A stretch of DNA of 64,000 nt from a virus: positions 32,001 through 96,000 of IMG/VR virus record IMGVR_UViG_3300016471_001132; one strand, 5' to 3'. Below, piece by piece: positions 1-64,000 of the stretch. The position numbers and the translations under genes are program-made. Each line of letters opens with the position of its first letter. Position 1 is the stretch's first letter. Under the pieces are notes generated by a model, which saw nothing but the letters and a program-made list of their open reading frames with translations, searched no databases and was not told the DNA's origin.

Positions 1-1
1 T

Positions 2-1744
2 GACATAGGCATCCATGTGGTGTGCGATAGCCCGACCCGTCAGTGTGGTGCTCTGTCCGATGCGTTTGTCAAAAAATCTACAGCCAGGATTCAAGATCGC
101 CCCATACAGACTGTTCAAGTTGATCTTCTTTACCAACTGCCGTTTGTCCCAGTACTCCTCATCTTCTTTGGTGGTACACTCTTTCAACTCGGCCTGCATC
201 TCTTTCCGTTCTGCGTACCACCGTTTGAGCAGTCCCGGAATCACAGCCTCTGTTTCATATGTGAATATGGTACCGTTGGCACTGAGCATCCAAGGTTGGT
301 TTGAGTCAAAGATCATCTTCCATATTTCAGCGGCACTATGCACACTCTCATCACCGTCCTTCCAGTCGACGGTGATCTCTGTGCCACGCTGTTGTTCCAT
401 CACAGCAGTGTACTCTAAGGTACCAAACAGGCCTTCCCAGGCCGCAGCGAAACTGGACCCATTGCGCTGCTTGTCCTGGATATAATGATCGGTCATTACC
501 GGGCGGAGTTGCCCCACGATGGTTTCTGGGCCCATGTTAAGAGCACGGATCGCTGAGGGATACAGACTGTTGATGTCGATGCTACCAACCCAGTCGTGCA
601 TGCCTTTCTTGGGATAAGCAACATAGGCACCTGCGGCTTGCGTGTCTTCATCTGTGAACCTTTCTTTCCTTACGGGCACTACCATGCCTCGTTCGTGTGC
701 TTCGTTGATAATGGCCTGCTCTGTCACGGCCACTGCACCCATGGTAGTGGGTAGCAATACTGTGTTTTCGTGTGCAAGAGTGTTGGCGAGATCTAAGAAC
801 TTGAGTTTTTTATCTATGTTGGCCAGCAATTTAACGTCCTGCCGGTTGTATTCGATAAATGTCTTCCAGTTCTGATTGTAAAGCTGGTCCAAGGTACCTT
901 CGAACGCTGTCTTGGAGCCCAGCTCTTCGTATTCACCTATGGCATCCAAACTGTAACTATGCCGCTCTTCATAGGTGTATTTGCGATACAGTTGCATGTA
1001 GTCTAGATGCACACGACCTATGAGATCGAATGTGAGATTCTCAGCACCAAAGCGTTCAAAGGTCCGTTGCTTGGGCATTTGATCCCACAGGCAAAATCTG
1101 CGTGTGTCATCTTTACTGAGCACCCGCGTGGTACGCATCACGGTGTAAGGAATATCATAACCCTCGGAGTTCCAACCGCTCAACACATCAGCATCTTGTA
1201 TGAGATTGAGGAAGGTGTCCAGCAAGTCTCGCTCTTCCCAGAACACAAAGGTGTTGGGGAATTCGGCAGCGATCTCATCGGCTGTTTCTTTGCTCATGTG
1301 GCGCGGCGGCATGACCAAGGACACCAGTTGATCCAGCCAATCGAGATACACAGAAATAGCAGTGATGGCATTGAATGGATCGTCTGGGCGGCTGAAGCCT
1401 CGCACAGGATCAAAATCTACTTCGATGTCAAAAAACGCTGTGTGGAGACGCGGTGCATCTTGTCCTTTGTAGTTTTCTTCCAAACATCGGAATATGGGAT
1501 TGATATCGCCCTCGTAGAGATTCTTGCCTTTCTGTATGGCCATTTCTTTGCGGAACTCTTTTGAGTTACGGGTGGAAAAACGGGCCACAGGTGTGCCGTA
1601 GATCGATCGGAACTTGCCCCGAGGATCGTCATAATAAAAGATGTAGTTGGCAGGAAATTCTTCGTAGTACCGTTCGCCGTCTCGGCGACCTACGATATGG
1701 ATGCGATCGTGATCACGATCAAATAATGCGTCGATGTAACTCAT
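2..1744 (-). CDS. Family B DNA polymerase (T4 gp43-like), N-terminal ~580 aa; runs off the window edge
   Basis: Manual minus-strand translation from ATG 1744 (MSYIDALFDRD...): Exo I FFDIEVD, motif A SIDINSLYPS (~560-590), motif B KKINLNSLYG (~105-135). Absent from the ORF track because there is no stop in the window. Confidence 0.95.
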   Translation of the reverse strand, partial: MSYIDALFDRDHDRIHIVGRRDGERYYEEFPANYIFYYDDPRGKFRSIYGTPVARFSTRNSKEFRKEMAIQKGKNLYEGDINPIFRCLEENYKGQDAPRLHTAFFDIEVDFDPVRGFSRPDDPFNAITAISVYLDWLDQLVSLVMPPRHMSKETADEIAAEFPNTFVFWEERDLLDTFLNLIQDADVLSGWNSEGYDIPYTVMRTTRVLSKDDTRRFCLWDQMPKQRTFERFGAENLTFDLIGRVHLDYMQLYRKYTYEERHSYSLDAIGEYEELGSKTAFEGTLDQLYNQNWKTFIEYNRQDVKLLANIDKKLKFLDLANTLAHENTVLLPTTMGAVAVTEQAIINEAHERGMVVPVRKERFTDEDTQAAGAYVAYPKKGMHDWVGSIDINSLYPSAIRALNMGPETIVGQLRPVMTDHYIQDKQRNGSSFAAAWEGLFGTLEYTAVMEQQRGTEITVDWKDGDESVHSAAEIWKMIFDSNQPWMLSANGTIFTYETEAVIPGLLKRWYAERKEMQAELKECTTKEDEEYWDKRQLVKKINLNSLYGAILNPGCRFFDKRIGQSTTLTGRAIAHHMDAYV

Positions 1745-1826
1745 CTGTCTCCTGGCAGTTTATGGCCTGCCTGCACCGTTCTACATGCCCGTGTCGTGGG
1801 CGAATCGCTGTTGATAATAACAGTAA

Positions 1827-2087
1827 TTATAGAGTCTTGCCCACAGTGGTCAGAATATTTTCCAACAATGAATGATCCTGCTGCTCTTTGCCAAACTCAG
1901 CTTTGTGAGCGATTCGGATGGCTTTTTTCAAGATGTTGGGCTTGATTTCTAATTCTTCGGCCACTGCCTTGATGGTGTCAGAAAGTCCACCGTTGAGGGT
2001 TTCGATCTCGTGCATGACCTGCATGCCTTCGTTGATGATCTGGGTGAGTTTGGCTTTTTGTTCTGCTGAAAAATTTCGGTTATCCAT
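1827..2087 (-). CDS. Small dsDNA-binding protein (T4 DsbA/GapR-like)
   Basis: 86 aa helical protein MDNRNF...IKAVAEELEIKPNILKKAIRIAHK; AAGGAG RBS before ATG 2087; sits next to the polymerase. Confidence 0.6.
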   Translation of the reverse strand: MDNRNFSAEQKAKLTQIINEGMQVMHEIETLNGGLSDTIKAVAEELEIKPNILKKAIRIAHKAEFGKEQQDHSLLENILTTVGKTL

Positions 2088-2108
2088 TGATTTCTCCTTT
2101 GCTGGACA

Positions 2109-2138
2109 ATTATATAACAAATATGTTTGGGTTGTCAA
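2109..2138 (-). promoter_or_regulatory. Sigma70-type promoter
   Basis: TTGACA-18-TATAAT on the minus strand upstream of the 2087 ORF. Confidence 0.7.
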
Positions 2139-2218
2139 AAGAATTTTGCTCACTTTCAATCCAAGGGTAGCGAATCCAGGACTGGGGCAGCAGCCGCCCA
2201 CTCATAACCCTAGCGGTC

Positions 2219-2470
2219 CTAAGGTTGAGATTTCAATGAATGATATACTTCTGCTTGTTCTAGTAATTCTCTCAGCCGGGGATCGTTACGACTGGCTCTC
2301 AGTATTTCAATCCATTTGAACCAAAGCCTTTCATCCTCCATCTCCTGTCTTTTTTTGTCGGATATGGAATGGAGTGTTTTTTCTGTCGAGCCCGGTCTGC
2401 GCCGATAGACTGTTTCCCCGCCGTCAGGACTTTCGTAGATGTATTTTTCTTGTGTTTGGTTCACTTGCAT
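2219..2470 (-). CDS. Hypothetical phage protein
   Basis: 83 aa, YIYESPDGGETVYRR; overlaps the upstream ORF end. Confidence 0.75.
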   Translation of the reverse strand: MQVNQTQEKYIYESPDGGETVYRRRPGSTEKTLHSISDKKRQEMEDERLWFKWIEILRASRNDPRLRELLEQAEVYHSLKSQP

Positions 2471-3030
2471 CCTATGACCATGAATCTGGTATAAGGGGTT
2501 TCGGGATCTTGGAGATCCAATTCTCCTTGATACAAAACTTCCTGCATAGGGAATTTATCTAAGATATCCTGAGTGCTGTGAAATTGTTGGCCGGGGTCGT
2601 GGTCTCGGGCTTGTAGTGCTACTAGAGTACCCTCGGGTACATTGTCAAACCATTCACGTCCTGGCATGTCAGTGAGGCTGGTGTTGACCACTAGACCGTT
2701 CCGATCTAACTGTCTATAATCCAGATCATTAGCATCTGCTCGCATGTGATCCACGCAGGCGGCACCGATATGATCCAGCATGCGTTTACTCTGTTTCAGA
2801 AATTTGGGATTGGTTTCCACATTGATGATGCGCTCGGTCTTGACTGCAGGATGCAGCTTCATATATAGGCTGAGATTGCCAAACCATGATCCTAGAATGT
2901 ACACAGTGCTCACACGATCTTTTATTTTAGAAAGTTCTTGTAGCAACCAAAGTTTGCTCTTGGTAAGATCATGCGTAAAACTGCCCGGGAGGCTGTATCC
3001 GCTGCTTTCAGTGAGATCTCGGATCTTCAT
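2461..3030 (-). CDS. Class I SAM-methyltransferase-like protein with N-terminal tag
   Basis: VYILGSWFG (motif I-like), INVETN, DANDLDY, VVNTS; starts MKIRDLTE. Confidence 0.6.
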   Translation of the reverse strand: MKIRDLTESSGYSLPGSFTHDLTKSKLWLLQELSKIKDRVSTVYILGSWFGNLSLYMKLHPAVKTERIINVETNPKFLKQSKRMLDHIGAACVDHMRADANDLDYRQLDRNGLVVNTSLTDMPGREWFDNVPEGTLVALQARDHDPGQQFHSTQDILDKFPMQEVLYQGELDLQDPETPYTRFMVIGCK

Positions 3031-3094
3031 ACCGGGCTGAAGGGGTACCGGGCGCTGTCTGTGCCGTCATCCTCGGGCCATACAGGATATTCGT

Positions 3095-3379
3095 TCATAC
3101 ACCCGACGCGGCTATGGCCGCTCCATTGTTGAAACTTTGGCTCCAAGAGTTGGGATTCTTTCTTTTGCGTTTGTACCAGGCATAGCCAGCTCGATGTCCT
3201 GAACAATCCTTGGTGCAAGGGCTGCCGTGGAAAGATAATTCGTCTAGTTGCTCATCTTCGTTGTGTTTCTTCCTGCCTTGGCAATGAGCACGCTGGCTAA
3301 AGCCACGAGGCCGGGCACAGTTGATCGACCGTTTGTATTTTTCGGACCACTTTTCTGATACAAACTCTTTGGCTCTCAT
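3095..3379 (-). CDS. Small basic two-module protein, putative internal head protein
   Basis: Starts MRAKEFVSE; modules KWSEKYKRSINC..GFSQRAHC and CTKDCSGHRAGY joined by acidic NEDEQLDE. Confidence 0.7.
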   Translation of the reverse strand: MRAKEFVSEKWSEKYKRSINCARPRGFSQRAHCQGRKKHNEDEQLDELSFHGSPCTKDCSGHRAGYAWYKRKRKNPNSWSQSFNNGAAIAASGV

Positions 3380-3480
3380 GCCAATGCCAATCTCTTTTTC
3401 AGTTCATTGAGAGCTGCAGTCAATGATTCTGCCATGATCTGATACACAGTTTCTCCAACAGTGAAGGTATAGTTTTTCAT
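3376..3480 (-). CDS. 34-aa micro-ORF
   Basis: MKNYTFTVGETVYQIMAESLTAALNELKKRLALA; 4-nt start/stop overlaps with both neighbours. Confidence 0.55.
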   Translation of the reverse strand: MKNYTFTVGETVYQIMAESLTAALNELKKRLALA

Positions 3481-3737
3481 TTTTTCTTCGTCGCCACGTT
3501 GATGGCTGCTCCTTTTCTTTCTGGATTGGGATCTTGTCTACGCTTCCTTGCTGCTGCGGATGCTCGGCCTTTTTTGCCCAAGGCATGCGCTTTGCTTTGC
3601 GGCAGACACTTGGGTTTACCTTCCTTGCTGCTGCCACGGGCGCAAGGACCCATGATCTTGCCTTGGGGATTGAATCGTACCCATTTTTCACGGAACCATT
3701 TTTTTAGGTCTTCGGTGATGAATTCCTCAGCTCTCAT
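3477..3737 (-). CDS. Small basic protein, putative internal head protein
   Basis: Starts MRAEEFITE; KWFREKWV, PCAR, KPKCLP. Confidence 0.75.
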   Translation of the reverse strand: MRAEEFITEDLKKWFREKWVRFNPQGKIMGPCARGSSKEGKPKCLPQSKAHALGKKGRASAAARKRRQDPNPERKGAAINVATKKK

Positions 3738-5401
3738 TTTTTCTTTCCGCCGGTGCCCCAGTTTGCAGCACCTTTTTTACGGCATTGAACCAAAGCACCC
3801 GATGCGTAAGCGCTGGGCCATACTTTGTACCGGCTACGCACTTTGTGATAGCAGGCATCTTTGCCAGCCTCGTCGAGGATTATATTTTCATTTTCGTCGC
3901 GTCTGACAGCCAAACTCCGGGTCTCTCCCAGAGTGCCGGTCTTGGCCTGTGGTTGGAATGGCTCTTCTCCGTCCAGGGGAAGCTCTTTCTGCGGTCCTCG
4001 GCTGCGCCGACGGATATCTATCACATTAGATGGCACTGGTTCGGCAGTAGGCACAGATAGTGCAGTGGGTTCGGTTGATGGAGTGACCGTGGCAGCTGGA
4101 GCGATATCCAATTGAGGCTGGTCCAAAGGCAGTTGATCTCTGCTCTTGACAGAAGATTTTTTCGTGGCTGTTTTTTTCAGCGATGTTTTTTTGACTGCTG
4201 GTGCTGTGATTTGTGCCGCTGGTTGTCCTCCTACAGAAGGTCCTGCTGGTGCAGCAGTCACATCTGATCGTGGTTCAACAGCAGGTTCGATCTTGCTTGC
4301 TTGTTTGAGATCATTGATGGCTTTTTGTTGATCACGATCAACATCAAGGATCTTTTTTATCGCATCGCTTTGAGCTTGATTAGTGGCCTGTATTTGTTTG
4401 ACCATGGTGCTACTGGCACCTTTACGCCCTTGCAGTTGTGCCAGGCTTTTCCGGAGATCAGCTTTGACATCGGTTTCGAGATCGTCGATTTCACGCTCAA
4501 GCTTGTCTATATCTTGCTGATCTCGTTTGCGTTTGTCTTCTATATCGTAGGCCAAGGCTTCGATGTCACTGGTGGCCTGAGGCTGGCGTGCCCGTATCCG
4601 GGCGATCATTTTTTGGGTACGAGCAGTGGCATCGGCACCGCCGATCGACCCAGCAGCTACTTCACTCTTTTTTTTTACTTCGCTGGCTTCTCGGGTGTAC
4701 CGTGGTGCCTGGGTGCGGCTGCTTTGTCCGCCTAGGGCCACATCTCCGGATTGGCCTTCGAGTTGGTTCAGTAGATAATGTAAGCTATCGGGCTGTCCTA
4801 GGTTGAGCAAAAATTGTGGTAAAGCACCTTTTTTCTGATAACCAGCCGCCATCTGCAGTATTCGGTTTTTAACTTCAGGATCGTAAATCAAAAACTGCTC
4901 GTTGCTCATGTTGAAACGCAAAGGCCTACGGCTCATGCGTGCAAACTCTTTGTCTTTTTGCAGTACTGTCAGTATCAACGCGCCGCGATTTTCTGGGTTC
5001 ATTGAGGCAGGAACATCAACCTCTTGTTCGTCAAGAATTTCTTCTGATATAGGCTCGACCCGTCCATTGACAGTACGGGCATATTTTTCAGCCGACGCTT
5101 GATCTTGGAAAGCAGCGGTCGGCCGATTGGGCCTGGGATCGACGACCCGGTGTGTAAGTTTGGGTTGATTACCTTGCGGCTGTTGCGAAAGAGGCTCGAC
5201 TTGACCGCCTGTGCTCCGCGCATATGCATCAGCAGCAGCGCGATCCATGAACTGGCTGTTGCCCACTTGGAAGCGGAAGGCACCCTGGGGGCGCTCTTTT
5301 TCTACATCACGCATGGTGATATCGGGCTTGCCTTGCTGCCTACGGAGATAAGTGGGCATGTCGCTGGGTTTGAGTGCTTCAAAAATTTCGTCGAGGATCA
5401 T
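3734..5401 (-). CDS. Modular protein (coiled coil, low complexity, C-terminal DACYHKV module)
   Basis: 555 aa; starts MILDEIFE; duplicated AxxYARxxxGxVEP(L/I)S; ends ILDEAGKDACYHKVRSRYKVWPSAYASGALVQCRKK. Confidence 0.75.
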   Translation of the reverse strand: MILDEIFEALKPSDMPTYLRRQQGKPDITMRDVEKERPQGAFRFQVGNSQFMDRAAADAYARSTGGQVEPLSQQPQGNQPKLTHRVVDPRPNRPTAAFQDQASAEKYARTVNGRVEPISEEILDEQEVDVPASMNPENRGALILTVLQKDKEFARMSRRPLRFNMSNEQFLIYDPEVKNRILQMAAGYQKKGALPQFLLNLGQPDSLHYLLNQLEGQSGDVALGGQSSRTQAPRYTREASEVKKKSEVAAGSIGGADATARTQKMIARIRARQPQATSDIEALAYDIEDKRKRDQQDIDKLEREIDDLETDVKADLRKSLAQLQGRKGASSTMVKQIQATNQAQSDAIKKILDVDRDQQKAINDLKQASKIEPAVEPRSDVTAAPAGPSVGGQPAAQITAPAVKKTSLKKTATKKSSVKSRDQLPLDQPQLDIAPAATVTPSTEPTALSVPTAEPVPSNVIDIRRRSRGPQKELPLDGEEPFQPQAKTGTLGETRSLAVRRDENENIILDEAGKDACYHKVRSRYKVWPSAYASGALVQCRKKGAANWGTGGKKK

Positions 5402-6350
5402 GATTTTTTTCTTCTATATAATCTGCATTTTCCATCTGCCCACGGCGCCGGGCACAATACATTTCAACAGCCATTGTTGCTTCATCAAGATTCTTGAACT
5501 TTGCTTTAGATTCTTGGTTCTTGATAGTGATACGGAATCCATCGTCTTCGTTGCCGTGGATCTTGATCTCGTGACCGTCATCGGTCTTGAGAGTTTTTAC
5601 AGCAGGACCGATCTGGTCGATGTCTCGTTCCAGTTTATCTTTGAGGTCTGGATCCTTCTTTATCTCTTTAGTAAGATCCGAAAGATAGTCGCCCAGTTTC
5701 TTTTTAACTGAGGAAATCACATCTTCTGTGGTGGCAGCTGACTCTGCGAATGGCCTGCGGTCGTCCATCTCTTCTCGGCTGCCCATGCGATCATCCAAGG
5801 CATCTTTCACATACTGAACATAAGCTGAGATATCAGAGGACCCAATTTCTTCGAAATCGCCTTCACCTTCGGTGACATCATCGATGGCCTGCATCAATGC
5901 TTCTACGCCATATTTGACGATCCATTCGGGATGCTGATTAACGATCCTGCGGGTGACAGCCTGCGCCATGGGATTGGCATCCTGGTCTTCTTTGATGATG
6001 CCAGCATTTCTTGCGGCTAAATCTAGTGTGGCTAATCTTTCTTTGGCTGCAGCTTTGCTTTCTGTGTCCAATCCGGGTTGACTCAACATGCGGAACAAAA
6101 TATCACGCTTGTCGAGGTAATCTTTTTTGTCTTTGATGACATTGTACCCGCTTCGATTGAAAGAGACGACATCGCCTTCTTGCATCTCATCTTCACCCAC
6201 GAGATATCCCAGCGTGGCATTTTTTCCGGGATATGGTCCTGCTAACTGAGGAGAGGTATCGGCGGGTCGGAACAGGGCCGGCAACTGCTTGACCGACTTC
6301 TGTGCAGCGTCAAGATTTTCTAGGATGCGATAGATGTCGTGATCGCTCAT
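5379..6350 (-). CDS. Acidic modular hypothetical protein
   Basis: 323 aa, coupled to neighbours; starts MSDHDIYRILE. Confidence 0.75.
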   Translation of the reverse strand: MSDHDIYRILENLDAAQKSVKQLPALFRPADTSPQLAGPYPGKNATLGYLVGEDEMQEGDVVSFNRSGYNVIKDKKDYLDKRDILFRMLSQPGLDTESKAAAKERLATLDLAARNAGIIKEDQDANPMAQAVTRRIVNQHPEWIVKYGVEALMQAIDDVTEGEGDFEEIGSSDISAYVQYVKDALDDRMGSREEMDDRRPFAESAATTEDVISSVKKKLGDYLSDLTKEIKKDPDLKDKLERDIDQIGPAVKTLKTDDGHEIKIHGNEDDGFRITIKNQESKAKFKNLDEATMAVEMYCARRRGQMENADYIEEKNHDPRRNF

Positions 6351-6787
6351 TCTCTGTTCTCTTTGAGGTAAGCTTTCATCTGCCAGGCATATTTGCCATG
6401 GCTCTCTTGACGCTCGGCGGCGAAATTAGCGATGTCTTCACGACCTTCTTGGCTGGCAGCATCAAACAATTGTTTGCTGAGATCGATCATGGTCTGTGTA
6501 TCCGCCAAAAGTTCTGTGAGCATAAGCCGTGCCCGGGGAACTTTGATTTGTTCAGTGATCAAGCTGAGTTCTTGGAAACGCTGCAGGCTACCCGGTGCAT
6601 ATTCACCGGTGGTGCGGATGAATTCAGCAGTCTTGTCGATGCTGTCTTGAGTGTCTTCGTAGACCTTAGACAGGAATTTGTGTAATTCACCAAAGTTACT
6701 GCCCTCCACATTCCAATGGAATCCCCAGGCCTTGGTGAAATAGGCATAACTTGTGCCTAAAAATGTTTTGAGATCATCTACCAGCAT
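6347..6787 (-). CDS. dps: Dps/ferritin-like DNA-protection protein
   Basis: HWNVEG..F.ELH..L...Y....D..AE ferroxidase signature; 146 aa. Confidence 0.88.
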   Translation of the reverse strand: MLVDDLKTFLGTSYAYFTKAWGFHWNVEGSNFGELHKFLSKVYEDTQDSIDKTAEFIRTTGEYAPGSLQRFQELSLITEQIKVPRARLMLTELLADTQTMIDLSKQLFDAASQEGREDIANFAAERQESHGKYAWQMKAYLKENRE

Positions 6788-6953
6788 TGCGTTTCCGTTT
6801 CTTTCCTGATTTAAAACTATTCATATATTTAGCAGGCCCGCTCAAACCCTGCCGCGAGATCATAGTGCCCAGAGGTTGGATTACAGGCGCCATGCTGCCA
6901 GCTACACTGGCCCCGGCAGACGCATCTTCACGCATGAATTCTCGGGCTCTCAC
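6774..6953 (-). CDS. 59-aa tagged small protein (GTG start)
   Basis: GTG at 6953 gives MRAREFMREDASAGAS...; GTGA overlap with the upstream stop. Confidence 0.65.
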   Translation of the reverse strand: MRAREFMREDASAGASVAGSMAPVIQPLGTMISRQGLSGPAKYMNSFKSGKKRKRNAGR

Positions 6954-7237
6954 GGTCGTATCTCCAAAGTCTTTTTGTCCAACCAGGCAGCAGGACCACG
7001 GTCTATACGATGTCCACCTATGGTAAATTTGGCGATCTGTGGACCCACTGGTTCCACTCTGATCTGATATTGTCCCGGGGGTGCTGAAATCTGCAAGTGT
7101 TCTTCTAGATAACAATCAGGCCAACGGTAGGTGCGTTCGGCAAACATTTCGTCATTGACATAGATGCGATATACCGGATCTAGTCCTTCCCACTTGCAAT
7201 CTAGATTGAATACAGCCCTGACGAATACTGGTTCCAT
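6950..7237 (-). CDS. Hypothetical beta-rich protein
   Basis: 95 aa; TAAATA 4 nt upstream of ATG. Confidence 0.7.
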   Translation of the reverse strand: MEPVFVRAVFNLDCKWEGLDPVYRIYVNDEMFAERTYRWPDCYLEEHLQISAPPGQYQIRVEPVGPQIAKFTIGGHRIDRGPAAWLDKKTLEIRP

Positions 7238-7255
7238 CCAGTATTTATGTACTGT

Positions 7256-7450
7256 TTACTTGACTTCTTTGGGTTGTCCTACCAGCACATTGGGATTGAG
7301 ATACTGTGCCCGGATCACCCGCCTTGCCATTTCGGCATTGCGGGCCATCACAGTAGTGTCCATCTGCTGTGTATATCCTTTTTGCTGCAGTTTAAGCCTC
7401 ACTCGGTAGGTCTTGAGAGGTGGACGAGTTTGGAATTCCTGAGCTCGCAT
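7256..7450 (-). CDS. Small tagged protein
   Basis: Starts MRAQEFQT; 64 aa. Confidence 0.7.
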   Translation of the reverse strand: MRAQEFQTRPPLKTYRVRLKLQQKGYTQQMDTTVMARNAEMARRVIRAQYLNPNVLVGQPKEVK

Positions 7451-7451
7451 A

Positions 7452-7955
7452 CTAGAACACCGGGGGAGGGGGCAAGTTGGGAGGTCCCGGGGGAGCAGAA
7501 CTCACTGGTGCCACTCCTGGTGGGGGAGGCGGAGGAGGCATCCCAACAGGTGCAGCTGGTGCAGCAGGTTTGAATGCAGGTGGTGCCACAGATGCAGTGG
7601 ATGTGGGTGCGGGAGACACAGGTCTAGCGTTGGGCACAGCACCAGCAGCAGCATCCAAGGCCTTGGCTTTGAGATCTTTGTCGTTGCCGGCCAACATGAT
7701 GCCCGACAGGGTACCAGTCAAGAATGTGGCTATGGGTATGATCAGCTCAAAGAACTTCTGGTCGATGGGGCTGATAGCGTTGAGAGGCTGTGTGACGAAG
7801 ATGATGCTGTACAGAACAACAAACACGATGCCCACCAAGGTCAGTGCCAGACAGATGCCTATGAAAAACTTGAGGCGAGCCATCAACTGTTCTTCGGTGT
7901 ACATGAAAAACGGTTCGGGTTGTTTGTCTTTGTCGAAAGGGTTGGGTAGGTTCAT
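7452..7955 (-). CDS. Two-TM membrane protein with Pro-rich tail
   Basis: FFIGICLALTLVGIVFVVLYSII and LIIPIATFLTGTLSGIML; poly-Pro C-terminus. Confidence 0.75.
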   Translation of the reverse strand: MNLPNPFDKDKQPEPFFMYTEEQLMARLKFFIGICLALTLVGIVFVVLYSIIFVTQPLNAISPIDQKFFELIIPIATFLTGTLSGIMLAGNDKDLKAKALDAAAGAVPNARPVSPAPTSTASVAPPAFKPAAPAAPVGMPPPPPPPGVAPVSSAPPGPPNLPPPPVF

Positions 7956-8236
7956 TTACAAGCGACTCCTGTGGTAGAAGGGGTTGGCACGGCTGGTTTC
8001 GCTGCAGCCGAGGCTGGTGTGTCACTGGGTGGTCCCAGTCTCGGGTCTCGTTGACCCTTGAATATGTGCTCGGGGCAGGTGCGAGTGACATCACACAAGG
8101 GTTTTTGGCATTGTGGGCTGTCCCAGTTGGCTGGATCCTGGCAAGGGTAGCGGAAACTGTCACCGCCGAAGATGGCCAACATCAGCGGTACGAAAATCAG
8201 CAGGCCCAACCATTTGAATAGTTTTTTATCGTTCAT
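7952..8236 (-). CDS. Small exported Cys-rich protein
   Basis: N-terminal hydrophobic helix, then RYPCQDPANW..PQCQKPLCDVTRTCPE; AGGAG RBS before 8236. Confidence 0.7.
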   Translation of the reverse strand: MNDKKLFKWLGLLIFVPLMLAIFGGDSFRYPCQDPANWDSPQCQKPLCDVTRTCPEHIFKGQRDPRLGPPSDTPASAAAKPAVPTPSTTGVACK

Positions 8237-8274
8237 TGCGTTAGGTGCTCCTATGCCAATATTTAGCCAAAACA

Positions 8275-8297
8275 AAGCCCGCCAAAGTGACGGGCTT
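8275..8297 (-). terminator. Rho-independent terminator
   Basis: AAGCCCG-9 nt-CGGGCTT stem followed by TGTTTT on the minus strand. Confidence 0.6.
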
Positions 8298-8317
8298 GTT
8301 ACGCAAATAGGCGTACT

Positions 8318-8818
8318 TTATTTGTTGGCCAAGGGATTGTCCAAGGCTTTCTTGATCTTGTCATCCACTTCTTTCCTGACTTCACGCAGCTCATTGCGGA
8401 CTTCTTTGACATCTTGCATGGTCTCTCGCTGTGTCTGCTTGGCACCACGCTCCACTGAATCCACTGTGTTTTCCAGCCTGCGTATATCGCCTTTGAGATC
8501 GTTCTTGATGTTGTTGGTGTACTCAGTGGCCTGCTCGGCCTGCTTGGTTATCACAGCCAGCCGCTTGTCAAATTCACTGAGATCTGGTGCCACATACTCG
8601 GCGATACGCTTCTTCATGCTGGTGTAGTCTTTGTAGACTTCAAAAGCACCATACAAGCCGCCCAAGATGGAACTTATGATGGTGGCTGCCACCATGAGTT
8701 TGGCCGGCGTGAACTCGTAGCCACCTATAGAGATCACTGTGTCCTTGCTGGCATACTTCTTGACCGCTGCATCCATGGCATCGATGTGCTTGTTTACATC
8801 TTTGATTTCTTCACCCAT
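8318..8818 (-). CDS. Single-TM coiled-coil protein
   Basis: LMVAATIISSILGGLYGAF followed by a long heptad region. Confidence 0.75.
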   Translation of the reverse strand: MGEEIKDVNKHIDAMDAAVKKYASKDTVISIGGYEFTPAKLMVAATIISSILGGLYGAFEVYKDYTSMKKRIAEYVAPDLSEFDKRLAVITKQAEQATEYTNNIKNDLKGDIRRLENTVDSVERGAKQTQRETMQDVKEVRNELREVRKEVDDKIKKALDNPLANK

Positions 8819-8986
8819 TTTCCTGCTCCTTTATTTGTTTAAGACCCAGTGGATCCCATATTTTCTTTTTTTCTACCTTTTTCGGTTCGTAATGGAAGTA
8901 CAGTATGTAATACAGTACCGCAAAACACTCCAGTATCACGAACACAAAAAATGATTCCATTATCAATGACATGATTATTTTTCTTG

Positions 8987-11386
8987 TTATCTCCTCAACT
9001 GATACTGTTGATCTATCATGTCTTGGTGCATCCTATCGCTGGCTCCGTTGAGTTGACGTAGCAGGCTGCGATTGTCCACATTGTCTTTGTTGTATTGCCG
9101 TGCCATGGCTCTGGCGTTGATGTCGGGCACTATGGCATTGTTGTAGCTGTCAAATCCCGGAGTATAGTTCATGAGTCCCAGGACCACTGCTTGGCTGGCA
9201 GTCTGGGCTTCGATGGTGGCGGCCCGTGATATGTCATTGGCCAGCTCTCGGGCTTTTTCTGTGGCAGCCTTCTTTACTGCTTCTCGTCGTTGGGCCTGTG
9301 AGTTGGTGTCGGACTTTTTGTCTGATTTGGCATCGGATGACGAGGTTTTCTCTTTTGAGTCTCCGGATGTTTCCTTGGTGTCCTTTTTAGTATCAGCACT
9401 GGCTGTCTCCCGTTTCTCCACTGTATTTACTACGGCCTCTACAGCGGCAGCCGTCTGCTTTTGTTCGGCCTGTGCTGCCTGTGTTTGTTGCTGTGTGGGC
9501 GCTGCCGCAGGTGTGGGCTGCTGGGGTTGAATGTCTCGGTTGTCGGAACCACCAGTGGTCTTGACCACAGCAGTGGGATCAGCGGCATCGCTTTTGGTAG
9601 TCAGTACCGAGTTCACTGTGCTGTCTGACACCAAGGCCACTGTAGTGTTTATAGTGCCGTTGGATTTGATGTCTATGGCGGGTTCAGAAGTAGATGCTGT
9701 GGCAGTAGATGATGTAGAGGTCGTGGAATAGTTGGGACACAATGTATTGCTCTGGCTGTTGGTGCTGCAGGCCGCCAGCGTGGTCTGATAACTAGGGCAA
9801 TAGGTGTACAACAGTTGATTCACTGAGCATTCTGCTGATGCTGTCTGATAGGCAGGACAATAGGTATGGCTCAAGGGATTGGCTGAACATTGTTCCACTG
9901 CTGCAGTATATCCAGTACAACCTGAATCATAGAAAGGGTTGAGGCTGCACTGCTGGCTGTAGTAGGCCTGGGCGTAACCGGGACAGGTCACAGCATACAA
10001 GGAATTGATGCTGCACTGCTGGGCATGATAGGCAACAGCATAGCCAGGACAGGTGCTGTCATAGAGAGCATTGATCGAGCACTGCTGATTGAAATAGGCT
10101 TGAGCATAACCAGGACAATTGGGAGAAAACAAAGGATTCTGGGCACACACATCCGTGGTCTCTGTGCCTGAGAATGTGTAGGCAGTACCGGCAGTGGCAG
10201 TCATAGTAGCGGCTGGTCCAAAATGTTTCTGATAGTATTGACCCTGGCTGATGTCACCGGCGATACCGATCAAAGGTGTTGCGTTGGCCGACAGATTGAT
10301 TTGGCTGTAGTTGATGCCGATGTAGCCGGAATCTTTGATGTTGACGCTGAAGGTGTTTTCGTTGTTGGTGCCGATCTCATTCACACGATTCCAAGTGTAT
10401 TTGATGCCAGTGCCAGCATCAGTCTGCTCTGTGTAGAAAGTGCTGTTGGCACCGGGGATGAGATCTGTGTTGAGTGCATAGATGGCATAACGCCAGGGAG
10501 AGTTAGGCGATAATACTTGACCGTTGAGATCAGTTCCTGAACAACAGAAACCACCAGGGTTGGGATCCAAGAAGCCCACTACACCGTTGGTGTACATCAC
10601 CGATGTGGTGAACAGTTGACCGTAGAAGGGAAATATAAACGGCAAGTTCACTATGGCATAGCCATCGTCGCTCATGTTGTAGTAGGTCTTGTAACCTGGA
10701 CAGGAGGGATTGCTCTGTGGATTGGCCACGCAAGGATCCACTGGTGCTGCTGTATAGTTGAGCTGCAGACTGACATTACGCACCTGCGGGCCATAATAAC
10801 CGTTCCAAGAGCCAGCGTCACTGCCGGTGAATTCTACACCAAGCGTGCCAGCGTTGGCGATTTCCAAAGGTGTGGCCAAAGACTTGGTGCCACCATACCA
10901 GTTCCATTCGCTGGGCCCAGTGTAGGTGCGAGTGTCAGACAGTATCCTGGTACCTCCGGAGTTGGTCATGAATGTGGTGGCTGTGAGCACATCATTGTAG
11001 GCGGGTTGACCACCCAGACCGCCGTTCATGTTACGGACTTCATAACCCCAGTTGTAACCGTTGATTTGTACACCAGCATTTACTCCGGCCAAGGCTTGAT
11101 TGATGGCTATGACTTGTGCCACAGTGGTCTGGCCATAACTCCAGTGTATCTTGCCTGATTGACCATTGCTGCTACCCGATGTGTCCAAGAAGGGTGCCGA
11201 CCCTGAATAGGAAGTACAACATCCCCATAATTGCCCAGGCGGGGTACCATTGAGTTGGCTGTAACCCCCGATCCCAGTCCACACGCCCGTACCGGCGATG
11301 CCGGGCTGATTGGTGATCAGATTGGCAGTGGTGTCAGCCCAGGCTATGGAACTAACGAGTAGGAGCAGCGACAGCAGGCGACGCAC
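8987..11386 (-). CDS. Large exported protein with beta-sandwich/NIDO-like region and Cys-pair repeats
   Basis: Signal peptide MRRLLSLLLLVSSIAWA (GTG start); NLPFIFPFYG...YTNGVVGF; repeats C..N.LY...CPGY. Confidence 0.7.
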   Translation of the reverse strand: MRRLLSLLLLVSSIAWADTTANLITNQPGIAGTGVWTGIGGYSQLNGTPPGQLWGCCTSYSGSAPFLDTSGSSNGQSGKIHWSYGQTTVAQVIAINQALAGVNAGVQINGYNWGYEVRNMNGGLGGQPAYNDVLTATTFMTNSGGTRILSDTRTYTGPSEWNWYGGTKSLATPLEIANAGTLGVEFTGSDAGSWNGYYGPQVRNVSLQLNYTAAPVDPCVANPQSNPSCPGYKTYYNMSDDGYAIVNLPFIFPFYGQLFTTSVMYTNGVVGFLDPNPGGFCCSGTDLNGQVLSPNSPWRYAIYALNTDLIPGANSTFYTEQTDAGTGIKYTWNRVNEIGTNNENTFSVNIKDSGYIGINYSQINLSANATPLIGIAGDISQGQYYQKHFGPAATMTATAGTAYTFSGTETTDVCAQNPLFSPNCPGYAQAYFNQQCSINALYDSTCPGYAVAYHAQQCSINSLYAVTCPGYAQAYYSQQCSLNPFYDSGCTGYTAAVEQCSANPLSHTYCPAYQTASAECSVNQLLYTYCPSYQTTLAACSTNSQSNTLCPNYSTTSTSSTATASTSEPAIDIKSNGTINTTVALVSDSTVNSVLTTKSDAADPTAVVKTTGGSDNRDIQPQQPTPAAAPTQQQTQAAQAEQKQTAAAVEAVVNTVEKRETASADTKKDTKETSGDSKEKTSSSDAKSDKKSDTNSQAQRREAVKKAATEKARELANDISRAATIEAQTASQAVVLGLMNYTPGFDSYNNAIVPDINARAMARQYNKDNVDNRSLLRQLNGASDRMHQDMIDQQYQLRR
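9735..10152 (-). repeat. Tandem ~20-22-aa Cys-pair coding repeats (7 copies)
   Basis: CAQNPLFSPNCPGY / CSINALYDSTCPGY / CSINSLYAVTCPGY / CSLNPFYDSGCTGY / CSANPLSHTYCPAY / CSVNQLLYTYCPSY / CSTNSQSNTLCPNY. Confidence 0.85.
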
Positions 11387-11978
11387 AGCCCATCCGCTCC
11401 CTGACTAAAAGATCTTCACCACGATAATCACCGCAAGCGGCCTTGGCTCCGGGCCTGACATCCTCGGGTTTCTCTTCCCGCTTGGGCGGGTTGGGTATGT
11501 TGTAGAAACCTACATTTTCCTTCTGTGCAGAATCAGGTTTGACACCACGCTCGTCCCAGATGGCACGGGCTTCAGCACCGATCTTGCCTTCTACAGGACA
11601 GGGTGTACCAGCGTTGAGCATGGCAGTGAACACACGCTCGTCTTGGCAAAGTGTGGCAACAGCAGCCACTTTCATGCCCATGTCATAGAGATTCTTGCTG
11701 AGTTTCAAGCGTTCGCAGTTCTTGTCTACGAATGTAGATCCGATGGCTATGCCCAGGATCTGTGTCTGGGCAGCACCCGATACGCCCACAGCACACAGGT
11801 CATTGTTCATGCTCGTGACAGCAGGTGCCACAGCCGACGGTGGTGGCGATTTGACCGTGGTCTCGCTCTTGGAAGTGCTGTTGGAAGTTGAATTGGAAGT
11901 TGATTCCGTGACGATGGCCTGTGCCAACGCCGAACTGGCCACCAGGGCCAGGATACCGCTTATAATTATTTTTTTCAT
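11352..11978 (-). CDS. Exported Cys-containing protein
   Basis: Signal peptide MKKIIISGILALVASSALA; DLCAVGVSGA, NCERLKLSK, LCQDERV, PCP. Confidence 0.75.
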   Translation of the reverse strand: MKKIIISGILALVASSALAQAIVTESTSNSTSNSTSKSETTVKSPPPSAVAPAVTSMNNDLCAVGVSGAAQTQILGIAIGSTFVDKNCERLKLSKNLYDMGMKVAAVATLCQDERVFTAMLNAGTPCPVEGKIGAEARAIWDERGVKPDSAQKENVGFYNIPNPPKREEKPEDVRPGAKAACGDYRGEDLLVRERMGCASPAVAAPTR

Positions 11979-12068
11979 TTTACAGTCTAGCTCCTTAGGC
12001 TAACTCAAGTTTATTTACAAGGAACCGACTAGTAAGTTTTGTGCAGTGTTTTCTGTGTAAGAGTATTT

Positions 12069-12302
12069 TTACGCGATACTGCTGGCCACCATCACGGCCG
12101 ACACCAAAGCCGACTTGACATCGAGGTCGTCGGCTTCGCTGTCAAGGCGATCAGCACGCACGAGATCTTCCATGAGTTCTTTGTATTCGCTTGTAGATAT
12201 CTCACGAGCAGCATAGGATTCAGCCAGTTGCAGGGCCATCTGGGCACGCTGTTCTGCCCAAGGACGACCACAGGCCGCCAATTGTTGTAGTTGTTCAAAC
12301 AT
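12069..12302 (-). CDS. Hypothetical protein
   Basis: 77 aa, adjacent to the lipoprotein gene. Confidence 0.65.
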   Translation of the reverse strand: MFEQLQQLAACGRPWAEQRAQMALQLAESYAAREISTSEYKELMEDLVRADRLDSEADDLDVKSALVSAVMVASSIA

Positions 12303-12692
12303 TTACCATCTCCCTAAGACAGAACCAGCGGCTCTGTCTATCTGTCCTACGAGAACTTTCTTCTTGATCTCGCAATAGGTCCGTGACCCTTCTTGGGTGG
12401 CAGATCTCTTGGCCCAATCAACAGCCGTCTGCTCCATGGGTTCTACTAATTTTAATACATCTTGTTGGCTACGGCCCTTGCTGTCGGAATACAGTCGGAA
12501 CCATTGTATGTCCTGGACGATGGCATCGGCCTGGGCGGCCTGTGCTTTCGTACAGTCTATGTTGTGTATCTTTTGCCGCACATCAATGATTTTCGCACTC
12601 TGATTGTCGTCCCAGAAACTGGGAATATATTTGTACATGTTGGCACAACCAGTCAAGGTCATGACCATAGCTATGACGAGTATCTTTTTCAT
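12303..12692 (-). CDS. Lipoprotein
   Basis: Lipobox LTGC after MKKILVIAMVMT. Confidence 0.75.
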   Translation of the reverse strand: MKKILVIAMVMTLTGCANMYKYIPSFWDDNQSAKIIDVRQKIHNIDCTKAQAAQADAIVQDIQWFRLYSDSKGRSQQDVLKLVEPMEQTAVDWAKRSATQEGSRTYCEIKKKVLVGQIDRAAGSVLGRW

Positions 12693-12713
12693 TTTTTCTT
12701 TTTTCCTATAATC

Positions 12714-13373
12714 CTACTTATCATACGGAAGGAATCTAAATCCCATCTCAAATGGTGTTTTTCCAATGTGTTTCTCTTCGAGATACGCTTTGCTTCTACA
12801 TACGCTCAAAAGATTTATTGGAACATGATTGTTAGTAGTACAGAGTTTTATGATATAGTTGCCAGTGATCGATACTGGACAATGCTTGGCCGCTAATCTC
12901 GATGATTCATATTGTCCCCACGGCGTGAGAAAGTATCCACGAGCATTGGGATTATTTCTCCCCGTCTTTGATTGAGAATATCTCTGTTTGGCCAGTTCGC
13001 TGCGAGGAGGTTGTTGGCAACCTTTTTTCTTCTGGCTCACTATCTGTGCTAACTCTTGCCGTAGTTTTTCATAAAAACGAGATTGTTTGATGACATTGTG
13101 TCTATCTGCTTTGCCTCGACCTGTAAGATAGAACACAGACATCACCATCTTTTTACGGGCTTCATTTGTGGTCATACGGGTAAGCAAGAGATGGCAAACA
13201 AAGTGTTCTCTGGCTGTGAGATCTACAAGATTGGATGGACTATTATCGCCGCCTAAACTGCGAGGGATGATGTGATGTCGTTCAGTATAGCCTGCGATGG
13301 TTCTTGATCTTGCTCGATCAACGATGTTATTATACCAACGGCTGTATTTGTTTTGTAAATACACGGCTGACAT
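12714..13373 (-). mobile_element. Free-standing HNH homing endonuclease
   Basis: YTERHHIIPRSLGGDNSPSNLVDLTAREHFVCHLLL; basic C-terminal DNA-binding region. Confidence 0.88.
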
Positions 13374-13424
13374 GGTCCTTTCATGTTAGAGTGGGTGGAG
13401 GTTGCCGCCTCGCGACCCGCACTA

Positions 13425-13802
13425 TTACTTATCGCGGAACAAGCGATTTATCCGAGCGATAGGATCTTCTTCCGCAGTTTCTTCCAAGGCGGCTTCCGAC
13501 TTGAAATATTTTTTGCCGAGAGATACCACATGGTCATCGTTGGCTCTTCGGATGGCTTCCATGCTGTTTTCAGCCGAAGCAATATAGTCATAAACTTCTT
13601 GTTTGAATTTGGGGAAGTTGGGATGCCCTTCCATCTTTGTACCTGGTGATTTTTGATTCAACTGCCTGATGGTGGAAGCAGCGACCTCTTTTGGAGTAGT
13701 GCCTGCGTTGACACGATTTTTCAAGAATGAACCGATGATACCTTCCGCCACACCTTGCTCGGCGGATTCGATAAGATTGATGTATTCGCGAAGTGTTTTC
13801 AT
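13425..13802 (-). CDS. Tagged hypothetical protein
   Basis: Starts MKTLREYINLIESAEQGVAEG; TAAATA upstream. Confidence 0.75.
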   Translation of the reverse strand: MKTLREYINLIESAEQGVAEGIIGSFLKNRVNAGTTPKEVAASTIRQLNQKSPGTKMEGHPNFPKFKQEVYDYIASAENSMEAIRRANDDHVVSLGKKYFKSEAALEETAEEDPIARINRLFRDK

Positions 13803-13808
13803 AGTCTA

Positions 13809-15596
13809 TTATTTATCCTTCCTTGCTTTGCCACGCCGCATGTTGAGTTGCCATTGTGCCATCCTGCGACGCTCGCCTGTGCTGCTCTTGGCTATCTTTT
13901 CCAGTTGGCCCAGCGTGGCTTTCTTGGGTATGCCCACTCTGCGACTCAGACCCTTGCGGCCAGGTTTCTTGCCATCTGCGAAATTTTCATCCAATGATTG
14001 TTTTTTAGCATAACGATTGGCCCAATTTGTATAACCATTGAAAGTATCAAAGGTTCCTTGACGATCTCGTAAGAATCGTTGTTCGGGCTTGGGTATTTTC
14101 CACACAGCAATGGGTTTCATCACGCCATAGTTAACAACATTCATATATCTTTGCATGAGATATTGTAGTGTCTGTGGTTTAAGTTTACTGATCAACCATT
14201 TGCCAGCCATGGCTATGGTTTCAAAACTTACATTGGGTTTAGATAACTCTGCTTTAAGATCCTCGGGTATGCCTTGAATCAATGCCGACAAGTTAAGCGG
14301 AAGATTTTTTGCCTTAACAAATTTTTCTAGCAGTCTTCCTAATTCATCCTCATCTGGCGATGTTTGTGAAAGACTCTTACCTGAAAATTCAAACACATAA
14401 CCATAGGGTTCTTGTTTGATATAATCAGCATATTGTTCATCTGGAACATCGCTCATAAAACTATATCTCACAGCGTTGCCAAACTCTTTTGACAGATACA
14501 CTCCTGGCAACGGAGAAAAGTTTTTACTTCCTTTGTATTTTTGTGCAATTAGTTCGGGATCAAACTTCAACCCATTTCTCATGATTCCTTGAGCATTGCT
14601 CAAACTAGGAGTTCCGTGATAAAGTGTAGAGGATTGGACCGAAATTGGTGGGGGTGCCATTTCTTTGACCCGACCATCGGCGAAGTTTTCGCCCATTTCT
14701 GCCTCCCAGACCTCCTTGCCTTTCCAGTGCCGGCGGCCCGCATCAGTCTGATTAGCGTTGGGCACGATCCGGCCCAGTTGAGACTTGGCGAAATCATACA
14801 TCACACGGGCGATGCCTTGGCCACGATAGCGTTCATCCACCTGGAGTTCTTCGCCTTCCCAACCATGACCAGTGTCAGTGAAGTAACCGCTGCCTAACTC
14901 GCGTTCGCCCGTGCCATCCATGGCAGTGACATACAGGGTTTTACCATCATCAGAATATTCGTACTGGATGTTGAGACCATCTTGGCTGGCTCGGGCTTCC
15001 GCAACCACAGGCTCGTCCATGAAATCGCTCAAGGGATCCACTATCACGAGTTGTCCGTTGGCACGCTGCATGATGTTGGCCACATTGCCGAGATCGTACT
15101 CATATTTGTCTGCTCGGCCACTGCCATACAGTTGATCCACGGCCTGGACCAAGCCATCCACTTGTTGTGCTGTCAGTCCTGCGGGCACCTGATCCAAGTC
15201 GGGATATTCACCGCGACCCATCTTGGCCATGGCCTGTTCCAGATAGTCTAGTACTGCTTGGTCACCGGGCAAGGAATACAGTCGTTCTTGTGTGTACATA
15301 TAGTAGGTTTTGCCGTTCCAACGCAGGGTCTTGTCTACACCCACTCGGGGAAAGTGTGGATTGCGTTGATGCTCACGGAAGAAGTTGACATATCTACGCA
15401 CCACATCTTGTCTCACATCGCTGCCCTGTCCCACTATCTTCAACACGGTGCGGCTGCCGGGCTTGGACATCACGATCTGATCGCGACCTTCGCCGTCGAT
15501 CTCCCAGCCCCGATCGGTGAATCTTTCGATGAGATCAGGATCCACCGTGAGTTCACCGGCGGCATTGACTTCGGAGATGAAATCTCGGGCTCTCAT
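13809..15596 (-). CDS. Polyprotein: Ser/Thr kinase-like + GNAT acetyltransferase + ADP-ribosyltransferase + basic module
   Basis: Start MRARDFISE (ATGA overlap at 15593-15596); VLK..HFPRV..YDLGNVANIM..IVDP; LQVDERYRGQGIA; LYHGT..GL..GVYLS....AVRY..DEDE; ends ENFADGKKPGRKGL. Confidence 0.8.
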   Translation of the reverse strand: MRARDFISEVNAAGELTVDPDLIERFTDRGWEIDGEGRDQIVMSKPGSRTVLKIVGQGSDVRQDVVRRYVNFFREHQRNPHFPRVGVDKTLRWNGKTYYMYTQERLYSLPGDQAVLDYLEQAMAKMGRGEYPDLDQVPAGLTAQQVDGLVQAVDQLYGSGRADKYEYDLGNVANIMQRANGQLVIVDPLSDFMDEPVVAEARASQDGLNIQYEYSDDGKTLYVTAMDGTGERELGSGYFTDTGHGWEGEELQVDERYRGQGIARVMYDFAKSQLGRIVPNANQTDAGRRHWKGKEVWEAEMGENFADGRVKEMAPPPISVQSSTLYHGTPSLSNAQGIMRNGLKFDPELIAQKYKGSKNFSPLPGVYLSKEFGNAVRYSFMSDVPDEQYADYIKQEPYGYVFEFSGKSLSQTSPDEDELGRLLEKFVKAKNLPLNLSALIQGIPEDLKAELSKPNVSFETIAMAGKWLISKLKPQTLQYLMQRYMNVVNYGVMKPIAVWKIPKPEQRFLRDRQGTFDTFNGYTNWANRYAKKQSLDENFADGKKPGRKGLSRRVGIPKKATLGQLEKIAKSSTGERRRMAQWQLNMRRGKARKDK

Positions 15597-17047
15597 GCGG
15601 CCGCTCCGATCCAGGCGTTGATCTTGAATCCTTCGGGATTCAGCCGGAAAGCAGCCATAGTCCTGTGCCAACCTTCCACCAGTTCTAATCCGTTGGGGTG
15701 TTGCAACATGATCACTGGGGGGAGATTCTCCATGCCCTTGGCCTTGACTAATTCTATGGCCTGCTCCAAGCGTTCACGATCTCTGGGTATCATGAAGGGA
15801 TTTTTATTGCCAAAGTCTCGTTTGATCTTCATGCGATATCTAGTAGTAGGATCCAGCATATCGAAAGTCAAAGGCATCCGCTGCACCAACCGCCATTGAT
15901 CCGCCATGGTAGCCAACTCACGCACATGATCCAGTTTCAGTTCGAGATCCTGTGGTGACTTGATCTTGGATATCACCATATCTTTTAGCACATAGTCGGG
16001 CCAACCTGGTAATTCATCTCGCAGGATGTCCATGACACCACGCTGCACTTCTGTGATACCTGATCGCTTGCGTTCCCAAACAAATACGGTCATGTCTCCG
16101 GGCACGATCGTCAACTGCCACTGATCGCCCAGGATGTCTTGGATCACTGGCACGAAATATCGCTTGTACAGCTCGATGCGGCTGGCACCTTTGGCTGTAA
16201 ATGTGACCCGGGGTGGGCGTGCTGACTTCATGTACTGGGGTAACTGTTCGCGGACGATGTTCAGCACAGTGCTGAGGATGCGTATCACCGATCCACTGGC
16301 CTTTGTGGGCCGGGGTGGTGCTTCGTAGTTTTGATTCACTGTGAATGTGATCTGTAGGCTGTCATTGATAGGGCTGCGGTCAAAGAACACATCCACCCAT
16401 TGGCTGTCTACTGTGGCATGAAACAGGCTACGCCGCCTGCGACGATTGGGCTCATACTCGCTGGGTGAGTCACCTATCTCGTTCAGCGTACCCCTCACAC
16501 GATCAAAGAATGTGGGGTTGGGTGCACCCTTGACCTCGCCATGTCGTTTATGTTGTCCAGCATAGTCATAATAGCGACCCACCACATCAAACGCAGGCTC
16601 AAAGAACACTGCTTGTGGTGTGAGCCCACCTTTGAGTATGCCCACACGACGCTTGCCTGGGGGTGCGTCTCGGACCTCTCGAGGATCTCTATGCCCGATG
16701 GGCTGTAACCAAGCATCGGGTCGTTTCTTGACCAACCACACATAGGGAAAGTCCATGGCATATTCGCCCTGTGACATCATGCTGAGATAGGTTCGCAAGG
16801 GATAGAACCACAAAGCCCTGCGGCCACCTCCACGACTGCTTGTACCTATGCTCGAGACTGAGAAACTGGGATCATCGATTTCCACATGCCGCTTGAACTT
16901 CTGCCGATCGCTGAAACCTATTTTATCTACTTCGGTGAAACGCACGAAGTAGTCCCGGGGATCACCACCGTGTTGACGCACGGCATCCTGTATCTGTCCA
17001 CGGATGCTGGCCGCCTTACGCTCGGTGATGAATTCCTGTGCTCGCAT
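15593..17047 (-). CDS. Tagged multi-domain protein with C-terminal ParB/Srx-like domain
   Basis: Starts MRAQEFITE; C-terminal LPPVIML..GLELVEGWHRTMAA; two unassigned N-terminal domains. Confidence 0.7.
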   Translation of the reverse strand: MRAQEFITERKAASIRGQIQDAVRQHGGDPRDYFVRFTEVDKIGFSDRQKFKRHVEIDDPSFSVSSIGTSSRGGGRRALWFYPLRTYLSMMSQGEYAMDFPYVWLVKKRPDAWLQPIGHRDPREVRDAPPGKRRVGILKGGLTPQAVFFEPAFDVVGRYYDYAGQHKRHGEVKGAPNPTFFDRVRGTLNEIGDSPSEYEPNRRRRRSLFHATVDSQWVDVFFDRSPINDSLQITFTVNQNYEAPPRPTKASGSVIRILSTVLNIVREQLPQYMKSARPPRVTFTAKGASRIELYKRYFVPVIQDILGDQWQLTIVPGDMTVFVWERKRSGITEVQRGVMDILRDELPGWPDYVLKDMVISKIKSPQDLELKLDHVRELATMADQWRLVQRMPLTFDMLDPTTRYRMKIKRDFGNKNPFMIPRDRERLEQAIELVKAKGMENLPPVIMLQHPNGLELVEGWHRTMAAFRLNPEGFKINAWIGAAA

Positions 17048-17101
17048 ATCAGTTATGTATAGGTCCGCCTTTCACCAACCTCTTCACCCCGGGTTGCTCT
17101 A

Positions 17102-17785
17102 TCACGAGTTAATCTGGTTCTGTACAATAAGGTCATGTGTTCTTTGGTTTAATTTAACTGTAAGAATCATAGAATAAACATGATTAGTAAAACTAAAAAC
17201 AGAATGTTCTCTTTGAAAGTTAACAAAATAAAAATATCCCGGATCAAAGTATGTAGGAACTCCCCCTAACATTTGAACAAAGTTTTCAGGTTTGCATTTT
17301 CCAAATACTGTAATTAATCTAATATATTCCGGACAAGCACCTACAAAGTCAACGTGTGGCGGAAAGTATCCGCCAGCGTCTAATTTTAGAAAATGTACTC
17401 TACCTATGTCAGGCTGAAACATATCAACTACGGGTTGTATCTGCGGCAATGCGTGATATACCTGCGTAGGTGTTGCAAAGTTCTCTTCCTTCATCTCAAT
17501 GTTGTGGTATTGTTGCATACCCCCAAAACTCTTAAGATGATAGTTATCCATTACATCTCCTGTATGACTAGTTATTGGGAGTCCCCATCTGGTACTATGT
17601 GTGTCTTCATTTTGACCTGGGGGCCGCTGTCCCCAGGACGGACTGTAAGGGCACCAGTTATTTTCAAATTGTGCAAGATCCTTTTCTAACTTAATGGGAT
17701 TAACAAACATTTTTAATTTAAAATATTCTCCCATATTAGCAAGGCTGTTGAACAACATGCCTCTTTCAAGCTCTTCGTATGTCAT
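17102..17785 (-). CDS. 2OG-Fe(II) oxygenase (Asp/Asn beta-hydroxylase-like)
   Basis: RVHFLKLDAGGYFPPHVD (HxD) ... REHSVF; locally AT-rich. Confidence 0.75.
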   Translation of the reverse strand: MTYEELERGMLFNSLANMGEYFKLKMFVNPIKLEKDLAQFENNWCPYSPSWGQRPPGQNEDTHSTRWGLPITSHTGDVMDNYHLKSFGGMQQYHNIEMKEENFATPTQVYHALPQIQPVVDMFQPDIGRVHFLKLDAGGYFPPHVDFVGACPEYIRLITVFGKCKPENFVQMLGGVPTYFDPGYFYFVNFQREHSVFSFTNHVYSMILTVKLNQRTHDLIVQNQINS

Positions 17786-17799
17786 TTAACTCTCTCTGA

Positions 17800-17867
17800 T
17801 AATATCTCATTAATTCTCATCTCTTCCAAACTTTGTTCTTGTAGGCCAGGAACTGCTTGAATTGTTC
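17800..17867. repeat. 68-bp direct repeat, copy A
   Basis: 62/68 identical to 18737-18804 by manual alignment. Confidence 0.9.
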
Positions 17868-17874
17868 TCGCATG

Positions 17875-18285
17875 CTAATCCTTGGAGACAGGTCCGCCTT
17901 CGACCCAAGCATCACAGGTGCGCTTGGCAGCACACTTGAATTTCAGGAACTTGCAGTAGCCCAACTGTCCAGCGTCGATGGTGTCGTGGGGATCACTTCC
18001 AGGTTCACTGCCGATGCCCTTGGCTATGCAATCCAGCATGTCGGGGCTGATGTCAAAGGCCGCACAGTTGCCGCAGCGATTCTGTTTCACTGATTCGATA
18101 TCGTCGGTGTTCCACTTGTCGGCCAACTTCTGCCAGTATTCTTCGTTGGGTTCGTTGGGATTGAGAGGACCATAATGATATTCGTCTATGGCCTTCTGGC
18201 GATTCTCCAGATTGAGATCGATGTTCTGCGTGGCGGGTGGGCAGCCTTTTTCGATGGCTTCCAATAGGTTGATTATGTCTCTCAT
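17875..18285 (-). CDS. Tagged Cys-rich protein (HiPIP-like 4-Cys pattern)
   Basis: Starts MRDIINLLE; RCGNCAAF...GYC......CAAKRTCDAW. Confidence 0.65.
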   Translation of the reverse strand: MRDIINLLEAIEKGCPPATQNIDLNLENRQKAIDEYHYGPLNPNEPNEEYWQKLADKWNTDDIESVKQNRCGNCAAFDISPDMLDCIAKGIGSEPGSDPHDTIDAGQLGYCKFLKFKCAAKRTCDAWVEGGPVSKD

Positions 18286-18286
18286 G

Positions 18287-18757
18287 TTATCCACCATGCA
18301 TGCCTTGCTTGATGATGTGTCGGAGATCGCCCAAGGCCTCTTCTTCAGTGTCATAGCCACTGTTGTCCTTGCCCGAAGCATAGTGCCGCATGTAGTATTG
18401 ACCAACACCGGCACTGGATTCTCTGTCGATACCGACTTCGCCCACGGGCTGGCCTTTGTGTTTGACGATCTTGCGTTGTTGATCGGCATGACCTTCCTGC
18501 ACAGGTTTGATTGGTCCACGCAAGGTATCTATGAGTTCACCCCCAAAATCGGGGTCTCTCATGATGGCACGCACCCGGATGTCGCTCATGCCCATGCGTA
18601 GGAGTTCACGAGCAGCATCACTGAGTATGTCATCTTCCGAGGCCTTCAGATAACTTTTACCAGGATTGTTGTCCAGCATGGCTCTGCTGACCTGATATAT
18701 GGTGTTGTCTTGGCCTTCCGCCACACCTTGTTCTACTAATATCTCGTTGATTCTCAT
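18287..18757 (-). CDS. Tagged two-module hypothetical protein
   Basis: Starts MRINEILVEQGVAEG; internal PVQEGHADQ linker. Confidence 0.75.
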   Translation of the reverse strand: MRINEILVEQGVAEGQDNTIYQVSRAMLDNNPGKSYLKASEDDILSDAARELLRMGMSDIRVRAIMRDPDFGGELIDTLRGPIKPVQEGHADQQRKIVKHKGQPVGEVGIDRESSAGVGQYYMRHYASGKDNSGYDTEEEALGDLRHIIKQGMHGG

Positions 18758-18804
18758 CTCTTCCACACTTTCTTCTTGTAGGCCAGGAACTGTTTGAACT
18801 GTTC
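18737..18804. repeat. 68-bp direct repeat, copy B
   Basis: Spans the junction of the 18754 and 18287 ORFs; 62/68 identical to 17800-17867. Confidence 0.9.
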
Positions 18805-19158
18805 CAGGGTTGATTCATACTTGGCCAGCATCTCGGCCATCTCACTATCGGTCCGGGGCACGGGCCAAGCACGGATCACATCCAAGTCTGCTTCGATGCC
18901 GGGATCCATGCCCAGTCTTGTGCGGCCGATGCGTTCGGCCGTTTTCTCTATCATGTTGGCCACTGCCAGGATTTTTTCCAGCCTGCGGATCTCTGCTTGT
19001 AATGTGGCCAAGTCCTTGCCAGGGGCAGCAGGCACAGGAGCCACTGATATCTGTGCCACTTGTTCGCCGGGCTGATTCATGGCCTGTTTGATCTGCGTGA
19101 GAGCAGCCATGGCTCGATCTGTCAGTGGTGCTTCTGTAAGTATTTCTTGTACTCTCAT
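18754..19158 (-). CDS. Tagged hypothetical helical protein
   Basis: Starts MRVQEILTE; TAATG overlap with the upstream giant ORF. Confidence 0.75.
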   Translation of the reverse strand: MRVQEILTEAPLTDRAMAALTQIKQAMNQPGEQVAQISVAPVPAAPGKDLATLQAEIRRLEKILAVANMIEKTAERIGRTRLGMDPGIEADLDVIRAWPVPRTDSEMAEMLAKYESTLEQFKQFLAYKKKVWKR

Positions 19159-22100
19159 TATCTCATCTCCGGCACTACTTCTGCTTCGTTGCCCAGCGTG
19201 CCTTGTCTATAACCTTGTTGTGCCAACCAGCGAGCAGCATATCTGTTGGCATCACTTTGCGAATTGCCTATGCCGTGGAATCTGGTAAGTTCACGCCCTT
19301 CAGCATCTCGCACGATCCAGTGGCCGGTCCACTCGCCCGGTGGCACATCAAGCCTGGCACGCACATCGTCAGCGTCTTGATTGTCATCTCTCTGCTGTTG
19401 GTTCTGTTGGCGTATGCGTTCCTGATCCATGCGATAGGTCTCGATCTCTTGTTGATCGGCCAGCCTGGCTCTGGCATCCTCATGACCAAAGTCGCTGTCT
19501 ATCATGGCGGCTTTTTGGATGGCTTCGGCTTGACTACGGGCCACGATGTTCTTTATCTTGCTGTGAAAGTTCACACGCCACAGTTGCTCGCCCACATCCC
19601 GGGTGCTGCGAGTCACACGCTTGGCCAACTCGGCTCTACGGCTGGGGGGTGCTTTGGGTTTTTTTGGTTCTTGGTGCACACGCACTTTCCACGTTGGATT
19701 CTGTGGTCTGAAGTTCGAATTGAAATATTTGATCGCTGCTTCGTCATCTTCGGCGTGGAATACACTGATCACGTTGCCAGATTCTGGGTCGTAGACATCA
19801 TAGTCTTTGTCGATGAAGGGAGGAATATCCTCTTCTTGCTCTGCATCCTGTTCGGCTCGCAGCACAGTTTCAGCCCACTGGCGCTTGAGTTCATCACCCG
19901 AGATGTAACCGGTGGAGTAGTCAGCGAACAATCGCATGAAAGGATCCTCGTCTTCGGTCTCGATACGGGTCTGGAATCTGGTATCCTTGGCACCTTTGGC
20001 TATCTCGGCACCTTTGTAGCCCGACAGCATTTTGTAGAGTTTCTTGGCATATTCTTTACGGTGCAGTTCGGGACTGCCGGCTATGCTCATGGCATAGGCC
20101 AAGCGTAACATGGTGTTTTCCAAGGTGCCTTCGATCTCGCTTTCTTTAGAGAGATAGTCTCCGCCAGGACCGCGGAACTCGATGTAGCCATCGTGTGGAT
20201 TCACGCTCACATACTTTTCGCCCAGCACACCACGCTGGAGTTCACGGTCGGCCAACTCGATGAGATTTTTCTTCATCAGTTCCATAACACCCGCGATCTG
20301 CTTGGGACCGGCTCTTTTCATGCTGGAGATCTTGTTTTGCAGTCGTTCGTAGGCGGACCGGGTGTAGTAGTTGCTGGCCCGGTCGAACTTGTCCAGCAGG
20401 TCCCGGTCGCCCATGAACAGGATCAGTTTGATGGGATCCACATCTCCGCCCTTGAACGGCAGACTCACGCCCATGTGCAGGCCGGTACTGCTGTTGGTAT
20501 AAGCATCACCGGAGCCATTGGCCCAGTCTATGACCTTGTTCAGTTGCTCGATGGCTTCAGGCAAGGGCATGGGAGGTGATACGATCTCCAAGCCGTAGTC
20601 TTCCGAGTCATCGGCATCCAGGCTGCCATCGGGTTCGATCACATAATAATCGCCACGACGGGTGCCGTGATAGCCCGAGCTCACACGCACATCCAGGCCA
20701 GTGGCACGCTCCAGGCTGTTGGCGATGTCCCGCCATTCACGCTCGCCACCATTGCCACCGCCTTCGGTCCAGTAGGGCCATTCCAGGCTCCACTCGTTGC
20801 TGACATCACTCATGTAGCGCATGCCCGAACTATCTAGCCAATCGGCTTGGTCGGCTTCGGCAGCATATTCGTCATAGAGTTCTTCCCTAGCACGGTCATA
20901 CCAGTCGCCACTGCGATCCCAATCACGCTCGGCATCGTCACGGAACAGTTGAACGGCCTGCTTTTCCAGTTCTTCATCTGAGATTTCTTCGTCGCCCAGG
21001 GCATCACGGGCCTGCTCTCGATATTCGTCGTCGACTTCGGGCCAGATGTTGTCATCGACCCAACTCATGTATCGATCCATGTCAAAGTAGTTTTCGATGA
21101 AACTGTCGTTGACCCAGTCATAGAACTGTTCAGTCAAATCTTGCGACAAGCGATCGGCCGCTCGGGCCGAAATACCATTGTCGCCGCCACGGAAGAAGTC
21201 GATGATTTCTTGGATGCTGGATGCACGCTCGTCCATGTCCCAGTCGGGCTCGCTCTCGCCACCGTCGCCGTCGTGCTGGGTGTCGCGGAATATGAGTTCG
21301 GCCTCGAAGCCAGCACGGATACCCTTGGCAGCATCACTGTTGAGGAATTTTTTGAACGCCGATGGACTCATCTCTACTTCCATGAGATCTTCATCTTCAG
21401 CAAGGCTTTCTACACTGAATGGACTCATATCTTCTACTGGAATAATTTTGGCTGTGATGGCAGGTTGTTTGGTCAGGATGGCTTTATGTGCCCTATGCGT
21501 TCCGTCAGCGATCCATAAACTACCATTCTTCCGTCGAACCACGATAATGGGATACTTGAGATCGGCTTTTGCCACTCGAGATTGCGATTGTGCAGGGTCT
21601 TCTTCGCGACCAACAATTTGGTCGTGGAACTGCGTAGGATCGACTTTTTCAGTTGGATATTTTGCAGCAAAATCTACTAAATCTTTTATGTTGAAACGGA
21701 ATGATTCGCCATCAATACCAATACCTGCAGTTTGATCCAGGCCAGATCCTTCCGACACTTTCACACAGTTGGGAACCTGGCGGTCGCCCTTCCGTTTCAT
21801 ACCTTGTTGTTTGTATCCTGACCAGCAATCTTCGTCGGTCTTGACGCTCTCTAATAGATTGTTCAACTTCTTCATCAGCAGCGGAGGAACACCAGCGGCG
21901 TCGGTCTTGAATCCCATCTTCCGAGCCTGGCGTTGGATCTCACCTGGTTTTATATCCTGCGTGATGGCCATGCTATATCTTGGATCTCGCGCTTCTCGGT
22001 CGTCGATGGGAATGTAGCCGGTGGCTTCGTTCACAGGCTGTTCACCAGCAGCACGGATGTCGGGTATGGGCAAGCGTGTGGGTTGATCAGTGTGACCACC

Positions 22101-23984
22101 TTGACGACGCAGCCAGTTATGGAACTCTTGCGCAAATTCAGCCTTGACATCAGGAGAACGAAGTTGACTGGCACCATAGATCCAGCGAGCGGCATTCAAG
22201 ATCTTGGCAGCAGTCACAGGCTCTTGTGGTTGTGCTGTAGGCTCTTGTGCCTGTACGAAACTGGCAGCAGCAGCGAACACAGCGGTCAACAAGGCTTTGG
22301 ACACTGCACCTTCGGCCACTTGGCCCTTCATCTTCATCACTGCCGCAAAGCTAGTCAGGAACTGCTGTTCGGCTTTGGAGAGAGGACGACCCATGCGGGC
22401 TTTGCCCTGTAAGAAGTCATAGTACTGTTTGATGTGCCGGGGATCTTGGCTTACAGGAGTCTGGATGGCTTCGTCTAGTTCACCGGCAAATATCTCAGGA
22501 TGATGCTCGCGGAAGTCACGCATGATGCGACCGGCTAGAGCGTTGGCCTCGTCTTCGAATCTGCTGCCAGTCTCACCACCATCGGCTGGAATACCTTCGC
22601 GCTCTTCTTGGTGATGATGCACCAGTTCGTGTGCTAATGTACGCATGACATCGGCCATGTGTCGTCCAGCCACACTGACTTCTAATGTATTATTGTCAGG
22701 ATCATAATGACCGAATGTGCCATTGACTTGGCTCCATTGTGGATCTCGGCGTATTTTGATTTTGGGACACGATTCGATTCCTAGTTTATCACAAACATAT
22801 TCTGTGAATTTTTGCAAGATAGACGCCGAGCTCTGCTGCTCGTCCATCCGGTATTCCGCTTCAGGATCTTTGTTCTTGGCTCGGCGATCTATATCCAGGG
22901 TCTTCATGCCCAAGCGGTCTAGATCCTTCTTGTACATGTGTTCGATAGGCTCGCTACCAAAACTCAGCACAGTTTGCGGAGCACCTTTGCCATAGGCCTT
23001 GGGGTCAGCATGTTTGAGATCGCTGATATCCTGTCCCAGTTTGTACCAATCATAAACATCACTTACATTGACCAATATTGTACCTGCTGGCATCTCGGGT
23101 TTGAACTCAGGTCCAGGTGGTTCAGCATTGGGATCATAATCTTCTTTCGTGCTTTCGCCACCACCATCACCACCGCCATCTGTGGCAGCATCACTACCAC
23201 CATAATAATGATAGCCTGGGAACCAGTAAGCACCATAGCCGTAACGGGTTTTCTTCTTTTTGGTTTTGCGCTCGTCAAGGCTCATCATCGAGTCTTTGGC
23301 TTCTTTTCTGGCATCACGTAGTTTTTCTAGTGTACCGTTGCCACGAAGTATTTTGAATGCTAGATTCTCCGGGCCAAACTCGCCAGTGGTCTCCAATCCA
23401 GCCTGCCGCATCTCTCGGATCTTGGCAGCCATTGCGTCCATCCGGCCAAGATCACCACTCTTGATGGCTTGTTCTATGCGTTGCCCTATGTCTTCGTATT
23501 TGCTCCGGACAGAGATATCATCCACTGTGGGCCGGCGGCGTGCAGGGACCTTGATCCAGTCATTGTTGAGGACCGAGTAGATGCCTTGGCTCACATGCGG
23601 CTGGTTGGCGTTTTGCACATACAGCTCTACATCGTAGCCGCCGATCTTGTAGTCGTGCTGATCGTTATATTGGTACTTTTTGGCATCAAAAAGCTCGCGG
23701 TAGACATCGCTGGCATCAGCTCGAGGTAGGTCTACCACCAGATGCAAATCGATGTCCGAATGTGGTGTATATGTGTAAGCAGCGTTTGATCCAGAGATCG
23801 TTATATCTTTGATCTCGAGATCGGTGATGCCCAGGCTTTCGCGGAAATCATCTGCTATCTGTAGAAGCTTTTGCCGCACTTCGGGCAAGAGATGTTCATC
23901 TGAACCCCACAGTCGGGGGTTCAGATTATCATTGAATTTTACAGCGTCGGAAAGACGATAGGTTTCTAACTCACGGAGGTCCAT
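19158..23984 (-). CDS. 1608-aa polyprotein: nucleotidyltransferase + HExxH metallopeptidase + ParB-like + putative amidoligase + small modules
   Basis: ISGSNA..SDIDLH (Pol-beta NTase); TLAHELVHH..EDEAN; YPIIV..IADGTHR; GFEAEL..GLEIVSPP..STGLHMG..YIEFRGPG. Confidence 0.8.
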   Translation of the reverse strand: MDLRELETYRLSDAVKFNDNLNPRLWGSDEHLLPEVRQKLLQIADDFRESLGITDLEIKDITISGSNAAYTYTPHSDIDLHLVVDLPRADASDVYRELFDAKKYQYNDQHDYKIGGYDVELYVQNANQPHVSQGIYSVLNNDWIKVPARRRPTVDDISVRSKYEDIGQRIEQAIKSGDLGRMDAMAAKIREMRQAGLETTGEFGPENLAFKILRGNGTLEKLRDARKEAKDSMMSLDERKTKKKKTRYGYGAYWFPGYHYYGGSDAATDGGGDGGGESTKEDYDPNAEPPGPEFKPEMPAGTILVNVSDVYDWYKLGQDISDLKHADPKAYGKGAPQTVLSFGSEPIEHMYKKDLDRLGMKTLDIDRRAKNKDPEAEYRMDEQQSSASILQKFTEYVCDKLGIESCPKIKIRRDPQWSQVNGTFGHYDPDNNTLEVSVAGRHMADVMRTLAHELVHHHQEEREGIPADGGETGSRFEDEANALAGRIMRDFREHHPEIFAGELDEAIQTPVSQDPRHIKQYYDFLQGKARMGRPLSKAEQQFLTSFAAVMKMKGQVAEGAVSKALLTAVFAAAASFVQAQEPTAQPQEPVTAAKILNAARWIYGASQLRSPDVKAEFAQEFHNWLRRQGGHTDQPTRLPIPDIRAAGEQPVNEATGYIPIDDREARDPRYSMAITQDIKPGEIQRQARKMGFKTDAAGVPPLLMKKLNNLLESVKTDEDCWSGYKQQGMKRKGDRQVPNCVKVSEGSGLDQTAGIGIDGESFRFNIKDLVDFAAKYPTEKVDPTQFHDQIVGREEDPAQSQSRVAKADLKYPIIVVRRKNGSLWIADGTHRAHKAILTKQPAITAKIIPVEDMSPFSVESLAEDEDLMEVEMSPSAFKKFLNSDAAKGIRAGFEAELIFRDTQHDGDGGESEPDWDMDERASSIQEIIDFFRGGDNGISARAADRLSQDLTEQFYDWVNDSFIENYFDMDRYMSWVDDNIWPEVDDEYREQARDALGDEEISDEELEKQAVQLFRDDAERDWDRSGDWYDRAREELYDEYAAEADQADWLDSSGMRYMSDVSNEWSLEWPYWTEGGGNGGEREWRDIANSLERATGLDVRVSSGYHGTRRGDYYVIEPDGSLDADDSEDYGLEIVSPPMPLPEAIEQLNKVIDWANGSGDAYTNSSTGLHMGVSLPFKGGDVDPIKLILFMGDRDLLDKFDRASNYYTRSAYERLQNKISSMKRAGPKQIAGVMELMKKNLIELADRELQRGVLGEKYVSVNPHDGYIEFRGPGGDYLSKESEIEGTLENTMLRLAYAMSIAGSPELHRKEYAKKLYKMLSGYKGAEIAKGAKDTRFQTRIETEDEDPFMRLFADYSTGYISGDELKRQWAETVLRAEQDAEQEEDIPPFIDKDYDVYDPESGNVISVFHAEDDEAAIKYFNSNFRPQNPTWKVRVHQEPKKPKAPPSRRAELAKRVTRSTRDVGEQLWRVNFHSKIKNIVARSQAEAIQKAAMIDSDFGHEDARARLADQQEIETYRMDQERIRQQNQQQRDDNQDADDVRARLDVPPGEWTGHWIVRDAEGRELTRFHGIGNSQSDANRYAARWLAQQGYRQGTLGNEAEVVPEMR

Positions 23985-23989
23985 GAGTG

Positions 23990-23995
23990 TATTTA
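23990..23995 (-). promoter_or_regulatory. Late-type promoter TAAATA (example of ~20 copies)
   Basis: GGTAAATACACTCATG before the 1608-aa ORF; same motif at 6826, 7242, 8260, 12012, 13810, 24901, 26251, 27232, 30593, 33124, 38284, 42558, 44884, 46128, 49958, 53920, 54800, 61628 (minus) and 38396 (plus). Confidence 0.7.
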
Positions 23996-23998
23996 CCG

Positions 23999-24874
23999 CT
24001 AGGCTGTTTTAGCCTCTGTAGGTTCAGCCGCTGCCACAGGGGTGGGTTGATTGCTACCCAGCACCCTGGGCTTGGTGGGAGGAGCAACACTGGCAGGCGG
24101 ATTAGGCACATTGACCGCCCCTGCTGTGCCGTTTTGCAGGGCGATCTCATGCAGCTGTCGGTACAAGGGTTCCTGTGCGTTGAAATCAAACACATAGGTT
24201 CCGGTGTGACGCAGCAACACACGCTTGTCTACCCAGACTTTTCCACCGAGATCTCGCCAGTTCTCACAGAATGTCCAATCTTCTGAGTAATAACGATTTT
24301 CGCGCACTGCTGTATCGTAATAAGTGCGAAGATATTGATCCAGTTCTTTGGGTAGGCCAATGTCGTTGTTGAATGGTTTCACAGCTGGGTGGTCGTTGAG
24401 TTTTTCAAACACATGACGCTTGACCAACATAAAACCTGTTCCAGTCTTGGATACTTCTTGCAATCCGTCGGGCCCGGTCTCGGCACCATCGAATCCATTG
24501 ACTACCCACTTGATGGGCAGGGTCTTCATGGGATAAAGTCCCCCGATGACGTCCACATCGCGGTTCAGCATGACCAGCAGATGCCAGGGTTCCCAACCGA
24601 TGTCGGCATCGATGAACATGAGATGAGTTGATGTGGGATTCGAAAGGAATTTGGCCACAAGGGTGTTGCGAGCCCGGCTGATCAACGACTCGTTGGTCAT
24701 GGTCTCCATGGTCCACTCGATGCCCAACTGGCGGCAGGTGTTGGCCCATTTGATGTAACTCATGAAAGTGGATTCTGTGAGCATGCCACCGTAGCAGGGC
24801 ATGCAGATGTGTGGTCTGCAGGTACGCAGATAATCCACATTGACTTGTACTTGGGTTTGAGTTTGTTCGGACAT
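23999..24874 (-). CDS. GT-A fold (GT2-like) glycosyltransferase
   Basis: ICMPCYGG, ISRARN, LMFIDADIGW (DxD), SEDWTFC. Confidence 0.75.
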   Translation of the reverse strand: MSEQTQTQVQVNVDYLRTCRPHICMPCYGGMLTESTFMSYIKWANTCRQLGIEWTMETMTNESLISRARNTLVAKFLSNPTSTHLMFIDADIGWEPWHLLVMLNRDVDVIGGLYPMKTLPIKWVVNGFDGAETGPDGLQEVSKTGTGFMLVKRHVFEKLNDHPAVKPFNNDIGLPKELDQYLRTYYDTAVRENRYYSEDWTFCENWRDLGGKVWVDKRVLLRHTGTYVFDFNAQEPLYRQLHEIALQNGTAGAVNVPNPPASVAPPTKPRVLGSNQPTPVAAAEPTEAKTA

Positions 24875-24933
24875 TGTGTTCCTCGTGGTTGATTATATGA
24901 TATTTAACGGCGCATATTACGGCCGATATATTT

Positions 24934-25002
24934 TCAACCTAAAGGAACACGCACAGGAACGTTGATGGGATTGGGAGGACTGCGACGGCCCGGTCTGGGC
25001 AT
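24934..25002 (-). CDS. Possible 22-aa Pro/Arg micro-ORF
   Basis: MPRPGRRSPPNPINVPVRVPLG in the intergenic gap; no clear RBS. Confidence 0.3.
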   Translation of the reverse strand: MPRPGRRSPPNPINVPVRVPLG

Positions 25003-25015
25003 GTTGGGAATAGGG

Positions 25016-26245
25016 CTAGGATGCCTGACCATCTGACCGTTTCTCGTCGAGATAGTCTGACATTTCTATTTCTCGTCCACGGGCCAGGGGACGGCGGCCC
25101 TGTTTTTTCTGGAAGGCCTCATATTCGGCCAAGGCACGCACTAGATTTTCTACCACTCCGGCCTTGTACAGCACATGATACAATCCTGAGTAGTTTTTGT
25201 TCTTGACCATGTTGACCATGTCCCCAAACTTGCGAGCGAGATTGGATACCATAGATTGCTCGTCCCAGGTGCCCATGCCACCTTCGGGCTGTATCCTGTG
25301 ACCAGCGTCAGGATCATTGATCAGTACTGCTTCTTTTAGTGCTTGTTGGGCCATGGGATCTTTCATGGCTGTAGCAAGATCTTGTGGCGGAGTCTTTGTT
25401 ACATATTGTGCAAGATGATCTCCAACTGTCAATCGCACACGATATTCACCTTTGGCATTGGGACCTGTCACACTGAATATGTTTTCATCAGATTGATCAC
25501 CCACGGTTTGTCGTTGACTGTCAACTGATTGACTTTGCTGCGCCAAACGATCCCAACTTGGATCTGTGGGCGATGTTGCTGCTTTACCACCCATGGCACC
25601 AAGAGCTATAGAACCAGCCAAAGCACCAGTGGCCAGGGCTTTGCCTATGCCTTCTTCGACTGCACTGCCCATGATCTCATCTAGCATAGAAACGATCTTG
25701 CCGGCAGCCGCATCTTTGCCAGCTGTGCTAGGGTACAAAACATTGACCAGCGATATCTTTTCTTCAGGAGTCATCTCAGGCCATTTGGCACGGATCTCAG
25801 TGGCAGAGGTCATGCCTGGACCAAACTGTACTGTGGGCAGGTATGCCATGTAACCGTGTTTGCTGAAAGGTTGTAAGCCATTCCGTTTGTAAGGTTGTAG
25901 ATAGGACGGTGATCCGTCTTTTTTAACACCACCGGCCTGAGGCTGTTTCTGGGCGTCTTTTTCACTGCGAACGAATATCAAGGCAGTGTCATCGGGATCA
26001 TACATCTGCGTGATCTCTTCGGCCTTGAAAGGTGATTTAACGCGGATGAATCTGTTGCCGGGCACCCCGGCTTGTTGTGCCAGGAATTTCTTGGTCTTGA
26101 AAGGAAATGGCCTTCCAGAAGTGTCGTCGGTGGCAGCCACGAAAACATCTGCCGAGGGAAATGCAGCTCGTGCTGCATCGTACAGGGCCATGTGCCCAGC
26201 ATGGAAAGGGTGGAAACCACCTGGCATGATCACGATCTTTTTCAT
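25016..26245 (-). CDS. HIGH-family nucleotidyl/cytidyltransferase with appended modules
   Basis: IMPGGFHPFHAGH, TSATEIR; extra modules after AVEEG and LKEA. Confidence 0.8.
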   Translation of the reverse strand: MKKIVIMPGGFHPFHAGHMALYDAARAAFPSADVFVAATDDTSGRPFPFKTKKFLAQQAGVPGNRFIRVKSPFKAEEITQMYDPDDTALIFVRSEKDAQKQPQAGGVKKDGSPSYLQPYKRNGLQPFSKHGYMAYLPTVQFGPGMTSATEIRAKWPEMTPEEKISLVNVLYPSTAGKDAAAGKIVSMLDEIMGSAVEEGIGKALATGALAGSIALGAMGGKAATSPTDPSWDRLAQQSQSVDSQRQTVGDQSDENIFSVTGPNAKGEYRVRLTVGDHLAQYVTKTPPQDLATAMKDPMAQQALKEAVLINDPDAGHRIQPEGGMGTWDEQSMVSNLARKFGDMVNMVKNKNYSGLYHVLYKAGVVENLVRALAEYEAFQKKQGRRPLARGREIEMSDYLDEKRSDGQAS

Positions 26246-26260
26246 ACCAGTATTTACCGT

Positions 26261-26695
26261 TTACATGTTTTCCAGCAACCAGAGGTATACAGGTGTGGTG
26301 AAATTGAAGTCTACCCGACCGTTGCAACCCATTGTTCCATAGAAAGGAACAGTGACCAGGTCCGAAGTTCCATTGAGATCGTGGGTGTACTGTGCTGTTT
26401 TTGTGAAAACATATCCTAGTTCTATGTCATCGATGCGCACATCGGTGATTTCTATCACACGATCTTCCAGTATCTGTCCTTGGTCGTCGATCTTGGTGTG
26501 ATCCATTTGTTTGCCGCTCATGACTAATGTGAGGCAATGTTCTGTTTCCACATCATCATTGATCTGTAGAGATATTTTTTGATCTTCTGCTGTGGGTTGA
26601 ACTACTTGGATTTGTTGTCCATCCAGTATCACAGTGAGATATAGATCACTACCCGTGGATCGTACCGAAAAAGCGATTTCTGCTTGCTGCATCAA
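26261..26695 (-). CDS. Hypothetical protein
   Basis: 144 aa, coupled to the upstream gene. Confidence 0.7.
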   Translation of the reverse strand: MMQQAEIAFSVRSTGSDLYLTVILDGQQIQVVQPTAEDQKISLQINDDVETEHCLTLVMSGKQMDHTKIDDQGQILEDRVIEITDVRIDDIELGYVFTKTAQYTHDLNGTSDLVTVPFYGTMGCNGRVDFNFTTPVYLWLLENM

Positions 26696-27060
26696 TACGC
26701 CATGGTCACATAGTTGATGGTACCCGCAGTGAAATCCAACACCCTGGCACGGATCCAGGTGAAGTTTCCGGTGATGTTCCTAGCGAAGTTTTCGGTGACC
26801 TGTGTGCTGGCGGTATCGAACTCGTTGACCAGGAACCAGTCGGTTTCTGCAGTGGGATCCGAGTCCAGACTGGCTTGGATGTGGATCTTGCCTTCAAAAT
26901 TCGTGAGGTAAAAGGCGATGGTCTGCAAGCCACCAAATCCACCGTAGTAGTTGGCTGCCTGCTGTCGATCCCCATCGAAATCCAAGCTGGACCCATCGTA
27001 GTTGCCAGACGGAGTACCGTGGGAAGTGGTGGGTAGCAGTTCAAGCGTGGTGGTTTTCAT
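26692..27060 (-). CDS. Hypothetical beta-sandwich protein
   Basis: 122 aa; FEGKIHIQASL..DWF..WIRARV. Confidence 0.7.
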   Translation of the reverse strand: MKTTTLELLPTTSHGTPSGNYDGSSLDFDGDRQQAANYYGGFGGLQTIAFYLTNFEGKIHIQASLDSDPTAETDWFLVNEFDTASTQVTENFARNITGNFTWIRARVLDFTAGTINYVTMAY

Positions 27061-27224
27061 TTATCGATAGCCAGTTCTACCAGGGTGTTGGCACCGGCCA
27101 GTTCCTGGATCACTGCTTCAAGATTGGCCACAGCATCGGGTCCCATGATGGGTGTGCTTTGCTCGGCATCCTTGAGCAGTTTGCTTACTTTTACAACTAT
27201 GATTTCTTCTTGGATTTTAGCCAT
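27057..27224 (-). CDS. 55-aa hypothetical protein (not in the ORF track)
   Basis: MAKIQEEIIVVKVSKLLKD...LAIDK; TAAATA upstream; ATGA overlap downstream. Confidence 0.7.
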   Translation of the reverse strand: MAKIQEEIIVVKVSKLLKDAEQSTPIMGPDAVANLEAVIQELAGANTLVELAIDK

Positions 27225-27234
27225 AGTGTTTTAT

Positions 27235-27918
27235 TTAGTATATTTTGATGGGCAGTGTTTTTCTCACTATGTGTCCCAGAGCCAAGGCCAACAGGGTGAG
27301 CACACCGGAATCATTGTGATCGACGAAGTAATGATCATTGAGATGCAGTTGCGTATCGCTGTCCAACCACGCATCCAAACTTGGGCTCAGTCTGATATCA
27401 GTTTGATTTCTCAACACAGTGCGCAGATTGTTTTTCTGCGACAAAGTCACTGCGGACCAGCGGAAATAAGTGCGTTGTTGATAGTCGCTGCGCTTGAGAT
27501 TGATAGCTCCGGGATTTCCTGTGAGTTGAGCCTTTGATAGTTGTCCAGAATTTTTTCCATACGATGCAATGAGCTGGTCTCCCACCGACGAGTCGTTGGT
27601 ATAAAGGTGCAACCAGTCACTGTGGAGCATGATCTTGACACTGTCCCCAAGGGACATGATATAATCCAAAACATTGTGTAAATTCTGGGATTCTTCCTCT
27701 GTGATATCCATCCGCGACCACAACCAGCTGCCTGGTTGCTGGGACATTTTTTGTCCCCACTCTCGCCGATTTTGCAATACCTTGTCCATCACGGCGTGAG
27801 ATCGATGACGCAATACAAAGGCTTCACGCAGTCGGATCGTGGCACAGAATTCGTACTTTCCGAAAAACAGCGTGCTGCGTTTTTTTGTGGATATTTTAAC
27901 TGACAACGATGTATCCAT
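27235..27918 (-). CDS. Hypothetical protein
   Basis: 227 aa following clpA. Confidence 0.7.
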   Translation of the reverse strand: MDTSLSVKISTKKRSTLFFGKYEFCATIRLREAFVLRHRSHAVMDKVLQNRREWGQKMSQQPGSWLWSRMDITEEESQNLHNVLDYIMSLGDSVKIMLHSDWLHLYTNDSSVGDQLIASYGKNSGQLSKAQLTGNPGAINLKRSDYQQRTYFRWSAVTLSQKNNLRTVLRNQTDIRLSPSLDAWLDSDTQLHLNDHYFVDHNDSGVLTLLALALGHIVRKTLPIKIY

Positions 27919-30157
27919 TGGGATCTACCACAGGTTGTGCACCGTCGGCTGTTGTATCAAAAACGATTTCACCACCTTTGATATCCACAGTGATCGAACA
28001 ATCTTTGAGCCTATCGAACAAGATGCGCTTGCTCAGTGGCACCCGAATCAGTTCATCGATCTTACGGTTCAAGGGTCTAGCACCCATGCGGCTGTCATAG
28101 CCTTTGTCGGCTAGATATTCCACTGCGGCTTCGGTGAGGTTCAACCGGATGTTCTTGTCTGCCAGTCCTGTGCGCAGTTGATCCATGAACTTGATCACGA
28201 TCTTCTTGATGGCCAGCATGTCCAGTTTGGAGAATTTCACCGTGGCGTCGATCCTGTTGCGCATCTCCGGACGGAAAAAATCTTTAAGCGCACGATCTTC
28301 TGAGCCTGTACGCTCGAGATCTTGACCGAAACCGATGTTGTTGTTTTCGTTGTCGCGAGCACCCAAATTAGATGTCATGATGATGATGGTGTTTTTGCAG
28401 TCAACCGTCTTGCCGTTGCTGGATGTGATCCTACCTTCGTCCAACATCTGTAGCAGGATGTTAGAAACATCTGGGTGTGCTTTTTCTATCTCGTCGAACA
28501 GGATGATGGCGTAAGGATTCTTGGTCAGATCGGAAATGAGTTTGCCTCCACCTACATTACCGTCTTGGAAACCCACATATCCCGGGGGAGCACCGATCAG
28601 GCTGCTGACAGTATGTTTTTCCTGATACTCACTCATGTCATATTTCAACAATGGCATGTCCAGATACTTCTCCAGCAAGCGAGCCAGTTCTGTTTTTCCT
28701 GTGCCGGTGGGCCCTATGAACAGGAAACTGGCCATGGGCCGGCTGCCGGGCCCGATTCCGGCGTAATTGATGTATATACGCTCCAGCACAGTATCTACCG
28801 CGGTGTCTTGTCCATGTAGATATTGCTTGATGTTGATGTCTAGATCCCTGATGCGGTCAGTGATATCGTTGCGCAATCGATCCAGTGGCACTCCTACTAC
28901 TCTACTGACCTGGGCCTGGATCATGTCCCGTGTGATGGTCACTGTGCCTGCATCCTTCACACGCTCACGAGCACATGCACCATCTAAGAGATCGATGCTC
29001 TTGTCGGGATTCTTTTTGTCATGGATATATCTTCCTGACAACTCAACCGCTGCTGTCATGGCTTCTGTTTCAATCATGACATCGTGGAATGTTTCTAGTC
29101 TGGGGCTCAAGCCGATCAGGATCTGTTCCGTGACTGCGGCAGTGGGTTCGTCTATGCTGAGTCTATGGAATCGGCGCATCAACGCCCGATCCTGCTCAAA
29201 GCTTTCGTAATATTCTTCCCATGTAGTGCTGGCAATCACTTTGAGATGTCCTTTGGTGATAGCCGGTTTGATCATGTTGGCGAAGTCTAGGCTGCTTTGT
29301 GAACTGGCCCCTGCGCCTTTCATGGTGTGCGCTTCGTCGATAAACAGAACACAGTTCTTTTTGGATTCTAGCGCAGTGATCACTACCTTGAGCTTTTCTT
29401 CGAACTCGCCACGATATTTAGATCCAGCCAACAGGCCACCGATCTCCAAGCTCCATACTTCGTGATTCTTGAGGAACCTGGGCACATCGTTTTGGGCGAT
29501 CCGTTGTGCCAAACCTTCTACGATGGCTGTCTTGCCCACCCCGGGGTCTCCCACCATGAGCACATTGGCCTTGAATCGTCGGGCCAACACCGTGACCATT
29601 TCTTCGACTTCGGTGTCGCGACCGATCATGGGTTCCAGTCTGTCTTGTTTGGCCAGTTCAGTGAGATTGGTGCAATATTCTTCCAGGATCTCCTGGGCCT
29701 GCTGGTCAGTGATTTTGTGCCCTGTATGGTTGTAATTTTTTTCCCAGAAGGTCACGAACTCTTGTTTGGTCACACCGTACTTCAAAAAGAAGTAATGTGC
29801 ATGGCTGTTGGTTTCGCTCATCATGGCCAGGAACAGATCCGCAGTGGTCATGGTCCGTCTGCCAGTGAACAGCACTTGTGTCAGGGCGCGATTGAACACC
29901 CTTTCCAGCGAATTGGTTTTCCTGGGATTTACTTCGGCATCGTTCGTGGTCAAGTTTTGCAAAGAGCCAAGATAATTTTCAACATCTTGTATCATGGTAC
30001 CAAGATCAGCACCAAATTTTTCCAAAACAGTTGCAAATGGTTGATGTTGCAAAAGACTGAGCATGAGGTGCTCTGTGAGCACATAACGATGGCCGCGTTC
30101 TTTGGCCAACTTCATAGCATTTTCAATGATGTGCTCGATTTCAGGATTATTCTGCAT
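27896..30157 (-). CDS. clpA: Clp protease ATP-binding subunit ClpA
   Basis: Clp-N domain; two AAA+ modules GDPGVGKT/FIDEAH and GPTGTGKT/FDEIEKAHP. Confidence 0.92.
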   Translation of the reverse strand: MQNNPEIEHIIENAMKLAKERGHRYVLTEHLMLSLLQHQPFATVLEKFGADLGTMIQDVENYLGSLQNLTTNDAEVNPRKTNSLERVFNRALTQVLFTGRRTMTTADLFLAMMSETNSHAHYFFLKYGVTKQEFVTFWEKNYNHTGHKITDQQAQEILEEYCTNLTELAKQDRLEPMIGRDTEVEEMVTVLARRFKANVLMVGDPGVGKTAIVEGLAQRIAQNDVPRFLKNHEVWSLEIGGLLAGSKYRGEFEEKLKVVITALESKKNCVLFIDEAHTMKGAGASSQSSLDFANMIKPAITKGHLKVIASTTWEEYYESFEQDRALMRRFHRLSIDEPTAAVTEQILIGLSPRLETFHDVMIETEAMTAAVELSGRYIHDKKNPDKSIDLLDGACARERVKDAGTVTITRDMIQAQVSRVVGVPLDRLRNDITDRIRDLDINIKQYLHGQDTAVDTVLERIYINYAGIGPGSRPMASFLFIGPTGTGKTELARLLEKYLDMPLLKYDMSEYQEKHTVSSLIGAPPGYVGFQDGNVGGGKLISDLTKNPYAIILFDEIEKAHPDVSNILLQMLDEGRITSSNGKTVDCKNTIIIMTSNLGARDNENNNIGFGQDLERTGSEDRALKDFFRPEMRNRIDATVKFSKLDMLAIKKIVIKFMDQLRTGLADKNIRLNLTEAAVEYLADKGYDSRMGARPLNRKIDELIRVPLSKRILFDRLKDCSITVDIKGGEIVFDTTADGAQPVVDPNGYIVVS

Positions 30158-30587
30158 GCTTTTCCTTTTGTCTATCATACATGGTTACGCCATCCAAATG
30201 ATCCAGTTCATGCTGGAAACATCTTGCTTCTAATCCCACGAGATCTTCCTCTATCCACAGCCCTTGGGCATCTTGATAGCGGACACTTATGGCATCGGGT
30301 CGTGTTATTGTACATGATTCTCCGGGAAAACTCAAGCAACCTTCTGCATATTTGGTTAATACGGTGCTACTTTGGATGATCTCCGGGTTGAAACACACAC
30401 GGGCCCTATCTTCAACTTCCATGACAAACAATCTAAGACTGTGCCCTATCTGTGGAGCTGCCAGTCCAATGGCCCTATGTTGCTGCATGAATTGGATCAT
30501 TTGTTTGACTAGACTTTGATTTTTATGCGGCCAGACAAAGTCGACGGTTTTGGCCTTTTTGTACAGGACTCTTTTGGTCAGCTTCAT
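30147..30587 (-). CDS. def: Peptide deformylase
   Basis: GLAAPQIG, EGCLS, QHELDH motifs. Confidence 0.95.
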   Translation of the reverse strand: MKLTKRVLYKKAKTVDFVWPHKNQSLVKQMIQFMQQHRAIGLAAPQIGHSLRLFVMEVEDRARVCFNPEIIQSSTVLTKYAEGCLSFPGESCTITRPDAISVRYQDAQGLWIEEDLVGLEARCFQHELDHLDGVTMYDRQKEKHAE

Positions 30588-30595
30588 TGAAATAT

Positions 30596-31387
30596 TTATT
30601 GGCCGCGCTCTTTCCTGACAGCATCTAGAAAATGATCGCTGAATCTATCCGGAATTTTTACGGATAATCGTACCATAATATCTCCCACTCGATTGGTGGA
30701 TTTACCAGGGATAGTGCTGGGTGGAATCCCTTGTGCTCGCATCCTTAGGCTGGTACCAGGTTGGGTACCTGCGGGCACAGTCAGCATGAGCTCACGACCA
30801 CGCACATCGCGAACTGTGATCTGTCCACCCAATATGAGATCATACAAGGGCACTGGTATCTCTGTGATTAGATCTTGTCCTTCCCGTTGCCATCCGGGTT
30901 CGGGTCTGATGCGATAATTGATGATGAGATCTGCCCCGCCTGGTGCCAGTCCAGGGTATCGTATGGTATCATTTTCAGCCACCCCCTGTGGGATGTCGAT
31001 CTGTATGTGGCTGACCTGATCGCCTAACTGCAATGCCACTGTTCTTGGTCCACCCTCTATGACATCTTTGAGGGTCACCCACAGTGTCATCCTAGGAACT
31101 CTGGGATTGTGCCCTCGTAGATTCGCACCAAACATGTTGAAGATCTGGTCGAAATCGAATCCGCCTTGTGCAAAATTCACATGTACACCGGACGGCATGG
31201 GATTGTCGTACTGTTGGCGCTGTTCCGGGTCTCCCAGTATATTGTACGCTTCCTGTATCTCCTGGAATCGTGCTTTATCGCCGCCCTTGTCTGGATGATG
31301 CTGACTGGCCAACTTCCTATAGGCCCGTTTGATATCTTCGGCGGTGGCTGTTTTTGGCACACCAAGAATTTGGTAATAATTCTTCAC
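30596..31387 (-). CDS. DnaJ/CbpA-type co-chaperone
   Basis: J-domain with HPD; C-terminal DnaJ_C; no Zn finger. Confidence 0.92.
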   Translation of the reverse strand: MKNYYQILGVPKTATAEDIKRAYRKLASQHHPDKGGDKARFQEIQEAYNILGDPEQRQQYDNPMPSGVHVNFAQGGFDFDQIFNMFGANLRGHNPRVPRMTLWVTLKDVIEGGPRTVALQLGDQVSHIQIDIPQGVAENDTIRYPGLAPGGADLIINYRIRPEPGWQREGQDLITEIPVPLYDLILGGQITVRDVRGRELMLTVPAGTQPGTSLRMRAQGIPPSTIPGKSTNRVGDIMVRLSVKIPDRFSDHFLDAVRKERGQ

Positions 31388-31393
31388 AATGGA

Positions 31394-31422
31394 ATTATAG
31401 CACGACCTTGATCAATGGTCAA
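31394..31422 (-). promoter_or_regulatory. Sigma70-type promoter
   Basis: TTGACC-17-TATAAT. Confidence 0.8.
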
Positions 31423-31773
31423 TCAAGACGGGTTTGGGGGTGGCGGGGACGAAGATTGTTCTTTGATATTGAGCCATTTGTTGACCAAGGCATTGCCAGC
31501 CCAGGCGGCCATGTAACCGGCAAAATACCACTCAGAAAATCTCTGGTCCACGATGAGATAAACGAAACCCCAGGTAGACACCAAAAAGGTAACGAAGCGC
31601 ATGAATTTGGCTTCATTGAGGCGGCCATTGGTACAAACTAGATCTTTGATATCAACCTGGTTGTCTTTGTCTCGCTGTATGTTCCAGATGATCATGATGA
31701 ACACGATAGCGACAAATGCCAGCACCAGGTTCATCCCGTGAGAGGGTTGCATGGCATTTATTATTTCGTTCAT
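31423..31773 (-). CDS. Small multi-TM protein, holin candidate
   Basis: 2-3 hydrophobic helices; last gene of the endolysin-spanin run. Confidence 0.5.
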   Translation of the reverse strand: MNEIINAMQPSHGMNLVLAFVAIVFIMIIWNIQRDKDNQVDIKDLVCTNGRLNEAKFMRFVTFLVSTWGFVYLIVDQRFSEWYFAGYMAAWAGNALVNKWLNIKEQSSSPPPPNPS

Positions 31774-32147
31774 TTCTTATCTTCTGTGGGTTTTTTGGGT
31801 TCGTAATACTCGCGATATTTCACGATGATATCTCGCTGTTGCGCGATGAATGCACGGATCTGCGCCATGTCCACAGCCAGTTCTTCATAGCCGTCGTCGG
31901 TCAAAGCAAACAATACCATGTCGGTGTTTTTTGATTTGAGATCAGAAAAGACCTGGGCAGAATTTTCGGGCGTGATGATGATCCATTGTGGCACGCTGGG
32001 TTTAAGAGGTTGCGGATCGGCGAGATTCAAAGGTGTGCGTTCCTGGGCCTTTTTGCGGATCTCGATAGGTTCCACATTGTTCCACCCAAACATAGCACAG
32101 CCTTGCAGGCTCACGGCCATGAATGCTAGAGCTAAGATTTTCTTCAT
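31770..32147 (-). CDS. o-spanin (outer-membrane lipoprotein)
   Basis: Lipobox LQGC; ATGA overlap with the i-spanin. Confidence 0.8.
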   Translation of the reverse strand: MKKILALAFMAVSLQGCAMFGWNNVEPIEIRKKAQERTPLNLADPQPLKPSVPQWIIITPENSAQVFSDLKSKNTDMVLFALTDDGYEELAVDMAQIRAFIAQQRDIIVKYREYYEPKKPTEDKK

Positions 32148-32638
32148 TGCGATGCCTTGTAGTTGGGATTGGCTATGGCCGGACATTCTTTGTTGATCTC
32201 ACTGGCAGTCTTGGCCGCGAGTTCTGCCTCGGTACGAGGTGCGCCTGATGCTATTTCCAAACAGCGCATGGCATTCTTGGTTCCACGATTGACCAGCCTC
32301 TCCACTAACTCGGGTTTTTCCTTGGCGAACTGACCAAAGTCTCTGGGCTGTCCCTTGGCGTCCTGGCTGAACTTTTTGCTCAAGGCATCAACTTCAGCTC
32401 GGTGTTTGTTGGAAGTTTCAGTGAGTTCCCTGTTGATGTCTTGGATTTTGGCGATGTCTTCTGTCATCTGTTTCATCAAGGCCTGTTGCTCTTGTATGCC
32501 TTCTTGCAAGCGGCGCGAGTTTTCCTGGCTGATGGCCAAATCGGCCTTGAGATTCATCACATACCAACCACCAGCAGCCAAGATCACCACGATGACCAAG
32601 GCCACTATGGCTTTGATGGCAGCACCAATGCCAAACAT
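32144..32638 (-). CDS. i-spanin
   Basis: N-terminal TM plus coiled coil; directly after the endolysin. Confidence 0.8.
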   Translation of the reverse strand: MFGIGAAIKAIVALVIVVILAAGGWYVMNLKADLAISQENSRRLQEGIQEQQALMKQMTEDIAKIQDINRELTETSNKHRAEVDALSKKFSQDAKGQPRDFGQFAKEKPELVERLVNRGTKNAMRCLEIASGAPRTEAELAAKTASEINKECPAIANPNYKASQ

Positions 32639-33102
32639 CAGGCAATGAGTCCTTGCTTGTATACGGTTTTGCCGTTTTCTCTCATGGCGGTCATGACTTG
32701 ACGCTTGAGGTTGTTGGGATCATAGCTGACATGAACCCAACCCGAATCGGGGACGCCAGGTGTGTAGAACTCCAGGATCAGCTGGGTGAACTGGAAATAC
32801 TCGGCGATATATTTGGCTAGATCAGCATTGGGCACACCAGGGATCTCGATGTCAGCAGCTTGACCTTTGCAATGGTCTGAGGTGCGGCTTCCGCCCACTG
32901 CAGCATTGACTTCAGGCGCGCGATAGCCCGAGTTGACTTTGATTCCGCGACCATAAGCGGTGCGCAGGGGTTGCAAGATTTGTTCGCATAATAGGCGTAG
33001 ATTTTCAATCACATCCTCTGGTGGAGTGTTGTCCAGTCCGTGGCGCAGAGCTGTTTCGCTCTTGATCATCTCATTGAGACTGAAGTTTTCTGTGAGTTGC
33101 AT
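32638..33102 (-). CDS. Peptidase M15A endolysin
   Basis: NSGYR, SDHCKGQAADI, WVHVS. Confidence 0.88.
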   Translation of the reverse strand: MQLTENFSLNEMIKSETALRHGLDNTPPEDVIENLRLLCEQILQPLRTAYGRGIKVNSGYRAPEVNAAVGGSRTSDHCKGQAADIEIPGVPNADLAKYIAEYFQFTQLILEFYTPGVPDSGWVHVSYDPNNLKRQVMTAMRENGKTVYKQGLIA

Positions 33103-33126
33103 AGTTGGCTCCTATTGGAACCGTAT

Positions 33127-33327
33127 TTAGCTTCTGCCCCAATGCACCCGATTCCATGCTCTTTCATGCAAGAAATACAAGATGAAGTTGACCACGAGTT
33201 GTACAGCAGCGATAGTACCGGCTATGGAGATATCTGCTGCTATAATGAAACTGATGATAAAAGTAGCCAAGCTGGCAGTGAAACGCCAGCTGACAGCTTT
33301 GGCCCAACTTCTCTTGGATGAATCCAC
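33127..33327 (-). CDS. Small membrane protein (DUF2061-like)
   Basis: RSWAKAVSWR ... LYFLHERAW. Confidence 0.75.
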   Translation of the reverse strand: MDSSKRSWAKAVSWRFTASLATFIISFIIAADISIAGTIAAVQLVVNFILYFLHERAWNRVHWGRS

Positions 33328-33740
33328 TACAGTTTACCCTCTGCCCTTAGTTGTGCTCGTATCTGTGTAGCACTGATGGCATGTATCTCTTCGCCAAGGT
33401 CATGCTGTGTGAAGGTGTAGCCCACACCACGACCATAGCTGATGTCCACGATGTTGGGCACCTGCATGATGATGTACTCTTCACCGTAGTCAAATCCTTC
33501 AGAGGCCAATGCTGTCTTGATGTTTTCAACCACTGTATCGTAATCAAAGGGATTGTCGGTCTGTGCTGCTGTACGGCCACCACCAGCATCTGCACCAACG
33601 ATACCGCCCACATCACGGATCTGGATGCAGACTTGACCAGTCTCCAACAATGCTTTCTTGAACAAGGCCGTGTGCCCCGGATGCCACGGTTGCCAACGGC
33701 CCAGCATTTGTGTGGTGGGTTTTTTTGGGTCAAAACTCAT
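33327..33740 (-). CDS. HIGH-family cytidyltransferase-like protein
   Basis: MLGRWQPWHPGH, ISATQIR. Confidence 0.8.
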   Translation of the reverse strand: MSFDPKKPTTQMLGRWQPWHPGHTALFKKALLETGQVCIQIRDVGGIVGADAGGGRTAAQTDNPFDYDTVVENIKTALASEGFDYGEEYIIMQVPNIVDISYGRGVGYTFTQHDLGEEIHAISATQIRAQLRAEGKL

Positions 33741-34168
33741 CGGATATCTCCTATGTATTTGGCCACTACTTGGGCTAACTGAGCATGTGTATCATTGAAC
33801 CAGCCTTTAACATGATAGTCACATTTCGCTGGAGGTTCAAACATACGGTTGGTATCTTCGAATCGACCTTCCTTGATGGTGTCCATCCAGATCACATAAT
33901 CAGCGTTAAACTGTTCTCGGGCTTTTTCTGTGGGGCAGACGAAATCTGCTACAGCGATCTTTCCGGCTTTGACCACACCGTCTGCGAGATACTTCATTCG
34001 CATGGCTTGGCGCATACGACCTTCGGGGCTGAAATCCCAATCGCTGTATTCTTCACGGATCTGATCGGCATTGAGCCATACTCCGCCGATCAGTCGGGCA
34101 AACGGTTCGGCTAGTGTTGATTTTCCGGACCCAGGAAGACCCATGATAAGGATGCGTTTTATCGTCAT
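33737..34168 (-). CDS. Adenylyl-sulfate kinase-like P-loop kinase (shortened lid)
   Basis: GLPGSGKST, LNADQIRE, DFSPEGRMRQ, DFVCPT. Confidence 0.75.
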   Translation of the reverse strand: MTIKRILIMGLPGSGKSTLAEPFARLIGGVWLNADQIREEYSDWDFSPEGRMRQAMRMKYLADGVVKAGKIAVADFVCPTEKAREQFNADYVIWMDTIKEGRFEDTNRMFEPPAKCDYHVKGWFNDTHAQLAQVVAKYIGDIR

Positions 34169-34169
34169 G

Positions 34170-35138
34170 TTATTTGCTTTGGTTAAAGTCCATCTTCTGC
34201 GCTATAGGCAACCATACTTGTCGAAGTTCCAACATGCTTTTCTTGTATCCATCTGGAGTCAATTCACGTTCTTCTACAAACATAAGATTTTCGTTGAAAA
34301 ATCGGCGTGCTGTTTCGCTCCGTATCGCTTTTACGAAGTTGTCCGTATACCATTTAGTTATTTCAGGAGGTGTTCCCTTGGGTAATAAAATACCCCATCC
34401 TGCATAGACATTGGCGCCGGGAATCACGGAATTCATTAAAGGCACGTCTGGTATTTTAGACAGCTTCTGATTGCCAAAAATGCCGATATATTTGACTTTA
34501 TCTGCCTTGACCAATCCGTAGGCCACTGCTGCTGGTATGATCCCAAAATCCACGTGTTTGCCTGCCACATCATTACCCGCTGGTGCAGGACCTTTGTAAG
34601 AAACTGCAGTTACCATATTCCGGCGTGCTTTAGTATGATTCATCATATATTCGTAGGCCAACTTGTGGGCGCTGGCACCCACAGCGATACTCACAGGATG
34701 AGAACTTGACTCGATCAATTTTATAAATTCTTGTGGAGTGTTGACAGGGCTATCTGATGGAGCAATCAAGGCCAAGGGACTTTTTGCGATGTTGACAGTG
34801 TATTCAAAACTATCGGGTGTGAATTTGATGACATTTTTGGAGATCACATCGGCCATTACCCAGGTTCCTTGTTGGCTAGCGATATTGATAGTGTGACCAT
34901 CCGGCGGAGACGCTACGAGATTGTTGAGACTGATGGCTGCATCTGCTCCCGGCTGATTGATGACGATAAACTTGGCACCCGTGGTTTTTTCTACTTCCCG
35001 GGCAACTGCACGAAAACTCATTTCATTTCCGGATCCAGGGGCAAATCCTATCAATACATCAATGGGTTTTGTTGGTTGCCAGGCCAGAGAGGTGGTGGTT
35101 GTCAGCGCCAACATCGCTGCTGCAAAAAAATTCTTCAT
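34170..35138 (-). CDS. Tripartite tricarboxylate transporter substrate-binding protein (Bug/TctC)
   Basis: Signal peptide; KPIDVLIGFAPGSGN, INQPGA, PDGHTI, YKGPAPA, PDVP. Confidence 0.88.
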   Translation of the reverse strand: MKNFFAAAMLALTTTTSLAWQPTKPIDVLIGFAPGSGNEMSFRAVAREVEKTTGAKFIVINQPGADAAISLNNLVASPPDGHTINIASQQGTWVMADVISKNVIKFTPDSFEYTVNIAKSPLALIAPSDSPVNTPQEFIKLIESSSHPVSIAVGASAHKLAYEYMMNHTKARRNMVTAVSYKGPAPAGNDVAGKHVDFGIIPAAVAYGLVKADKVKYIGIFGNQKLSKIPDVPLMNSVIPGANVYAGWGILLPKGTPPEITKWYTDNFVKAIRSETARRFFNENLMFVEERELTPDGYKKSMLELRQVWLPIAQKMDFNQSK

Positions 35139-35156
35139 GATTTATCCTTTAAGTGT

Positions 35157-35738
35157 TTATTGTTTTAAACAACACACAAGGGTGTCTGCGAGACTGCTGG
35201 ATGGTGTTATTGCTTGTCCAAATGTGGACTCAAACCAGAGAGATGAAACGTGGTGCCAGGCAAGATTATGCTTTTGGCTGAACTGGAATATTGCAGAGTT
35301 CATCTGCGTTATTTCCGATAACATATTTACACTGTCGCGATAGTAGGGTCGATAATCTGGATGTTTGATCCCAAACCCACCGGCTTCGTGCCACCAAGCA
35401 TAGCAAGCCAGATCGGGTCTATAGACCATGGCGATCCAAGCATCAGGATAGCGTTCACGGATCTCATCGAGATGGTAGCACCATTCATGGCTTTTCAACA
35501 AGCGTGTGCCTTGGGTATGCTGGTAAGGCGCATCAAGGTTATCTTCGTCCAAGCTGATGTCATGTTCCCATCCTGTGCCAAAATACACACCCAGATGCCC
35601 TGTGAAATCGTGATGCTGATAACTGCGATCCGGTGTTCGATCGGTTGTGTTGAAGTTGCCGGCCCTTTCGATATCTTGAGCGATGCCGCTCCACCTGCTA
35701 CCGGGGGCGCCCACTAGGAATACTTTATCGGGCAACAT
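35157..35738 (-). CDS. Hypothetical, possible sulfotransferase-like P-loop protein
   Basis: VFLVGAPGSRWSG, LLKSH, MVYRP. Confidence 0.45.
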   Translation of the reverse strand: MLPDKVFLVGAPGSRWSGIAQDIERAGNFNTTDRTPDRSYQHHDFTGHLGVYFGTGWEHDISLDEDNLDAPYQHTQGTRLLKSHEWCYHLDEIRERYPDAWIAMVYRPDLACYAWWHEAGGFGIKHPDYRPYYRDSVNMLSEITQMNSAIFQFSQKHNLAWHHVSSLWFESTFGQAITPSSSLADTLVCCLKQ

Positions 35739-35958
35739 AGAGATAGATCAATCCTGGTATGATGATGAAGAACTGTGGTAGGAAATTGAAGACTATGGCC
35801 CGTTCCCGCCATTTGAGGCCGCAGTAGATCCAGCCGGCTGCACCGATCATCTGGAGTATACTATTCCAAGGGGTGATTCCTAACACATGCAGTACCATGG
35901 CACTAAGTATTGTGCTGGCACTAAACCATTTCACAAAGCGAGTTTTATCTGTATGCAT
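35725..35958 (-). CDS. Small membrane protein
   Basis: Three hydrophobic segments; start estimated at MHTDK. Confidence 0.65.
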   Translation of the reverse strand: MHTDKTRFVKWFSASTILSAMVLHVLGITPWNSILQMIGAAGWIYCGLKWRERAIVFNFLPQFFIIIPGLIYLYVAR

Positions 35959-36483
35959 GATCAAGAATATTTGAACGATTATTTTCGGAATCACTGGCGT
36001 CCCAACTTGGACGCTTTCGTATATAGTGGCTATGAACAGGTCGCGTCAAAAATACAAGCTCACGAATGGGTGCTGGATGTGGGATGTGGACGCAATCCTT
36101 TCAAAGCATTGTTACCGAATGTAGTTGGCATAGATCCTGCGTTCGACGACGCCGATTTCCTTGTCACCATCGAAGAATTCCAAGCCACTAAGAAATTTGA
36201 TGTTGCCACTTGCTTAGGCAGTCTCAACTTCGGCGACGATGCTGTGATAAGTCGACAGATATACAAGATGGTCAGTCATCTCAAAGACCACAGCAGAGTC
36301 TACTGGCGTCTCAATCCTGGACGCAGGGACCATGCTAGTGAAAAATGCCAAGGTATTCCATTCTATCCCTGGAGTCACCGGAGGTTGGGAGAATTTGCTG
36401 AGCTGTTTGATTTCCACCAGACCAACGAACAGACAGAAACCAATGGGCGTGTGGTCAGACTATACGCCGAATGGCATCGTTAA
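35953..36483 (+). CDS. Class I SAM-dependent methyltransferase
   Basis: VLDVGCGRN, GIDP, FDVATCLGSLNF. Confidence 0.8.
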   Translation: MHDQEYLNDYFRNHWRPNLDAFVYSGYEQVASKIQAHEWVLDVGCGRNPFKALLPNVVGIDPAFDDADFLVTIEEFQATKKFDVATCLGSLNFGDDAVISRQIYKMVSHLKDHSRVYWRLNPGRRDHASEKCQGIPFYPWSHRRLGEFAELFDFHQTNEQTETNGRVVRLYAEWHR

Positions 36484-37166
36484 GACTTGATGTAATCATT
36501 GAGATTATCTAGCACTAACCGCGCCACATCTTCATGTGCGGATTCTAGAGGATGCATGGTTGGGCTTATTTCATGACCACGAGCTTTGCTATATTCAACT
36601 ATATTTTTTCCATCGAACGCAGTCAAGTAGTCTTTGATTTCATTCTGGATAGGAATCATCCCAGGAGAAATATTCCATCGTTGATCTAGCACTAGATCAT
36701 CCATTGAAGTCATGATAAATTTTTGATTTTTTGACTGCAATATGTCTATAGAAGATTTGATAGATTGCAAGGTAGTCAGTTTGTCTCTGTGTTCGCTGTG
36801 CAAATCACGGTAGTAATATTTGGCAACTGTGTCAACATCGACAGGCATAATAGTCGACCAGCGGGCACCACCGCCAGGCCATGGAGCAGAGTCAGCTCGG
36901 ATGTAATCGAATCTATCTATCCAAGTCCATCCAATGACATACAGAGCAGGTTCTGGATCGGCCGATAATGCGTTTATCAACCTTTCCCATATCTGTAAAT
37001 TGCCTGATCCCGGTCGAGCATAGCATTCGTAGGTGTACCCTAGACTTTTAGCTACCAAGGCTGGCCAAGAAAATTTGCTGGGAGTAGCAAATTCAGTCCC
37101 GTGGCCATCATCGTGTAAATCGGTGCCAAATATAAGACTGCACCCAAAACTCTTGAGTTTCATCAA
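36480..37166 (-). CDS. Hypothetical protein (SGNH-like)
   Basis: FGCSLIFG, PGSGN, HP near the C-terminus. Confidence 0.55.
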   Translation of the reverse strand: MMKLKSFGCSLIFGTDLHDDGHGTEFATPSKFSWPALVAKSLGYTYECYARPGSGNLQIWERLINALSADPEPALYVIGWTWIDRFDYIRADSAPWPGGGARWSTIMPVDVDTVAKYYYRDLHSEHRDKLTTLQSIKSSIDILQSKNQKFIMTSMDDLVLDQRWNISPGMIPIQNEIKDYLTAFDGKNIVEYSKARGHEISPTMHPLESAHEDVARLVLDNLNDYIKS

Positions 37167-37188
37167 ATTCTAGATTGTGTTGGTGTGT

Positions 37189-37746
37189 TTATATACCAGA
37201 TGCGGACTGTAGTGCGCGGATATCTTGATCTCGTTCGTAGATCTGCACAGTATCCAACCCAGCTGCGGCACGCATCTCATTGAGATCTTTTTCGTGTTGC
37301 TGGCGATACTCTTTGGGACTCAATGGAATCATGCTGGCAAAATTCGCTTCACTGAAGGGCATGGATTTGTCATCGCTGTGGATGGTCCAGTCTGAGGCTT
37401 GGTATTCTGTCAGCGTGTTGAGATCGTCTAACATACCAGCCACTTGTCGAGCAGCAGCTGATCTGCGGCGCATCTCTACATAGACTAGATAACGACCAGG
37501 GGATATTTCGCCAGGGCTGATATCAGCGTCTAACACCCAATCATACCCTTGCTCAAACCATGTCATGAGATCTCGTGCTGCCATCTTGCTCCGGACGAAA
37601 AAACTCAATACCAAGATATCGTCATCATCACCCATCTTGCTGGCAAACTCATCTACATGAATAGTAGGCTTGAGCATGCCGTCAAGGTCCTGGTATTCTA
37701 GTCCTTCAAGCAGGAGTGGGTGCTGTGATTTCAGGGGCTGATTCAT
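37189..37746 (-). CDS. Hypothetical phage protein
   Basis: 185 aa; IHVDEFASKMG. Confidence 0.7.
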   Translation of the reverse strand: MNQPLKSQHPLLLEGLEYQDLDGMLKPTIHVDEFASKMGDDDDILVLSFFVRSKMAARDLMTWFEQGYDWVLDADISPGEISPGRYLVYVEMRRRSAAARQVAGMLDDLNTLTEYQASDWTIHSDDKSMPFSEANFASMIPLSPKEYRQQHEKDLNEMRAAAGLDTVQIYERDQDIRALQSASGI

Positions 37747-38278
37747 CTTTTTGGTATTCTTGTTGATCTAGATCTTCTTCGTAGGCCGAATCGAGTTCTT
37801 CGAGATCGATCTCTTGATCGGCCAATTCGATACTACCGGTGCGGATGTCACTCATTAGGCTTTTAGGAATCACGATCTCCACCAGCCATACCGGTTTGCG
37901 AACCAGTCGAGCCTTGTGTGTGCCAGCGATGAAATCATCTGGATCGTCGATCTTGATGGGGATCTTGATCGTTGTTTTTTTGAAACGCACAATACAATCA
38001 AAAGGCAACAAACGGCGTGCTCCGCGGGGGTCCGGCATGAGTTTCTCCGGATACATGAATATGCAACCCACAGTGTACCGCCCTACTTCGGGTCCTTGTA
38101 CCAATTCACCCAACTGCCAATTACGGAAAGCATACAAATCCATCTGATCTAGCACACGCTCAAAATCCATCAGGGTCTGTAGGCTTCCTTCACTGAGATA
38201 GATTCCCTTGATCTCATCAGCTACTAACCAATAATCTTCTTGGTTTTTAAAGATATCGCTGTCTAGTTTGCTACGCAT
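37706..38278 (-). CDS. Hypothetical phage protein
   Basis: TAAATA precedes ATG 38278. Confidence 0.7.
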   Translation of the reverse strand: MRSKLDSDIFKNQEDYWLVADEIKGIYLSEGSLQTLMDFERVLDQMDLYAFRNWQLGELVQGPEVGRYTVGCIFMYPEKLMPDPRGARRLLPFDCIVRFKKTTIKIPIKIDDPDDFIAGTHKARLVRKPVWLVEIVIPKSLMSDIRTGSIELADQEIDLEELDSAYEEDLDQQEYQKDESAPEITAPTPA

Positions 38279-38418
38279 GTGATTATTTATGGTGCGGAGT
38301 TGATATGGCTGTGTTTGAATATAATCAACCAAGCCTAATACTTATATCGCAGTTACAAAGATTACACTGGTAGAGAACTTCCCTTGTTCCTTACCTAAAT
38401 ACCGTTGGGTAGCGAATT

Positions 38419-39189
38419 ATGTTCAAAGGAGAACCGCATTTGAGCAGAGCAAGAGGAGCCAAGGCGCAACGCCGTCAGGCACAGCAATTCCAGCACCAAG
38501 TCTTAGAAAATACCATCAATTTCCGCCCACAAGCGGCACCCCGACCCAGACCTGTAGAATTACGCCCTAAGAGCATAGGACAGGAACGATTGATCCTAAG
38601 CTTGCTAGATGATTCTAACGTCATCTCTGTGGCCATAGGTCCAGCGGGCACGGGCAAGAGTTATCTCGCCATGTTGGCTGCTATACGGGCACTCAAACAA
38701 GGCGATTGCGAGCGTATAGTGCTCACTCGCCCGGCCGTGGGGGTAGACGATGAAAAACATGGTTTCTTACCAGGAGATCTCAATGCCAAAATGGAGCCAT
38801 GGACTAGACCTCTATTAGACATTTTGAGAGAGTATTACCACCCTCGAGAAATTGCCAAGATGCTGGAAGATCAGATCATAGAAATCTCTCCCCTGGCATT
38901 CATGAGAGGACGCACCTTTAAAAATGCCTGGATCGTAGCGGATGAAATGCAAAATGCCACGCCCAGCCAGATGAAGATGCTGTTGACACGCATCGGTCAA
39001 GGGAGCCGCATCGCTGTAACAGGTGATGTGGAGCAGGCCGATCGCACCACTGCCAACAACGGATTGCTAGATCTTGCAGTAAGGTTACAACAGCAAGGTA
39101 TCGAGGGTCTGGCGGTGTGTCATTTGGATGCGCGAGACATCCAGCGCCATCCTATGATTGGACCGGTTCTGGCACTGTATCAGGACTAG
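38419..39189 (+). CDS. phoH: PhoH-like ATPase
   Basis: GPAGTGKS, LTRPAV, GFLPG, AFMRGRT, DEMQN, GDVEQ. Confidence 0.95.
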   Translation: MFKGEPHLSRARGAKAQRRQAQQFQHQVLENTINFRPQAAPRPRPVELRPKSIGQERLILSLLDDSNVISVAIGPAGTGKSYLAMLAAIRALKQGDCERIVLTRPAVGVDDEKHGFLPGDLNAKMEPWTRPLLDILREYYHPREIAKMLEDQIIEISPLAFMRGRTFKNAWIVADEMQNATPSQMKMLLTRIGQGSRIAVTGDVEQADRTTANNGLLDLAVRLQQQGIEGLAVCHLDARDIQRHPMIGPVLALYQD

Positions 39190-39460
39190 AAGGAGGTATT
39201 TCAACGATCTTGAGGCCATGGAAAGCCTCAAGATCCTCAATCATCTTTTGATAGTGCTGATGGTAGAAGTCGCGGATCTTCCACCAGTCTTTGGGCACAG
39301 TGACTCCGTCCATGGTACTTTGTAAAACCTGCTGTGTTTTGAAATCCAAGATCACAGCAGCGGTTTGGATGTCTCTGGTTCGAAGATTTTTACTGGCAGT
39401 GACTATTTCGTCTAGTTTACCAGTGGGTTTTCGGATATATTTCACTATAAAGTATCTCAT
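39152..39460 (-). CDS. Hypothetical protein
   Basis: 102 aa; convergent overlap with phoH. Confidence 0.7.
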   Translation of the reverse strand: MRYFIVKYIRKPTGKLDEIVTASKNLRTRDIQTAAVILDFKTQQVLQSTMDGVTVPKDWWKIRDFYHQHYQKMIEDLEAFHGLKIVEIPPSSPDTVPEPVQS

Positions 39461-40569
39461 TTACGATATTTGACCATGATTGATTGATAGGTATCTAAAT
39501 GTTTTGCTTTGGGGGCGCACAGCCCGCAAAAGCATGCTTGCTTTTGGCACTGGATCACTGGCATGCTGTCTTTTTCAAGATGGTGTTTGGTCCAATCTAA
39601 CAGATCTTGGCTATTGCTCAACGACCCAATCGGTCCCACGTTACCATCAAAGGACATCTTGCAATCTTTATTCACAAAGATTTCTTCAGTGATTTGTTTG
39701 ACATGTAGGAAAAATTCATTCACGCTACAGAACCAATTTGGAAATCTATTCTGCACGAACGATAGTCTAGAGGATCTGTCCTGGTCAAGACATACTTGGC
39801 GGCCGCCGCAGCAGGACCGACCGACAGCGGCCATGTTAACACTGGTTTCTTTGTCAAGTCTTGACAGATCAACTGTAGACTTGTAGCTCCGCTTGTTATA
39901 GAGTTTTTCGAAAAACATGATCTGCCTATTGTCATAGTTGAATCTGGTGGCTGTGATAGGATGGTCTATCTGCTTGGGGAGACATGCAATACCATGGTCA
40001 GCACACCATTGGACCATGGCTACAGAGAGATCAAATAACTCTCCTTTGTTGTGCATCATGGCTATACACTTCAATCTTGATCCATATTTTTGTATAGCCA
40101 ACAGATTTTTTTTAAACTGATCATGCTGTTTCTTACTATTTTGTGGATGAAAACTGACAGTGAATTCATCAACCAAAGGAATTATCTGTTCAAATTTTTT
40201 CGATGATACAATGGCGTTGGTAGTACAAGTCACAGTCAAGGGCCAACTTGTCTGGTAATCGGCATGGCGCTCTTTGATATATTGTAATATAGTGACTATA
40301 TCTGGATGATGCAGACTTTCTCCACCATACACGTTTATCACCACATCTCTTATGCCTTTGGCTTTTTTGCTCATATACAGATCAGTATAGGCCAACATAA
40401 AATCCACCGACTTTTTGCAACGATCCAGAGGCGGGTGTTTCGTGGAATTATCGTGGCCTGCGCAATAATCGCAATCCAGATTACATTTGAATGTCAATTC
40501 CCAATCTAATAGGAATGTCATCCTATTATTCGGATTTATTGCAGGTTCTAATACCAAAAAATCAGACAT
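39457..40569 (-). CDS. Radical SAM protein
   Basis: CNLDCDYC, GGESL, extra C-terminal Cys cluster (SPASM/twitch-like). Confidence 0.88.
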   Translation of the reverse strand: MSDFLVLEPAINPNNRMTFLLDWELTFKCNLDCDYCAGHDNSTKHPPLDRCKKSVDFMLAYTDLYMSKKAKGIRDVVINVYGGESLHHPDIVTILQYIKERHADYQTSWPLTVTCTTNAIVSSKKFEQIIPLVDEFTVSFHPQNSKKQHDQFKKNLLAIQKYGSRLKCIAMMHNKGELFDLSVAMVQWCADHGIACLPKQIDHPITATRFNYDNRQIMFFEKLYNKRSYKSTVDLSRLDKETSVNMAAVGRSCCGGRQVCLDQDRSSRLSFVQNRFPNWFCSVNEFFLHVKQITEEIFVNKDCKMSFDGNVGPIGSLSNSQDLLDWTKHHLEKDSMPVIQCQKQACFCGLCAPKAKHLDTYQSIMVKYRK

Positions 40570-41488
40570 CTCTCAGAGAGCCCAGTTCGATCATGGTCGC
40601 CGCGAGATTGATCTCTTGATCGGCCACCATGGGTATGTTTGCGATGCCGTTGCGTATGATCACGATGGCCTGGTCTTGCTTTTCAGGATCAGTGCTCCAT
40701 AATTCAAGATTGTCATACATCCAACGGAACACTTCTTCCATCTCCTCGGGTCGCACCGCTGAACACATCAATTTCCTTGCCTCTAATACACGACCTTGTT
40801 TGAAGAGATCTACCACATCCAGTTTCCATTCCCGTACACCACCTTCGTCGCCGTGTGGTTTGTCAAGACGGCCTGCAGTTGAGTTCATCTGGCAAGTATT
40901 CAAGCATTTGCGCAGATCTGGGTAAGTGGCTTTGACATAAGTGTCTAGTGTGTCGAGATCAAACTCCACAGACTCAGTGACGAGAACAGTAGCGATACGA
41001 GCAGTAAACTCAGTGACATCGACTTTTTCAATATGGAATCCCTGGCATCTCGAATGTAGAGCAGGAATAACACGGTTAGGATAGTTACAGGTAAGGATAA
41101 ATCTAGCACTGGCATGATAAGTCTCCATGACGCCGCGGAGGGCTGCTTGTCCATTGGGACTGATATAATCAGCCTCGTCGAGTAACACAACCTTGAATGA
41201 TCCAAACGGCATTGTTTGTACGAATCCAGTGATCTTGTCTCTGATGGTATCTACAGAGTTTTCACGGCTGGCGTTTATCTCCAACACATCATAGTCGTCG
41301 ATCTCTAACTCGTTGATCAGGATCTTGGCTAGTGTGGTCTTGCCCACGCCCGGCGCACCTGAAAACAACAGATGCGGAATCGCCTTGGCATCGATCCAGG
41401 ATTGTACCTGTTTGCGTTGGGCATCATCGCGGAACACATAGTCGGCTACTGTGCGTGGTCGATACTTTTCTGTCCAGAGTTCTTTCAC
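40562..41488 (-). CDS. Sliding-clamp loader subunit (T4 gp44/RFC-like)
   Basis: LWTEKYRP, GAPGVGKT, NAS, DEAD, SRC. Confidence 0.93.
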   Translation of the reverse strand: MKELWTEKYRPRTVADYVFRDDAQRKQVQSWIDAKAIPHLLFSGAPGVGKTTLAKILINELEIDDYDVLEINASRENSVDTIRDKITGFVQTMPFGSFKVVLLDEADYISPNGQAALRGVMETYHASARFILTCNYPNRVIPALHSRCQGFHIEKVDVTEFTARIATVLVTESVEFDLDTLDTYVKATYPDLRKCLNTCQMNSTAGRLDKPHGDEGGVREWKLDVVDLFKQGRVLEARKLMCSAVRPEEMEEVFRWMYDNLELWSTDPEKQDQAIVIIRNGIANIPMVADQEINLAATMIELGSLRDV

Positions 41489-41489
41489 A

Positions 41490-41714
41490 CTATTCCTTTT
41501 TCAAAATCTTGATCAAGCGTTGTTTTTCCCATTGGTCTTCTTCCGAAAATGTAGGGAGTTTTTTATATTCATCATCTAACCAACATTTTAACAGATAAAG
41601 TTCATGCTTGCAAGAGCGACTTGTCCAACCGTCGTTGTAAGGGGATTTGATTTCACCCAAGCTGGCCGAGATAGCTCTAGCAGCCTCGGTGAGATCAGGT
41701 TTTTGGAAACCCAT
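41490..41714 (-). CDS. Hypothetical protein
   Basis: 74 aa, coupled. Confidence 0.65.
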   Translation of the reverse strand: MGFQKPDLTEAARAISASLGEIKSPYNDGWTSRSCKHELYLLKCWLDDEYKKLPTFSEEDQWEKQRLIKILKKE

Positions 41715-42079
41715 CAGCCAGTGACGGCGTCAGATATGGTGTCGTCGGAGCCAGGATGCTCGTCCGACACGAGCAGGATATCTTTGGGATCGATGCGGCG
41801 TATGGTCTTGGTGCCTGTGTCGTCTTGTATGTCAAGTCCGCGAGTCCACCGGCCGTGTGCTACACAGATCCATTGCCCAACCTGCACATCTTTCTGCTCT
41901 GGGCCCACTGCATAGACTTGTCCCCACCGTGGACGGATGCCATCGCTTTTGCCGTTGTCGCTGGGCAGTATGATGCCTGAACTCAGTTGTCGACCTTTGA
42001 ATTCCATGTCTTTGACTATGACTGAATCATTGAGGGGGCGGATTTCCCTTATCACTGTGGGGCTGAATGCTGGTTTCAT
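41714..42079 (-). CDS. GroES-like co-chaperonin
   Basis: IRPLNDSVIV, SGIILP, GQVYAVGP, VQVG. Confidence 0.88.
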   Translation of the reverse strand: MKPAFSPTVIREIRPLNDSVIVKDMEFKGRQLSSGIILPSDNGKSDGIRPRWGQVYAVGPEQKDVQVGQWICVAHGRWTRGLDIQDDTGTKTIRRIDPKDILLVSDEHPGSDDTISDAVTG

Positions 42080-42534
42080 ATTTTCCTTACACCAGGAGTT
42101 TGTTGGGCCACTTCGCGTGGAGTTTTCAGTGGTTCTTGTTTTACCTGCCGGGCTCTAGCGATGGCAGCAGCCAGGCCTTGACCCGGTGCTTCGGGCGCAG
42201 TAGATCCCTGTGCGACAGGTTTAGACGCCGCAGTCACTGGTTTATCTTGAATAGGCCTTTGGAAATCGTCATCGAAATCCTCGGGTGGTGTTGGGATTTC
42301 AATATCAGCGGCGCTGGTTGGTACCCGGGAGTCGCTGGTATTGGTTGTCTGGCGACGATACTGACGCGCTACTTGTTGATTGCGGGTGGCCACTGGACGA
42401 TTATTGCTGTCGATAAGATCACCACGAGCGTTGACTTTTTGGTTGCCCACAGCCCGGACATTTTCGTTCCGTAATTGCAGGGCACCGATGTCAACGGTTT
42501 TGCCCTGGGCGGTGCGATATATTCTGCGTGTCAT
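42076..42534 (-). CDS. Hypothetical protein
   Basis: YRTAQGKTVD..NENVRAVGN.KVNARGD. Confidence 0.7.
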   Translation of the reverse strand: MTRRIYRTAQGKTVDIGALQLRNENVRAVGNQKVNARGDLIDSNNRPVATRNQQVARQYRRQTTNTSDSRVPTSAADIEIPTPPEDFDDDFQRPIQDKPVTAASKPVAQGSTAPEAPGQGLAAAIARARQVKQEPLKTPREVAQQTPGVRKI

Positions 42535-42560
42535 TGGATTCCCTCTTGTTGTGATGATAT

Positions 42561-43073
42561 TTAACGCAAAAATTCTCTAGGGTCTAAATCATAGTACATG
42601 CTATCGATCTTGTGAACGCCCAAGAGATATAAGACATAACTGGCCACAGAACTCCCACGGCCCACTCCCCAGATGATGGAATTTTGTTGCATGACATCCA
42701 CGAGATACTTCATGTATCTCAAGAGATCAAACATTCCATGCTCTTGATAAAGCAGCAATTCCTGTCCTACACGCTGTAATTGTTCCTGAGAACTGCACAG
42801 AGACAGCACATGTTCGGCGATATCCATGTTTCTATAATCATCCGGCATGTACCAGTTTTCCTGTTGTTGCCGATGGAATTCTGGCACAGAACACGCATGG
42901 AATCTCTGCTGTCTGAGATCTGGTACAGGGTCTATGTCATCTGGAAATCTAGACAGATCCACTGATTGATCCACGATCATGTTTTGGATGCTGCCTATGT
43001 CTCGACCTTGCATGATCAGGTCGATCACATCATCCTCTGAGAAAATCATTTCTCCGAATTTATTTGTTTGCAT
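42561..43073 (-). CDS. Truncated DNA polymerase III alpha (DnaE)-like fragment
   Basis: ELLLYQ..FDLL...WGVGRGSSVASYVLYLLGVHKID; stops before the PDxDxD catalytic motif. Confidence 0.8.
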   Translation of the reverse strand: MQTNKFGEMIFSEDDVIDLIMQGRDIGSIQNMIVDQSVDLSRFPDDIDPVPDLRQQRFHACSVPEFHRQQQENWYMPDDYRNMDIAEHVLSLCSSQEQLQRVGQELLLYQEHGMFDLLRYMKYLVDVMQQNSIIWGVGRGSSVASYVLYLLGVHKIDSMYYDLDPREFLR

Positions 43074-43656
43074 CGTCATCAAATCTGCCAAAAACCACTG
43101 TGTCAGTATTGGAAGATTTATCATCGTTCCAGTCGAGATCATGATCTTTCCATTCAGGAAGCCGTCCCAGATTGACTACCTTGTCTGTGACATTGTATCG
43201 AGTCATGCTCCAGACAGGTCGTGGATCTTGCCACCATCCAGATTGTGCCAAAGGTCCGATGGATTCTTTCCAGTTGTGTAGATAACTCATTGAATCACCT
43301 GCACGGCTCCAGATTTCTACATCAGTGATCATGATGCGATCTTCCATCACAGCATTGAGTTTGGAGCATAACATGATTCCCACGATCTGGTCTACGGGTT
43401 CCACAGGAAAGGCCATGATTCTGGCGCCAGTGTCCTTCCATTGTTTAATGTTTCCTTGTGCTTCATCGATGAAGATGGCACCGTCTAGTATTTCGTTGAA
43501 CCAGAATTTCATCCGTTCGTAGGCTAGATTTTGCTCCACGGGATCTTCCGTTGCTGTGAGCATTTCTAATTGTGCTGTGTAATGGTTGATCAAGAACTGG
43601 CCGTTGTACACCACGCCCGAATACCAACTAAAAGTTTTCTTTAATCTAACATTCAT
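43060..43656 (-). CDS. Hypothetical protein
   Basis: 198 aa, coupled. Confidence 0.7.
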   Translation of the reverse strand: MNVRLKKTFSWYSGVVYNGQFLINHYTAQLEMLTATEDPVEQNLAYERMKFWFNEILDGAIFIDEAQGNIKQWKDTGARIMAFPVEPVDQIVGIMLCSKLNAVMEDRIMITDVEIWSRAGDSMSYLHNWKESIGPLAQSGWWQDPRPVWSMTRYNVTDKVVNLGRLPEWKDHDLDWNDDKSSNTDTVVFGRFDDDANK

Positions 43657-43892
43657 GAAATATCGATCTTGTCACCAAAATCAGGATTGTTCTTTGAACT
43701 CTTTTCCCACTCTTCTTGCTGCAGTTGGCGTAATTTATTCTGATAGGTTTCCAGAGCCATGCGGACTTGTTGTGTGAGAAAATCATTGCCAGAACGATGC
43801 GCCCAACCCAATTTCTTGGTGAGATCAGAGACCTTGGCCTGGAGTTGTTCCATGCTCAATGAGTCGGCATCGGTTATCAGTGGATGTTCCAT
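43653..43892 (-). CDS. Hypothetical protein
   Basis: 79 aa helical. Confidence 0.7.
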   Translation of the reverse strand: MEHPLITDADSLSMEQLQAKVSDLTKKLGWAHRSGNDFLTQQVRMALETYQNKLRQLQQEEWEKSSKNNPDFGDKIDIS

Positions 43893-43913
43893 AAATGAAA
43901 AGCCCTTGATACT

Positions 43914-43942
43914 ATTTTAGCATCAAGGGCCACGATTGTCAA
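43914..43942 (-). promoter_or_regulatory. Sigma70-type promoter
   Basis: TTGACA-17-TAAAAT. Confidence 0.75.
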
Positions 43943-43952
43943 ACTATTTTGG

Positions 43953-44861
43953 TTAACCGAACACGCATCCGTTGTTGCCCACACAGCACCATTTGGCATT
44001 GGTGTACAGCAGTGTGCAGCCGTCCCCAACGTCACCAAAAGTGATGGTACCGGATCCGCCCCAAGCAGGGTTGGTCACTGTGATCACCATGTCGCCGCCA
44101 CCGTCCGTGGTCATGGCAAACATCTTGACCTGTCCGTCGGTACCAGCTGCCAAGGTAGCAGTTTCTCCTGTGGCACCAGTGGCGATGTAGGTCACTGGTA
44201 ATGTGGTGCTTACTGCGGCAGCGTTGGCTAGATCTTCGCTGCCAGTCAAGAACAATGGGTTGGTAAACACGTTCAGCGGCCGGTTGAGATCAAATATGGA
44301 TATGTTGCTGCCGCCGTTGTTGGTCTCAAACTCAAACTCGTAAACTCCAGTGGCGCCGAAAGTGATCACATTGCCTGACAGTCCCTGGATGCCAGTGTTG
44401 TTGACATTGACTGCTGTGGGCAAGGTCAAGGTATGTAGCACATTGGCGACGTTGGCCTGAACACGAGCACGGCTAGTGGTGCCCGAGGCGCTGAAGTTTG
44501 TGAATGCCAAGGATATCGTACCAGCACTGCCTGAAGTTGAGAAAGTGTAATACGGTCCCGCGGAGTAGTCTATAGTGGCAGTATTACCAGTGGTCAGTGT
44601 GCCCAGGGCCACCCTTGTCTCGCTCATGTCCTGCAGTTGCGCATCAATCAGCAGAGATCCGCCCATGTTGTTGTTTAATGTGGTTCCGGTCAGAGCAGAT
44701 TTCAGTACAGCTTTGGTCTGCAGATCCGTGATCTCAGATGCAGCGTAGGTAAAATTGGTCTTGGTAGCCGTGAAATTATCCCGGAAACCTTGGCTGTTGT
44801 TGTCCTGGCCCGCTACTGGATAGGTGCCATCTATGTTGTTTGGGTTGATCGACGAAGTCAT
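43953..44861 (-). CDS. Virion structural protein (tail/baseplate associated)
   Basis: YPVAGQDNNSQGFRDNF N-terminus; Thr/Gly/Asn-rich; late motif upstream. Confidence 0.65.
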   Translation of the reverse strand: MTSSINPNNIDGTYPVAGQDNNSQGFRDNFTATKTNFTYAASEITDLQTKAVLKSALTGTTLNNNMGGSLLIDAQLQDMSETRVALGTLTTGNTATIDYSAGPYYTFSTSGSAGTISLAFTNFSASGTTSRARVQANVANVLHTLTLPTAVNVNNTGIQGLSGNVITFGATGVYEFEFETNNGGSNISIFDLNRPLNVFTNPLFLTGSEDLANAAAVSTTLPVTYIATGATGETATLAAGTDGQVKMFAMTTDGGGDMVITVTNPAWGGSGTITFGDVGDGCTLLYTNAKWCCVGNNGCVFG

Positions 44862-44891
44862 CTTTGCATCCTAAATTATGGTGTATTTAGC

Positions 44892-46112
44892 CTAGGATCG
44901 GAGCCAGTGCCCTTGAAAATAAGTAGAAGTGCCCGACCCAGATGTTGCAAAAACAGACAGTGCGGCAGTAGTAAATAAGTCACAGTAAATATAGTCAGTG
45001 GTTCCATTTAAGTAAATTAGACAATTCAGTGTTGAAATTGGTTGAAACCCGTTGATCCCAGGATATGATCCTAGTTTAGTTACAATGCCATTTTTTGCCA
45101 GCCTGATGAGTATTGCAATATTTGATAACGAATCTGTTGGAAAAACTTGAACAGATGCATTAATTTGATACCAGCCGGCTACAGTTGGAGTGAATCTACC
45201 ATTAGATGTATTGAAACAATTTGCAGAATCTAATTCTTTGTTTTGAAACAATAATGTTAAATTAGTCGGCGCGACAGGAATAACCTGCGGCGAAGTTTGT
45301 ATAGCACTAAACGAAGGGCCGCTAATACCAGTCAACTGCGTGCCGCTACCTATAAATGCATTTGCCGTAACATCGCCAGTAACTGAAAGATTAGTTCCTA
45401 TAGAAGCACTAGTGGCAATGGATAGATTGCCGCTTGATACTATATAAGCACCTCTCACAGGCCCAGTAGAATACAGATCGCTGCCTTGGACTGCGCCTGC
45501 AGTGAGAAATGCGCTGCCCTGCACACGCTGTGTGGCCACAACATTGCCTGTGGTGGTGATGTTTCCACCCACGATATTGCCAAAAGCTGTGACGCCGCCC
45601 ACAGTGGCTTCTAATGTATAACCAGTGACTGCACCATTGGCTGTTAAGTTACCGCCTGTGATAGTACGACTGGAATTGATGACACCATTGGTGACAATGT
45701 TCCCGCCCTGGATGTTTCCGGAGACAGTGACCGGTCCAGAAAAAATACCATTGGCTCCTATGATTGACGCAGTGGTGGTGACATTGCCGGTTAAGCTGGT
45801 CAATGCTCCTGTGTATGTCGGCAAGTAAGAGGCCACATTGGAATTACCGTAATTGTTGCTATCGATGCTGCTCAATATAGAAACACCGTTGGCCCAATAA
45901 TAACCCGGCGCATACATGCCGCCTGATAATGTGCGTATATTTCCAGATACTATTAACGATGTCAGCTGACCCACGGAGGTGATCACAGGCTGTGCCGATG
46001 CAGTCACAGTGCCGGCAGTGTCGGCCGCTGCTTTGACATTGGCGAAGTTGGCATCCAGTTCGCTGAGGGCTATATTGCCAGTTTGATTGGCAAAGATGTA
46101 AGGTACTGTCAT
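44892..46112 (-). CDS. Tail fibre/spike protein
   Basis: ELDANF N-terminus, GNIxGGN beta-helix repeats, C1q-like C-terminus. Confidence 0.65.
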   Translation of the reverse strand: MTVPYIFANQTGNIALSELDANFANVKAAADTAGTVTASAQPVITSVGQLTSLIVSGNIRTLSGGMYAPGYYWANGVSILSSIDSNNYGNSNVASYLPTYTGALTSLTGNVTTTASIIGANGIFSGPVTVSGNIQGGNIVTNGVINSSRTITGGNLTANGAVTGYTLEATVGGVTAFGNIVGGNITTTGNVVATQRVQGSAFLTAGAVQGSDLYSTGPVRGAYIVSSGNLSIATSASIGTNLSVTGDVTANAFIGSGTQLTGISGPSFSAIQTSPQVIPVAPTNLTLLFQNKELDSANCFNTSNGRFTPTVAGWYQINASVQVFPTDSLSNIAILIRLAKNGIVTKLGSYPGINGFQPISTLNCLIYLNGTTDYIYCDLFTTAALSVFATSGSGTSTYFQGHWLRS

Positions 46113-46130
46113 TTTAATCTCTCAGCATAT

Positions 46131-49100
46131 TTATGCGTAATTGTTTAGCCAGACCACGGCGTTGCCTGAATCGTTGTTCCAGGTGACACTGCTCAATCTA
46201 ACGTTGCGCCATATGATCACAGGATTGGGCGTGGGTGGCGGCGGCCCAGGTATGGTTGGGGTGGGATCGATGATATTGATCTTGGGGAACAACAGGTATC
46301 GATCAAAATCATCTGTGCCGGTGTATTGATCAGCAGGACTGACGAAGGCTGTGCTGCCACCATCAAACACCGTGGGTGTCCTTGCTGTGCTATTAGTGTC
46401 CAGTTGGTAAGTGCTGGAGATCTGATTGATAGCCACTGTGGCATTGGCAGGCAAAGCAGCACCTGCAAAAATAGCTGGATTGGCACCCGAAGCCGTGCGG
46501 ATAATCACACTGTTTGGCGGGTCGATCTGCTGCCAATAATATCCGTCGGAGATAGCTGTTCCGGCCGGCACATCTCTCAAGCTGCGATAGTAAAGTCCCC
46601 CGGTGGTCACTGTGGCATAGGTGCCATAAGAATCCAAAGAGTTCCAATCTCTGATATTGGTTTCTGGAATACCTCGGCTGTAACTCAGTTGCCAACTGTT
46701 GCCAGTTGTGCCGGACTTCCAGTAAGGGATCACAGTGCCATTGACAGTGACCACCAACTTGCCCGTGCCTGACTGGGCTTGGAATCCCCAGGCTTCGGTG
46801 ATACCGTCGGCAGTGTAAGAATTGACCTGCACCACTTGCCCAGTGGTATTCAAAGAAAAAATATTGTCTCTGTACTGGAATTGAGTGTGTAAATCAAAAG
46901 TAGTGGCAGCAGGCGCTGAGCCATCGGGCGATAGCCAAGTACCAATGGCAGGATCCCAAAGATAAGTCTGACTGCGATCCAGTTCATAACGATCGGCTTT
47001 GAAGTCAATCTTATTGAGTTGATCACCAAATCTCGTGCGGATGTTGTATGCAACCCTGTCACCTTGCCCGGGCTGCAGATAAGCTATGACCCAGGCCGGA
47101 GTGAATCCCAATGTGCGGCCGTCACTCTGCTGGCTGGTCATCCACAGAGGCAGCGCAGGTGTAAGGGGTGGAGATATCTGTCCCACGACCGAAACCACTT
47201 GATCTCGCATGTTTATGAGACTGTTGGGATAGACAACACTTATCTCTGTGCTGTCTCCTTGGTTGATGGGATAAGGCAGCGTGACCTCTTTGCCCACGCT
47301 CTCGCCTTCGTTGTTGACGAGATCGTCGATGATAGATGAATACACCACATCATAGATGTAGTTGCCTGCACTGTCAATGGCTCGAGCTGTGCGTATCTCT
47401 CCCAGGGTTAGATTCTTCCAGTAATGATTTAGCTCCAGGCTTTCAACATACTCTTCCAGTGCCACAGCATTCAGTCCATAGGCATGATCATAGACCACGT
47501 CCGCTGCCACACCAAAATTGGGGTCATCAGATCGGTAAACCAAGGCATTGGGTATGATCTCTTGATTCTGTACCAACTGTTCGATCAGAGCACGATCATC
47601 CTCAGGCGGCATTGCCTTGATGTAGAGTTTCTGATAGGGTTCATTGAAATACCGCACGACTTTTATGCTGAACCTGCGGAACACACTGATGGCGTTGTTC
47701 ACCGACCTAGTGGTTATGGTTGCGGTAGCTGTGACTCCTGCGCCACCTCCCCCGCTGAAACTCACTGTGGGCGGTGTGGTGTATCCATTGCCAGGATTGC
47801 CCACAGTGATGGCAGTGACCACTCCGTTTTCTATCACTGGCGTACCGGCTACTGCACCCGATCCTCCCCCGCCGGTGATGGATATAAACGGAGATCCGCT
47901 GTAACCAGATCCACCAGAGGATAAGTTTATTGCCGTTATAGCTCCTGAAACTATCGTGGCGCTGCTGACAGCTACACCTGTTCCACCACCGCCTATGATG
48001 ACCACTGAGGGTTGGCTGGTGTAACCAGAGCCGCCCGACGACACAGGTATGCTGGTAATGACCCCGTTGCTGATGGTAGCAGTGGCAGTGGCCTGCAAAG
48101 CACCATCCACTGCTGAAGGAGCAGACAGCGTGACTGTGGGCGCAGTGGTATAACCTGATCCACCAGAGACGATATTGATGCCACTGACTTCATAGTTGAC
48201 CTGCTCGGTCTGGGCCGCAAATGCGTTCACTGTGAAATGATATTCGCTGTCAAAGGTAGTGTCTCCTGCATCTATGGTCGTTTCACCTTGATCCAGCGCG
48301 AAAGTTATAAAACTCACACGGCCGGTGATGTGCCCCGACGGTTGCAGAGTAAGTCCCTGCGGCAATCTGCTGTCGCTGCCGCTCTGCAGCTGATAAGTCA
48401 GCGCTCGTCCACCTCGGTTGACTGCGGCCACTGCCAAGGTAGAGATGCTGCCATTGAGGATGCTGCCGAGGTCGGGGTCAGTCAACCAGGTTACCTCGGT
48501 ATTGATATTACCAGTGATGGTCAGTGTGTAATAGTAGAAGTCGGAGATCACAGTGGGATCACCGGCTTTGTAAACGCGAATGGCAAATTGATAAGTGAAT
48601 TCTGTGGCGCCTTGGTCAGGGATGTAACCTGTGAGCCATCCTGTGGTTTGATTTAGCGTCAGCCCCGGGGGCAAGCTCTGGCTGCCACGGTCGAATCCTT
48701 CTCCGTCTCTATCAAAACTGCCCGGACCTCCAGTCACTGTACCAGCATCAAAGCCAATGGCGGCACCAGTGGTGATAGTGTATTCTATGGTATCGCCATC
48801 AAAATCAATGGCTTCGAACTGGAAGGCGAAAAATCCACCCGATCTGACTGTGCCCAGACTGCCTGCTGGCGTGATGATCACTGGTGTGCGGGTGGGTATG
48901 GCATCAGCAGTGATGAATGTGTTGTCGGCGGTAAAGTCAGTGGTATCAGCTGTGAGACTATCTGAACTGTAGACAAAGATCTCATAGGTCCGTATGGCAC
49001 CAGGATCTTCTACCGTGGTCAGGCTGCCGCCTATCTTCAAAGTAAATTGATAGTTCTTGCTGGCAGATCGTGTGGAGAAATCCCAAGGGTACACATCCCA

Positions 49101-49673
49101 GTTGGTAGCATCCCAGCCCGCTGGAGCAGTCCCGGGCGGACCCACCAAGGGTTCAATCACGCCGGAAATCAAACCGGTGCGGCTTACAGTGAGTCCAGGC
49201 GGTAACTCACCATACAGCAATTCTATGTTAGGACTCTCGTTCTCGTCCAGTCCGGTGTACTCTATTTGGACTTCAGCGGCCCGCCCATCGAAAAAAGTAC
49301 CTACATTTCCCGCAGGTGTGACGAATTCAGGATCATTGCGATCTATGACTGTGAGTTCAAAAGTGCGGTCATTGATGCGATCTACAAGGATCCGACCGTT
49401 GACCGTTCGTGTGGTGTAGGCACGGATGGCGAATCTGCTGGTGACATCGCGTGCCACATCTGCTGGTACACCTTGTACGCGGGCCACAGTGCTGGGCACA
49501 CCTTCGATCACACCATTGGTGTTGATTTGTACACCTGCGGGCAGTTCGCCGGCGATGAGTCGGAAATATACTATTTCACCCTCGGCTTCGGCGGTCACAG
49601 GAGTGCTGTAAAATTGCCCTTCGGGTATGCTACCCAGGCTGCCGGCAGGAGTGATCCATTGTGGCTGGGCCAT
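46131..49673 (-). CDS. Baseplate wedge-like protein with putative Ig domains
   Basis: Repeated WxTPAG.LG / LPxGLxL..G.I.G units; GSGY..PTV repeats. Confidence 0.7.
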   Translation of the reverse strand: MAQPQWITPAGSLGSIPEGQFYSTPVTAEAEGEIVYFRLIAGELPAGVQINTNGVIEGVPSTVARVQGVPADVARDVTSRFAIRAYTTRTVNGRILVDRINDRTFELTVIDRNDPEFVTPAGNVGTFFDGRAAEVQIEYTGLDENESPNIELLYGELPPGLTVSRTGLISGVIEPLVGPPGTAPAGWDATNWDVYPWDFSTRSASKNYQFTLKIGGSLTTVEDPGAIRTYEIFVYSSDSLTADTTDFTADNTFITADAIPTRTPVIITPAGSLGTVRSGGFFAFQFEAIDFDGDTIEYTITTGAAIGFDAGTVTGGPGSFDRDGEGFDRGSQSLPPGLTLNQTTGWLTGYIPDQGATEFTYQFAIRVYKAGDPTVISDFYYYTLTITGNINTEVTWLTDPDLGSILNGSISTLAVAAVNRGGRALTYQLQSGSDSRLPQGLTLQPSGHITGRVSFITFALDQGETTIDAGDTTFDSEYHFTVNAFAAQTEQVNYEVSGINIVSGGSGYTTAPTVTLSAPSAVDGALQATATATISNGVITSIPVSSGGSGYTSQPSVVIIGGGGTGVAVSSATIVSGAITAINLSSGGSGYSGSPFISITGGGGSGAVAGTPVIENGVVTAITVGNPGNGYTTPPTVSFSGGGGAGVTATATITTRSVNNAISVFRRFSIKVVRYFNEPYQKLYIKAMPPEDDRALIEQLVQNQEIIPNALVYRSDDPNFGVAADVVYDHAYGLNAVALEEYVESLELNHYWKNLTLGEIRTARAIDSAGNYIYDVVYSSIIDDLVNNEGESVGKEVTLPYPINQGDSTEISVVYPNSLINMRDQVVSVVGQISPPLTPALPLWMTSQQSDGRTLGFTPAWVIAYLQPGQGDRVAYNIRTRFGDQLNKIDFKADRYELDRSQTYLWDPAIGTWLSPDGSAPAATTFDLHTQFQYRDNIFSLNTTGQVVQVNSYTADGITEAWGFQAQSGTGKLVVTVNGTVIPYWKSGTTGNSWQLSYSRGIPETNIRDWNSLDSYGTYATVTTGGLYYRSLRDVPAGTAISDGYYWQQIDPPNSVIIRTASGANPAIFAGAALPANATVAINQISSTYQLDTNSTARTPTVFDGGSTAFVSPADQYTGTDDFDRYLLFPKINIIDPTPTIPGPPPPTPNPVIIWRNVRLSSVTWNNDSGNAVVWLNNYA

Positions 49674-49937
49674 TTACCATGCCGATCCTGCGATGCGCTT
49701 CCAGATTATGGTGCTGTCGCCCACATAATCCTGGAAACAGTAGTAGAAATAATCTTCATCTACTGCGTACATGCCTTTGACATCAGTGGCCACACCATCG
49801 GGATTGTCCGGTGGTGTGGTCTTGAATCTCAAGAAAAGTTCGTCAAAATTGCTGTTACATTTGCCAAATGCTGTGCGCAGAGGATCGCCCAGGCCATCGT
49901 TGGGTGCTGTTCCTATGTTTATGGTCTGCTGTGCCAT
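49674..49937 (-). CDS. Small baseplate/fibre-associated protein
   Basis: INIGTAPNDGLGDPLRTAF (T4 gp9/gp10-like N-terminus). Confidence 0.65.
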   Translation of the reverse strand: MAQQTINIGTAPNDGLGDPLRTAFGKCNSNFDELFLRFKTTPPDNPDGVATDVKGMYAVDEDYFYYCFQDYVGDSTIIWKRIAGSAW

Positions 49938-49979
49938 CTTTTACCTCGCTTTGAGTGTATTTAGCGGATTTCCACAGGG

Positions 49980-50708
49980 TTAAACGCCGTATCTTCCTCG
50001 CATGGCATTGAAGTTTTGTTTGACCTGTGTGGCAGTGAGTGCTGTGTTGTAGATCAAACTCTGCCCAATGTTGCCATTCACTGGATAACTACCCACAGGA
50101 TTTTCTCCAGTAAATGCACTGAGCCCGATCCAGACATTTTGATCATTGGTCACGGATCCTATGGTGGTTGCCGCTGTAGCCACTTGTGTTCCGTCGGCAT
50201 ACAGATAAAGATTTCCTCCAGTGGCATCTCTCACAAACACAGCATTGTGCCACGCTCCGTCGCAATATCCGGCGGTGCTCTGCAGGTTTTCCGAAGAGAC
50301 AGCAGCATCCGCTGTATCTCCGCGTAATTTTCCAGTGGTAATCTCTAGCCAGAGTCTATAGTTCCAAGGTCTTCCAACTGTGGTTTCTTTGCTGAACAAC
50401 ATTTGATATGTGGTTGTGATACTACTTTTGAACCACGAACTTAGCGTAAATGTATTGTAACTCAGATATTGCCCAACATCGATGTATTTCCTACCAGTGG
50501 CACCATCAAATGTAAAACTTGGAGCACGAGCGGAAGAATATCCTACACTTCTTTGTAGCGTGGTGGTATAGCGATTTGGACTCAAATCATAGCTGCTGGT
50601 GCCCGATCCTGGATAACTCGCATAGAGATCGGGCTCCAACCAAAGTTGCAGTCCATCTGTGATGATCTGCCCGGGCAAGGCAGACACTGCCGCGAGAGCA
50701 CCGGCCAT
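49980..50708 (-). CDS. LamG/ConA-like lectin domain virion protein
   Basis: GLQLWL..YPGSG..DLS, FDG, WHNAVFV, LYADG, YNTALT..QNFNA. Confidence 0.8.
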   Translation of the reverse strand: MAGALAAVSALPGQIITDGLQLWLEPDLYASYPGSGTSSYDLSPNRYTTTLQRSVGYSSARAPSFTFDGATGRKYIDVGQYLSYNTFTLSSWFKSSITTTYQMLFSKETTVGRPWNYRLWLEITTGKLRGDTADAAVSSENLQSTAGYCDGAWHNAVFVRDATGGNLYLYADGTQVATAATTIGSVTNDQNVWIGLSAFTGENPVGSYPVNGNIGQSLIYNTALTATQVKQNFNAMRGRYGV

Positions 50709-53700
50709 CAGTACACTCCTGTGCCGCTGATCACCCAGGTATCGGTCGCCACTTTCATCACTGACGCCAACCCATATGCACCTACCACGCGATTGCCTGT
50801 GGTTGAACTACCTGCCATGTATAATGACACACCTGTATCAGCGTTGACCAACACATTACCGGCGGCATTTACTACTACGGTCAGGGTAGCACCAGTGGGG
50901 AAGGCCACGTTGGTGTTGGTGGGTATCAGTAGACTGAGATTGCCCGCAGTGGTAGAGTAAAAGTGCTTGCCAGCATCTGAGATGGCAGCCGTGGCGTTGG
51001 CACTAAATGCGACCTGTGGAATATCTCTGTAGCCGATGGCAGCGCCCACTCCAGCAGGCGAATTGGCCAAGTCCATGTACAACCCGCGGGTGCTGCCGCC
51101 ACCTTCAAAGAATCTCAGCCGATCACCATAGCTGTCGATCACTACGATGTTGCCGCTCAGTGTGGTGTTGGCAGCAGCCGGCAATGACAGGTTGATCTCG
51201 CCACCTTCGATACCGCTTTGATTGGAACTGATCAGCACATCACCGGTGATGGTGCCGGAAATGTTGGCACCCACTGCATTCAAATATCCACCAAGGCCAG
51301 TTATCTGATTGATATCAATATTGCCAGCATTGGCAGTGATGCCGCTGACTGTGTCTACCAACAAACCGTCTACAGTAAGTTGATTTTCTATATTGACATT
51401 GCCTAAAATCTCCACTTCACCATCGGCATAGAGATTGCTGATGATGTTGCCAGTGACATTGATATCAACGATATTCAGGCTGTCAGCGTTGACATTACCC
51501 GAGAGATTGGCGCCGACAGCGTTGAGCCAGCCACCCAATCCAGTGATTTGGTTGATATTCACATTGCCTGCGTTGGCAGTGATCCCTGTGACGGTATCTA
51601 TCAAAAGGCCGCTGGCTTTGACATTGCCAGAAAACCAGCCATCTCTAAAATTATTTGTACTGTTACCCAGGTCCACAGCGGTGTAACCTGTGACAGGATA
51701 GATCATTCCTTGCACAGAGATCGTACCATCGGCCAGGAATCTTGTTTCTCTGGTGGCACCCGCGTTGTTAGCGAAGATTGTTACCATGCTGGCAGCATAG
51801 ATATCTACACCATCGTTGCCAGCACCATCTCCATAGAACAGGATACCGTTGAGCTCGGCCGCGTCGCTGTACATGGTTATGGTATTGGCTGCAGAACTGA
51901 TATATCCTGTGCCGCCAGGAACCCATAGTTCACCGTTGACATCAAATGTCCAATTGTAAGCACCTGAACTAGTAGTTACAGTGACATTGTCTCTTGTGAC
52001 AGTGACGTTACTACGCTTGATGTCACTGTTGTCTTGTGTCATCATTTCAACAAAACTTGAATCACTGACGCTTCTCGCTATGATACTGATATTGCTCGAT
52101 GCGTCAGTCCACACAGCGGCATTGGCGGGTAATACTAAAGTTCCATTGTCGTTGAATTGATAATAAACCGATGACGCTGGAAATCCCAGTTCAAACTGAT
52201 CTCGTTGCTGTTGGTATTGTGACAATACTGTGCCGGAACCATCGTCGACGTTTAGGTAGACAGAAAAACCATCATCGTCGCCATCTTGAACTAGAATGGT
52301 AAAATCTTCATCAACGGTTTGAGCTATGCCACCGGCGACGAAGTTGAGATCACCTCCTGCAGGCAAGATGAGATTACCAGTGGTGTCAAATGTCCAGTTC
52401 TGTCCTGTGTTGTCACTGTCGGTGTATAAGGATATATTGCTGTTGGCATAAATCTCGGCATCACCGGTGTTGTTCAACAACACACCTGTTAGGTCTCCGG
52501 TACCAGCACTGACTCTTATGGTGTTGGCTGAAGCACTGATCGCACTGTTGCCGGGCAGGGTGACTGCACCTTCAGTGTCAAACACCCAACTCTGAGTGTT
52601 GGCAGTGACAGTAAGATTGCCGTTTCCTGTTCCTACTATATCATCGGTATAGACGTTGCCCGACACGTTGAGATTCACAGGAACGGATAGGTCTCCAAAC
52701 TGACCAAAAGTAAAGGTATACGTTGCTCCATTGGCGTTGGCAGTGTCGATGGTAAAATCGTTGTCCATGCCACCAAATACGGAAGTCTGGCTGGCAGGAA
52801 ATGTCAAGGTGCCACTATTAGTAAAATCCCATTCATAAGTGGGATTGCCGTTGGTGGTGTCTCCAGCACCGATCTCCACATTGCCGGCATCGTTGTGCAG
52901 GCGTGTGTTGGTGACGTTGGCTGTGTCGTTGGTGGGCACTTGCAAGAACGCATAACTTTCGCCCGACGGACTGATGTAGACATCTGTGTCCGGGGCACCG
53001 GGCTTGATAGTGATGGTGGCTGACAGGATCTCAAGGTTGGCGATGTTGGCCTCGTTATCAGAGGTCGTGACCACTTCAGCACCGTTGACTGTGAGTATGT
53101 TACCTGCAGCCATACCCAAAGGCACACCACCGATGTATATGGTGTTGTTGGCCACCCAGAGGTTTGACCAGTAGTTGGTAGCGTTGCCCAGGCTGTAGAC
53201 TGCATTGGCAGCGGGTATGATGTTGCCGGCCCAGCCTGCCTGCCCATAGGCCACTGCATTGGCGTTGGCGTAACTAGTGATACCAGTAAGCAGGCTACCA
53301 TTACCAAAGAAATAATTGGCCGTGATGTTGCCCGAAACATTAGCACCAATATTGGTAATCCAAGTATTGCTGGTGCTGTTGAAAAGGAAAGTGGCTATGG
53401 CATCGTTAGCGCCCACAGTTACACCAGCGCCATTGGCAGAGGAAGCATTGGCTGCTGTGTTAGCCAACTGCACAGTGAGCGTATCCGTGGTGATGTTACC
53501 GATCTGTATAGTATCACCTTCCACAGTGAGATTGCCGCCTATGGTAGCATCTCCAGTCACTGTCAGCGTTTCGGGCAGCAATTCATCGATGTAGGCTCGG
53601 CGCCAGCTCTGAGCTGAACTGCCCAGATCTCTGGTACTGGTAGAATTGGGCAGGACGGAAGCATTGGCCTGGATAATCCCCGTACCGTTGGGCTTGAGTA

Positions 53701-53896
53701 TGAGGTTGCCGTTGGTGTTGTTGGTCTGGATGGTGTTGTTGCTGATGGTTATGTTGCTGCCCACAGGGCCTGCTAACCAGACGTTGTCGAAGTTCTCATC
53801 GGTTTTGATAAACGCGGTGCGTAACGGGTCGCCGGTGCCATCGTTGGCAGTGGCGCCGTAGTTTATGATCTGTTGGGTGTTTCCGGTATTAGCCAT
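50708..53896 (-). CDS. Long tail fibre protein
   Basis: NDGTGDPLRTAFIK N-terminus; repeated W.FD..G.L.LP units; C-terminal YGLASVMKVATDTWVISG. Confidence 0.75.
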   Translation of the reverse strand: MANTGNTQQIINYGATANDGTGDPLRTAFIKTDENFDNVWLAGPVGSNITISNNTIQTNNTNGNLILKPNGTGIIQANASVLPNSTSTRDLGSSAQSWRRAYIDELLPETLTVTGDATIGGNLTVEGDTIQIGNITTDTLTVQLANTAANASSANGAGVTVGANDAIATFLFNSTSNTWITNIGANVSGNITANYFFGNGSLLTGITSYANANAVAYGQAGWAGNIIPAANAVYSLGNATNYWSNLWVANNTIYIGGVPLGMAAGNILTVNGAEVVTTSDNEANIANLEILSATITIKPGAPDTDVYISPSGESYAFLQVPTNDTANVTNTRLHNDAGNVEIGAGDTTNGNPTYEWDFTNSGTLTFPASQTSVFGGMDNDFTIDTANANGATYTFTFGQFGDLSVPVNLNVSGNVYTDDIVGTGNGNLTVTANTQSWVFDTEGAVTLPGNSAISASANTIRVSAGTGDLTGVLLNNTGDAEIYANSNISLYTDSDNTGQNWTFDTTGNLILPAGGDLNFVAGGIAQTVDEDFTILVQDGDDDGFSVYLNVDDGSGTVLSQYQQQRDQFELGFPASSVYYQFNDNGTLVLPANAAVWTDASSNISIIARSVSDSSFVEMMTQDNSDIKRSNVTVTRDNVTVTTSSGAYNWTFDVNGELWVPGGTGYISSAANTITMYSDAAELNGILFYGDGAGNDGVDIYAASMVTIFANNAGATRETRFLADGTISVQGMIYPVTGYTAVDLGNSTNNFRDGWFSGNVKASGLLIDTVTGITANAGNVNINQITGLGGWLNAVGANLSGNVNADSLNIVDINVTGNIISNLYADGEVEILGNVNIENQLTVDGLLVDTVSGITANAGNIDINQITGLGGYLNAVGANISGTITGDVLISSNQSGIEGGEINLSLPAAANTTLSGNIVVIDSYGDRLRFFEGGGSTRGLYMDLANSPAGVGAAIGYRDIPQVAFSANATAAISDAGKHFYSTTAGNLSLLIPTNTNVAFPTGATLTVVVNAAGNVLVNADTGVSLYMAGSSTTGNRVVGAYGLASVMKVATDTWVISGTGVY

Positions 53897-53940
53897 CTAC
53901 TGTGTCCTTGGGGTCACAGTATTTACCGGATTGTGTGCTA

Positions 53941-54255
53941 TCAGTAGGGGCTGAAACTTGATCCGCAACCACAGGAAGTCTGTGCGTTGGGATTGTCTAT
54001 GACGAAATTGGCACCCATGGCATCTTCTCGATAGTCTATTTTGGCACCGGTCATGTATTGCATGCTCATAGAGTCCACCAAGATTCCATCCACCTCGAAA
54101 TCGTCTTCGTTAGTGATTTCATCCAGTGTAAACCCATACTGCATGCCCGAACATCCGCCACCTTGCACAAATGCTCGAATTCGTAATGTAGGGTTATTTT
54201 CTTCTGCCAATATGTCGGCGATTTTGAGTTTGGCCGATTCAGTGATGGTAATCAT
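53941..54255 (-). CDS. A-type Fe-S carrier (ErpA/IscA/HesB family)
   Basis: GGGCSG, CGCGSSF. Confidence 0.93.
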
Positions 54256-54794
54256 AGTCTTTCGTTGCACACATCCCAGTCGATGATGCGCCAGATATTA
54301 TCAAGATACTTTTCTTTGTCCCATTGGTAGTCAGTGGCCCAAACGTGCTCCCACCAATCAATAAGCACGCAGATATCTGTCCTGACTGCATGATTTTTTA
54401 TGGTCTTGATCTCGCCCCCTGTGGATAGATATACCCACCCTGATCCTTGTATCTTCATGGCTACCTCTTTGACAGCATCTTTGAAATCATCAAAGTTACC
54501 AAACTTGTCTTCGATCAAGGCAAGCACAGCGCCGCGGGGCAGATTACGGCCTTTGGGTGGTCTAAGTTGTGGGAAGAACTTGTTGTGCAGGAAACTGCCG
54601 GCGCGGTTGAAGTCGGCATCTCCTTCGCCGGCATTGTAGCGTTTGGCATAACCTTTGGCCAAGTGCTCATAATGATAGTTGATGCTGTCTCGGCTGAGCA
54701 CAGGATCTAACGCATCCTCGGCATAGGGCAAGGGGGTAGTTTCCAGTTTCTTTTCTCGAGTAGTAGCCTCGATGAGATCTATATGTTCGCGCAT
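54252..54794 (-). CDS. sod: Fe/Mn superoxide dismutase with N-terminal tag
   Basis: [29 protein letters not shown]; starts MREHIDLIE. Confidence 0.9.
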
Positions 54795-54802
54795 AAACAT
54801 AT

Positions 54803-55021
54803 TTATTTCCGGCGGGTGATACGCCCACGAGTGACATCATAAGGAGAGAATTCTATCTCTACCCTATCGCCCAGCAATATCTTGATGTTGTGCTGTCGCA
54901 TCTTGCCCGAGATCACTCCCAGCACCACATTTTCAGTATCGTCTATCCGTACACGGAATGTTGCGTTGGGCAGTATCTCTACTACCTCGCCTTCCATCTT
55001 AAAACCTTCTTCTTTAGCCAA
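54803..55021 (-). CDS. infA: Translation initiation factor IF-1
   Basis: [43 protein letters not shown]. Confidence 0.95.
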
Positions 55022-55358
55022 GTTCGAAATGGACCTTTTTCAGTCGATCCCAGCGGAAGCTGCGCCAGGCGTTTTGATTCATGTCCCAGACCACGCATAC
55101 ATCAGGGTTGGGTTTTTTGGCAGTTTTATCTTTGTTTTCGTTCACGGTGTACTTAGCACCCAACGACTCATTCAGTGTGCATTTCATGCTACGGAAATCA
55201 CCGTCGGCTTTGACAAAATCTATTGTGACTTCACGCTCGCGCAACAGACCTTGCACCCACTCTTTGAACACCTGCCGTTCTGATTCAGAGGCCTGGCAGT
55301 AATAATTTCCAGGATCTCCACTGATAGATCTCCACACTTGATCTCGTTCAAAACTCAT
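55014..55358 (-). CDS. WYL-like/SH3-fold phage protein
   Basis: [29 protein letters not shown]. Confidence 0.65.
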
Positions 55359-55585
55359 ATATTTTCCCTTAAGCTCAATTCATTGGGTATGAAAGAGGGC
55401 CAGCCCGTGAGGAACAGCAGGCGGTCCTGTTCGTTGAAAAATTCAAAGTCCATCCAGTCAGCATCCACGTGTGTGCGATATCTGTCACCGGGCAAGCCAA
55501 ACACTTCGACCACAGACGCCAGCTGGAGATTCCAGGTGGTAATGGTATCCCCATGCCGCCAATCGATCCTAGCGCGATAAGTCAT
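55355..55585 (-). CDS. Hypothetical protein
   Basis: 76 aa; ATGA-coupled. Confidence 0.65.
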   Translation of the reverse strand: MTYRARIDWRHGDTITTWNLQLASVVEVFGLPGDRYRTHVDADWMDFEFFNEQDRLLFLTGWPSFIPNELSLRENI

Positions 55586-56400
55586 AGTTCTATCAGTTTG
55601 GGTTGCCATGATTCTGCTCGCGCTTCATATCCGATATAGCCTCGGGGATTGCACACCACGCGAGTGCTTTCGATCTGATAGTCAAAGTCTTCATGGGTGT
55701 GCCCGTGCGTCCAGAGTACGATCTCAGGTCTGTCCAGGATGAATTCTTCGAGATTGCTACGATAGCAACCGTTCATGATCACATCGTTGCGATATTTTGG
55801 GTGTACGCTTTGATCGCTGGGACTATGGTGCCCCACCACGATCACTCGATCACTGCGATCGCCCTGTGCCCTGCGATTGTCGATCACAGTAGATATGTAT
55901 TGCTTCATCTTGTAATGATCTTCCAAAGCATCCTGGGGGATGAACTTCCAGATCCCGCCACTTTTGCCTTTAGCTCGGTAGCCCACGCCTTTGAAGTCGT
56001 TCATCATCGAGCTGGCAGCATGTATAGTGATGGGATCACCACGATTGAAGTCGGTCCACAATGTGCCACCAATGAAAAGATAGTCCCCGATGGTGACAGA
56101 TTCTTTGTCTAGGAGATGGAAATGAGAGTATTCTTTGACAGCGTCGCGGATGAGATTGGCGCTTTCACCGAAGTCACCGTGATAGTGTTCGTGATTGCCC
56201 ATGCACATCACTATGTGGGGAAATTCGTTGGCGATTCTCTTGAAGAAACCATGCACCCTGTCGCCACGCTCATCGGGCCGATCTAGATCTTTAGCTACAA
56301 GGATATCGCCCGACAGGATCAATACATCCACATCGTCTTGATTGCGTAAGTCAAGATCCCCAAACTCCAAGTGAAGATCGCTGGTTACATATAACTTCAT
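55582..56400 (-). CDS. Calcineurin-like metallophosphoesterase
   Basis: SDLH, GDI, GNHE, HH, HGHTH. Confidence 0.9.
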   Translation of the reverse strand: MKLYVTSDLHLEFGDLDLRNQDDVDVLILSGDILVAKDLDRPDERGDRVHGFFKRIANEFPHIVMCMGNHEHYHGDFGESANLIRDAVKEYSHFHLLDKESVTIGDYLFIGGTLWTDFNRGDPITIHAASSMMNDFKGVGYRAKGKSGGIWKFIPQDALEDHYKMKQYISTVIDNRRAQGDRSDRVIVVGHHSPSDQSVHPKYRNDVIMNGCYRSNLEEFILDRPEIVLWTHGHTHEDFDYQIESTRVVCNPRGYIGYEARAESWQPKLIEL

Positions 56401-56666
56401 AATTCCTTTTTTTGATGTTTCATGGCCCGATCCATACGATCCATGAAGTGCTCCATCATAGTCATAGCTTGGTCAAAATCCTGTCGTATATCAGCTTTGG
56501 ATTGGGTATTCTCAGGAACACAGGCAGCACGACCGAATCCTTTATTGGCCGCATTGTATGTCTGCGCGAAACTTTCACACTGCTCCATGGTCTCAAAAAC
56601 AGCAAAACGCTGGGCTGTTCCATTTTGAGCCAGTATCACCAGGACAAATACCATTTGCGCTAACAT
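56397..56666 (-). CDS. Hypothetical exported protein
   Basis: Hydrophobic N-terminus; F.TMEQCE..C. Confidence 0.6.
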   Translation of the reverse strand: MLAQMVFVLVILAQNGTAQRFAVFETMEQCESFAQTYNAANKGFGRAACVPENTQSKADIRQDFDQAMTMMEHFMDRMDRAMKHQKKEL

Positions 56667-56667
56667 A

Positions 56668-57081
56668 TTACCTCCTCATGGTAGCGATGTCTCTGGCTTC
56701 GTCATCGCTGAAGATGGGCACGGCGTTGCTCTTGTGCATGGTGCCGATTCCTTTGATCTTGGTGCCGGTATAGACCTTGGGTGCAGGTGCTGCCGCCACG
56801 CCCACAGTATCGGGCTTGCTGGGTATGTTGGCTGGCTCACGACCCGGCGGATAGAAGGATGCTGTCTGTAAGGGCCGGAAAGCACCACGCGGCATGGGCT
56901 GGCTCTCGACTTTCTTCGTGGAGAATCTAGGAGCCAATTTGTTCCACTGCTGTTGCAATTCTTCCCACTCACGAGCCTCACGCTCAGCCTTTTGCTTGGC
57001 CTCGCTTGACGCCCACTTCTTGTGCGCCTTCTTTGAATACTTGGTAGTGGTCATCCAAGGACCTTCTAGATGCATGGTCAT
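56668..57081 (-). CDS. Hypothetical phage protein
   Basis: C-terminal KIKGIGTMHKSNAVPIF. Confidence 0.7.
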   Translation of the reverse strand: MTMHLEGPWMTTTKYSKKAHKKWASSEAKQKAEREAREWEELQQQWNKLAPRFSTKKVESQPMPRGAFRPLQTASFYPPGREPANIPSKPDTVGVAAAPAPKVYTGTKIKGIGTMHKSNAVPIFSDDEARDIATMRR

Positions 57082-57154
57082 CGTGGATCCTTCAGTGCGT
57101 CAATTATGACCAGACCGGCGATGAACGTCAGTCCACCTACAATAATCAATTCGG

Positions 57155-57400
57155 TCATCGCAGTTCCTTTTCGTAAGTCATCATCATGCGGGTCAAGGGT
57201 TCCATCTCTTTTATTATCACATCAGGTGATTTTTCGGCCAACTGGTCCAGAGTATAGTCACCGGGATAATGCCGCATCAGACTGTGGGCTCGCTGGCGGA
57301 CTTCGCGTGGCACGCGGGGAGTCTTCTTGGGATCCAATAGATCCAGCAAGAATTGCCGAGTCTGTTGAATAGCGCGATAGCGTTCGTCGGGTAATGTCAT
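57155..57400 (-). CDS. Hypothetical phage protein
   Basis: MTLPDERYRA..TPRVP..LMRHYP; promoter upstream. Confidence 0.75.
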   Translation of the reverse strand: MTLPDERYRAIQQTRQFLLDLLDPKKTPRVPREVRQRAHSLMRHYPGDYTLDQLAEKSPDVIIKEMEPLTRMMMTYEKELR

Positions 57401-57409
57401 TATGCTACT

Positions 57410-57438
57410 ATTATAGCATCGGGCGATTTATTGGTCAA
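57410..57438 (-). promoter_or_regulatory. Sigma70-type promoter
   Basis: TTGACC-17-TATAAT. Confidence 0.8.
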
Positions 57439-57875
57439 TCGGAGGGTTTGCCTTCGATCGCATAGGGCCCTTTGCGCGGTGGCGGAGGTTCTGGACGCGG
57501 ACCTTGGATCACTGGCTGATCCAATCTCTGTGCTTTGATCTCAGATTTGGATTTGCCCTTTTTGGGCAGAGGTTTAGGAGGATTTACAAGATTTTCTAAC
57601 CGACCACTGTTCTCTATCACATTGGCGTTGATCTGCACAGTCAAGGTAGTGAGATCTCGTAGATCGCTGTTGATCTTGGTGAAATTTTCTCCCAAGCTGT
57701 CCAGGCGCTTGTCTTGCTGGTTGATGCGGTCTTCCAAGGATGCTATGCGACCCTTGAAATACTGGTTGTCGCTCTTGCGATTTTCTGCCACAGCATACAA
57801 CACCATGCTGGTGCAGAACAAGGCCACTACGCAAGTGACCAGGATAGGGATCCAGTCAGTTTTAGGCTTGTCCAT
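57435..57875 (-). CDS. Single-TM coiled-coil protein
   Basis: WIPILVTCVVALFCTSMVLYAVA followed by heptads. Confidence 0.65.
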   Translation of the reverse strand: MDKPKTDWIPILVTCVVALFCTSMVLYAVAENRKSDNQYFKGRIASLEDRINQQDKRLDSLGENFTKINSDLRDLTTLTVQINANVIENSGRLENLVNPPKPLPKKGKSKSEIKAQRLDQPVIQGPRPEPPPPRKGPYAIEGKPSD

Positions 57876-58647
57876 CTCGTGGCATTTGGCACACCGGTAT
57901 TGGCAGCATCTTGTGTAGGTTACGGGCTCTGAGTTGTTGATAGCGTTTCAATTTGGCTCGCTGTTGACGATCCATGCTCATGCGTTCGATATTGTCATCC
58001 ATCAAGGTATCAAGATGCATCATGGTCTCCAGTTCGGGGTAAGTCATGCCCAATTGATCTTCATCGGTGCGGCCGTCGGCCCATAGTCCGTCAGTGGGTG
58101 CCGCATCAATGATTTCTGGGAGTATGCCCAGTTCGCGGCCCATGTCCCACACCTCAGTCTTCATGCAGTCGCCAATGGGCGAAATGTCCACGCCACCGTC
58201 GCCATACTTGGTGAAGAATCCCACACCAAAGTCTTCCACACGGTTACCTGTACCTACCACGATGCCGCCTTCATCCTGTGCGATCTGGTACAGGCACATC
58301 ATCCTCAATCGGCTGCGACTGTTGGCCAGACCCAGTTCCGATGCACCATCCCAGATGCGTTCAAACTGCCGGAATGTTGGCGTGAGATCTACCATGCGGT
58401 GTCGCACATTTTCGAAATTTTCCACCAGCCACTGACCTTGTGCCACGCTGAGGCTGTGTGTCTTTTTGCTCTGGTGTATGGGCATGCTCACGGCGATGGT
58501 AGGCAATCCGGTGCGAGCACACAGGGCCGATACCACTGCGGAATCTATTCCACCGCTGATTCCCACCACAAGAGTCTTGATTTTATTTTTAGTGGCGTAA
58601 CTCCGGATCCACTTTGTTATGTGATTGATTCGTTGCTTTGGTGTCAT
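57862..58647 (-). CDS. nadE: NH3-dependent NAD+ synthetase
   Basis: GISGGIDSAV, SRLRM, GTGN, FTKYGDGGVD, PTDGL, TDEDQLG. Confidence 0.93.
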   Translation of the reverse strand: MTPKQRINHITKWIRSYATKNKIKTLVVGISGGIDSAVVSALCARTGLPTIAVSMPIHQSKKTHSLSVAQGQWLVENFENVRHRMVDLTPTFRQFERIWDGASELGLANSRSRLRMMCLYQIAQDEGGIVVGTGNRVEDFGVGFFTKYGDGGVDISPIGDCMKTEVWDMGRELGILPEIIDAAPTDGLWADGRTDEDQLGMTYPELETMMHLDTLMDDNIERMSMDRQQRAKLKRYQQLRARNLHKMLPIPVCQMPRDGQA

Positions 58648-59087
58648 CGTTTCAGTGTGTCCCACATTTTGACTTTGTTTTCGATCTCGGCCAACTTGGC
58701 TCGATACTGATCGCCGATGGCGCGTAGTTCTGCCCACTCGGCTTCCATGCTTTCGTGGGTCTTGAGCAAGCCCAGTCGTTGCTCGATACCGTCTAGGATC
58801 TGCATGAGACTGCGACCGTTGATCTCGATGTCAGCATCTTCGCCTTGGAGCGTGAGTTTACCCGACGGTCTTGTTTCGGTCAATGTGGTATCATCAAGGA
58901 TCCAAGATCCCGATGTACCTGTCGTGGTCCAAGTTGGCCCTGTACCCGACGTGGACCACACTGGCCCATTAATGAAGAGACCGGGATCGACAGTGATAAG
59001 GGGAGGAGTGGGGCCATAGAGAGGGTCATAGCCACCCCCAATCCCACTGACGTTGATGGATACAGAATCGAAATCGTCTTGGCTCAT
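58644..59087 (-). CDS. Hypothetical protein
   Basis: Low-complexity N-terminus, coiled-coil C-terminus. Confidence 0.65.
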   Translation of the reverse strand: MSQDDFDSVSINVSGIGGGYDPLYGPTPPLITVDPGLFINGPVWSTSGTGPTWTTTGTSGSWILDDTTLTETRPSGKLTLQGEDADIEINGRSLMQILDGIEQRLGLLKTHESMEAEWAELRAIGDQYRAKLAEIENKVKMWDTLKR

Positions 59088-59518
59088 CTTGCGGTCACTG
59101 TGACAGACACCCATTGCCCCGGGTCTCGATCCATGTGCTGCCGGAACTCAGTCTCTCCGATGCGATAATGCACCATGAATCCGTCAGAACGCTGTTCAGT
59201 GACCGCTTCGGGTGTGCATCGTTGTACCTGTACTGGTTGACGACCTACTTGATCACCGATCACAGCACCGGCGATGGCCCCCACACCTGCACCCAGGGTC
59301 CGATCACCGCCTTTGGCCACTTGGCTACCGATCACTCCACCGATGATGGCTCCTGTGATAGGGTTGCCAGATTGTGGTGTCTGTGTCTCATTCACGCATA
59401 CTGACCGCGTGACAATGACTTCTCTATATTGAGGCACGACCTTGGTCACTGGAGCAGTTATCACACCGGCCCAGGTCACAGCAGGCAACAACACAGCACC
59501 AATCAAAAACTGTTTCAT
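59084..59518 (-). CDS. Glycine-zipper 2TM exported protein (YcfJ-like)
   Basis: GAIIGGVIG..GAGVGAIAGAVIG. Confidence 0.8.
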   Translation of the reverse strand: MKQFLIGAVLLPAVTWAGVITAPVTKVVPQYREVIVTRSVCVNETQTPQSGNPITGAIIGGVIGSQVAKGGDRTLGAGVGAIAGAVIGDQVGRQPVQVQRCTPEAVTEQRSDGFMVHYRIGETEFRQHMDRDPGQWVSVTVTAR

Positions 59519-60186
59519 TTACGGTCTCCAAAGAGTTGTAGCAGGCTCACAAAGATATTGATAAAGTTGATGTACAGGCTGAGGGCGCCAAACCACTGCC
59601 AACGACCGATGTCCGATTCACTGGCATTCCAGAACATGTCTCTGATGCGATTCATGTCATAGGCTGTCAGTCCCAAGAAGATCAGTATGGCTATTACATT
59701 GATGGTCATCTGCAGGGCAGTGCTTTGCACAAACATGCCTACCACGCTGGCCACGATCAAACCGATCACACCCGCAAACAAGAATGGACCGAATCCACTC
59801 AAGTCTCTTTTGGTGAAGTAGCCATAAAAGGCCAAAGCACCAAACGACACAGTGGTACCGACCAAGGCCAACACTATGCTGGCCGAAGTGTACACGGCAA
59901 AAATAAGACTGAGGCTGATGCCCATGACGGAGGCAAAGGCCCAGAACCAGCCCTTGATCGCACTTTCCGACATCGACTCTCCGCGGAAGCCGATATAGAG
60001 ACTCATCAGCAACGGAGCGAAGATCAAGATCCAACCCACCACGCCCGAAAACAGGACTGGAACCAATCCTAGAACATTTACTAGTGCGGCTGCCACTAGG
60101 GTGGCTAGCACGCCACCAAACATACGACCCAGCACTCCGGCCACTGCTGTGTTAAGACTTTCGGCTGCTGAAACATTAAGATTCAT
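59515..60186 (-). CDS. Bax inhibitor-1/YccA family membrane protein
   Basis: About 7 TM; TKRDLS, AYD, LYINFINIF. Confidence 0.9.
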   Translation of the reverse strand: MNLNVSAAESLNTAVAGVLGRMFGGVLATLVAAALVNVLGLVPVLFSGVVGWILIFAPLLMSLYIGFRGESMSESAIKGWFWAFASVMGISLSLIFAVYTSASIVLALVGTTVSFGALAFYGYFTKRDLSGFGPFLFAGVIGLIVASVVGMFVQSTALQMTINVIAILIFLGLTAYDMNRIRDMFWNASESDIGRWQWFGALSLYINFINIFVSLLQLFGDRK

Positions 60187-60358
60187 CTTTTTTCTCCTCT
60201 TTGGGTTCTTCGCCGGGATAGACCAGCCCTTCCATGATCTTTTGATTGAATTCTTCTTCGCTGAGGGCATGCCATCCACAGCAAAATCCAGTGGGACTGC
60301 GGCCACAGCCGCATGGTACTCCACCGTCACGAAACTGATCAGCTCGTACTTGCATCAC
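60176..60358 (-). CDS. CDGSH-type [2Fe-2S] protein
   Basis: CGCGRSPTGFCCGWH. Confidence 0.75.
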   Translation of the reverse strand: MMQVRADQFRDGGVPCGCGRSPTGFCCGWHALSEEEFNQKIMEGLVYPGEEPKEEKKDES

Positions 60359-60546
60359 TTCTTCTCTGCCATGGCTTCTTTTTCGGCCGTGATCTCTTTG
60401 CGGCGCTCTTTGATGGCTTTGCTCATTTCTTGTAGAGCTTTGCGAGCACGGGCGGCTGCGGCTTTTACGCCTTTGGCTGTGAACTTCTCGTTTTCCGAGA
60501 TGTAGGTTTCAAATGCTGCTTTGATTGCGTCATGGTTTGCGGACAT
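60355..60546 (-). CDS. Histone H1-like/Hc1-type small basic protein
   Basis: KGVKAAAARARKALQEMSKAIKERRKEI. Confidence 0.75.
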   Translation of the reverse strand: MSANHDAIKAAFETYISENEKFTAKGVKAAAARARKALQEMSKAIKERRKEITAEKEAMAEKK

Positions 60547-60778
60547 AGTCGTTTCCTTTGATGATTAGTAATTCGATACCATCGGCTGCTGCCTTTGGTT
60601 GTTGGGTTTCATAATCTTTCGCATCGATGATGCGAAACTTCTGCTTTCCGAACCAGTTTGTGAACTTCATATCTCGTTCCATCTCTGTATCGGTTTCGTC
60701 GGTACCAGCGGCCAACAAGGCTTCGTGCCAACTCATTTCGACCATCTTGTGCCCAGAAGACACATCAGTGATTTTCAT
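60530..60778 (-). CDS. Hypothetical protein
   Basis: 82 aa; promoter upstream. Confidence 0.65.
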   Translation of the reverse strand: MKITDVSSGHKMVEMSWHEALLAAGTDETDTEMERDMKFTNWFGKQKFRIIDAKDYETQQPKAAADGIELLIIKGNDYVRKP

Positions 60779-60784
60779 ATAGTT

Positions 60785-60813
60785 ATTTTATGCTACTTAT
60801 GCAGGTCAGTCAA
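60785..60813 (-). promoter_or_regulatory. Sigma70-type promoter
   Basis: TTGACT-17-TAAAAT. Confidence 0.7.
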
Positions 60814-60818
60814 GGCTT

Positions 60819-61100
60819 TTACCACCACAACATGGCTCTACCAAAGCCAAAAATATTGATTATGGCAAAGTACACGGTGAGTAGCATGATCCAGGCACTG
60901 CCGCGACGGTAGCTGGCATACACTTGGCAAATGGCACCCACAAAAAATCCCGGGTACACCAATCGCATGTCTGGATCATCTGCATGCATAGCAAGGTAAA
61001 GGCTAGCGGCCACAGTAAACAAGAAGCTAACCATCTCAAACACAAAGGCTATGCGATCGGAATGGAAACTGGCACTCCAGAAATCTCTTATCTTTTGCAT
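60819..61100 (-). CDS. Small membrane protein
   Basis: Three hydrophobic helices. Confidence 0.65.
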   Translation of the reverse strand: MQKIRDFWSASFHSDRIAFVFEMVSFLFTVAASLYLAMHADDPDMRLVYPGFFVGAICQVYASYRRGSAWIMLLTVYFAIINIFGFGRAMLWW

Positions 61101-61342
61101 CAGTCAGCGTGTATGTGTCGCTTGTTCCAGCAATCCCAGATGGTGACTTGCTGCCAATCTCCGGACCAATTCATCTGGAAATGGCTTAGTGTACGATGTT
61201 CAAATATCTTCATGCGGTTGGTCTCGATGGTCACTTGCACATTGGCTGTCTTAGCCCAGGCACGCAAGTTTTGTTCCGCGTTGCGTTCTCGTACGATCAC
61301 GATGTAAAGGGGCTCGGCGGCCCGAAAATTGCTGATGGTCAT
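61100..61342 (-). CDS. Hypothetical protein
   Basis: 80 aa; TAATG-coupled. Confidence 0.65.
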   Translation of the reverse strand: MTISNFRAAEPLYIVIVRERNAEQNLRAWAKTANVQVTIETNRMKIFEHRTLSHFQMNWSGDWQQVTIWDCWNKRHIHAD

Positions 61343-61623
61343 TAATGTAAGGTGACACCATCGGGCGTGTGCCGTGGTGATTTCTTTTCCTGTTTGGCAG
61401 TGTGCTGTTTAGTGGTTTTGTCTCTTTGTGCCAGCATGGCACGGAATTCCTCATCCAAGGCAAAGAATTCTTGATCGTGTGTACGAGCTCGCACTTCGGT
61501 GACCCCGACCAGGCGCATGATATGGCCGATGCACACCTGCTGATAGCCTCGGCGATACATGATCTCGCAGATGTCTATGATTAGGTCCTGCACCGCGGCT
61601 TCAAGGTCTTTGTCGTCCAGCAT
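61342..61623 (-). CDS. Hypothetical protein
   Basis: 93 aa; TAAATA upstream. Confidence 0.65.
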   Translation of the reverse strand: MLDDKDLEAAVQDLIIDICEIMYRRGYQQVCIGHIMRLVGVTEVRARTHDQEFFALDEEFRAMLAQRDKTTKQHTAKQEKKSPRHTPDGVTLH

Positions 61624-61656
61624 TTGGTATTTAAGCCAATTGGCACGGCCAACAAA

Positions 61657-61680
61657 AAAGGCTACCCGGAGGTAGCCTTT
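61657..61680 (-). terminator. Rho-independent terminator
   Basis: AAAGGCTACC-CGGA-GGTAGCCTTT perfect stem; T-run on the minus strand. Confidence 0.85.
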
Positions 61681-61734
61681 GACTTGAGAGACTTACAGTC
61701 TGGGCCTACACCCAGCGTCCTGCTCTCTGCGGGT

Positions 61735-62058
61735 TTACGCCTCGACCCGGGCCTTGGCAGCGACCTTGGCGGGCTTGACAGCCACCTTGATCTCGGCCTT
61801 TTTAGCGACCTTGGTCTTCTCGGCCAGTTTATTGGCCACCGCATATCCTGCGTCGCCCTCGGTGATGCCCAGAGTCTGCAGATGCTGCAAGGCCTCGAGT
61901 TTGGTCATCGGACGGGGTAGTTCTACCAAGTTAATGTTGGTGCAACCTGACTTGGTCAGGATCTTGACGCGAGCGACCATGTCGTTGGCGAAACGAGCTT
62001 TGGTCACGCCGTTCTGGGTTGCGGTGCCTGCTACGGTAAAGAGTTTTTCAGTTGCCAT
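61735..62058 (-). CDS. Hypothetical basic protein
   Basis: KLFTVAGTA..KARFAND; Lys/Ala-rich tail. Confidence 0.75.
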   Translation of the reverse strand: MATEKLFTVAGTATQNGVTKARFANDMVARVKILTKSGCTNINLVELPRPMTKLEALQHLQTLGITEGDAGYAVANKLAEKTKVAKKAEIKVAVKPAKVAAKARVEA

Positions 62059-62139
62059 GATGTAGTTGCCTTTCAAATTGCCTAAAGTTGAAGTTAAGAA
62101 CTGCTATTTCGAAATATGCCAATTTCTTAGCATACTCAT

Positions 62140-62168
62140 ATTATAGCAAAAAGGGATTTAATGGTCAA
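62140..62168 (-). promoter_or_regulatory. Sigma70-type promoter
   Basis: TTGACC-17-TATAAT. Confidence 0.8.
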
Positions 62169-62478
62169 CCTCTTTTTGCTGTTTGGATTTGCCCTTTTTA
62201 CCCCCCATGCTTGCAGGGGCTTGGAACCTACCCAAATTCTGTTGGAGTTCCTGTACCTGCTTCCGCGCGGCCCAGGCTTCTTTGTTGTACTCTTCAAATC
62301 GTTCGAAACAGCGTTCAAACCGTCGCTGGTACACCTTTTGGTAAGCCCGCAGTGCCTCTACTGCCTCGTGGATTTCCATGCGACCATTTTCCAAGTCGTC
62401 TAAGATCTCATCGATGTCTTCTACAACATTCCAGCATCGCAGGATGTGCTGTTCAAGATCGAATGCCAGTTCACTCAT
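62158..62478 (-). CDS. Hypothetical protein
   Basis: FDLEQHILRCWNVVEDI. Confidence 0.7.
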   Translation of the reverse strand: MSELAFDLEQHILRCWNVVEDIDEILDDLENGRMEIHEAVEALRAYQKVYQRRFERCFERFEEYNKEAWAARKQVQELQQNLGRFQAPASMGGKKGKSKQQKEVDH

Positions 62479-62603
62479 CGCGCTAACTCCTGAGATTTCT
62501 CTTTAACCACAGTGACACCGCTGTCTAACAAGCGGGCTACCCCAGAGAATCCAATGGTGGCAACCACGATACCCAAAACAAAACCCAAGATAAACTTACT
62601 CAT
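62475..62603 (-). CDS. 42-aa membrane peptide
   Basis: MSKFILGFVLGIVVATIGFSG...; GGAG RBS. Confidence 0.6.
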   Translation of the reverse strand: MSKFILGFVLGIVVATIGFSGVARLLDSGVTVVKEKSQELAR

Positions 62604-62712
62604 TGTTGCTCTCCTTCATCAGTCGTTTTAACAAGTCAGCGATCTCATGCCGTTCATAGATGTTGAGATGATCCTTTTTCAACACAGCCCAGATCAGATA
62701 TTCTATGGTCAT
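62596..62712 (-). CDS. 38-aa hypothetical protein
   Basis: MTIEYLIWAVLKKDHLNIYERHEIADLLKRLMKESNNE; overlap-coupled. Confidence 0.5.
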   Translation of the reverse strand: MTIEYLIWAVLKKDHLNIYERHEIADLLKRLMKESNNE

Positions 62713-63044
62713 ACTATGGCCCGGTCTTGATAAACGAATCTATCGCTGTAGAACCGGAGTCCCAATCTGCGTACGGTATCGGCCATCTGTTGTGGAGCAG
62801 ATTCAAACGCCGATCTGAGATCATCCTTGGTGATGCCTTCCTCGGCCTGCAAGATGTAGATCTCGTAATGCCGTTGTGGATTGGCCTGGGCCCGCATCCT
62901 CCAATGCTGGAGATTGGTCAATTTGTAGGGAGGATTTTGGATGCCTTTGAGCATGGCCCAAGCTCGTTCCTGTTCACACTCAGTGACATCGATCACGGCT
63001 TCGAGTCCATCGCAGTCCCACATCAAGGCAAAGGTATGGCTCAT
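62709..63044 (-). CDS. Hypothetical protein
   Basis: MWDCDGLEAVIDVT..RAQANPQRHYEIY. Confidence 0.7.
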   Translation of the reverse strand: MSHTFALMWDCDGLEAVIDVTECEQERAWAMLKGIQNPPYKLTNLQHWRMRAQANPQRHYEIYILQAEEGITKDDLRSAFESAPQQMADTVRRLGLRFYSDRFVYQDRAIV

Positions 63045-63769
63045 GCCACTCTCACTCGATTGAGTTGCGTGGAGTTTTCGCGATGTGCTTTCACGGTGCC
63101 ACGGATGCGGCACTGGTGGCCGTTTGACAATCTCTCGCGAAAACTGAAGAACACAGCCTGTTTGGAGGGAGTGACTGCGGTGATGAAGTACACACCATAG
63201 TTCTGGCTGTACACAGATTTCACAACGGTGATCTCTAGGTCCACTTTGTCGCCGACGGGAGCCACGGGCTCGTTGCGGATGCCCTCCATGGCTGCCTCTA
63301 GTTGCACAGCCTCTTCGTAACTCTTGATCTGGCTGGGCACCAGGGCCAACTCATAACGGGTGTTCCACTCGTCAAAGTCTTCCAGGGTGACCATGCGCTG
63401 GCAGGCAGTTTCGAATTCGCTCATGGGCGTGCCTTTGAGTGTGCTCATCAGGAGTTTTTTGCCCAGCCAGTCTCGGGCTCGAGCACCCAAGTCACGATCT
63501 TGCTCGGTGATCATGCTGGCATCGTCCAAGGCCTGCTTCATGACATCGCGATTCCTGCGTCGCAGGACGGTTTCGGTCCAGAGACCTTGATCGTCTCGGG
63601 CATACTCATGATCTTTGAGATACTCTCCACCATTGACCCTATAGGCCGTGGCGGCCGCGGCCCAAACGGTATCCGCAGTCCAGGCCACTGGACGCTCGGG
63701 TGCCCGTGGTTTTCGAGAGTTATTCACCTGAGCCGAAATGCTGTATTTGGATCGGTATCTGCTGTACAT
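63041..63769 (-). CDS. Hypothetical protein with C-terminal OB-fold
   Basis: VGDKVDLEITVVKS..FITA..IRGTVKAH..TQLNRV; promoter upstream. Confidence 0.7.
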   Translation of the reverse strand: MYSRYRSKYSISAQVNNSRKPRAPERPVAWTADTVWAAAATAYRVNGGEYLKDHEYARDDQGLWTETVLRRRNRDVMKQALDDASMITEQDRDLGARARDWLGKKLLMSTLKGTPMSEFETACQRMVTLEDFDEWNTRYELALVPSQIKSYEEAVQLEAAMEGIRNEPVAPVGDKVDLEITVVKSVYSQNYGVYFITAVTPSKQAVFFSFRERLSNGHQCRIRGTVKAHRENSTQLNRVRVA

Positions 63770-63799
63770 ATCTGCTCCAATATTTCACTGTATGCCTAA

Positions 63800-63828
63800 A
63801 TTATAGCAAATGGGCAAATATTGGTCAA
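63800..63828 (-). promoter_or_regulatory. Sigma70-type promoter
   Basis: TTGACC-17-TATAAT. Confidence 0.8.
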
Positions 63829-63847
63829 CCTGCTTGAATCGCTGTGG

Positions 63848-64000
63848 TTAGCGACCACTGACCAAATGTTGGAAATATGCATAATGATCTTGCAGGGTCC
63901 AAGCATCTGGATCCACTACACGACCGTCGTAAGTCTCAAACTGGGCATCAAACACCTGCATATATCTCCGGAATGGCCGCCACACATCAGGAGTATGGCT
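63848..64000 (-). CDS. C-terminal part of a hypothetical protein (begins beyond the window)
   Basis: Open frame ...DAQFETYDGRVVDPDAWTLQDHY...GR*. Confidence 0.55.
   Translation of the reverse strand, partial: SHTPDVWRPFRRYMQVFDAQFETYDGRVVDPDAWTLQDHYAYFQHLVSGR

Follow-up and report, generated by a model that had tools for sequence, protein, structure and literature searches.

A short, closely similar N-terminus recurs on a series of otherwise dissimilar proteins encoded in the window (the whole 64,000-nt stretch of viral DNA analysed here), and the question is what it does there. It could be a capsid-targeting sequence of the kind found on the internal proteins of phage T4, a propeptide or assembly handle of structural proteins, an address for some other machine, or a functionless by-product of gene shuffling. 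The source record is a 136-kb fragment (39% complete) from the genome of an uncultured giant phage related to T4.

Leader classes and their carriers

The initial annotation proposed at least 14 tagged open reading frames, a single consensus and a block of about 22 kb. All 15 start codons and peptides that it quoted are present in the DNA, and the family is real, but the well-supported carriers number 11–12 proteins, and the leaders do not follow one pattern. Nine sites, all on the minus strand between 3.3 and 19.2 kb, share the strict consensus MR[AIV]x[ED][FI][ILVM]xE, although the one at 17820 is an orphan and the one at 7450 lacks the closing Glu; three others form a second class and three are loose (Table 1). 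The tags are not spread evenly over the proposed span: the stretch at 7.45–13.4 kb holds untagged genes, of which one encodes an HNH endonuclease and three encode proteins with a signal peptide or lipobox.

With a weight matrix (PWM) trained only on the tags of relatives and applied to every ATG, GTG or TTG position of the 136-kb record (n = 16,536), the nine sites (17047, 3379, 3737, 15596, 18757, 17820, 6953 with a GTG start, 19158 and 7450) scored 15.9–31.5 bits, the best background start scoring 13.8. The PWM found no strict tag in the remainder of the record, hence replication, tail and lysis genes indeed lack it. A plain regular expression gave 10 six-frame matches in the same record, seven of which are ORF starts inside the tag block.

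The leaders end in hydrophobic-x-Glu (ITE, VSE, MRE, ISE, LVE, LTE, LIE, LLE), with the exception of 7450. Their conserved Arg, Ala, Glu and Phe are encoded by mixed synonymous codons, which shows that it is the peptide, and not the DNA, that is under selection. The upstream DNA differs from tag to tag, and ATGA overlaps couple many of the tagged genes translationally. Past the first ~10 residues no significant similarity was observed between the tagged proteins, so their description as unrelated stands.

Several of the small carriers have recognizable relatives. The KWSEKYK..SINC module of the 94-aa protein occurs in related phages both behind tags and within longer proteins, and the reading frame of the 86-aa protein is backed by phrog_23735 (7.7e-13) and phrog_727 (8e-14). 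Orthologues of the 59-aa peptide use ATG (MRAAEFVKEDASGGS, MRAQEFIKENASVGAT); its gene is always directly upstream of the Dps/ferritin gene, a pairing kept in relatives G001 and G008. Relatives of the 64-aa protein body begin MKQY.. and are untagged. The predicted mature cargo is frequently basic (8 of 14 proteins with pI ≥ 8.7; 9.9–11.6 for the four smallest; genome median 6.1).

The second class, x-I-[ND]-L-[IL]-E, is common to the starts at 13802, 18285 and 54794. Its core [ILV][ND]L[IL]E has five six-frame occurrences, and all three in coding frames lie at most 12 residues from a start. Orthologues of the 136-aa Cys-rich protein (56–90% identity) begin MRNFINLIE, MRDLLDILE or MRNYINLLE. 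The third carrier is a superoxide dismutase (SOD) with both domains (Sod_Fe_N, 29.3 bits, cut-off 27; Sod_Fe_C, 73 bits, cut-off 20.9, 2.3e-20). The Sod_Fe_N match begins at residue 20; the leader sits in a 16-residue extension, and it is kept as MRxxI[DN]L[IVL]EASTRPAKLE in about 80 relatives. The SOD gene is surrounded by tail-fibre-like genes.

The starts at 3030, 5401 and 23984 match only the relaxed pattern M...[ED]-hydrophobic and are too loose to be judged individually. As a group, gene starts of this pattern are enriched in the block, as the initial annotation expected of its motif (8 of 21 genes vs 1 of 134 outside, p = 2.5e-7, automatic gene calls). Orthologues of the 189-aa protein carry variable, Glu-ended leaders of 5–12 residues before a conserved body (MIVDELYSLEE/SSGY, MIAQEILTPLVE/; a slash marks the border here and below), and the 555-aa protein ends in a module KVWPSAYASG..CRKKGA.NWG. 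The 1608-aa protein, whose orthologues begin M[ND][IL]xE[LI], matches Amidoligase_2 above the cut-off (1.6e-6) and phrog_36119 (2.4e-40); the NTP_transf_2 and DUF6782 (zincin) matches are weaker and below their cut-offs, and the HELVH and DGTHR motifs are present, with the ParB match below the cut-off.

Table 1. Tagged genes, junctions, repeats and linker motifs in the window, by position.
Feature	Coordinates	Strand	Leader and remarks
Loosely tagged protein, 189 aa	2461..3030	-	MKIRDLTE
Tagged small basic protein, 94 aa	3095..3379	-	MRAKEFVSE; PWM 27.8 bits; mature pI 9.9
Tagged small basic protein, 86 aa	3477..3737	-	MRAEEFITE; PWM 25.1 bits; mature pI 11.2
Loosely tagged basic protein, 555 aa	3734..5401	-	MILDEIFE; phrog_727 3.5e-20
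Dps/ferritin-like gene, 146 aa	6347..6787	-	No strict tag; Ferritin PF00210 3.1e-18
Tagged basic peptide, 59 aa, GTG start	6774..6953	-	(M)RAREFMRE; PWM 21.9 bits
Basic protein, 64 aa, degenerate tag	7256..7450	-	MRAQEFQT, no closing Glu; PWM 15.9 bits
Class-2 tagged protein, 125 aa	13425..13802	-	MKTLREYINLIE, then SAE-QGVAEG
Tagged multidomain protein, 595 aa	13809..15596	-	MRARDFISE; PWM 25.1 bits
ENFADG motif, second copy, 595-aa protein	13971..13988	-	Precedes basic C-terminal module
ENFADG motif, first copy, 595-aa protein	14673..14690	-	
Tagged protein, 484 aa	15593..17047	-	MRAQEFITE; PWM 31.5 bits
Tag remnant GITE, cassette 2/3 junction, 484-aa protein	16049..16060	-	
Tag remnant TLNE, cassette 1/2 junction, 484-aa protein	16478..16489	-	
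Orphan tag, 12-codon mini-ORF	17782..17820	-	MRINEILSERVK*; PWM 22.9 bits
73-nt direct repeat, copy 1	17795..17867		Includes the orphan tag
Class-2 tagged Cys-rich protein, 136 aa	17875..18285	-	MRDIINLLE
Tagged protein, 156 aa	18287..18757	-	MRINEILVE, QGVAEG directly after; PWM 23.2 bits
73-nt direct repeat, copy 2	18732..18804		Second copy of the same repeat
Tagged protein, 134 aa	18754..19158	-	MRVQEILTE; PWM 19.9 bits
Candidate polyvalent protein, 1608 aa	19158..23984	-	MDLRELE; NTase-like, HELVH zincin, ParB-like DGTHR and amidoligase regions
Internal junction DLMEVE/MSPS, 1608-aa protein	21372..21389	-	
Fe/Mn superoxide dismutase	54252..54794	-	Class-2 MREHIDLIE, linker ATTREKK before SOD fold

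Fusion junctions, repeats and mosaicism

The three cassettes fused in frame in the 484-aa protein occur in relatives as tagged ORFs of their own. Between cassettes 1 and 2, MRAGEFLRE/IGDRPSEYE of the related locus L001 corresponds to RVRGTLNE/IGDSPSEYE in the window, and the DNA homology with this locus (91% over 419 bp) starts within the tag. Between cassettes 2 and 3, MRAQDFITE/VQRGVMDIL of L002 corresponds to RKRSGITE/VQRGVMDIL, with homology from the I-T-E codons on. Thus, at two independent junctions the I/L-x-E part of the tag was retained and the [ED]F part lost, which fits the division between targeting and processing residues in T4. The 1608-aa protein also has an internal junction, DLMEVE/MSPS, and in some relatives the sequence downstream of it forms an ORF of its own; the counterparts begin ..DLFEINMSPS in L003 and L028 and MKYLELKEQLLNEINMSP in L015.

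The 595-aa protein shows mosaic homology to L001, L004 and L008. Its regions are a weak kinase-like one, a GNAT-like one, one resembling ADP-ribosyltransferases and, at the C-terminus, a basic module that is 86% identical in L004, L005 and L008. The matches are weak (Acetyltransf_7, E 0.0031; phrog_15752 kinase, E 0.0023; NleH kinase, E 0.03), and the ART-clan assignment is a lead from features and structure only. The description as enzyme-rich thus draws mostly on weak matches: only SOD and Amidoligase_2 pass curated cut-offs, and the NTase, zincin, ParB, GNAT, kinase and ART calls are leads. A second motif, QGVAEG/ENFADG ([GN][VFIL]A[ED]G), was observed in block proteins only (genomes G000, G001 and G008).

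The block as a whole is hypervariable and mosaic between relatives, with cassettes swapped and fused at the tags. One tag has no protein behind it: the ORF starting at 17820 ends after 12 codons, its TGA overlapping the ATG of a 227-aa gene (17102–17785), and we rejected it as the start of a cargo protein; no upstream tag was found in orthologues of the 227-aa gene. This orphan lies in the 73-nt direct repeat, whose copies are 89% identical and span a tag together with the final 15 codons of the upstream gene.

Comparison with T4 and with the giant relatives

In T4 (AF158101), the corresponding leaders are MKTYQEFIAE (IPII, IPIII), MAKINELLRE (gp24), MELITELFDE (Alt) and MLKEQLIAE (gp22). IPIII needs its first 10 residues for incorporation into the head, and the tag packages foreign proteins fused to it; residues 4 and 7 serve targeting, residues 8 and 10 processing (PMC9026906). 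As with the capsid-targeting sequence of IPI, IPII, IPIII and Alt, which is removed by gp21, a short N-terminal leader stands on unrelated proteins in the window, and tags such as MRAQEFITE and MRINEILSE share with the T4 leaders a QEFI-x-E or INE-L-x-E core and the hydrophobic-x-Glu end; the likeness claimed by the initial annotation is thus confirmed. The candidate cargo here, like that of T4, includes small basic proteins and, as a lead, a large enzyme of ART type, from loci that vary between relatives (PMC9026906, PMC3012670); T4 internal proteins are basic (PMC9026906), as are the four smallest candidate cargo proteins here.

There are also differences. The consensus M-R-A-x-E-F-[ILV]-x-E is one residue shorter than in T4, and the second class, I-[ND]-L-[IL]-E, is unlike the T4 sequence, as are the in-frame cassette fusions with retained cleavage triplets and the QGVAEG/ENFADG linker motif. 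The 1608-aa candidate polyvalent protein and SOD are further unlike the T4 cargo. A protein of 181 kDa, and SOD as an oligomer, would be large cargo, which counts against packaging, although T4 accommodates the 682-aa Alt. The 11–12 carriers in 64 kb exceed the handful in T4, but the set is not huge, since near-complete related genomes have only 3–8 strict tags each (five genomes; reversed-pattern control, 0), and "far larger" therefore holds in part. No T4 late promoter (TATAAATA) was found in the window, a point against the T4-type reading, the consensus being that of T4 and perhaps not of this clade; sigma-70-like sites and terminators occur at chance level.

Neither head genes nor a prohead protease are present on the 39%-complete fragment; the gp21-like protease suggested by the initial annotation was found instead in relatives with about 55% amino-acid identity to it, PA5oct/Rak2-like giants of 340–347 kb. 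Their head genes follow the T4 order: portal, small core protein, acidic protein, gp21-type protease, scaffold, Gp23 capsid protein. The gp21-family (Peptidase_S77) protease (PF03420, 1.9e-23; phrog_207, 4.5e-56) occupies this place in G001, G007 and G008. In G001, G008 and PA5oct a [YF]LxE stands directly before the conserved capsid protein core, close to the position of T4 FLTE, the point from which the mature domain starts. In a complete relative the PWM yielded six sites at 18.8–29.5 bits, the next best scoring 11.7, and 29 related loci gave 54 tag matches, nearly all at first starts.

By capsid protein, the closest cultured relatives are Rak2/PA5oct-like phages (62–66% identity; PA5oct, 66%), which belong to Arenbergviridae and relatives and share the order of the head module. 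In PA5oct strong tags number only about three, and there is no block comparable to that of the fragment. Its three PWM outliers include gp150 (MKINDIITE), a 73-aa protein after the portal, and gp238 (MKIKDILVE); gp150 and gp238 are annotated as virion proteins by mass spectrometry. With the pre-specified PWM, two of the three outliers are in the virion, a small and definition-dependent sample; two other pre-specified patterns gave 1/3 and 2/4, a post hoc 6-residue expression 5/6, and the relaxed pattern 8 of ~24 vs a base rate of 20%. We found no published description of such leaders in the Rak2/PA5oct-like group.

Two other systems are pertinent. Polyvalent proteins of phages and conjugative elements are predicted to be packaged along with the DNA and injected with it; like them, the 1608-aa and 595-aa proteins appear to chain disparate enzyme-like domains, most of the domain calls being weak (PMC5512222). 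Unlike them, the proteins here have a T4-type leader and many single-domain tagged genes around. Tag remnants stand at their domain borders; this points to the head protease as the cutting enzyme, and not only to the protein's own peptidase. In phiKZ/SPN3US-like giants, many head proteins are cut after Glu by a T4-related prohead protease, and internal proteins pass into the host in bulk (PMC5694885, PMC10052503); this is a different clade, with A/S/G-x-E sites, propeptides of mostly ~100 residues or more and no short common leader.

Alternative explanations and a possible mechanism

If the leader were a head-protease propeptide or an assembly handle, the tagged proteins would be structural or decoration proteins of the virion, or tail and baseplate components, rather than free injected cargo. 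In T4, structural gp24 and core proteins bear leaders of this kind, the best PA5oct matches are annotated simply as "structural protein", and the SOD gene has tail-fibre-like neighbours. We nevertheless regard this as unlikely, as the cargo resembles enzymes and small basic DNA-binding-like proteins, not structural repeats, the variability and mosaicism of the block are unlike those of structural genes, and the domain content fits polyvalent proteins predicted to be injected (PMC5512222). Alternatively, the tag could address a phage-encoded Clp chaperone-protease or another chaperone, or time degradation. A ClpP homologue is encoded in the 136-kb record, and relatives encode ClpX, ClpS and ClpA; N-terminal recognition motifs are known for ClpX. 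This seems less probable still: the tag matches T4 leaders in sequence and in its hydrophobic-x-Glu end, the same leader type stands on the small core-position protein beside the portal, a Phi-L-x-E site precedes the capsid protein core, and the fusion junctions retain exactly the protease-site part, which a degradation tag would not lead one to expect.

The shared starts could also be functionless, that is, scars of recombination, or a translation-initiation cassette made up of start region and first codons that was carried along when genes were shuffled. Tags do fall on cassette borders, the 73-nt repeat carries a tag with an upstream gene tail and includes the orphan, and the ATGA overlaps would suit such a cassette. 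But the peptide is kept while synonymous codons vary freely and upstream DNA is unconserved, and it persists across relatives of only ~55% identity and on the core gene SOD in 80 contigs, which makes this explanation very improbable.

We therefore consider it likely that this lineage has, in the shared N-terminus, its own expanded version of the T4 capsid-targeting and cleavage system; the tagged proteins probably enter the capsid and reach the host together with the DNA. In this T4-like scheme, the amphipathic leader of 9–12 residues would bring a protein into the prohead scaffolding core late in infection, the gp21-type protease would cleave after the Glu of the hydrophobic-x-Glu triplet, and the mature protein would stay in the head with the DNA and leave with it at the next infection. 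The candidate cargo would comprise small, very basic proteins resembling T4 internal proteins, multidomain enzyme proteins resembling Alt and polyvalent proteins, and superoxide dismutase. Exchange and fusion of block genes take place at the tags, in-frame fusions retain the cleavage half (I/L-x-E) only, and the second motif, Q-G-V-A-E-G or E-N-F-A-D-G, marks linkers; the long proteins are thus probably cut into domains within the head. More speculatively, and with considerable doubt, the tags may be dual-purpose, in a plug-and-play effector system: the peptide would be prohead address and cut mark, and ~27 nt of shared DNA would provide crossover points for the swapping, duplication and fusion of cassettes between phages; fused polyproteins would be re-cut into single effectors inside the head at I/L-x-E and QGVAE/G, and delivered SOD, perhaps with Dps brought via its tagged partner, would protect the incoming genome.

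If the tags act as in T4, the first-delivered proteins of uncultured freshwater giant phages, a group that takes in about 220 related contigs and has genome sizes near 345 kb, could be read from sequence alone. The delivered set would then include kinase-, acetyltransferase- and ADP-ribosyltransferase-like enzymes, ParB-like and peptidase domains, small DNA-binding-like proteins and SOD. The fused cassettes, which keep the triplet alone, would put to a natural test the T4 rule of a targeting first half and a cleaved last triplet, and the nine-residue leader may serve as a packaging handle for cultured relatives such as PA5oct.

Tag family and its distribution

The initial annotation listed fifteen open reading frames with a common N-terminal tag. 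All fifteen starts (15/15) are present in the DNA, and the ORFs are otherwise unrelated, as stated there: an all-against-all BLASTP comparison of the bodies of the tagged proteins revealed no significant mutual similarity. Every ATG, GTG and TTG in the six frames of the record holding the window was scored with a weight matrix trained on 38 distinct tags from related loci, none from the record's own DNA. Nine sites, all on the minus strand, scored 15.9–31.5 bits, and the other 16,527 start positions of the record scored at most 13.8 bits. Applied to the complete relative G008, the matrix gave six first-start ATGs at 18.8–29.5 bits, the next score being 11.7. A degenerate DNA pattern matched 3–8 sites per genome in five near-complete genomes, and none in the reversed control. 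The conserved residues of the tags are encoded by mixed synonymous codons (GCC/GCT/GCA/GCG, GAA/GAG, TTT/TTC, AGA/CGA/AAA), hence the selection acts on the tag peptide. The shared tag family is real and the signal is strong.

Two observations concern sites elsewhere. The top-scoring site beyond the block (MQAVEFLDE, 13.8 bits), located 44 bases away from the end of the contig, opens a 32-codon ORF. At a large distance from the main block, G008 has a pair of small neighbouring genes, for 123 and 128 aa, which carry the full tags MRAHEFLIE and MRAREFLRE; a pair with the same spacing of about 370 bp is present in all five near-complete relatives.

Several members of the list have to be reclassified, although all exist. 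The 7450 tag ends without Glu, and three starts (3030, 5401, 23984) fit only a relaxed pattern (M...[ED]-hydrophobic). This pattern is found in 8 of 21 genes in the block vs. 1 of 134 outside (p = 2.5e-7); genome-wide in G008 its frequency (20 of 422 ORFs) is near chance, and therefore it is unusable for calling single genes. Orthologues of 3030 and 23984 retain short variable leaders ending in hydrophobic-x-Glu. Three further starts (13802, 18285, and 54794 of the superoxide dismutase, SOD) make up a separate class, its core being [ILV][ND]L[IL]E; in the record, this core occurs three times in a coding frame, each time at an N-terminus. The SOD product is a clear Fe/Mn SOD; its leader and linker, MRxxI[DN]L[IVL]EASTRPAKLE followed by TTPLPY, are kept in 80 relatives and lie outside the SOD fold, as the Pfam match begins at residue 20.

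The start at 17820 belongs to a 12-codon mini-ORF, MRINEILSERVK, followed by a stop, its TGA overlapping the ATG of the next gene, whose orthologues have no such upstream piece. It is situated within a 73-nt repeat, 89% identical to a second copy, that contains a tag together with the end of the preceding gene. The mini-ORF looks like a recombination leftover. A programmed frameshift joining this orphan tag to the 227-aa gene was considered and rejected, as the slippery heptamer is absent and the orthologues lack an upstream tag.

Cassettes, junctions and layout of the block

The 484-aa protein consists of three cassettes, which exist as separate fully tagged ORFs in six related loci (L001, L002, L004, L026, L028, L029). 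With L001 it shares only 419 bp (residues 190–329; 91% identity), the flanks being unrelated. At both internal junctions, the homology to relatives begins inside the tag: RVRGTLNE|IGD in the window vs. MRAGEFLRE|IGD in relatives, and RKRSGITE|VQR vs. MRAQDFITE|VQR. In both cases the [ED]F part is lost and the L/I-x-E triplet is retained. In the T4 tag, residues 4 and 7 are involved in targeting, and residues 8 and 10 in processing (PMC9026906); the pattern at the junctions is what this residue map would predict for a site that still needs cutting and no longer needs targeting. A similar junction, DLMEVE|MSPS, lies within the 1608-aa protein and corresponds to an ORF start in other relatives.

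The motif [GN][VFIL]A[ED]G (QGVAEG or ENFADG) is restricted to the block proteins in the record (G000) and in the relatives G001 and G008; among 43,000, 63,000 and 109,000 residues, respectively, it has no other occurrence. It is placed just behind a tag or at domain borders, and may act as a linker or mark a further cleavage site (V-A-E|G).

The block had been described as a span of about 22 kb. The genes at 7.45–13.4 kb are untagged: a signal peptide or lipobox is present in three of them, and another is an HNH endonuclease-like gene, possibly a mobile element, between the two tagged sub-blocks. Counts of consensus promoters and terminators in a scan of 6.5–26.4 kb were at the chance level, and the T4 late promoter TATAAATA does not occur in the window. 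There is one good terminator-like hairpin, which probably divides the block into two transcription units. Three tandem repeat units lie within a 799-aa gene whose product has a signal peptide and matches no family.

Coordinates of the features (window positions unless a genome is named)
Feature	Position	Particulars
Matrix-positive tag sites (nine)	3379-19158	minus strand
Top-scoring site beyond the block	G000 136050	minus strand, outside the window
Tagged pair of small genes	G008 247028-247782	L141:7028-7782
Second copy of the 73-nt repeat	18732-18804	
484-aa protein gene	15593-17047	
QGVAEG/ENFADG sites	13971-13988, 14673-14690, 13740-13757, 18713-18730	
59-aa tagged peptide	6774-6953	
Dps/ferritin-like gene	6347-6787	untagged
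Tagged peptide + Dps pair in relatives	G001 7958/8164; G008 62030/62220	
Cys/Lys-rich module	3734-3900	KVWPSAYASG..CRKKGA.NWG
Cys/Lys-rich module	3477-3737	KWVRF..G...G.C....PKCLP
Terminator-like hairpin	8297-8275	minus strand; 10-bp stem, 6 GC pairs, then T run; comes after gene 8318-8818
799-aa gene	8987-11386	
Tandem units	9927-10138	66 nt each, 66-70% identical
HNH endonuclease-like gene	12714-13373	PF01844, E 2e-4

Tagged proteins

Searches against Pfam and PHROGs left most tagged proteins without a named family, and a PDB sequence search with the three large proteins yielded weak matches only. With the leader removed, the four smallest tagged proteins have pI 9.9–11.6; pI is at least 8.7 in 8 of 14 tagged proteins, the genome median being 6.1. 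These four proteins are very basic; the T4 internal proteins, too, are described as basic (PMC9026906). For the 595-aa protein, the kinase-like and GNAT matches are weak, and language-model features and structure give no more than leads to the ADP-ribosyltransferase clan for its third region; if these hold, the region would be a counterpart of part of T4 Alt. In the 1608-aa protein, Amidoligase_2 scores above its cut-off and the N-domain is conserved and NTase-like (phrog_36119, 2.4e-40); the motifs HELVH and DGTHR, the latter ParB-like, are present as well. This domain content fits the class of polyvalent proteins, for which injection along with the DNA has been predicted (PMC5512222).

The 59-aa tagged basic peptide, with the conserved part ..EDASxGxxSxGSIAPV.., is always encoded directly upstream of a Dps/ferritin-like gene, with a slight overlap, and might tether Dps for packaging.

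Two conserved small Cys/Lys-rich modules match PHROGs without a known function (727, 3477, 38880 and 23735); in relatives they reappear as the C-terminal ends of various proteins.

Head module, cultured phages and the T4 system

In T4, gp21 cleaves after Glu, stripping gp23, gp24, Alt and the internal proteins of their propeptides (PMC5694885). Incorporation of IPIII into the head requires its first ten residues, and foreign proteins fused to the T4 tag are packaged (PMC9026906). The T4 leaders (AF158101), comparable with the tags, are MKTYQEFIAE (IPII, IPIII), MAKINELLRE (gp24), MELITELFDE (Alt) and MLKEQLIAE (gp22).

A search for the gp21-like protease, proposed in the initial annotation, succeeded in the relatives G001 and G008, whereas neither a gp21-type protease nor a Gp23 capsid gene was found on the record itself (IMG/VR, 136,094 bp, 39% complete by CheckV, with almost all genes on the minus strand), of which the window covers bases 32001–96000. 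The relatives, retrieved via the 484-aa protein and via SOD, include contigs of 197–347 kb; G008 (346,856 bp, with terminal repeats) is 100% complete, and 101 of the 168 G000 ORFs are shared with it, at mean amino-acid identity 55%. Searching GenBank phages for near-identical copies of the block gave no match. The head genes of G001 and G008 follow the T4 order: portal, 73-aa protein, acidic protein, gp21-family protease (PF03420, 1.9e-23; 34% identity to T4 gp21), scaffold-like protein, capsid protein. The G001 capsid protein belongs to the Gp23 family (PF07068, 4.6e-97). Its identity to the capsid proteins of Rak2-like giants, among them Pseudomonas phage PA5oct, Cronobacter phage GAP32 and Pectobacterium phage CBB, is 62–66%. 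Head proteins of the relatives begin with the same type of leader (MILNEIY.., MTNKFEQLIE.., MLDAIKPLLDSDLINEE.., MSQELLEG..DALLEG). In the capsid protein of G001, G008 and PA5oct, [YF]L-x-E directly precedes NAS(A/S)G and the conserved core, near the position of FLTE ahead of the mature part in T4.

The GenBank record of PA5oct flags virion proteins found by mass spectrometry, numbering 93 of 461 by the published account (PMC7318152). The pre-specified matrix yielded three outliers, two of them virion-flagged: gp150 (MKINDIITE; 73 aa, next after the portal) and gp238 (MKIKDILVE). The remaining one, MKIKEIILE, lies five codons inside EST35_0271 and has no virion flag. Under other tag definitions the flagged fractions were 1/3, 2/4, 5/6 and 8 of about 24; the 5/6 figure comes from a 6-residue regular expression written after the list had been seen, and is not relied on. 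These data are consistent with packaging and too few to decide. The cultured Ralstonia phage RsoM2USA (MG752970.1, 343.8 kb) has seven degenerate-tag matches at the DNA pattern level, e.g. MKVTEILFE and MNFKEFLNE (reversed control, 0). It also encodes a protein homologous to a portion of the 1608-aa protein, and could be used for experimental work.

We found no paper describing leaders of this kind in this clade. The idea is anticipated by the T4 literature (PMC9026906); particular to this case are the junctions of fused cassettes, the linker motif and a SOD that bears a tag. On the best reading, the tags quite likely belong to a T4-type system of capsid targeting and cleavage in expanded form, with genes shuffled at the tags, and we infer that the tagged proteins would be packaged, cut and delivered.

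Follow-up and report, generated by a model that had tools for sequence, protein, structure and literature searches.

The Polyprotein Gene and Its Surroundings

The window analysed here comprises 64,000 nucleotides of a virus record (IMGVR_UViG_3300016471_001132, positions 32,001 to 96,000). On its minus strand lies an open reading frame (19158..23984) that begins with ATG and encodes 1608 amino acids plus a stop codon, as was observed in a preliminary description. The product, denoted P0001, has an identical copy on 7 public contigs. With megablast, the gene has no match among 50,697 phage records, and tblastn with the polyprotein gives matches in named phages that are single-domain only.

The polyprotein start has no Shine-Dalgarno sequence upstream of the ATG. 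The motif GTAAATAC, read from the sequence, stands 4 nt upstream of the start codon (23989..23996, minus strand). With 0.87 copies expected, the window contains 5, a count that 0 of 100 shuffles reach, and the motif is a candidate late-promoter-like or initiation element. The next gene downstream (18754..19158, minus strand) encodes 134 amino acids, begins with the T4 CTS-like leader MRVQEILTE, and overlaps the polyprotein stop with its start. In G003, a homologue of this gene sits within a 1122-aa open frame. A 227-aa neighbour (17102-17785) was considered as leader-bearing and rejected, as its MRINEILSE codons lie in another frame. The window also holds a radical-SAM gene.

Domain Organization of the Polyprotein

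Residues 1-238 (23271..23984; minus strand, as for all modules of P0001) form a Pol-beta superfamily nucleotidyltransferase (NTase) with a helical C-terminal half that ends in S-L-D-E. The domain matches phrog_36119 (E 2e-40) and, when searched alone, scores 21.3 bits against Pfam NTP_transf_2 (PF01909; cut-off 21), a family carried by 28 of the 30 nearest named Atlas clusters. The sequence signature is that of Pol-beta enzymes, with GS at 65-66, D77-I-D79, and a third carboxylate, E120; none of G65, D77, D79, and E120 varies across 42 sequences. NCBIfam and PADLOC scans return marginal matches only, the NTase matching PDC-M05A/S09 candidates at E 3e-4 to 0.03. The low-complexity linker that follows, residues 239-298 (23091..23270), runs from poly-Lys through Tyr/Gly/aromatic to Gly/Asp. 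This Lys/Gly/Tyr insert, described earlier, is disordered in the predicted structure (pLDDT 33-45), and its motif is conserved across the family. A similar tail closes the standalone protein P0121. Next is a small alpha/beta module, termed X, at residues 299-381 (22842..23090; pLDDT 52-73), which is without a family match in the profile scan and elsewhere in the family lies between the SGYIP module and the amidoligase.

A zincin (gluzincin-like) metallopeptidase (MPTase) is predicted for residues 382-505 (22470..22841), with HELVH at 452-456 and E477 as the third ligand. H452, E453, H456, and E477 do not vary across 85 homologues, nor do an Arg and a Gln. Its predicted structure (pLDDT 94-98) resembles zincins by VIA-align, whose Z scores are relied on for fold comparison: 9.2 for AQ_1354/YbeY, 8.6 for Wss1, 8.5 for SPRTN, 7.9 for selecase, and 5.5 for the ArdC peptidase domain. 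Foldseek gives probabilities of 0.93-0.99 to IrrE and minigluzincins; on two multi-domain models its E-values are weak (0.03-0.3) and the families consistent. PDB-sequence profile searches with the NTase, MPTase, and amidoligase alignments found nothing significant.

A helical spacer, residues 506-653 (22026..22469; modelled helices, pLDDT 55-91), corresponds to slot A of the family, which receives an SLT or DUF5661 domain in some homologues (SLT in P0008 and P0037). Within the spacer, directly after Q-V-A-E, residues 559-581 (22242..22310) were marked heuristically; they contain one Lys, a 14-residue hydrophobic run, and then V-Q-A, with a KD maximum of 1.79, and are signal-peptide-like as judged by eye and hydropathy only. 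The counterpart in 62 of 120 homologues is phi-x-E followed in turn by basic, Ala-rich, and Cys parts. The common AAAC(I/V)AGTPGC segment was not accepted as a lipoprotein signal, since a check by hand shows that it breaks the PROSITE lipobox spacing rule. The module reading SGYIP...DPR...LLMKKLNNLLE, residues 654-712 (21849..22025; pLDDT 52-74), is kept in 120 of 120 homologues, and HMMER places it in 468 representative clusters, at any position in proteins of 71-2006 aa. Residues 713-745 (21750..21848), ending in V-S-E, hold the CWxGY...PNCV module, modelled as two beta-hairpins (pLDDT 68-81). Here the CWSGY...PNCV element noted earlier emerges as a beta-hairpin module at residues 722-742; it is carried by 32 of 120 homologues, matches PHROGs 4359, 9737, and 727, and is also seen in strings of small Cys modules, e.g., P0129.

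Residues 746-863 (21396..21749) are likely a ParB/Srx-like module with the motif DGTHR, a slot B cargo that is rare in the family, with no BLAST match in 119 polyprotein homologues. The module matches phrog_17560 (E 8e-10), and DGTHR is invariant in 7 sequences. ParBc_2 is matched in 2 of these 7 (E 0.014) and the VapB-like PF23719 in 6 of 7 (E ~0.01). PDB profile matches are SbnI (twice) and ParB only, all ParB/Srx folds at weak E-values of 0.05-0.09, and the region did not fold in the model (pLDDT 30-60), since nearly all homologues in the alignment lack it. The ParB/Srx proposal of the preliminary description is likely but not firm. Standalone homologues of 129-164 aa are 62-68% identical in the alignment, several with MRAxEF leaders. 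SbnI is an ATP-dependent serine kinase.

The largest module, residues 864-1385 (19830..21395), is a predicted carboxylate-amine ligase of the GS/PafA type (Amidoligase_2) and carries a large insert that is acidic and helical. It matches PF12224 with E 4e-7 and 28.6-30.7 bits (cut-off 22). The model (pLDDT 85-98) resembles glutamine synthetase with Z 8.5-10.2 over ~190 residues, Dop/PafA with 7.2-7.7, and YbdK with 7.0. The motifs GFEAE, IEPDGS, GLEIVSPP, TGLH, and YIEFR are invariant, and so are the E-x-E, E..D, H, and E-F-R motifs of Amidoligase_2/GS-like enzymes. The C-terminal region, residues 1386-1608 (19161..19829; pLDDT 85-95), is without a family match in profile scans and kept in 50-90 of 119 homologues; the W/Y-x-V modules first described there are predicted to be three beta-beta-alpha-beta modules, accompanied by one long helix. 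Profile matches and invariant residues bear out the Pol-beta NTase of the preliminary description, the invariant HExxH...E and zincin fold its peptidase, and the above-cut-off PF12224 match, GS-type fold, and conserved motifs its amidoligase.

Long low-complexity basic and Gly/Tyr linkers and an acidic helical insert could befit a structural or scaffolding filler of a large head, inner-body-like, in which the enzyme folds are decayed or incidental, and phiKZ-like giant phages do hold a large internal protein mass (PMC9026906). The catalytic residues are, however, invariant in all three enzymes (NTase in 42 sequences, zincin in 85 homologues), which is unexpected for filler and leaves this reading very improbable.

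Family Architecture

More than 1000 large homologues of the polyprotein keep the order NTase, peptidase, SGYIP module, and amidoligase. Between these core modules are slots with varied cassettes, occupied in P0001 by the CWxGY hairpin and the ParB-like module and in other members by SLT, GH19, GNAT, sigma-70 region 4, or DUF5661. Peptidoglycan hydrolases are a typical feature of virion-delivered proteins. Standalone phage versions of the NTase and the ParB-like module also exist, and module X and the SGYIP module turn up at other places or in other proteins. A bead-on-string arrangement had been suggested for P0001, and it is supported by modules found solo in other phages, modules shifted within the family, and disordered linkers between them. 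An NTase, a zincin, a ParB-like module, an amidoligase, and small modules in one phage ORF, with a zincin MPTase bearing HExxH and a downstream Glu as the hub, place P0001 by its architecture among the polyvalent proteins, which combine two to fifteen domains of disparate activity in a polypeptide encoded by a phage, plasmid, or conjugative element (PMC5512222). Polyvalent proteins are also packaged and enter with the DNA at the very start of infection, to which the SLT/GH19 cassettes of homologues and the neighbouring array of genes with CTS-like leaders point indirectly for this family.

The fixed three-enzyme order in so many proteins counts against reading the modules as separate cargo and could mean one cooperating chain. 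Such a chain might be a cytoplasmic multi-enzyme that is never packaged and whose parts cooperate during replication, e.g., in DNA hypermodification or in altering host proteins or envelope precursors. In viral contigs, genes for amidoligases and for thymidine hypermodification are found together (PMC8989533), the radical-SAM gene lies in the window, and SbnI is the closest PDB match of the ParB-like module, all of which would suit this explanation. Yet no 5-HMUDK or aGPT-Pplase-type gene adjoins the polyprotein, whose gene heads an array of CTS-like-tagged genes, and the SLT/GH19 cassettes and secretion signals in the same scaffold misfit a DNA-modifying factory. A purely cytoplasmic role is considered improbable.

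Glutamate-Ending Joints between Modules

The recurrence of Glu-ending junctions along the chain was originally taken as a sign of processing. As a raw count, [LIV]-x-E in P0001 is not above chance (20 against 22.2 +/- 4.2 in shuffles). Because the global test was negative, a border-specific test was used, with 16-residue windows at module borders and a background of 17.8%. By this measure, [LIV]xE is kept at true module borders in 70-100% of homologues, being found at the start of the MPTase block in 83 of 119 homologues, at the start and end of the SGYIP block in 85 and 113 of 114, and at the amidoligase start in 120 of 120.

Individual joints are conserved to different degrees. SLDE|R (118/118) lies exactly where standalone phage NTases end, as these stop at ...SLD or ...SLR; LME|V is conserved in 119/119, LLE|S in 98/116, LAE|D in 101/109, and PVNE|A in 54/110. 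VAE|G has a positional counterpart in 62 of the 62 homologues with the conserved hydrophobic segment, and KVSE|GSGLDQ of P0001 lines up with the ...VAE|GSGFDQ that follows the MRAxEF leader in standalone homologues. Conservation or alignment supports the junctions SLDE|R, LLE|S, LAE|D, PVNE|A, VSE|G, and VAE|G as listed at first, and does not support ELDE|A, which as aligned is conserved in 1 of 16. True module borders with a conserved [LIV]-x-E coincide with the ends of standalone homologues, and sites 651, 743, 861, and 867 fall in linkers that are disordered in the model. Counting against cleavage, the P1' residues of the joints are varied (R, A, S, G, D, V), and conserved phi-x-E sites are also present inside the amidoligase core (1115 and 1241), so conservation alone is no proof of a cut site.

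Protease, Leaders, and Candidate Secretion Signals

T4 gp21 cuts after L/I-x-E and removes capsid-targeting leaders of 10-19 residues (PMC9026906). Near-complete relatives of 323-355 kb (95-100% complete) encode Peptidase_S77 in 5/5 cases (E 1e-24 to 4e-28) and gp23 in 5/5 (E about 1e-100), and their MCP begins with several LLE/ILE/LAE sites. Pfam searches found neither Peptidase_S77 nor Gp23 on the 136-kb fragment that carries the window and amounts to 39% of a genome. Neighbour genes of the polyprotein bear a T4 capsid-targeting-like leader, MRAxEFIxE. Strict MRxxEF[IL]xE leaders are present at 5 of 203 N-termini versus 2 of 938 internal Met, with all five in the array just downstream of the polyprotein, and 55 related loci hold 59 distinct leader-bearing proteins around it. 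The polyprotein itself begins MDLRELE..., conserved as MD(L/I)xELE, with L/I-x-E at positions 3-5 in 110 of 118; as a point against the head-cargo reading, this N-terminus is not the MRAxEFIxE leader of its neighbours and falls within the NTase alignment.

Candidate secretion signals occur within the same scaffold. P0097, a chain of 1765 residues, reads ...TVAE|IDRRSFLKG..VAQA near residue 660, a signal of the Tat type ahead of its GH19 domain. This signal would be functional only if the chain were cut there, and cutting would therefore be needed. P0097 is the one case of an internal Tat motif among 120 homologues. Two standalone cargo proteins carry a leader followed at once by a canonical RRSFLK...VAQA-type Tat signal.

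Cutting could also come from within the chain, as Iyer et al. (2017; PMC5512222) suggested for polyvalent proteins with an MPTase. On this view P0001 would be packaged or injected as a polyvalent protein, and either its own zincin would cut it, within the capsid or once delivered, or it would stay uncut. No part of P0001 is better conserved or better folded than the MPTase, whose catalytic residues are invariant, and the hub of polyvalent proteins, with proposed autoprocessing, is just such a domain (PMC5512222). N4 vRNAP, ArdC, and TraC1 are transferred uncut (PMC5512222), and the peptidase domain of ArdC is among the fold matches (Z 5.5). The joints, however, bear the motif of the serine prohead protease, with the same ending as the neighbours' CTS-like leaders, and there is nothing that connects a gluzincin with cleavage after Glu. 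An uncut chain is hard to square with the internal Tat signal of P0097, which leaves self-cutting unaffected. Processing by the zincin, or none at all, is regarded as unlikely.

Proposed Processing and Delivery

Three intact enzymes and several small modules strung at Glu-ending joints would probably be loaded into the head, cut, and delivered with the DNA. The explanation favoured here, with somewhat better than even confidence, is that a T4-like jumbo myovirus packs P0001 into its head as polyvalent cargo and that the head protease cuts this polyprotein. Head-protease cutting was already put forward in the preliminary description; border phi-x-E motifs, the ends of standalone proteins, the gp21-type protease in relatives, CTS-like leaders, and the P0097 Tat signal speak for it indirectly, and the virus's own fragment, on which the protease was not found, does not.

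In the proposed sequence of events, the polyprotein would be made late and taken up into the prohead, where a gp21-type prohead protease would cut after the Glu of conserved (L/I/V)-x-E joints, and the pieces would travel with the DNA into the following host. Processing would release a Pol-beta nucleotidyltransferase of the same extent as its standalone phage counterpart; a minimal zincin peptidase; a short piece opening with the signal-peptide-like stretch; the SGYIP module; a lineage-specific slot cargo of the CWxGY hairpin and a ParB/Srx-like module that would bind NTP or act as a nuclease; an ATP-dependent carboxylate-amine ligase of the GS/PafA type; and small C-terminal modules. One may guess that the enzymes covalently modify host proteins or envelope components by nucleotidylylation, amide ligation, and proteolysis in the first minutes of infection. 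More tentatively, cutting in the capsid may unmask Sec/Tat signals at newly formed N-termini of certain fragments, such that injected cargo is re-exported by host translocases to the envelope ("inject, then secrete"), and the two-slot scaffold may be a plug-in platform whose effector modules are shuffled with a pool of standalone leader-tagged cargo.

If head-cargo processing is true, a very large uncultured group of T4-like giant phages delivers an enzyme toolkit from one precursor, and the head-maturation protease doubles as the separator of the delivered enzymes. This would connect the concept of polyvalent proteins with that of the T4 capsid-targeting/gp21 system, both already known, and give a simple sequence rule for spotting injected cargo in metagenomic phages. 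Internal secretion signals lead to a testable prediction of where the cargo acts. The family is also a source of numerous intact NTase, minimal zincin, and GS-like ligase modules. Foreign proteins are already loaded into capsids with the T4 targeting tag, and natural multi-module cargo is therefore of practical interest.

Relation to Known Systems

The polyvalent proteins of Iyer, Burroughs, Anand, de Souza, and Aravind (2017; PMC5512222) likewise join unrelated enzyme domains in one phage-encoded chain around a zincin-like MPTase hub; their repertoire has Pol-beta NTase, ParB/Srx, GNAT, and peptidoglycan hydrolase domains, and DNA-coupled delivery with proteolytic domain release has been proposed for them. 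The P0001 family differs in its fixed three-enzyme core with swappable slots and in joints that carry the T4 prohead-protease motif, whereas self-processing by the MPTase is proposed there. The NTases in that work are minimal, from Firmicute conjugative elements, and fused to ArdC-N, and amidoligase has 0 occurrences in PMC5512222.

With the T4 internal proteins IPI, IPII, IPIII, and Alt (PMC9026906, PMC3012670), the P0001 lineage shares, as seen in its near-complete relatives, a gp21-type protease and gp23, and the neighbour genes of P0001 open with a 9-residue leader ending in (I/L/V)-x-E that resembles the T4 CTS. The cargo is in both cases diverse, fast-changing, and host-directed, and Alt is an enzyme cut at both ends. 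T4 cargo is, however, single-domain with one leader, whereas the P0001 family has up to about ten modules and internal sites, the P0001 N-terminus is without a canonical leader, and its processing is proposed from sequence comparison. In phiKZ, 201phi2-1, and SPN3US, ejection or inner-body proteins are cut by gp175/gp245 (PMC9026906, PMC10052503). In these giant phages, too, cleavage of many head proteins follows the Glu of a three-residue motif, frequently at more than one site, and the proteins are ejected into the host, but the phages belong to another lineage (nucleus-forming, with virion RNAP), use the motif S/A/G-x-E, and their cut proteins are mostly non-enzymatic or of unknown fold.

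In DdrB/Dar of phage P1, one anti-defence protein that is packaged in the head and processed unites a ParB/Srx-like domain with a zincin MPTase (PMC5512222). Unlike P0001, this system is without an NTase or amidoligase, and the ParB-like domain of P0001 is not of the DdrB type as far as tested. Phage P1 is not known to use gp21/CTS. The ligase of P0001 shares fold (Z 7-10.2) and acidic and His/Arg motifs with glutamine synthetase, GCL/YbdK, PafA/Dop, and Amidoligase_2 (PF12224), and differs from them in its fusion into a phage polyprotein and in the acidic helical insert of roughly 150-200 residues after the first strand motif.

Gene, Family and Modular Organization

The polyprotein P0001 is encoded by an uninterrupted, ATG-initiated open reading frame of 1608 residues on the minus strand (19158–23984). 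The intact frame, together with an identical copy of the protein on seven public contigs, indicates that the gene is real and no assembly chimera. The parent IMG/VR record of the window is 136 kb long with a CheckV completeness of 39%, pointing to a full genome of roughly 350 kb. On comparative evidence throughout, P0001 is probably a head-cargo polyprotein; gp21-type cutting would divide it into individual enzymes and modules, which would then pass into the next host.

A word-indexed search recovered more than 1000 homologous proteins of 900–2800 aa, many from 260–370-kb contigs. In a BLAST coverage map of the best 119 homologues, the fixed core consists of a nucleotidyltransferase (NTase), a zincin metallopeptidase (MPTase), a 60-residue SGYIP...LLMKKLNNLLE module, and an amidoligase, while the stretches separating them vary. 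Within the family, the ParB-like module is almost confined to P0001, and the slots of other members hold SLT, GH19, GNAT, sigma-70 region 4, DUF5661, or DUF6886 domains. Module X (residues 299–381) lies N-terminal to the peptidase in P0001 and C-terminal to the SGYIP module in many homologues. The SGYIP module itself occurs in 468 representative clusters, at any position and in proteins of 71–2006 aa; some short proteins consist simply of these small Cys modules in a row. P0001 thus appears as a conserved scaffold fitted with mobile modules that are drawn from a common pool. The 134-aa gene directly downstream (18754–19158) is a further example of a cargo gene that stands alone here and forms part of a longer chain elsewhere: it matches within a 1122-aa open frame of one relative (G003:C1:141856-142116), with no other match among the five complete relatives.

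Three Enzyme Domains

The NTase (residues 1–238) matches phrog_36119 (E 2e-40) and, scanned alone, reaches the Pfam NTP_transf_2 cut-off (21.3 bits against 21). All 42 sequences compared share G65, D77, D79, and E120 without exception. The Pol-beta assignment of the preliminary description holds. PF01909 is found in 28 of the 30 nearest named Atlas clusters, all of them viral standalone proteins of ~230–250 aa.

The MPTase (residues 382–505) is the highest-confidence part of the N-terminal model (pLDDT 94–98). Of the 22 best VIA-align matches nearly all are zincins, with Z scores of 9.2 for AQ_1354/YbeY, 8.6 for Wss1, 8.5 for SPRTN, 8.4 for ERAP1, 7.9 for selecase, and 5.5 for ArdC; Foldseek agrees, with IrrE and minigluzincins (probability 0.93–0.99, with weak E-values). 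The HExxH motif, one Gln, and the Glu further downstream do not vary among 85 homologues. The earlier reading of the HELVH...E segment as a peptidase is upheld.

The amidoligase (residues 864–1385) exceeds the curated cut-off of Pfam Amidoligase_2, and its fold is predicted with pLDDT 85–98. The model resembles glutamine synthetases (Z 8.5–10.2 over ~190 residues), followed by Dop/PafA (7.2–7.7) and then by glutamate-cysteine ligases and YbdK. The motifs GFEAE, IEPDGS, GLEIVSPP, TGLH, and YIEFR are all invariant, in agreement with the original assignment, and the acidic stretch that follows GFEAE is modeled with confidence as a helical insert.

What division into separate beads chiefly fails to explain is why the three enzymes keep a fixed order. 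A cytoplasmic, unpackaged multi-enzyme, acting for example in DNA hypermodification, draws on the co-occurrence of amidoligases with DNA-hypermodification genes (PMC8989533), and we regard it as rather improbable. That a chain with these invariant motifs is structural filler is very hard to credit.

Smaller Modules

The CWxGY...PNCV piece is modeled as two beta hairpins; 32 of 120 homologues contain it too, as do several PHROGs. The proposed ParB/Srx-like domain is a partial case: it matches phrog_17560 (E 8e-10) and a seven-sequence profile retrieves from the PDB only SbnI (twice) and one ParB, but at weak E-values of 0.05–0.09, and the region is unfolded in the predicted model. Pfam returns ParBc_2 and a VapB-like family (E about 0.01). 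A ParB/Srx identity is likely, not established. Three small beta-beta-alpha-beta modules form the C-terminus, for which no family matches were found.

The small Cys modules KWSxKYKxSINC..PxGFSQR, KWFxEKWVRF..G, and CWxGY..PNCV also occur as separate leader-tagged mini-genes in the window (3095–3379 and 3477–3737, minus strand). In P0129, a 226-aa protein, they are joined in one chain with an SGYIP module.

Glu-Ending Joints

The preliminary description had proposed cuts (↓) at recurring Glu-ending joints. As a matter of motif counts the argument fails, since [LIV]-x-E occurs 20 times in P0001 against 22.2 ± 4.2 in shuffled sequences. Position is more telling. In the 120-homologue alignment, the proposed joints SLDE↓R, LLE↓S, and LAE↓D are kept in 118/118, 98/116, and 101/109 homologues, and L-x-E↓V-x-MSP in 119/119. 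For VAE↓G, an equivalent at the same position is present in 62/62 homologues with the conserved hydrophobic segment; ELDE↓A shows no conservation in this alignment.

Borders were placed by an objective rule, wherever an alignment block of high occupancy begins or ends, and the motif was sought in 16-residue windows. It is found at the MPTase start in 83/119, at the SGYIP start in 85/114, at the SGYIP end in 113/114, and at the amidoligase start in 120/120, against a random-window background of 17.8%. At block edges within the amidoligase and beyond, the frequency is mostly 0–8%, with 23–28% at two edges. Standalone NTases of Synechococcus phage S-B68 and Maribacter phage Molly stop exactly at ...SLR/...SLD, and several standalone ParB-like homologues begin with an MRAxEF... 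leader ending in VAE↓GSGFDQ, a sequence that lines up with KVSE↓GSGLDQ in the polyprotein.

Candidate Internal Secretion Signals

In 62 of 120 homologues, the region that separates the peptidase from the SGYIP module contains [LIV]-x-E and, directly after it, a segment that is first basic, then rich in Ala, and then Cys-containing; in P0001 the order is QVAE, one Lys, 14 hydrophobic residues in a row, and VQA. These signal-like segments were judged heuristically. A lipoprotein reading of the Cys-containing segment was rejected on the lipobox rule.

P0097, a homologue of 1765 aa, contains a canonical Tat signal (TVAE↓IDRRSFLKG...VAQA) at about residue 660, ahead of its GH19 domain. A Tat signal inside a protein makes sense only in a chain that is cut there, and no other single observation speaks as strongly for processing. 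Two standalone cargo proteins of related loci, L010:12358 and L035:19662 (+), have a leader MRAxE(F/L)-x-x-E and immediately after it a canonical Tat signal (ITRRDFLRG...AQA and IDRRGFLG...AQA, respectively). Leader removal would uncover a secretion signal in both.

Protease and Leader-Tagged Neighbors

T4 gp21 cleaves after L/I-x-E, removes capsid-targeting sequences of 10–19 residues from T4 internal proteins, and trims Alt at both ends (PMC9026906). A homologue of this protease (Peptidase_S77) and a gp23 capsid protein are present in 5/5 near-complete relatives (323–355 kb, 95–100% complete), which were found via related loci.

The gene array downstream of the polyprotein (2461–19158, minus strand) bears leaders like T4 capsid-targeting sequences. 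The strict form, MR(A/V)xEF/I-(I/V/L)-x-E, begins the genes at 3095–3379, 3477–3737, 13809–15596, 15593–17047, and 18754–19158, and looser versions those at 2461–3030, 3734–5401, and 13425–13802, all on the minus strand. In the window, the strict pattern occurs at 5/203 N-termini versus 2/938 internal Met. Across 55 related loci, 59 distinct leader-bearing proteins surround the polyprotein. The N-terminus of the polyprotein, MD-L/I-x-ELE, is conserved, yet different from the leader of its neighbors.

Among these neighbors, the 595-aa protein at 13809–15596 (minus strand) has only a weak Pfam GNAT match (Acetyltransf_7, E 0.003, below cut-off). A 12-codon frame, MRINEILSERVK-stop (17783–17821, minus strand), bears the leader motif and overlaps, in another frame (..AAATGA..), the ATG of a 227-aa frame at 17102–17785; a frameshift in a leader, an error in the sequence, or the decay of a tag might account for it.

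Relation to Polyvalent Proteins

At the level of sequence, P0001 qualifies as a polyvalent protein (PMC5512222). It differs from those described there in having an amidoligase, which is unmentioned, and in its NTase. Self-processing by the MPTase was also proposed there, and the corresponding alternative, that the embedded zincin processes P0001 or that no processing occurs (the proposal of Iyer et al. for polyvalent proteins), is unlikely in our estimate; the invariant zincin motif speaks for it and the internal Tat signal of P0097 for a cut chain. The T4 targeting-sequence/gp21 system, for its part, is known for single-domain cargo. A literature search outside subscription journals found nothing on this polyprotein family or on gp21-type joints within polyvalent proteins.

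Other Features of the Window and Its Relatives

Four of the five near-complete relatives (G001, G003, G004, and G005) encode a bS21 ribosomal protein (E 1e-16 to 1e-18). For published freshwater phages with bS21, which reach 331 kb, Bacteroidota are the predicted hosts (PMC9723584).

The sequence GTAAATAC occurs five times against 0.87 expected, with minus-strand copies at 23989–23996, 26250–26257, 53919–53926, and 9423–9430. On this strand it lies 4–30 nt ahead of the ATG of the polyprotein, of a 409-aa cytidylyltransferase-like gene, and of a 1062-aa gene, and no Shine-Dalgarno sequence was found at these three ATGs. In appearance it is a late-promoter-like box, from which mRNAs with almost no leader might arise.

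A cluster at 27896–31387 (minus strand) is a phage-encoded set for protein folding and maturation. It comprises a peptide deformylase, a DnaJ-like protein, and a ClpB/ClpA-like double-AAA ATPase of 760 aa (phrog_4871, E 7e-238).
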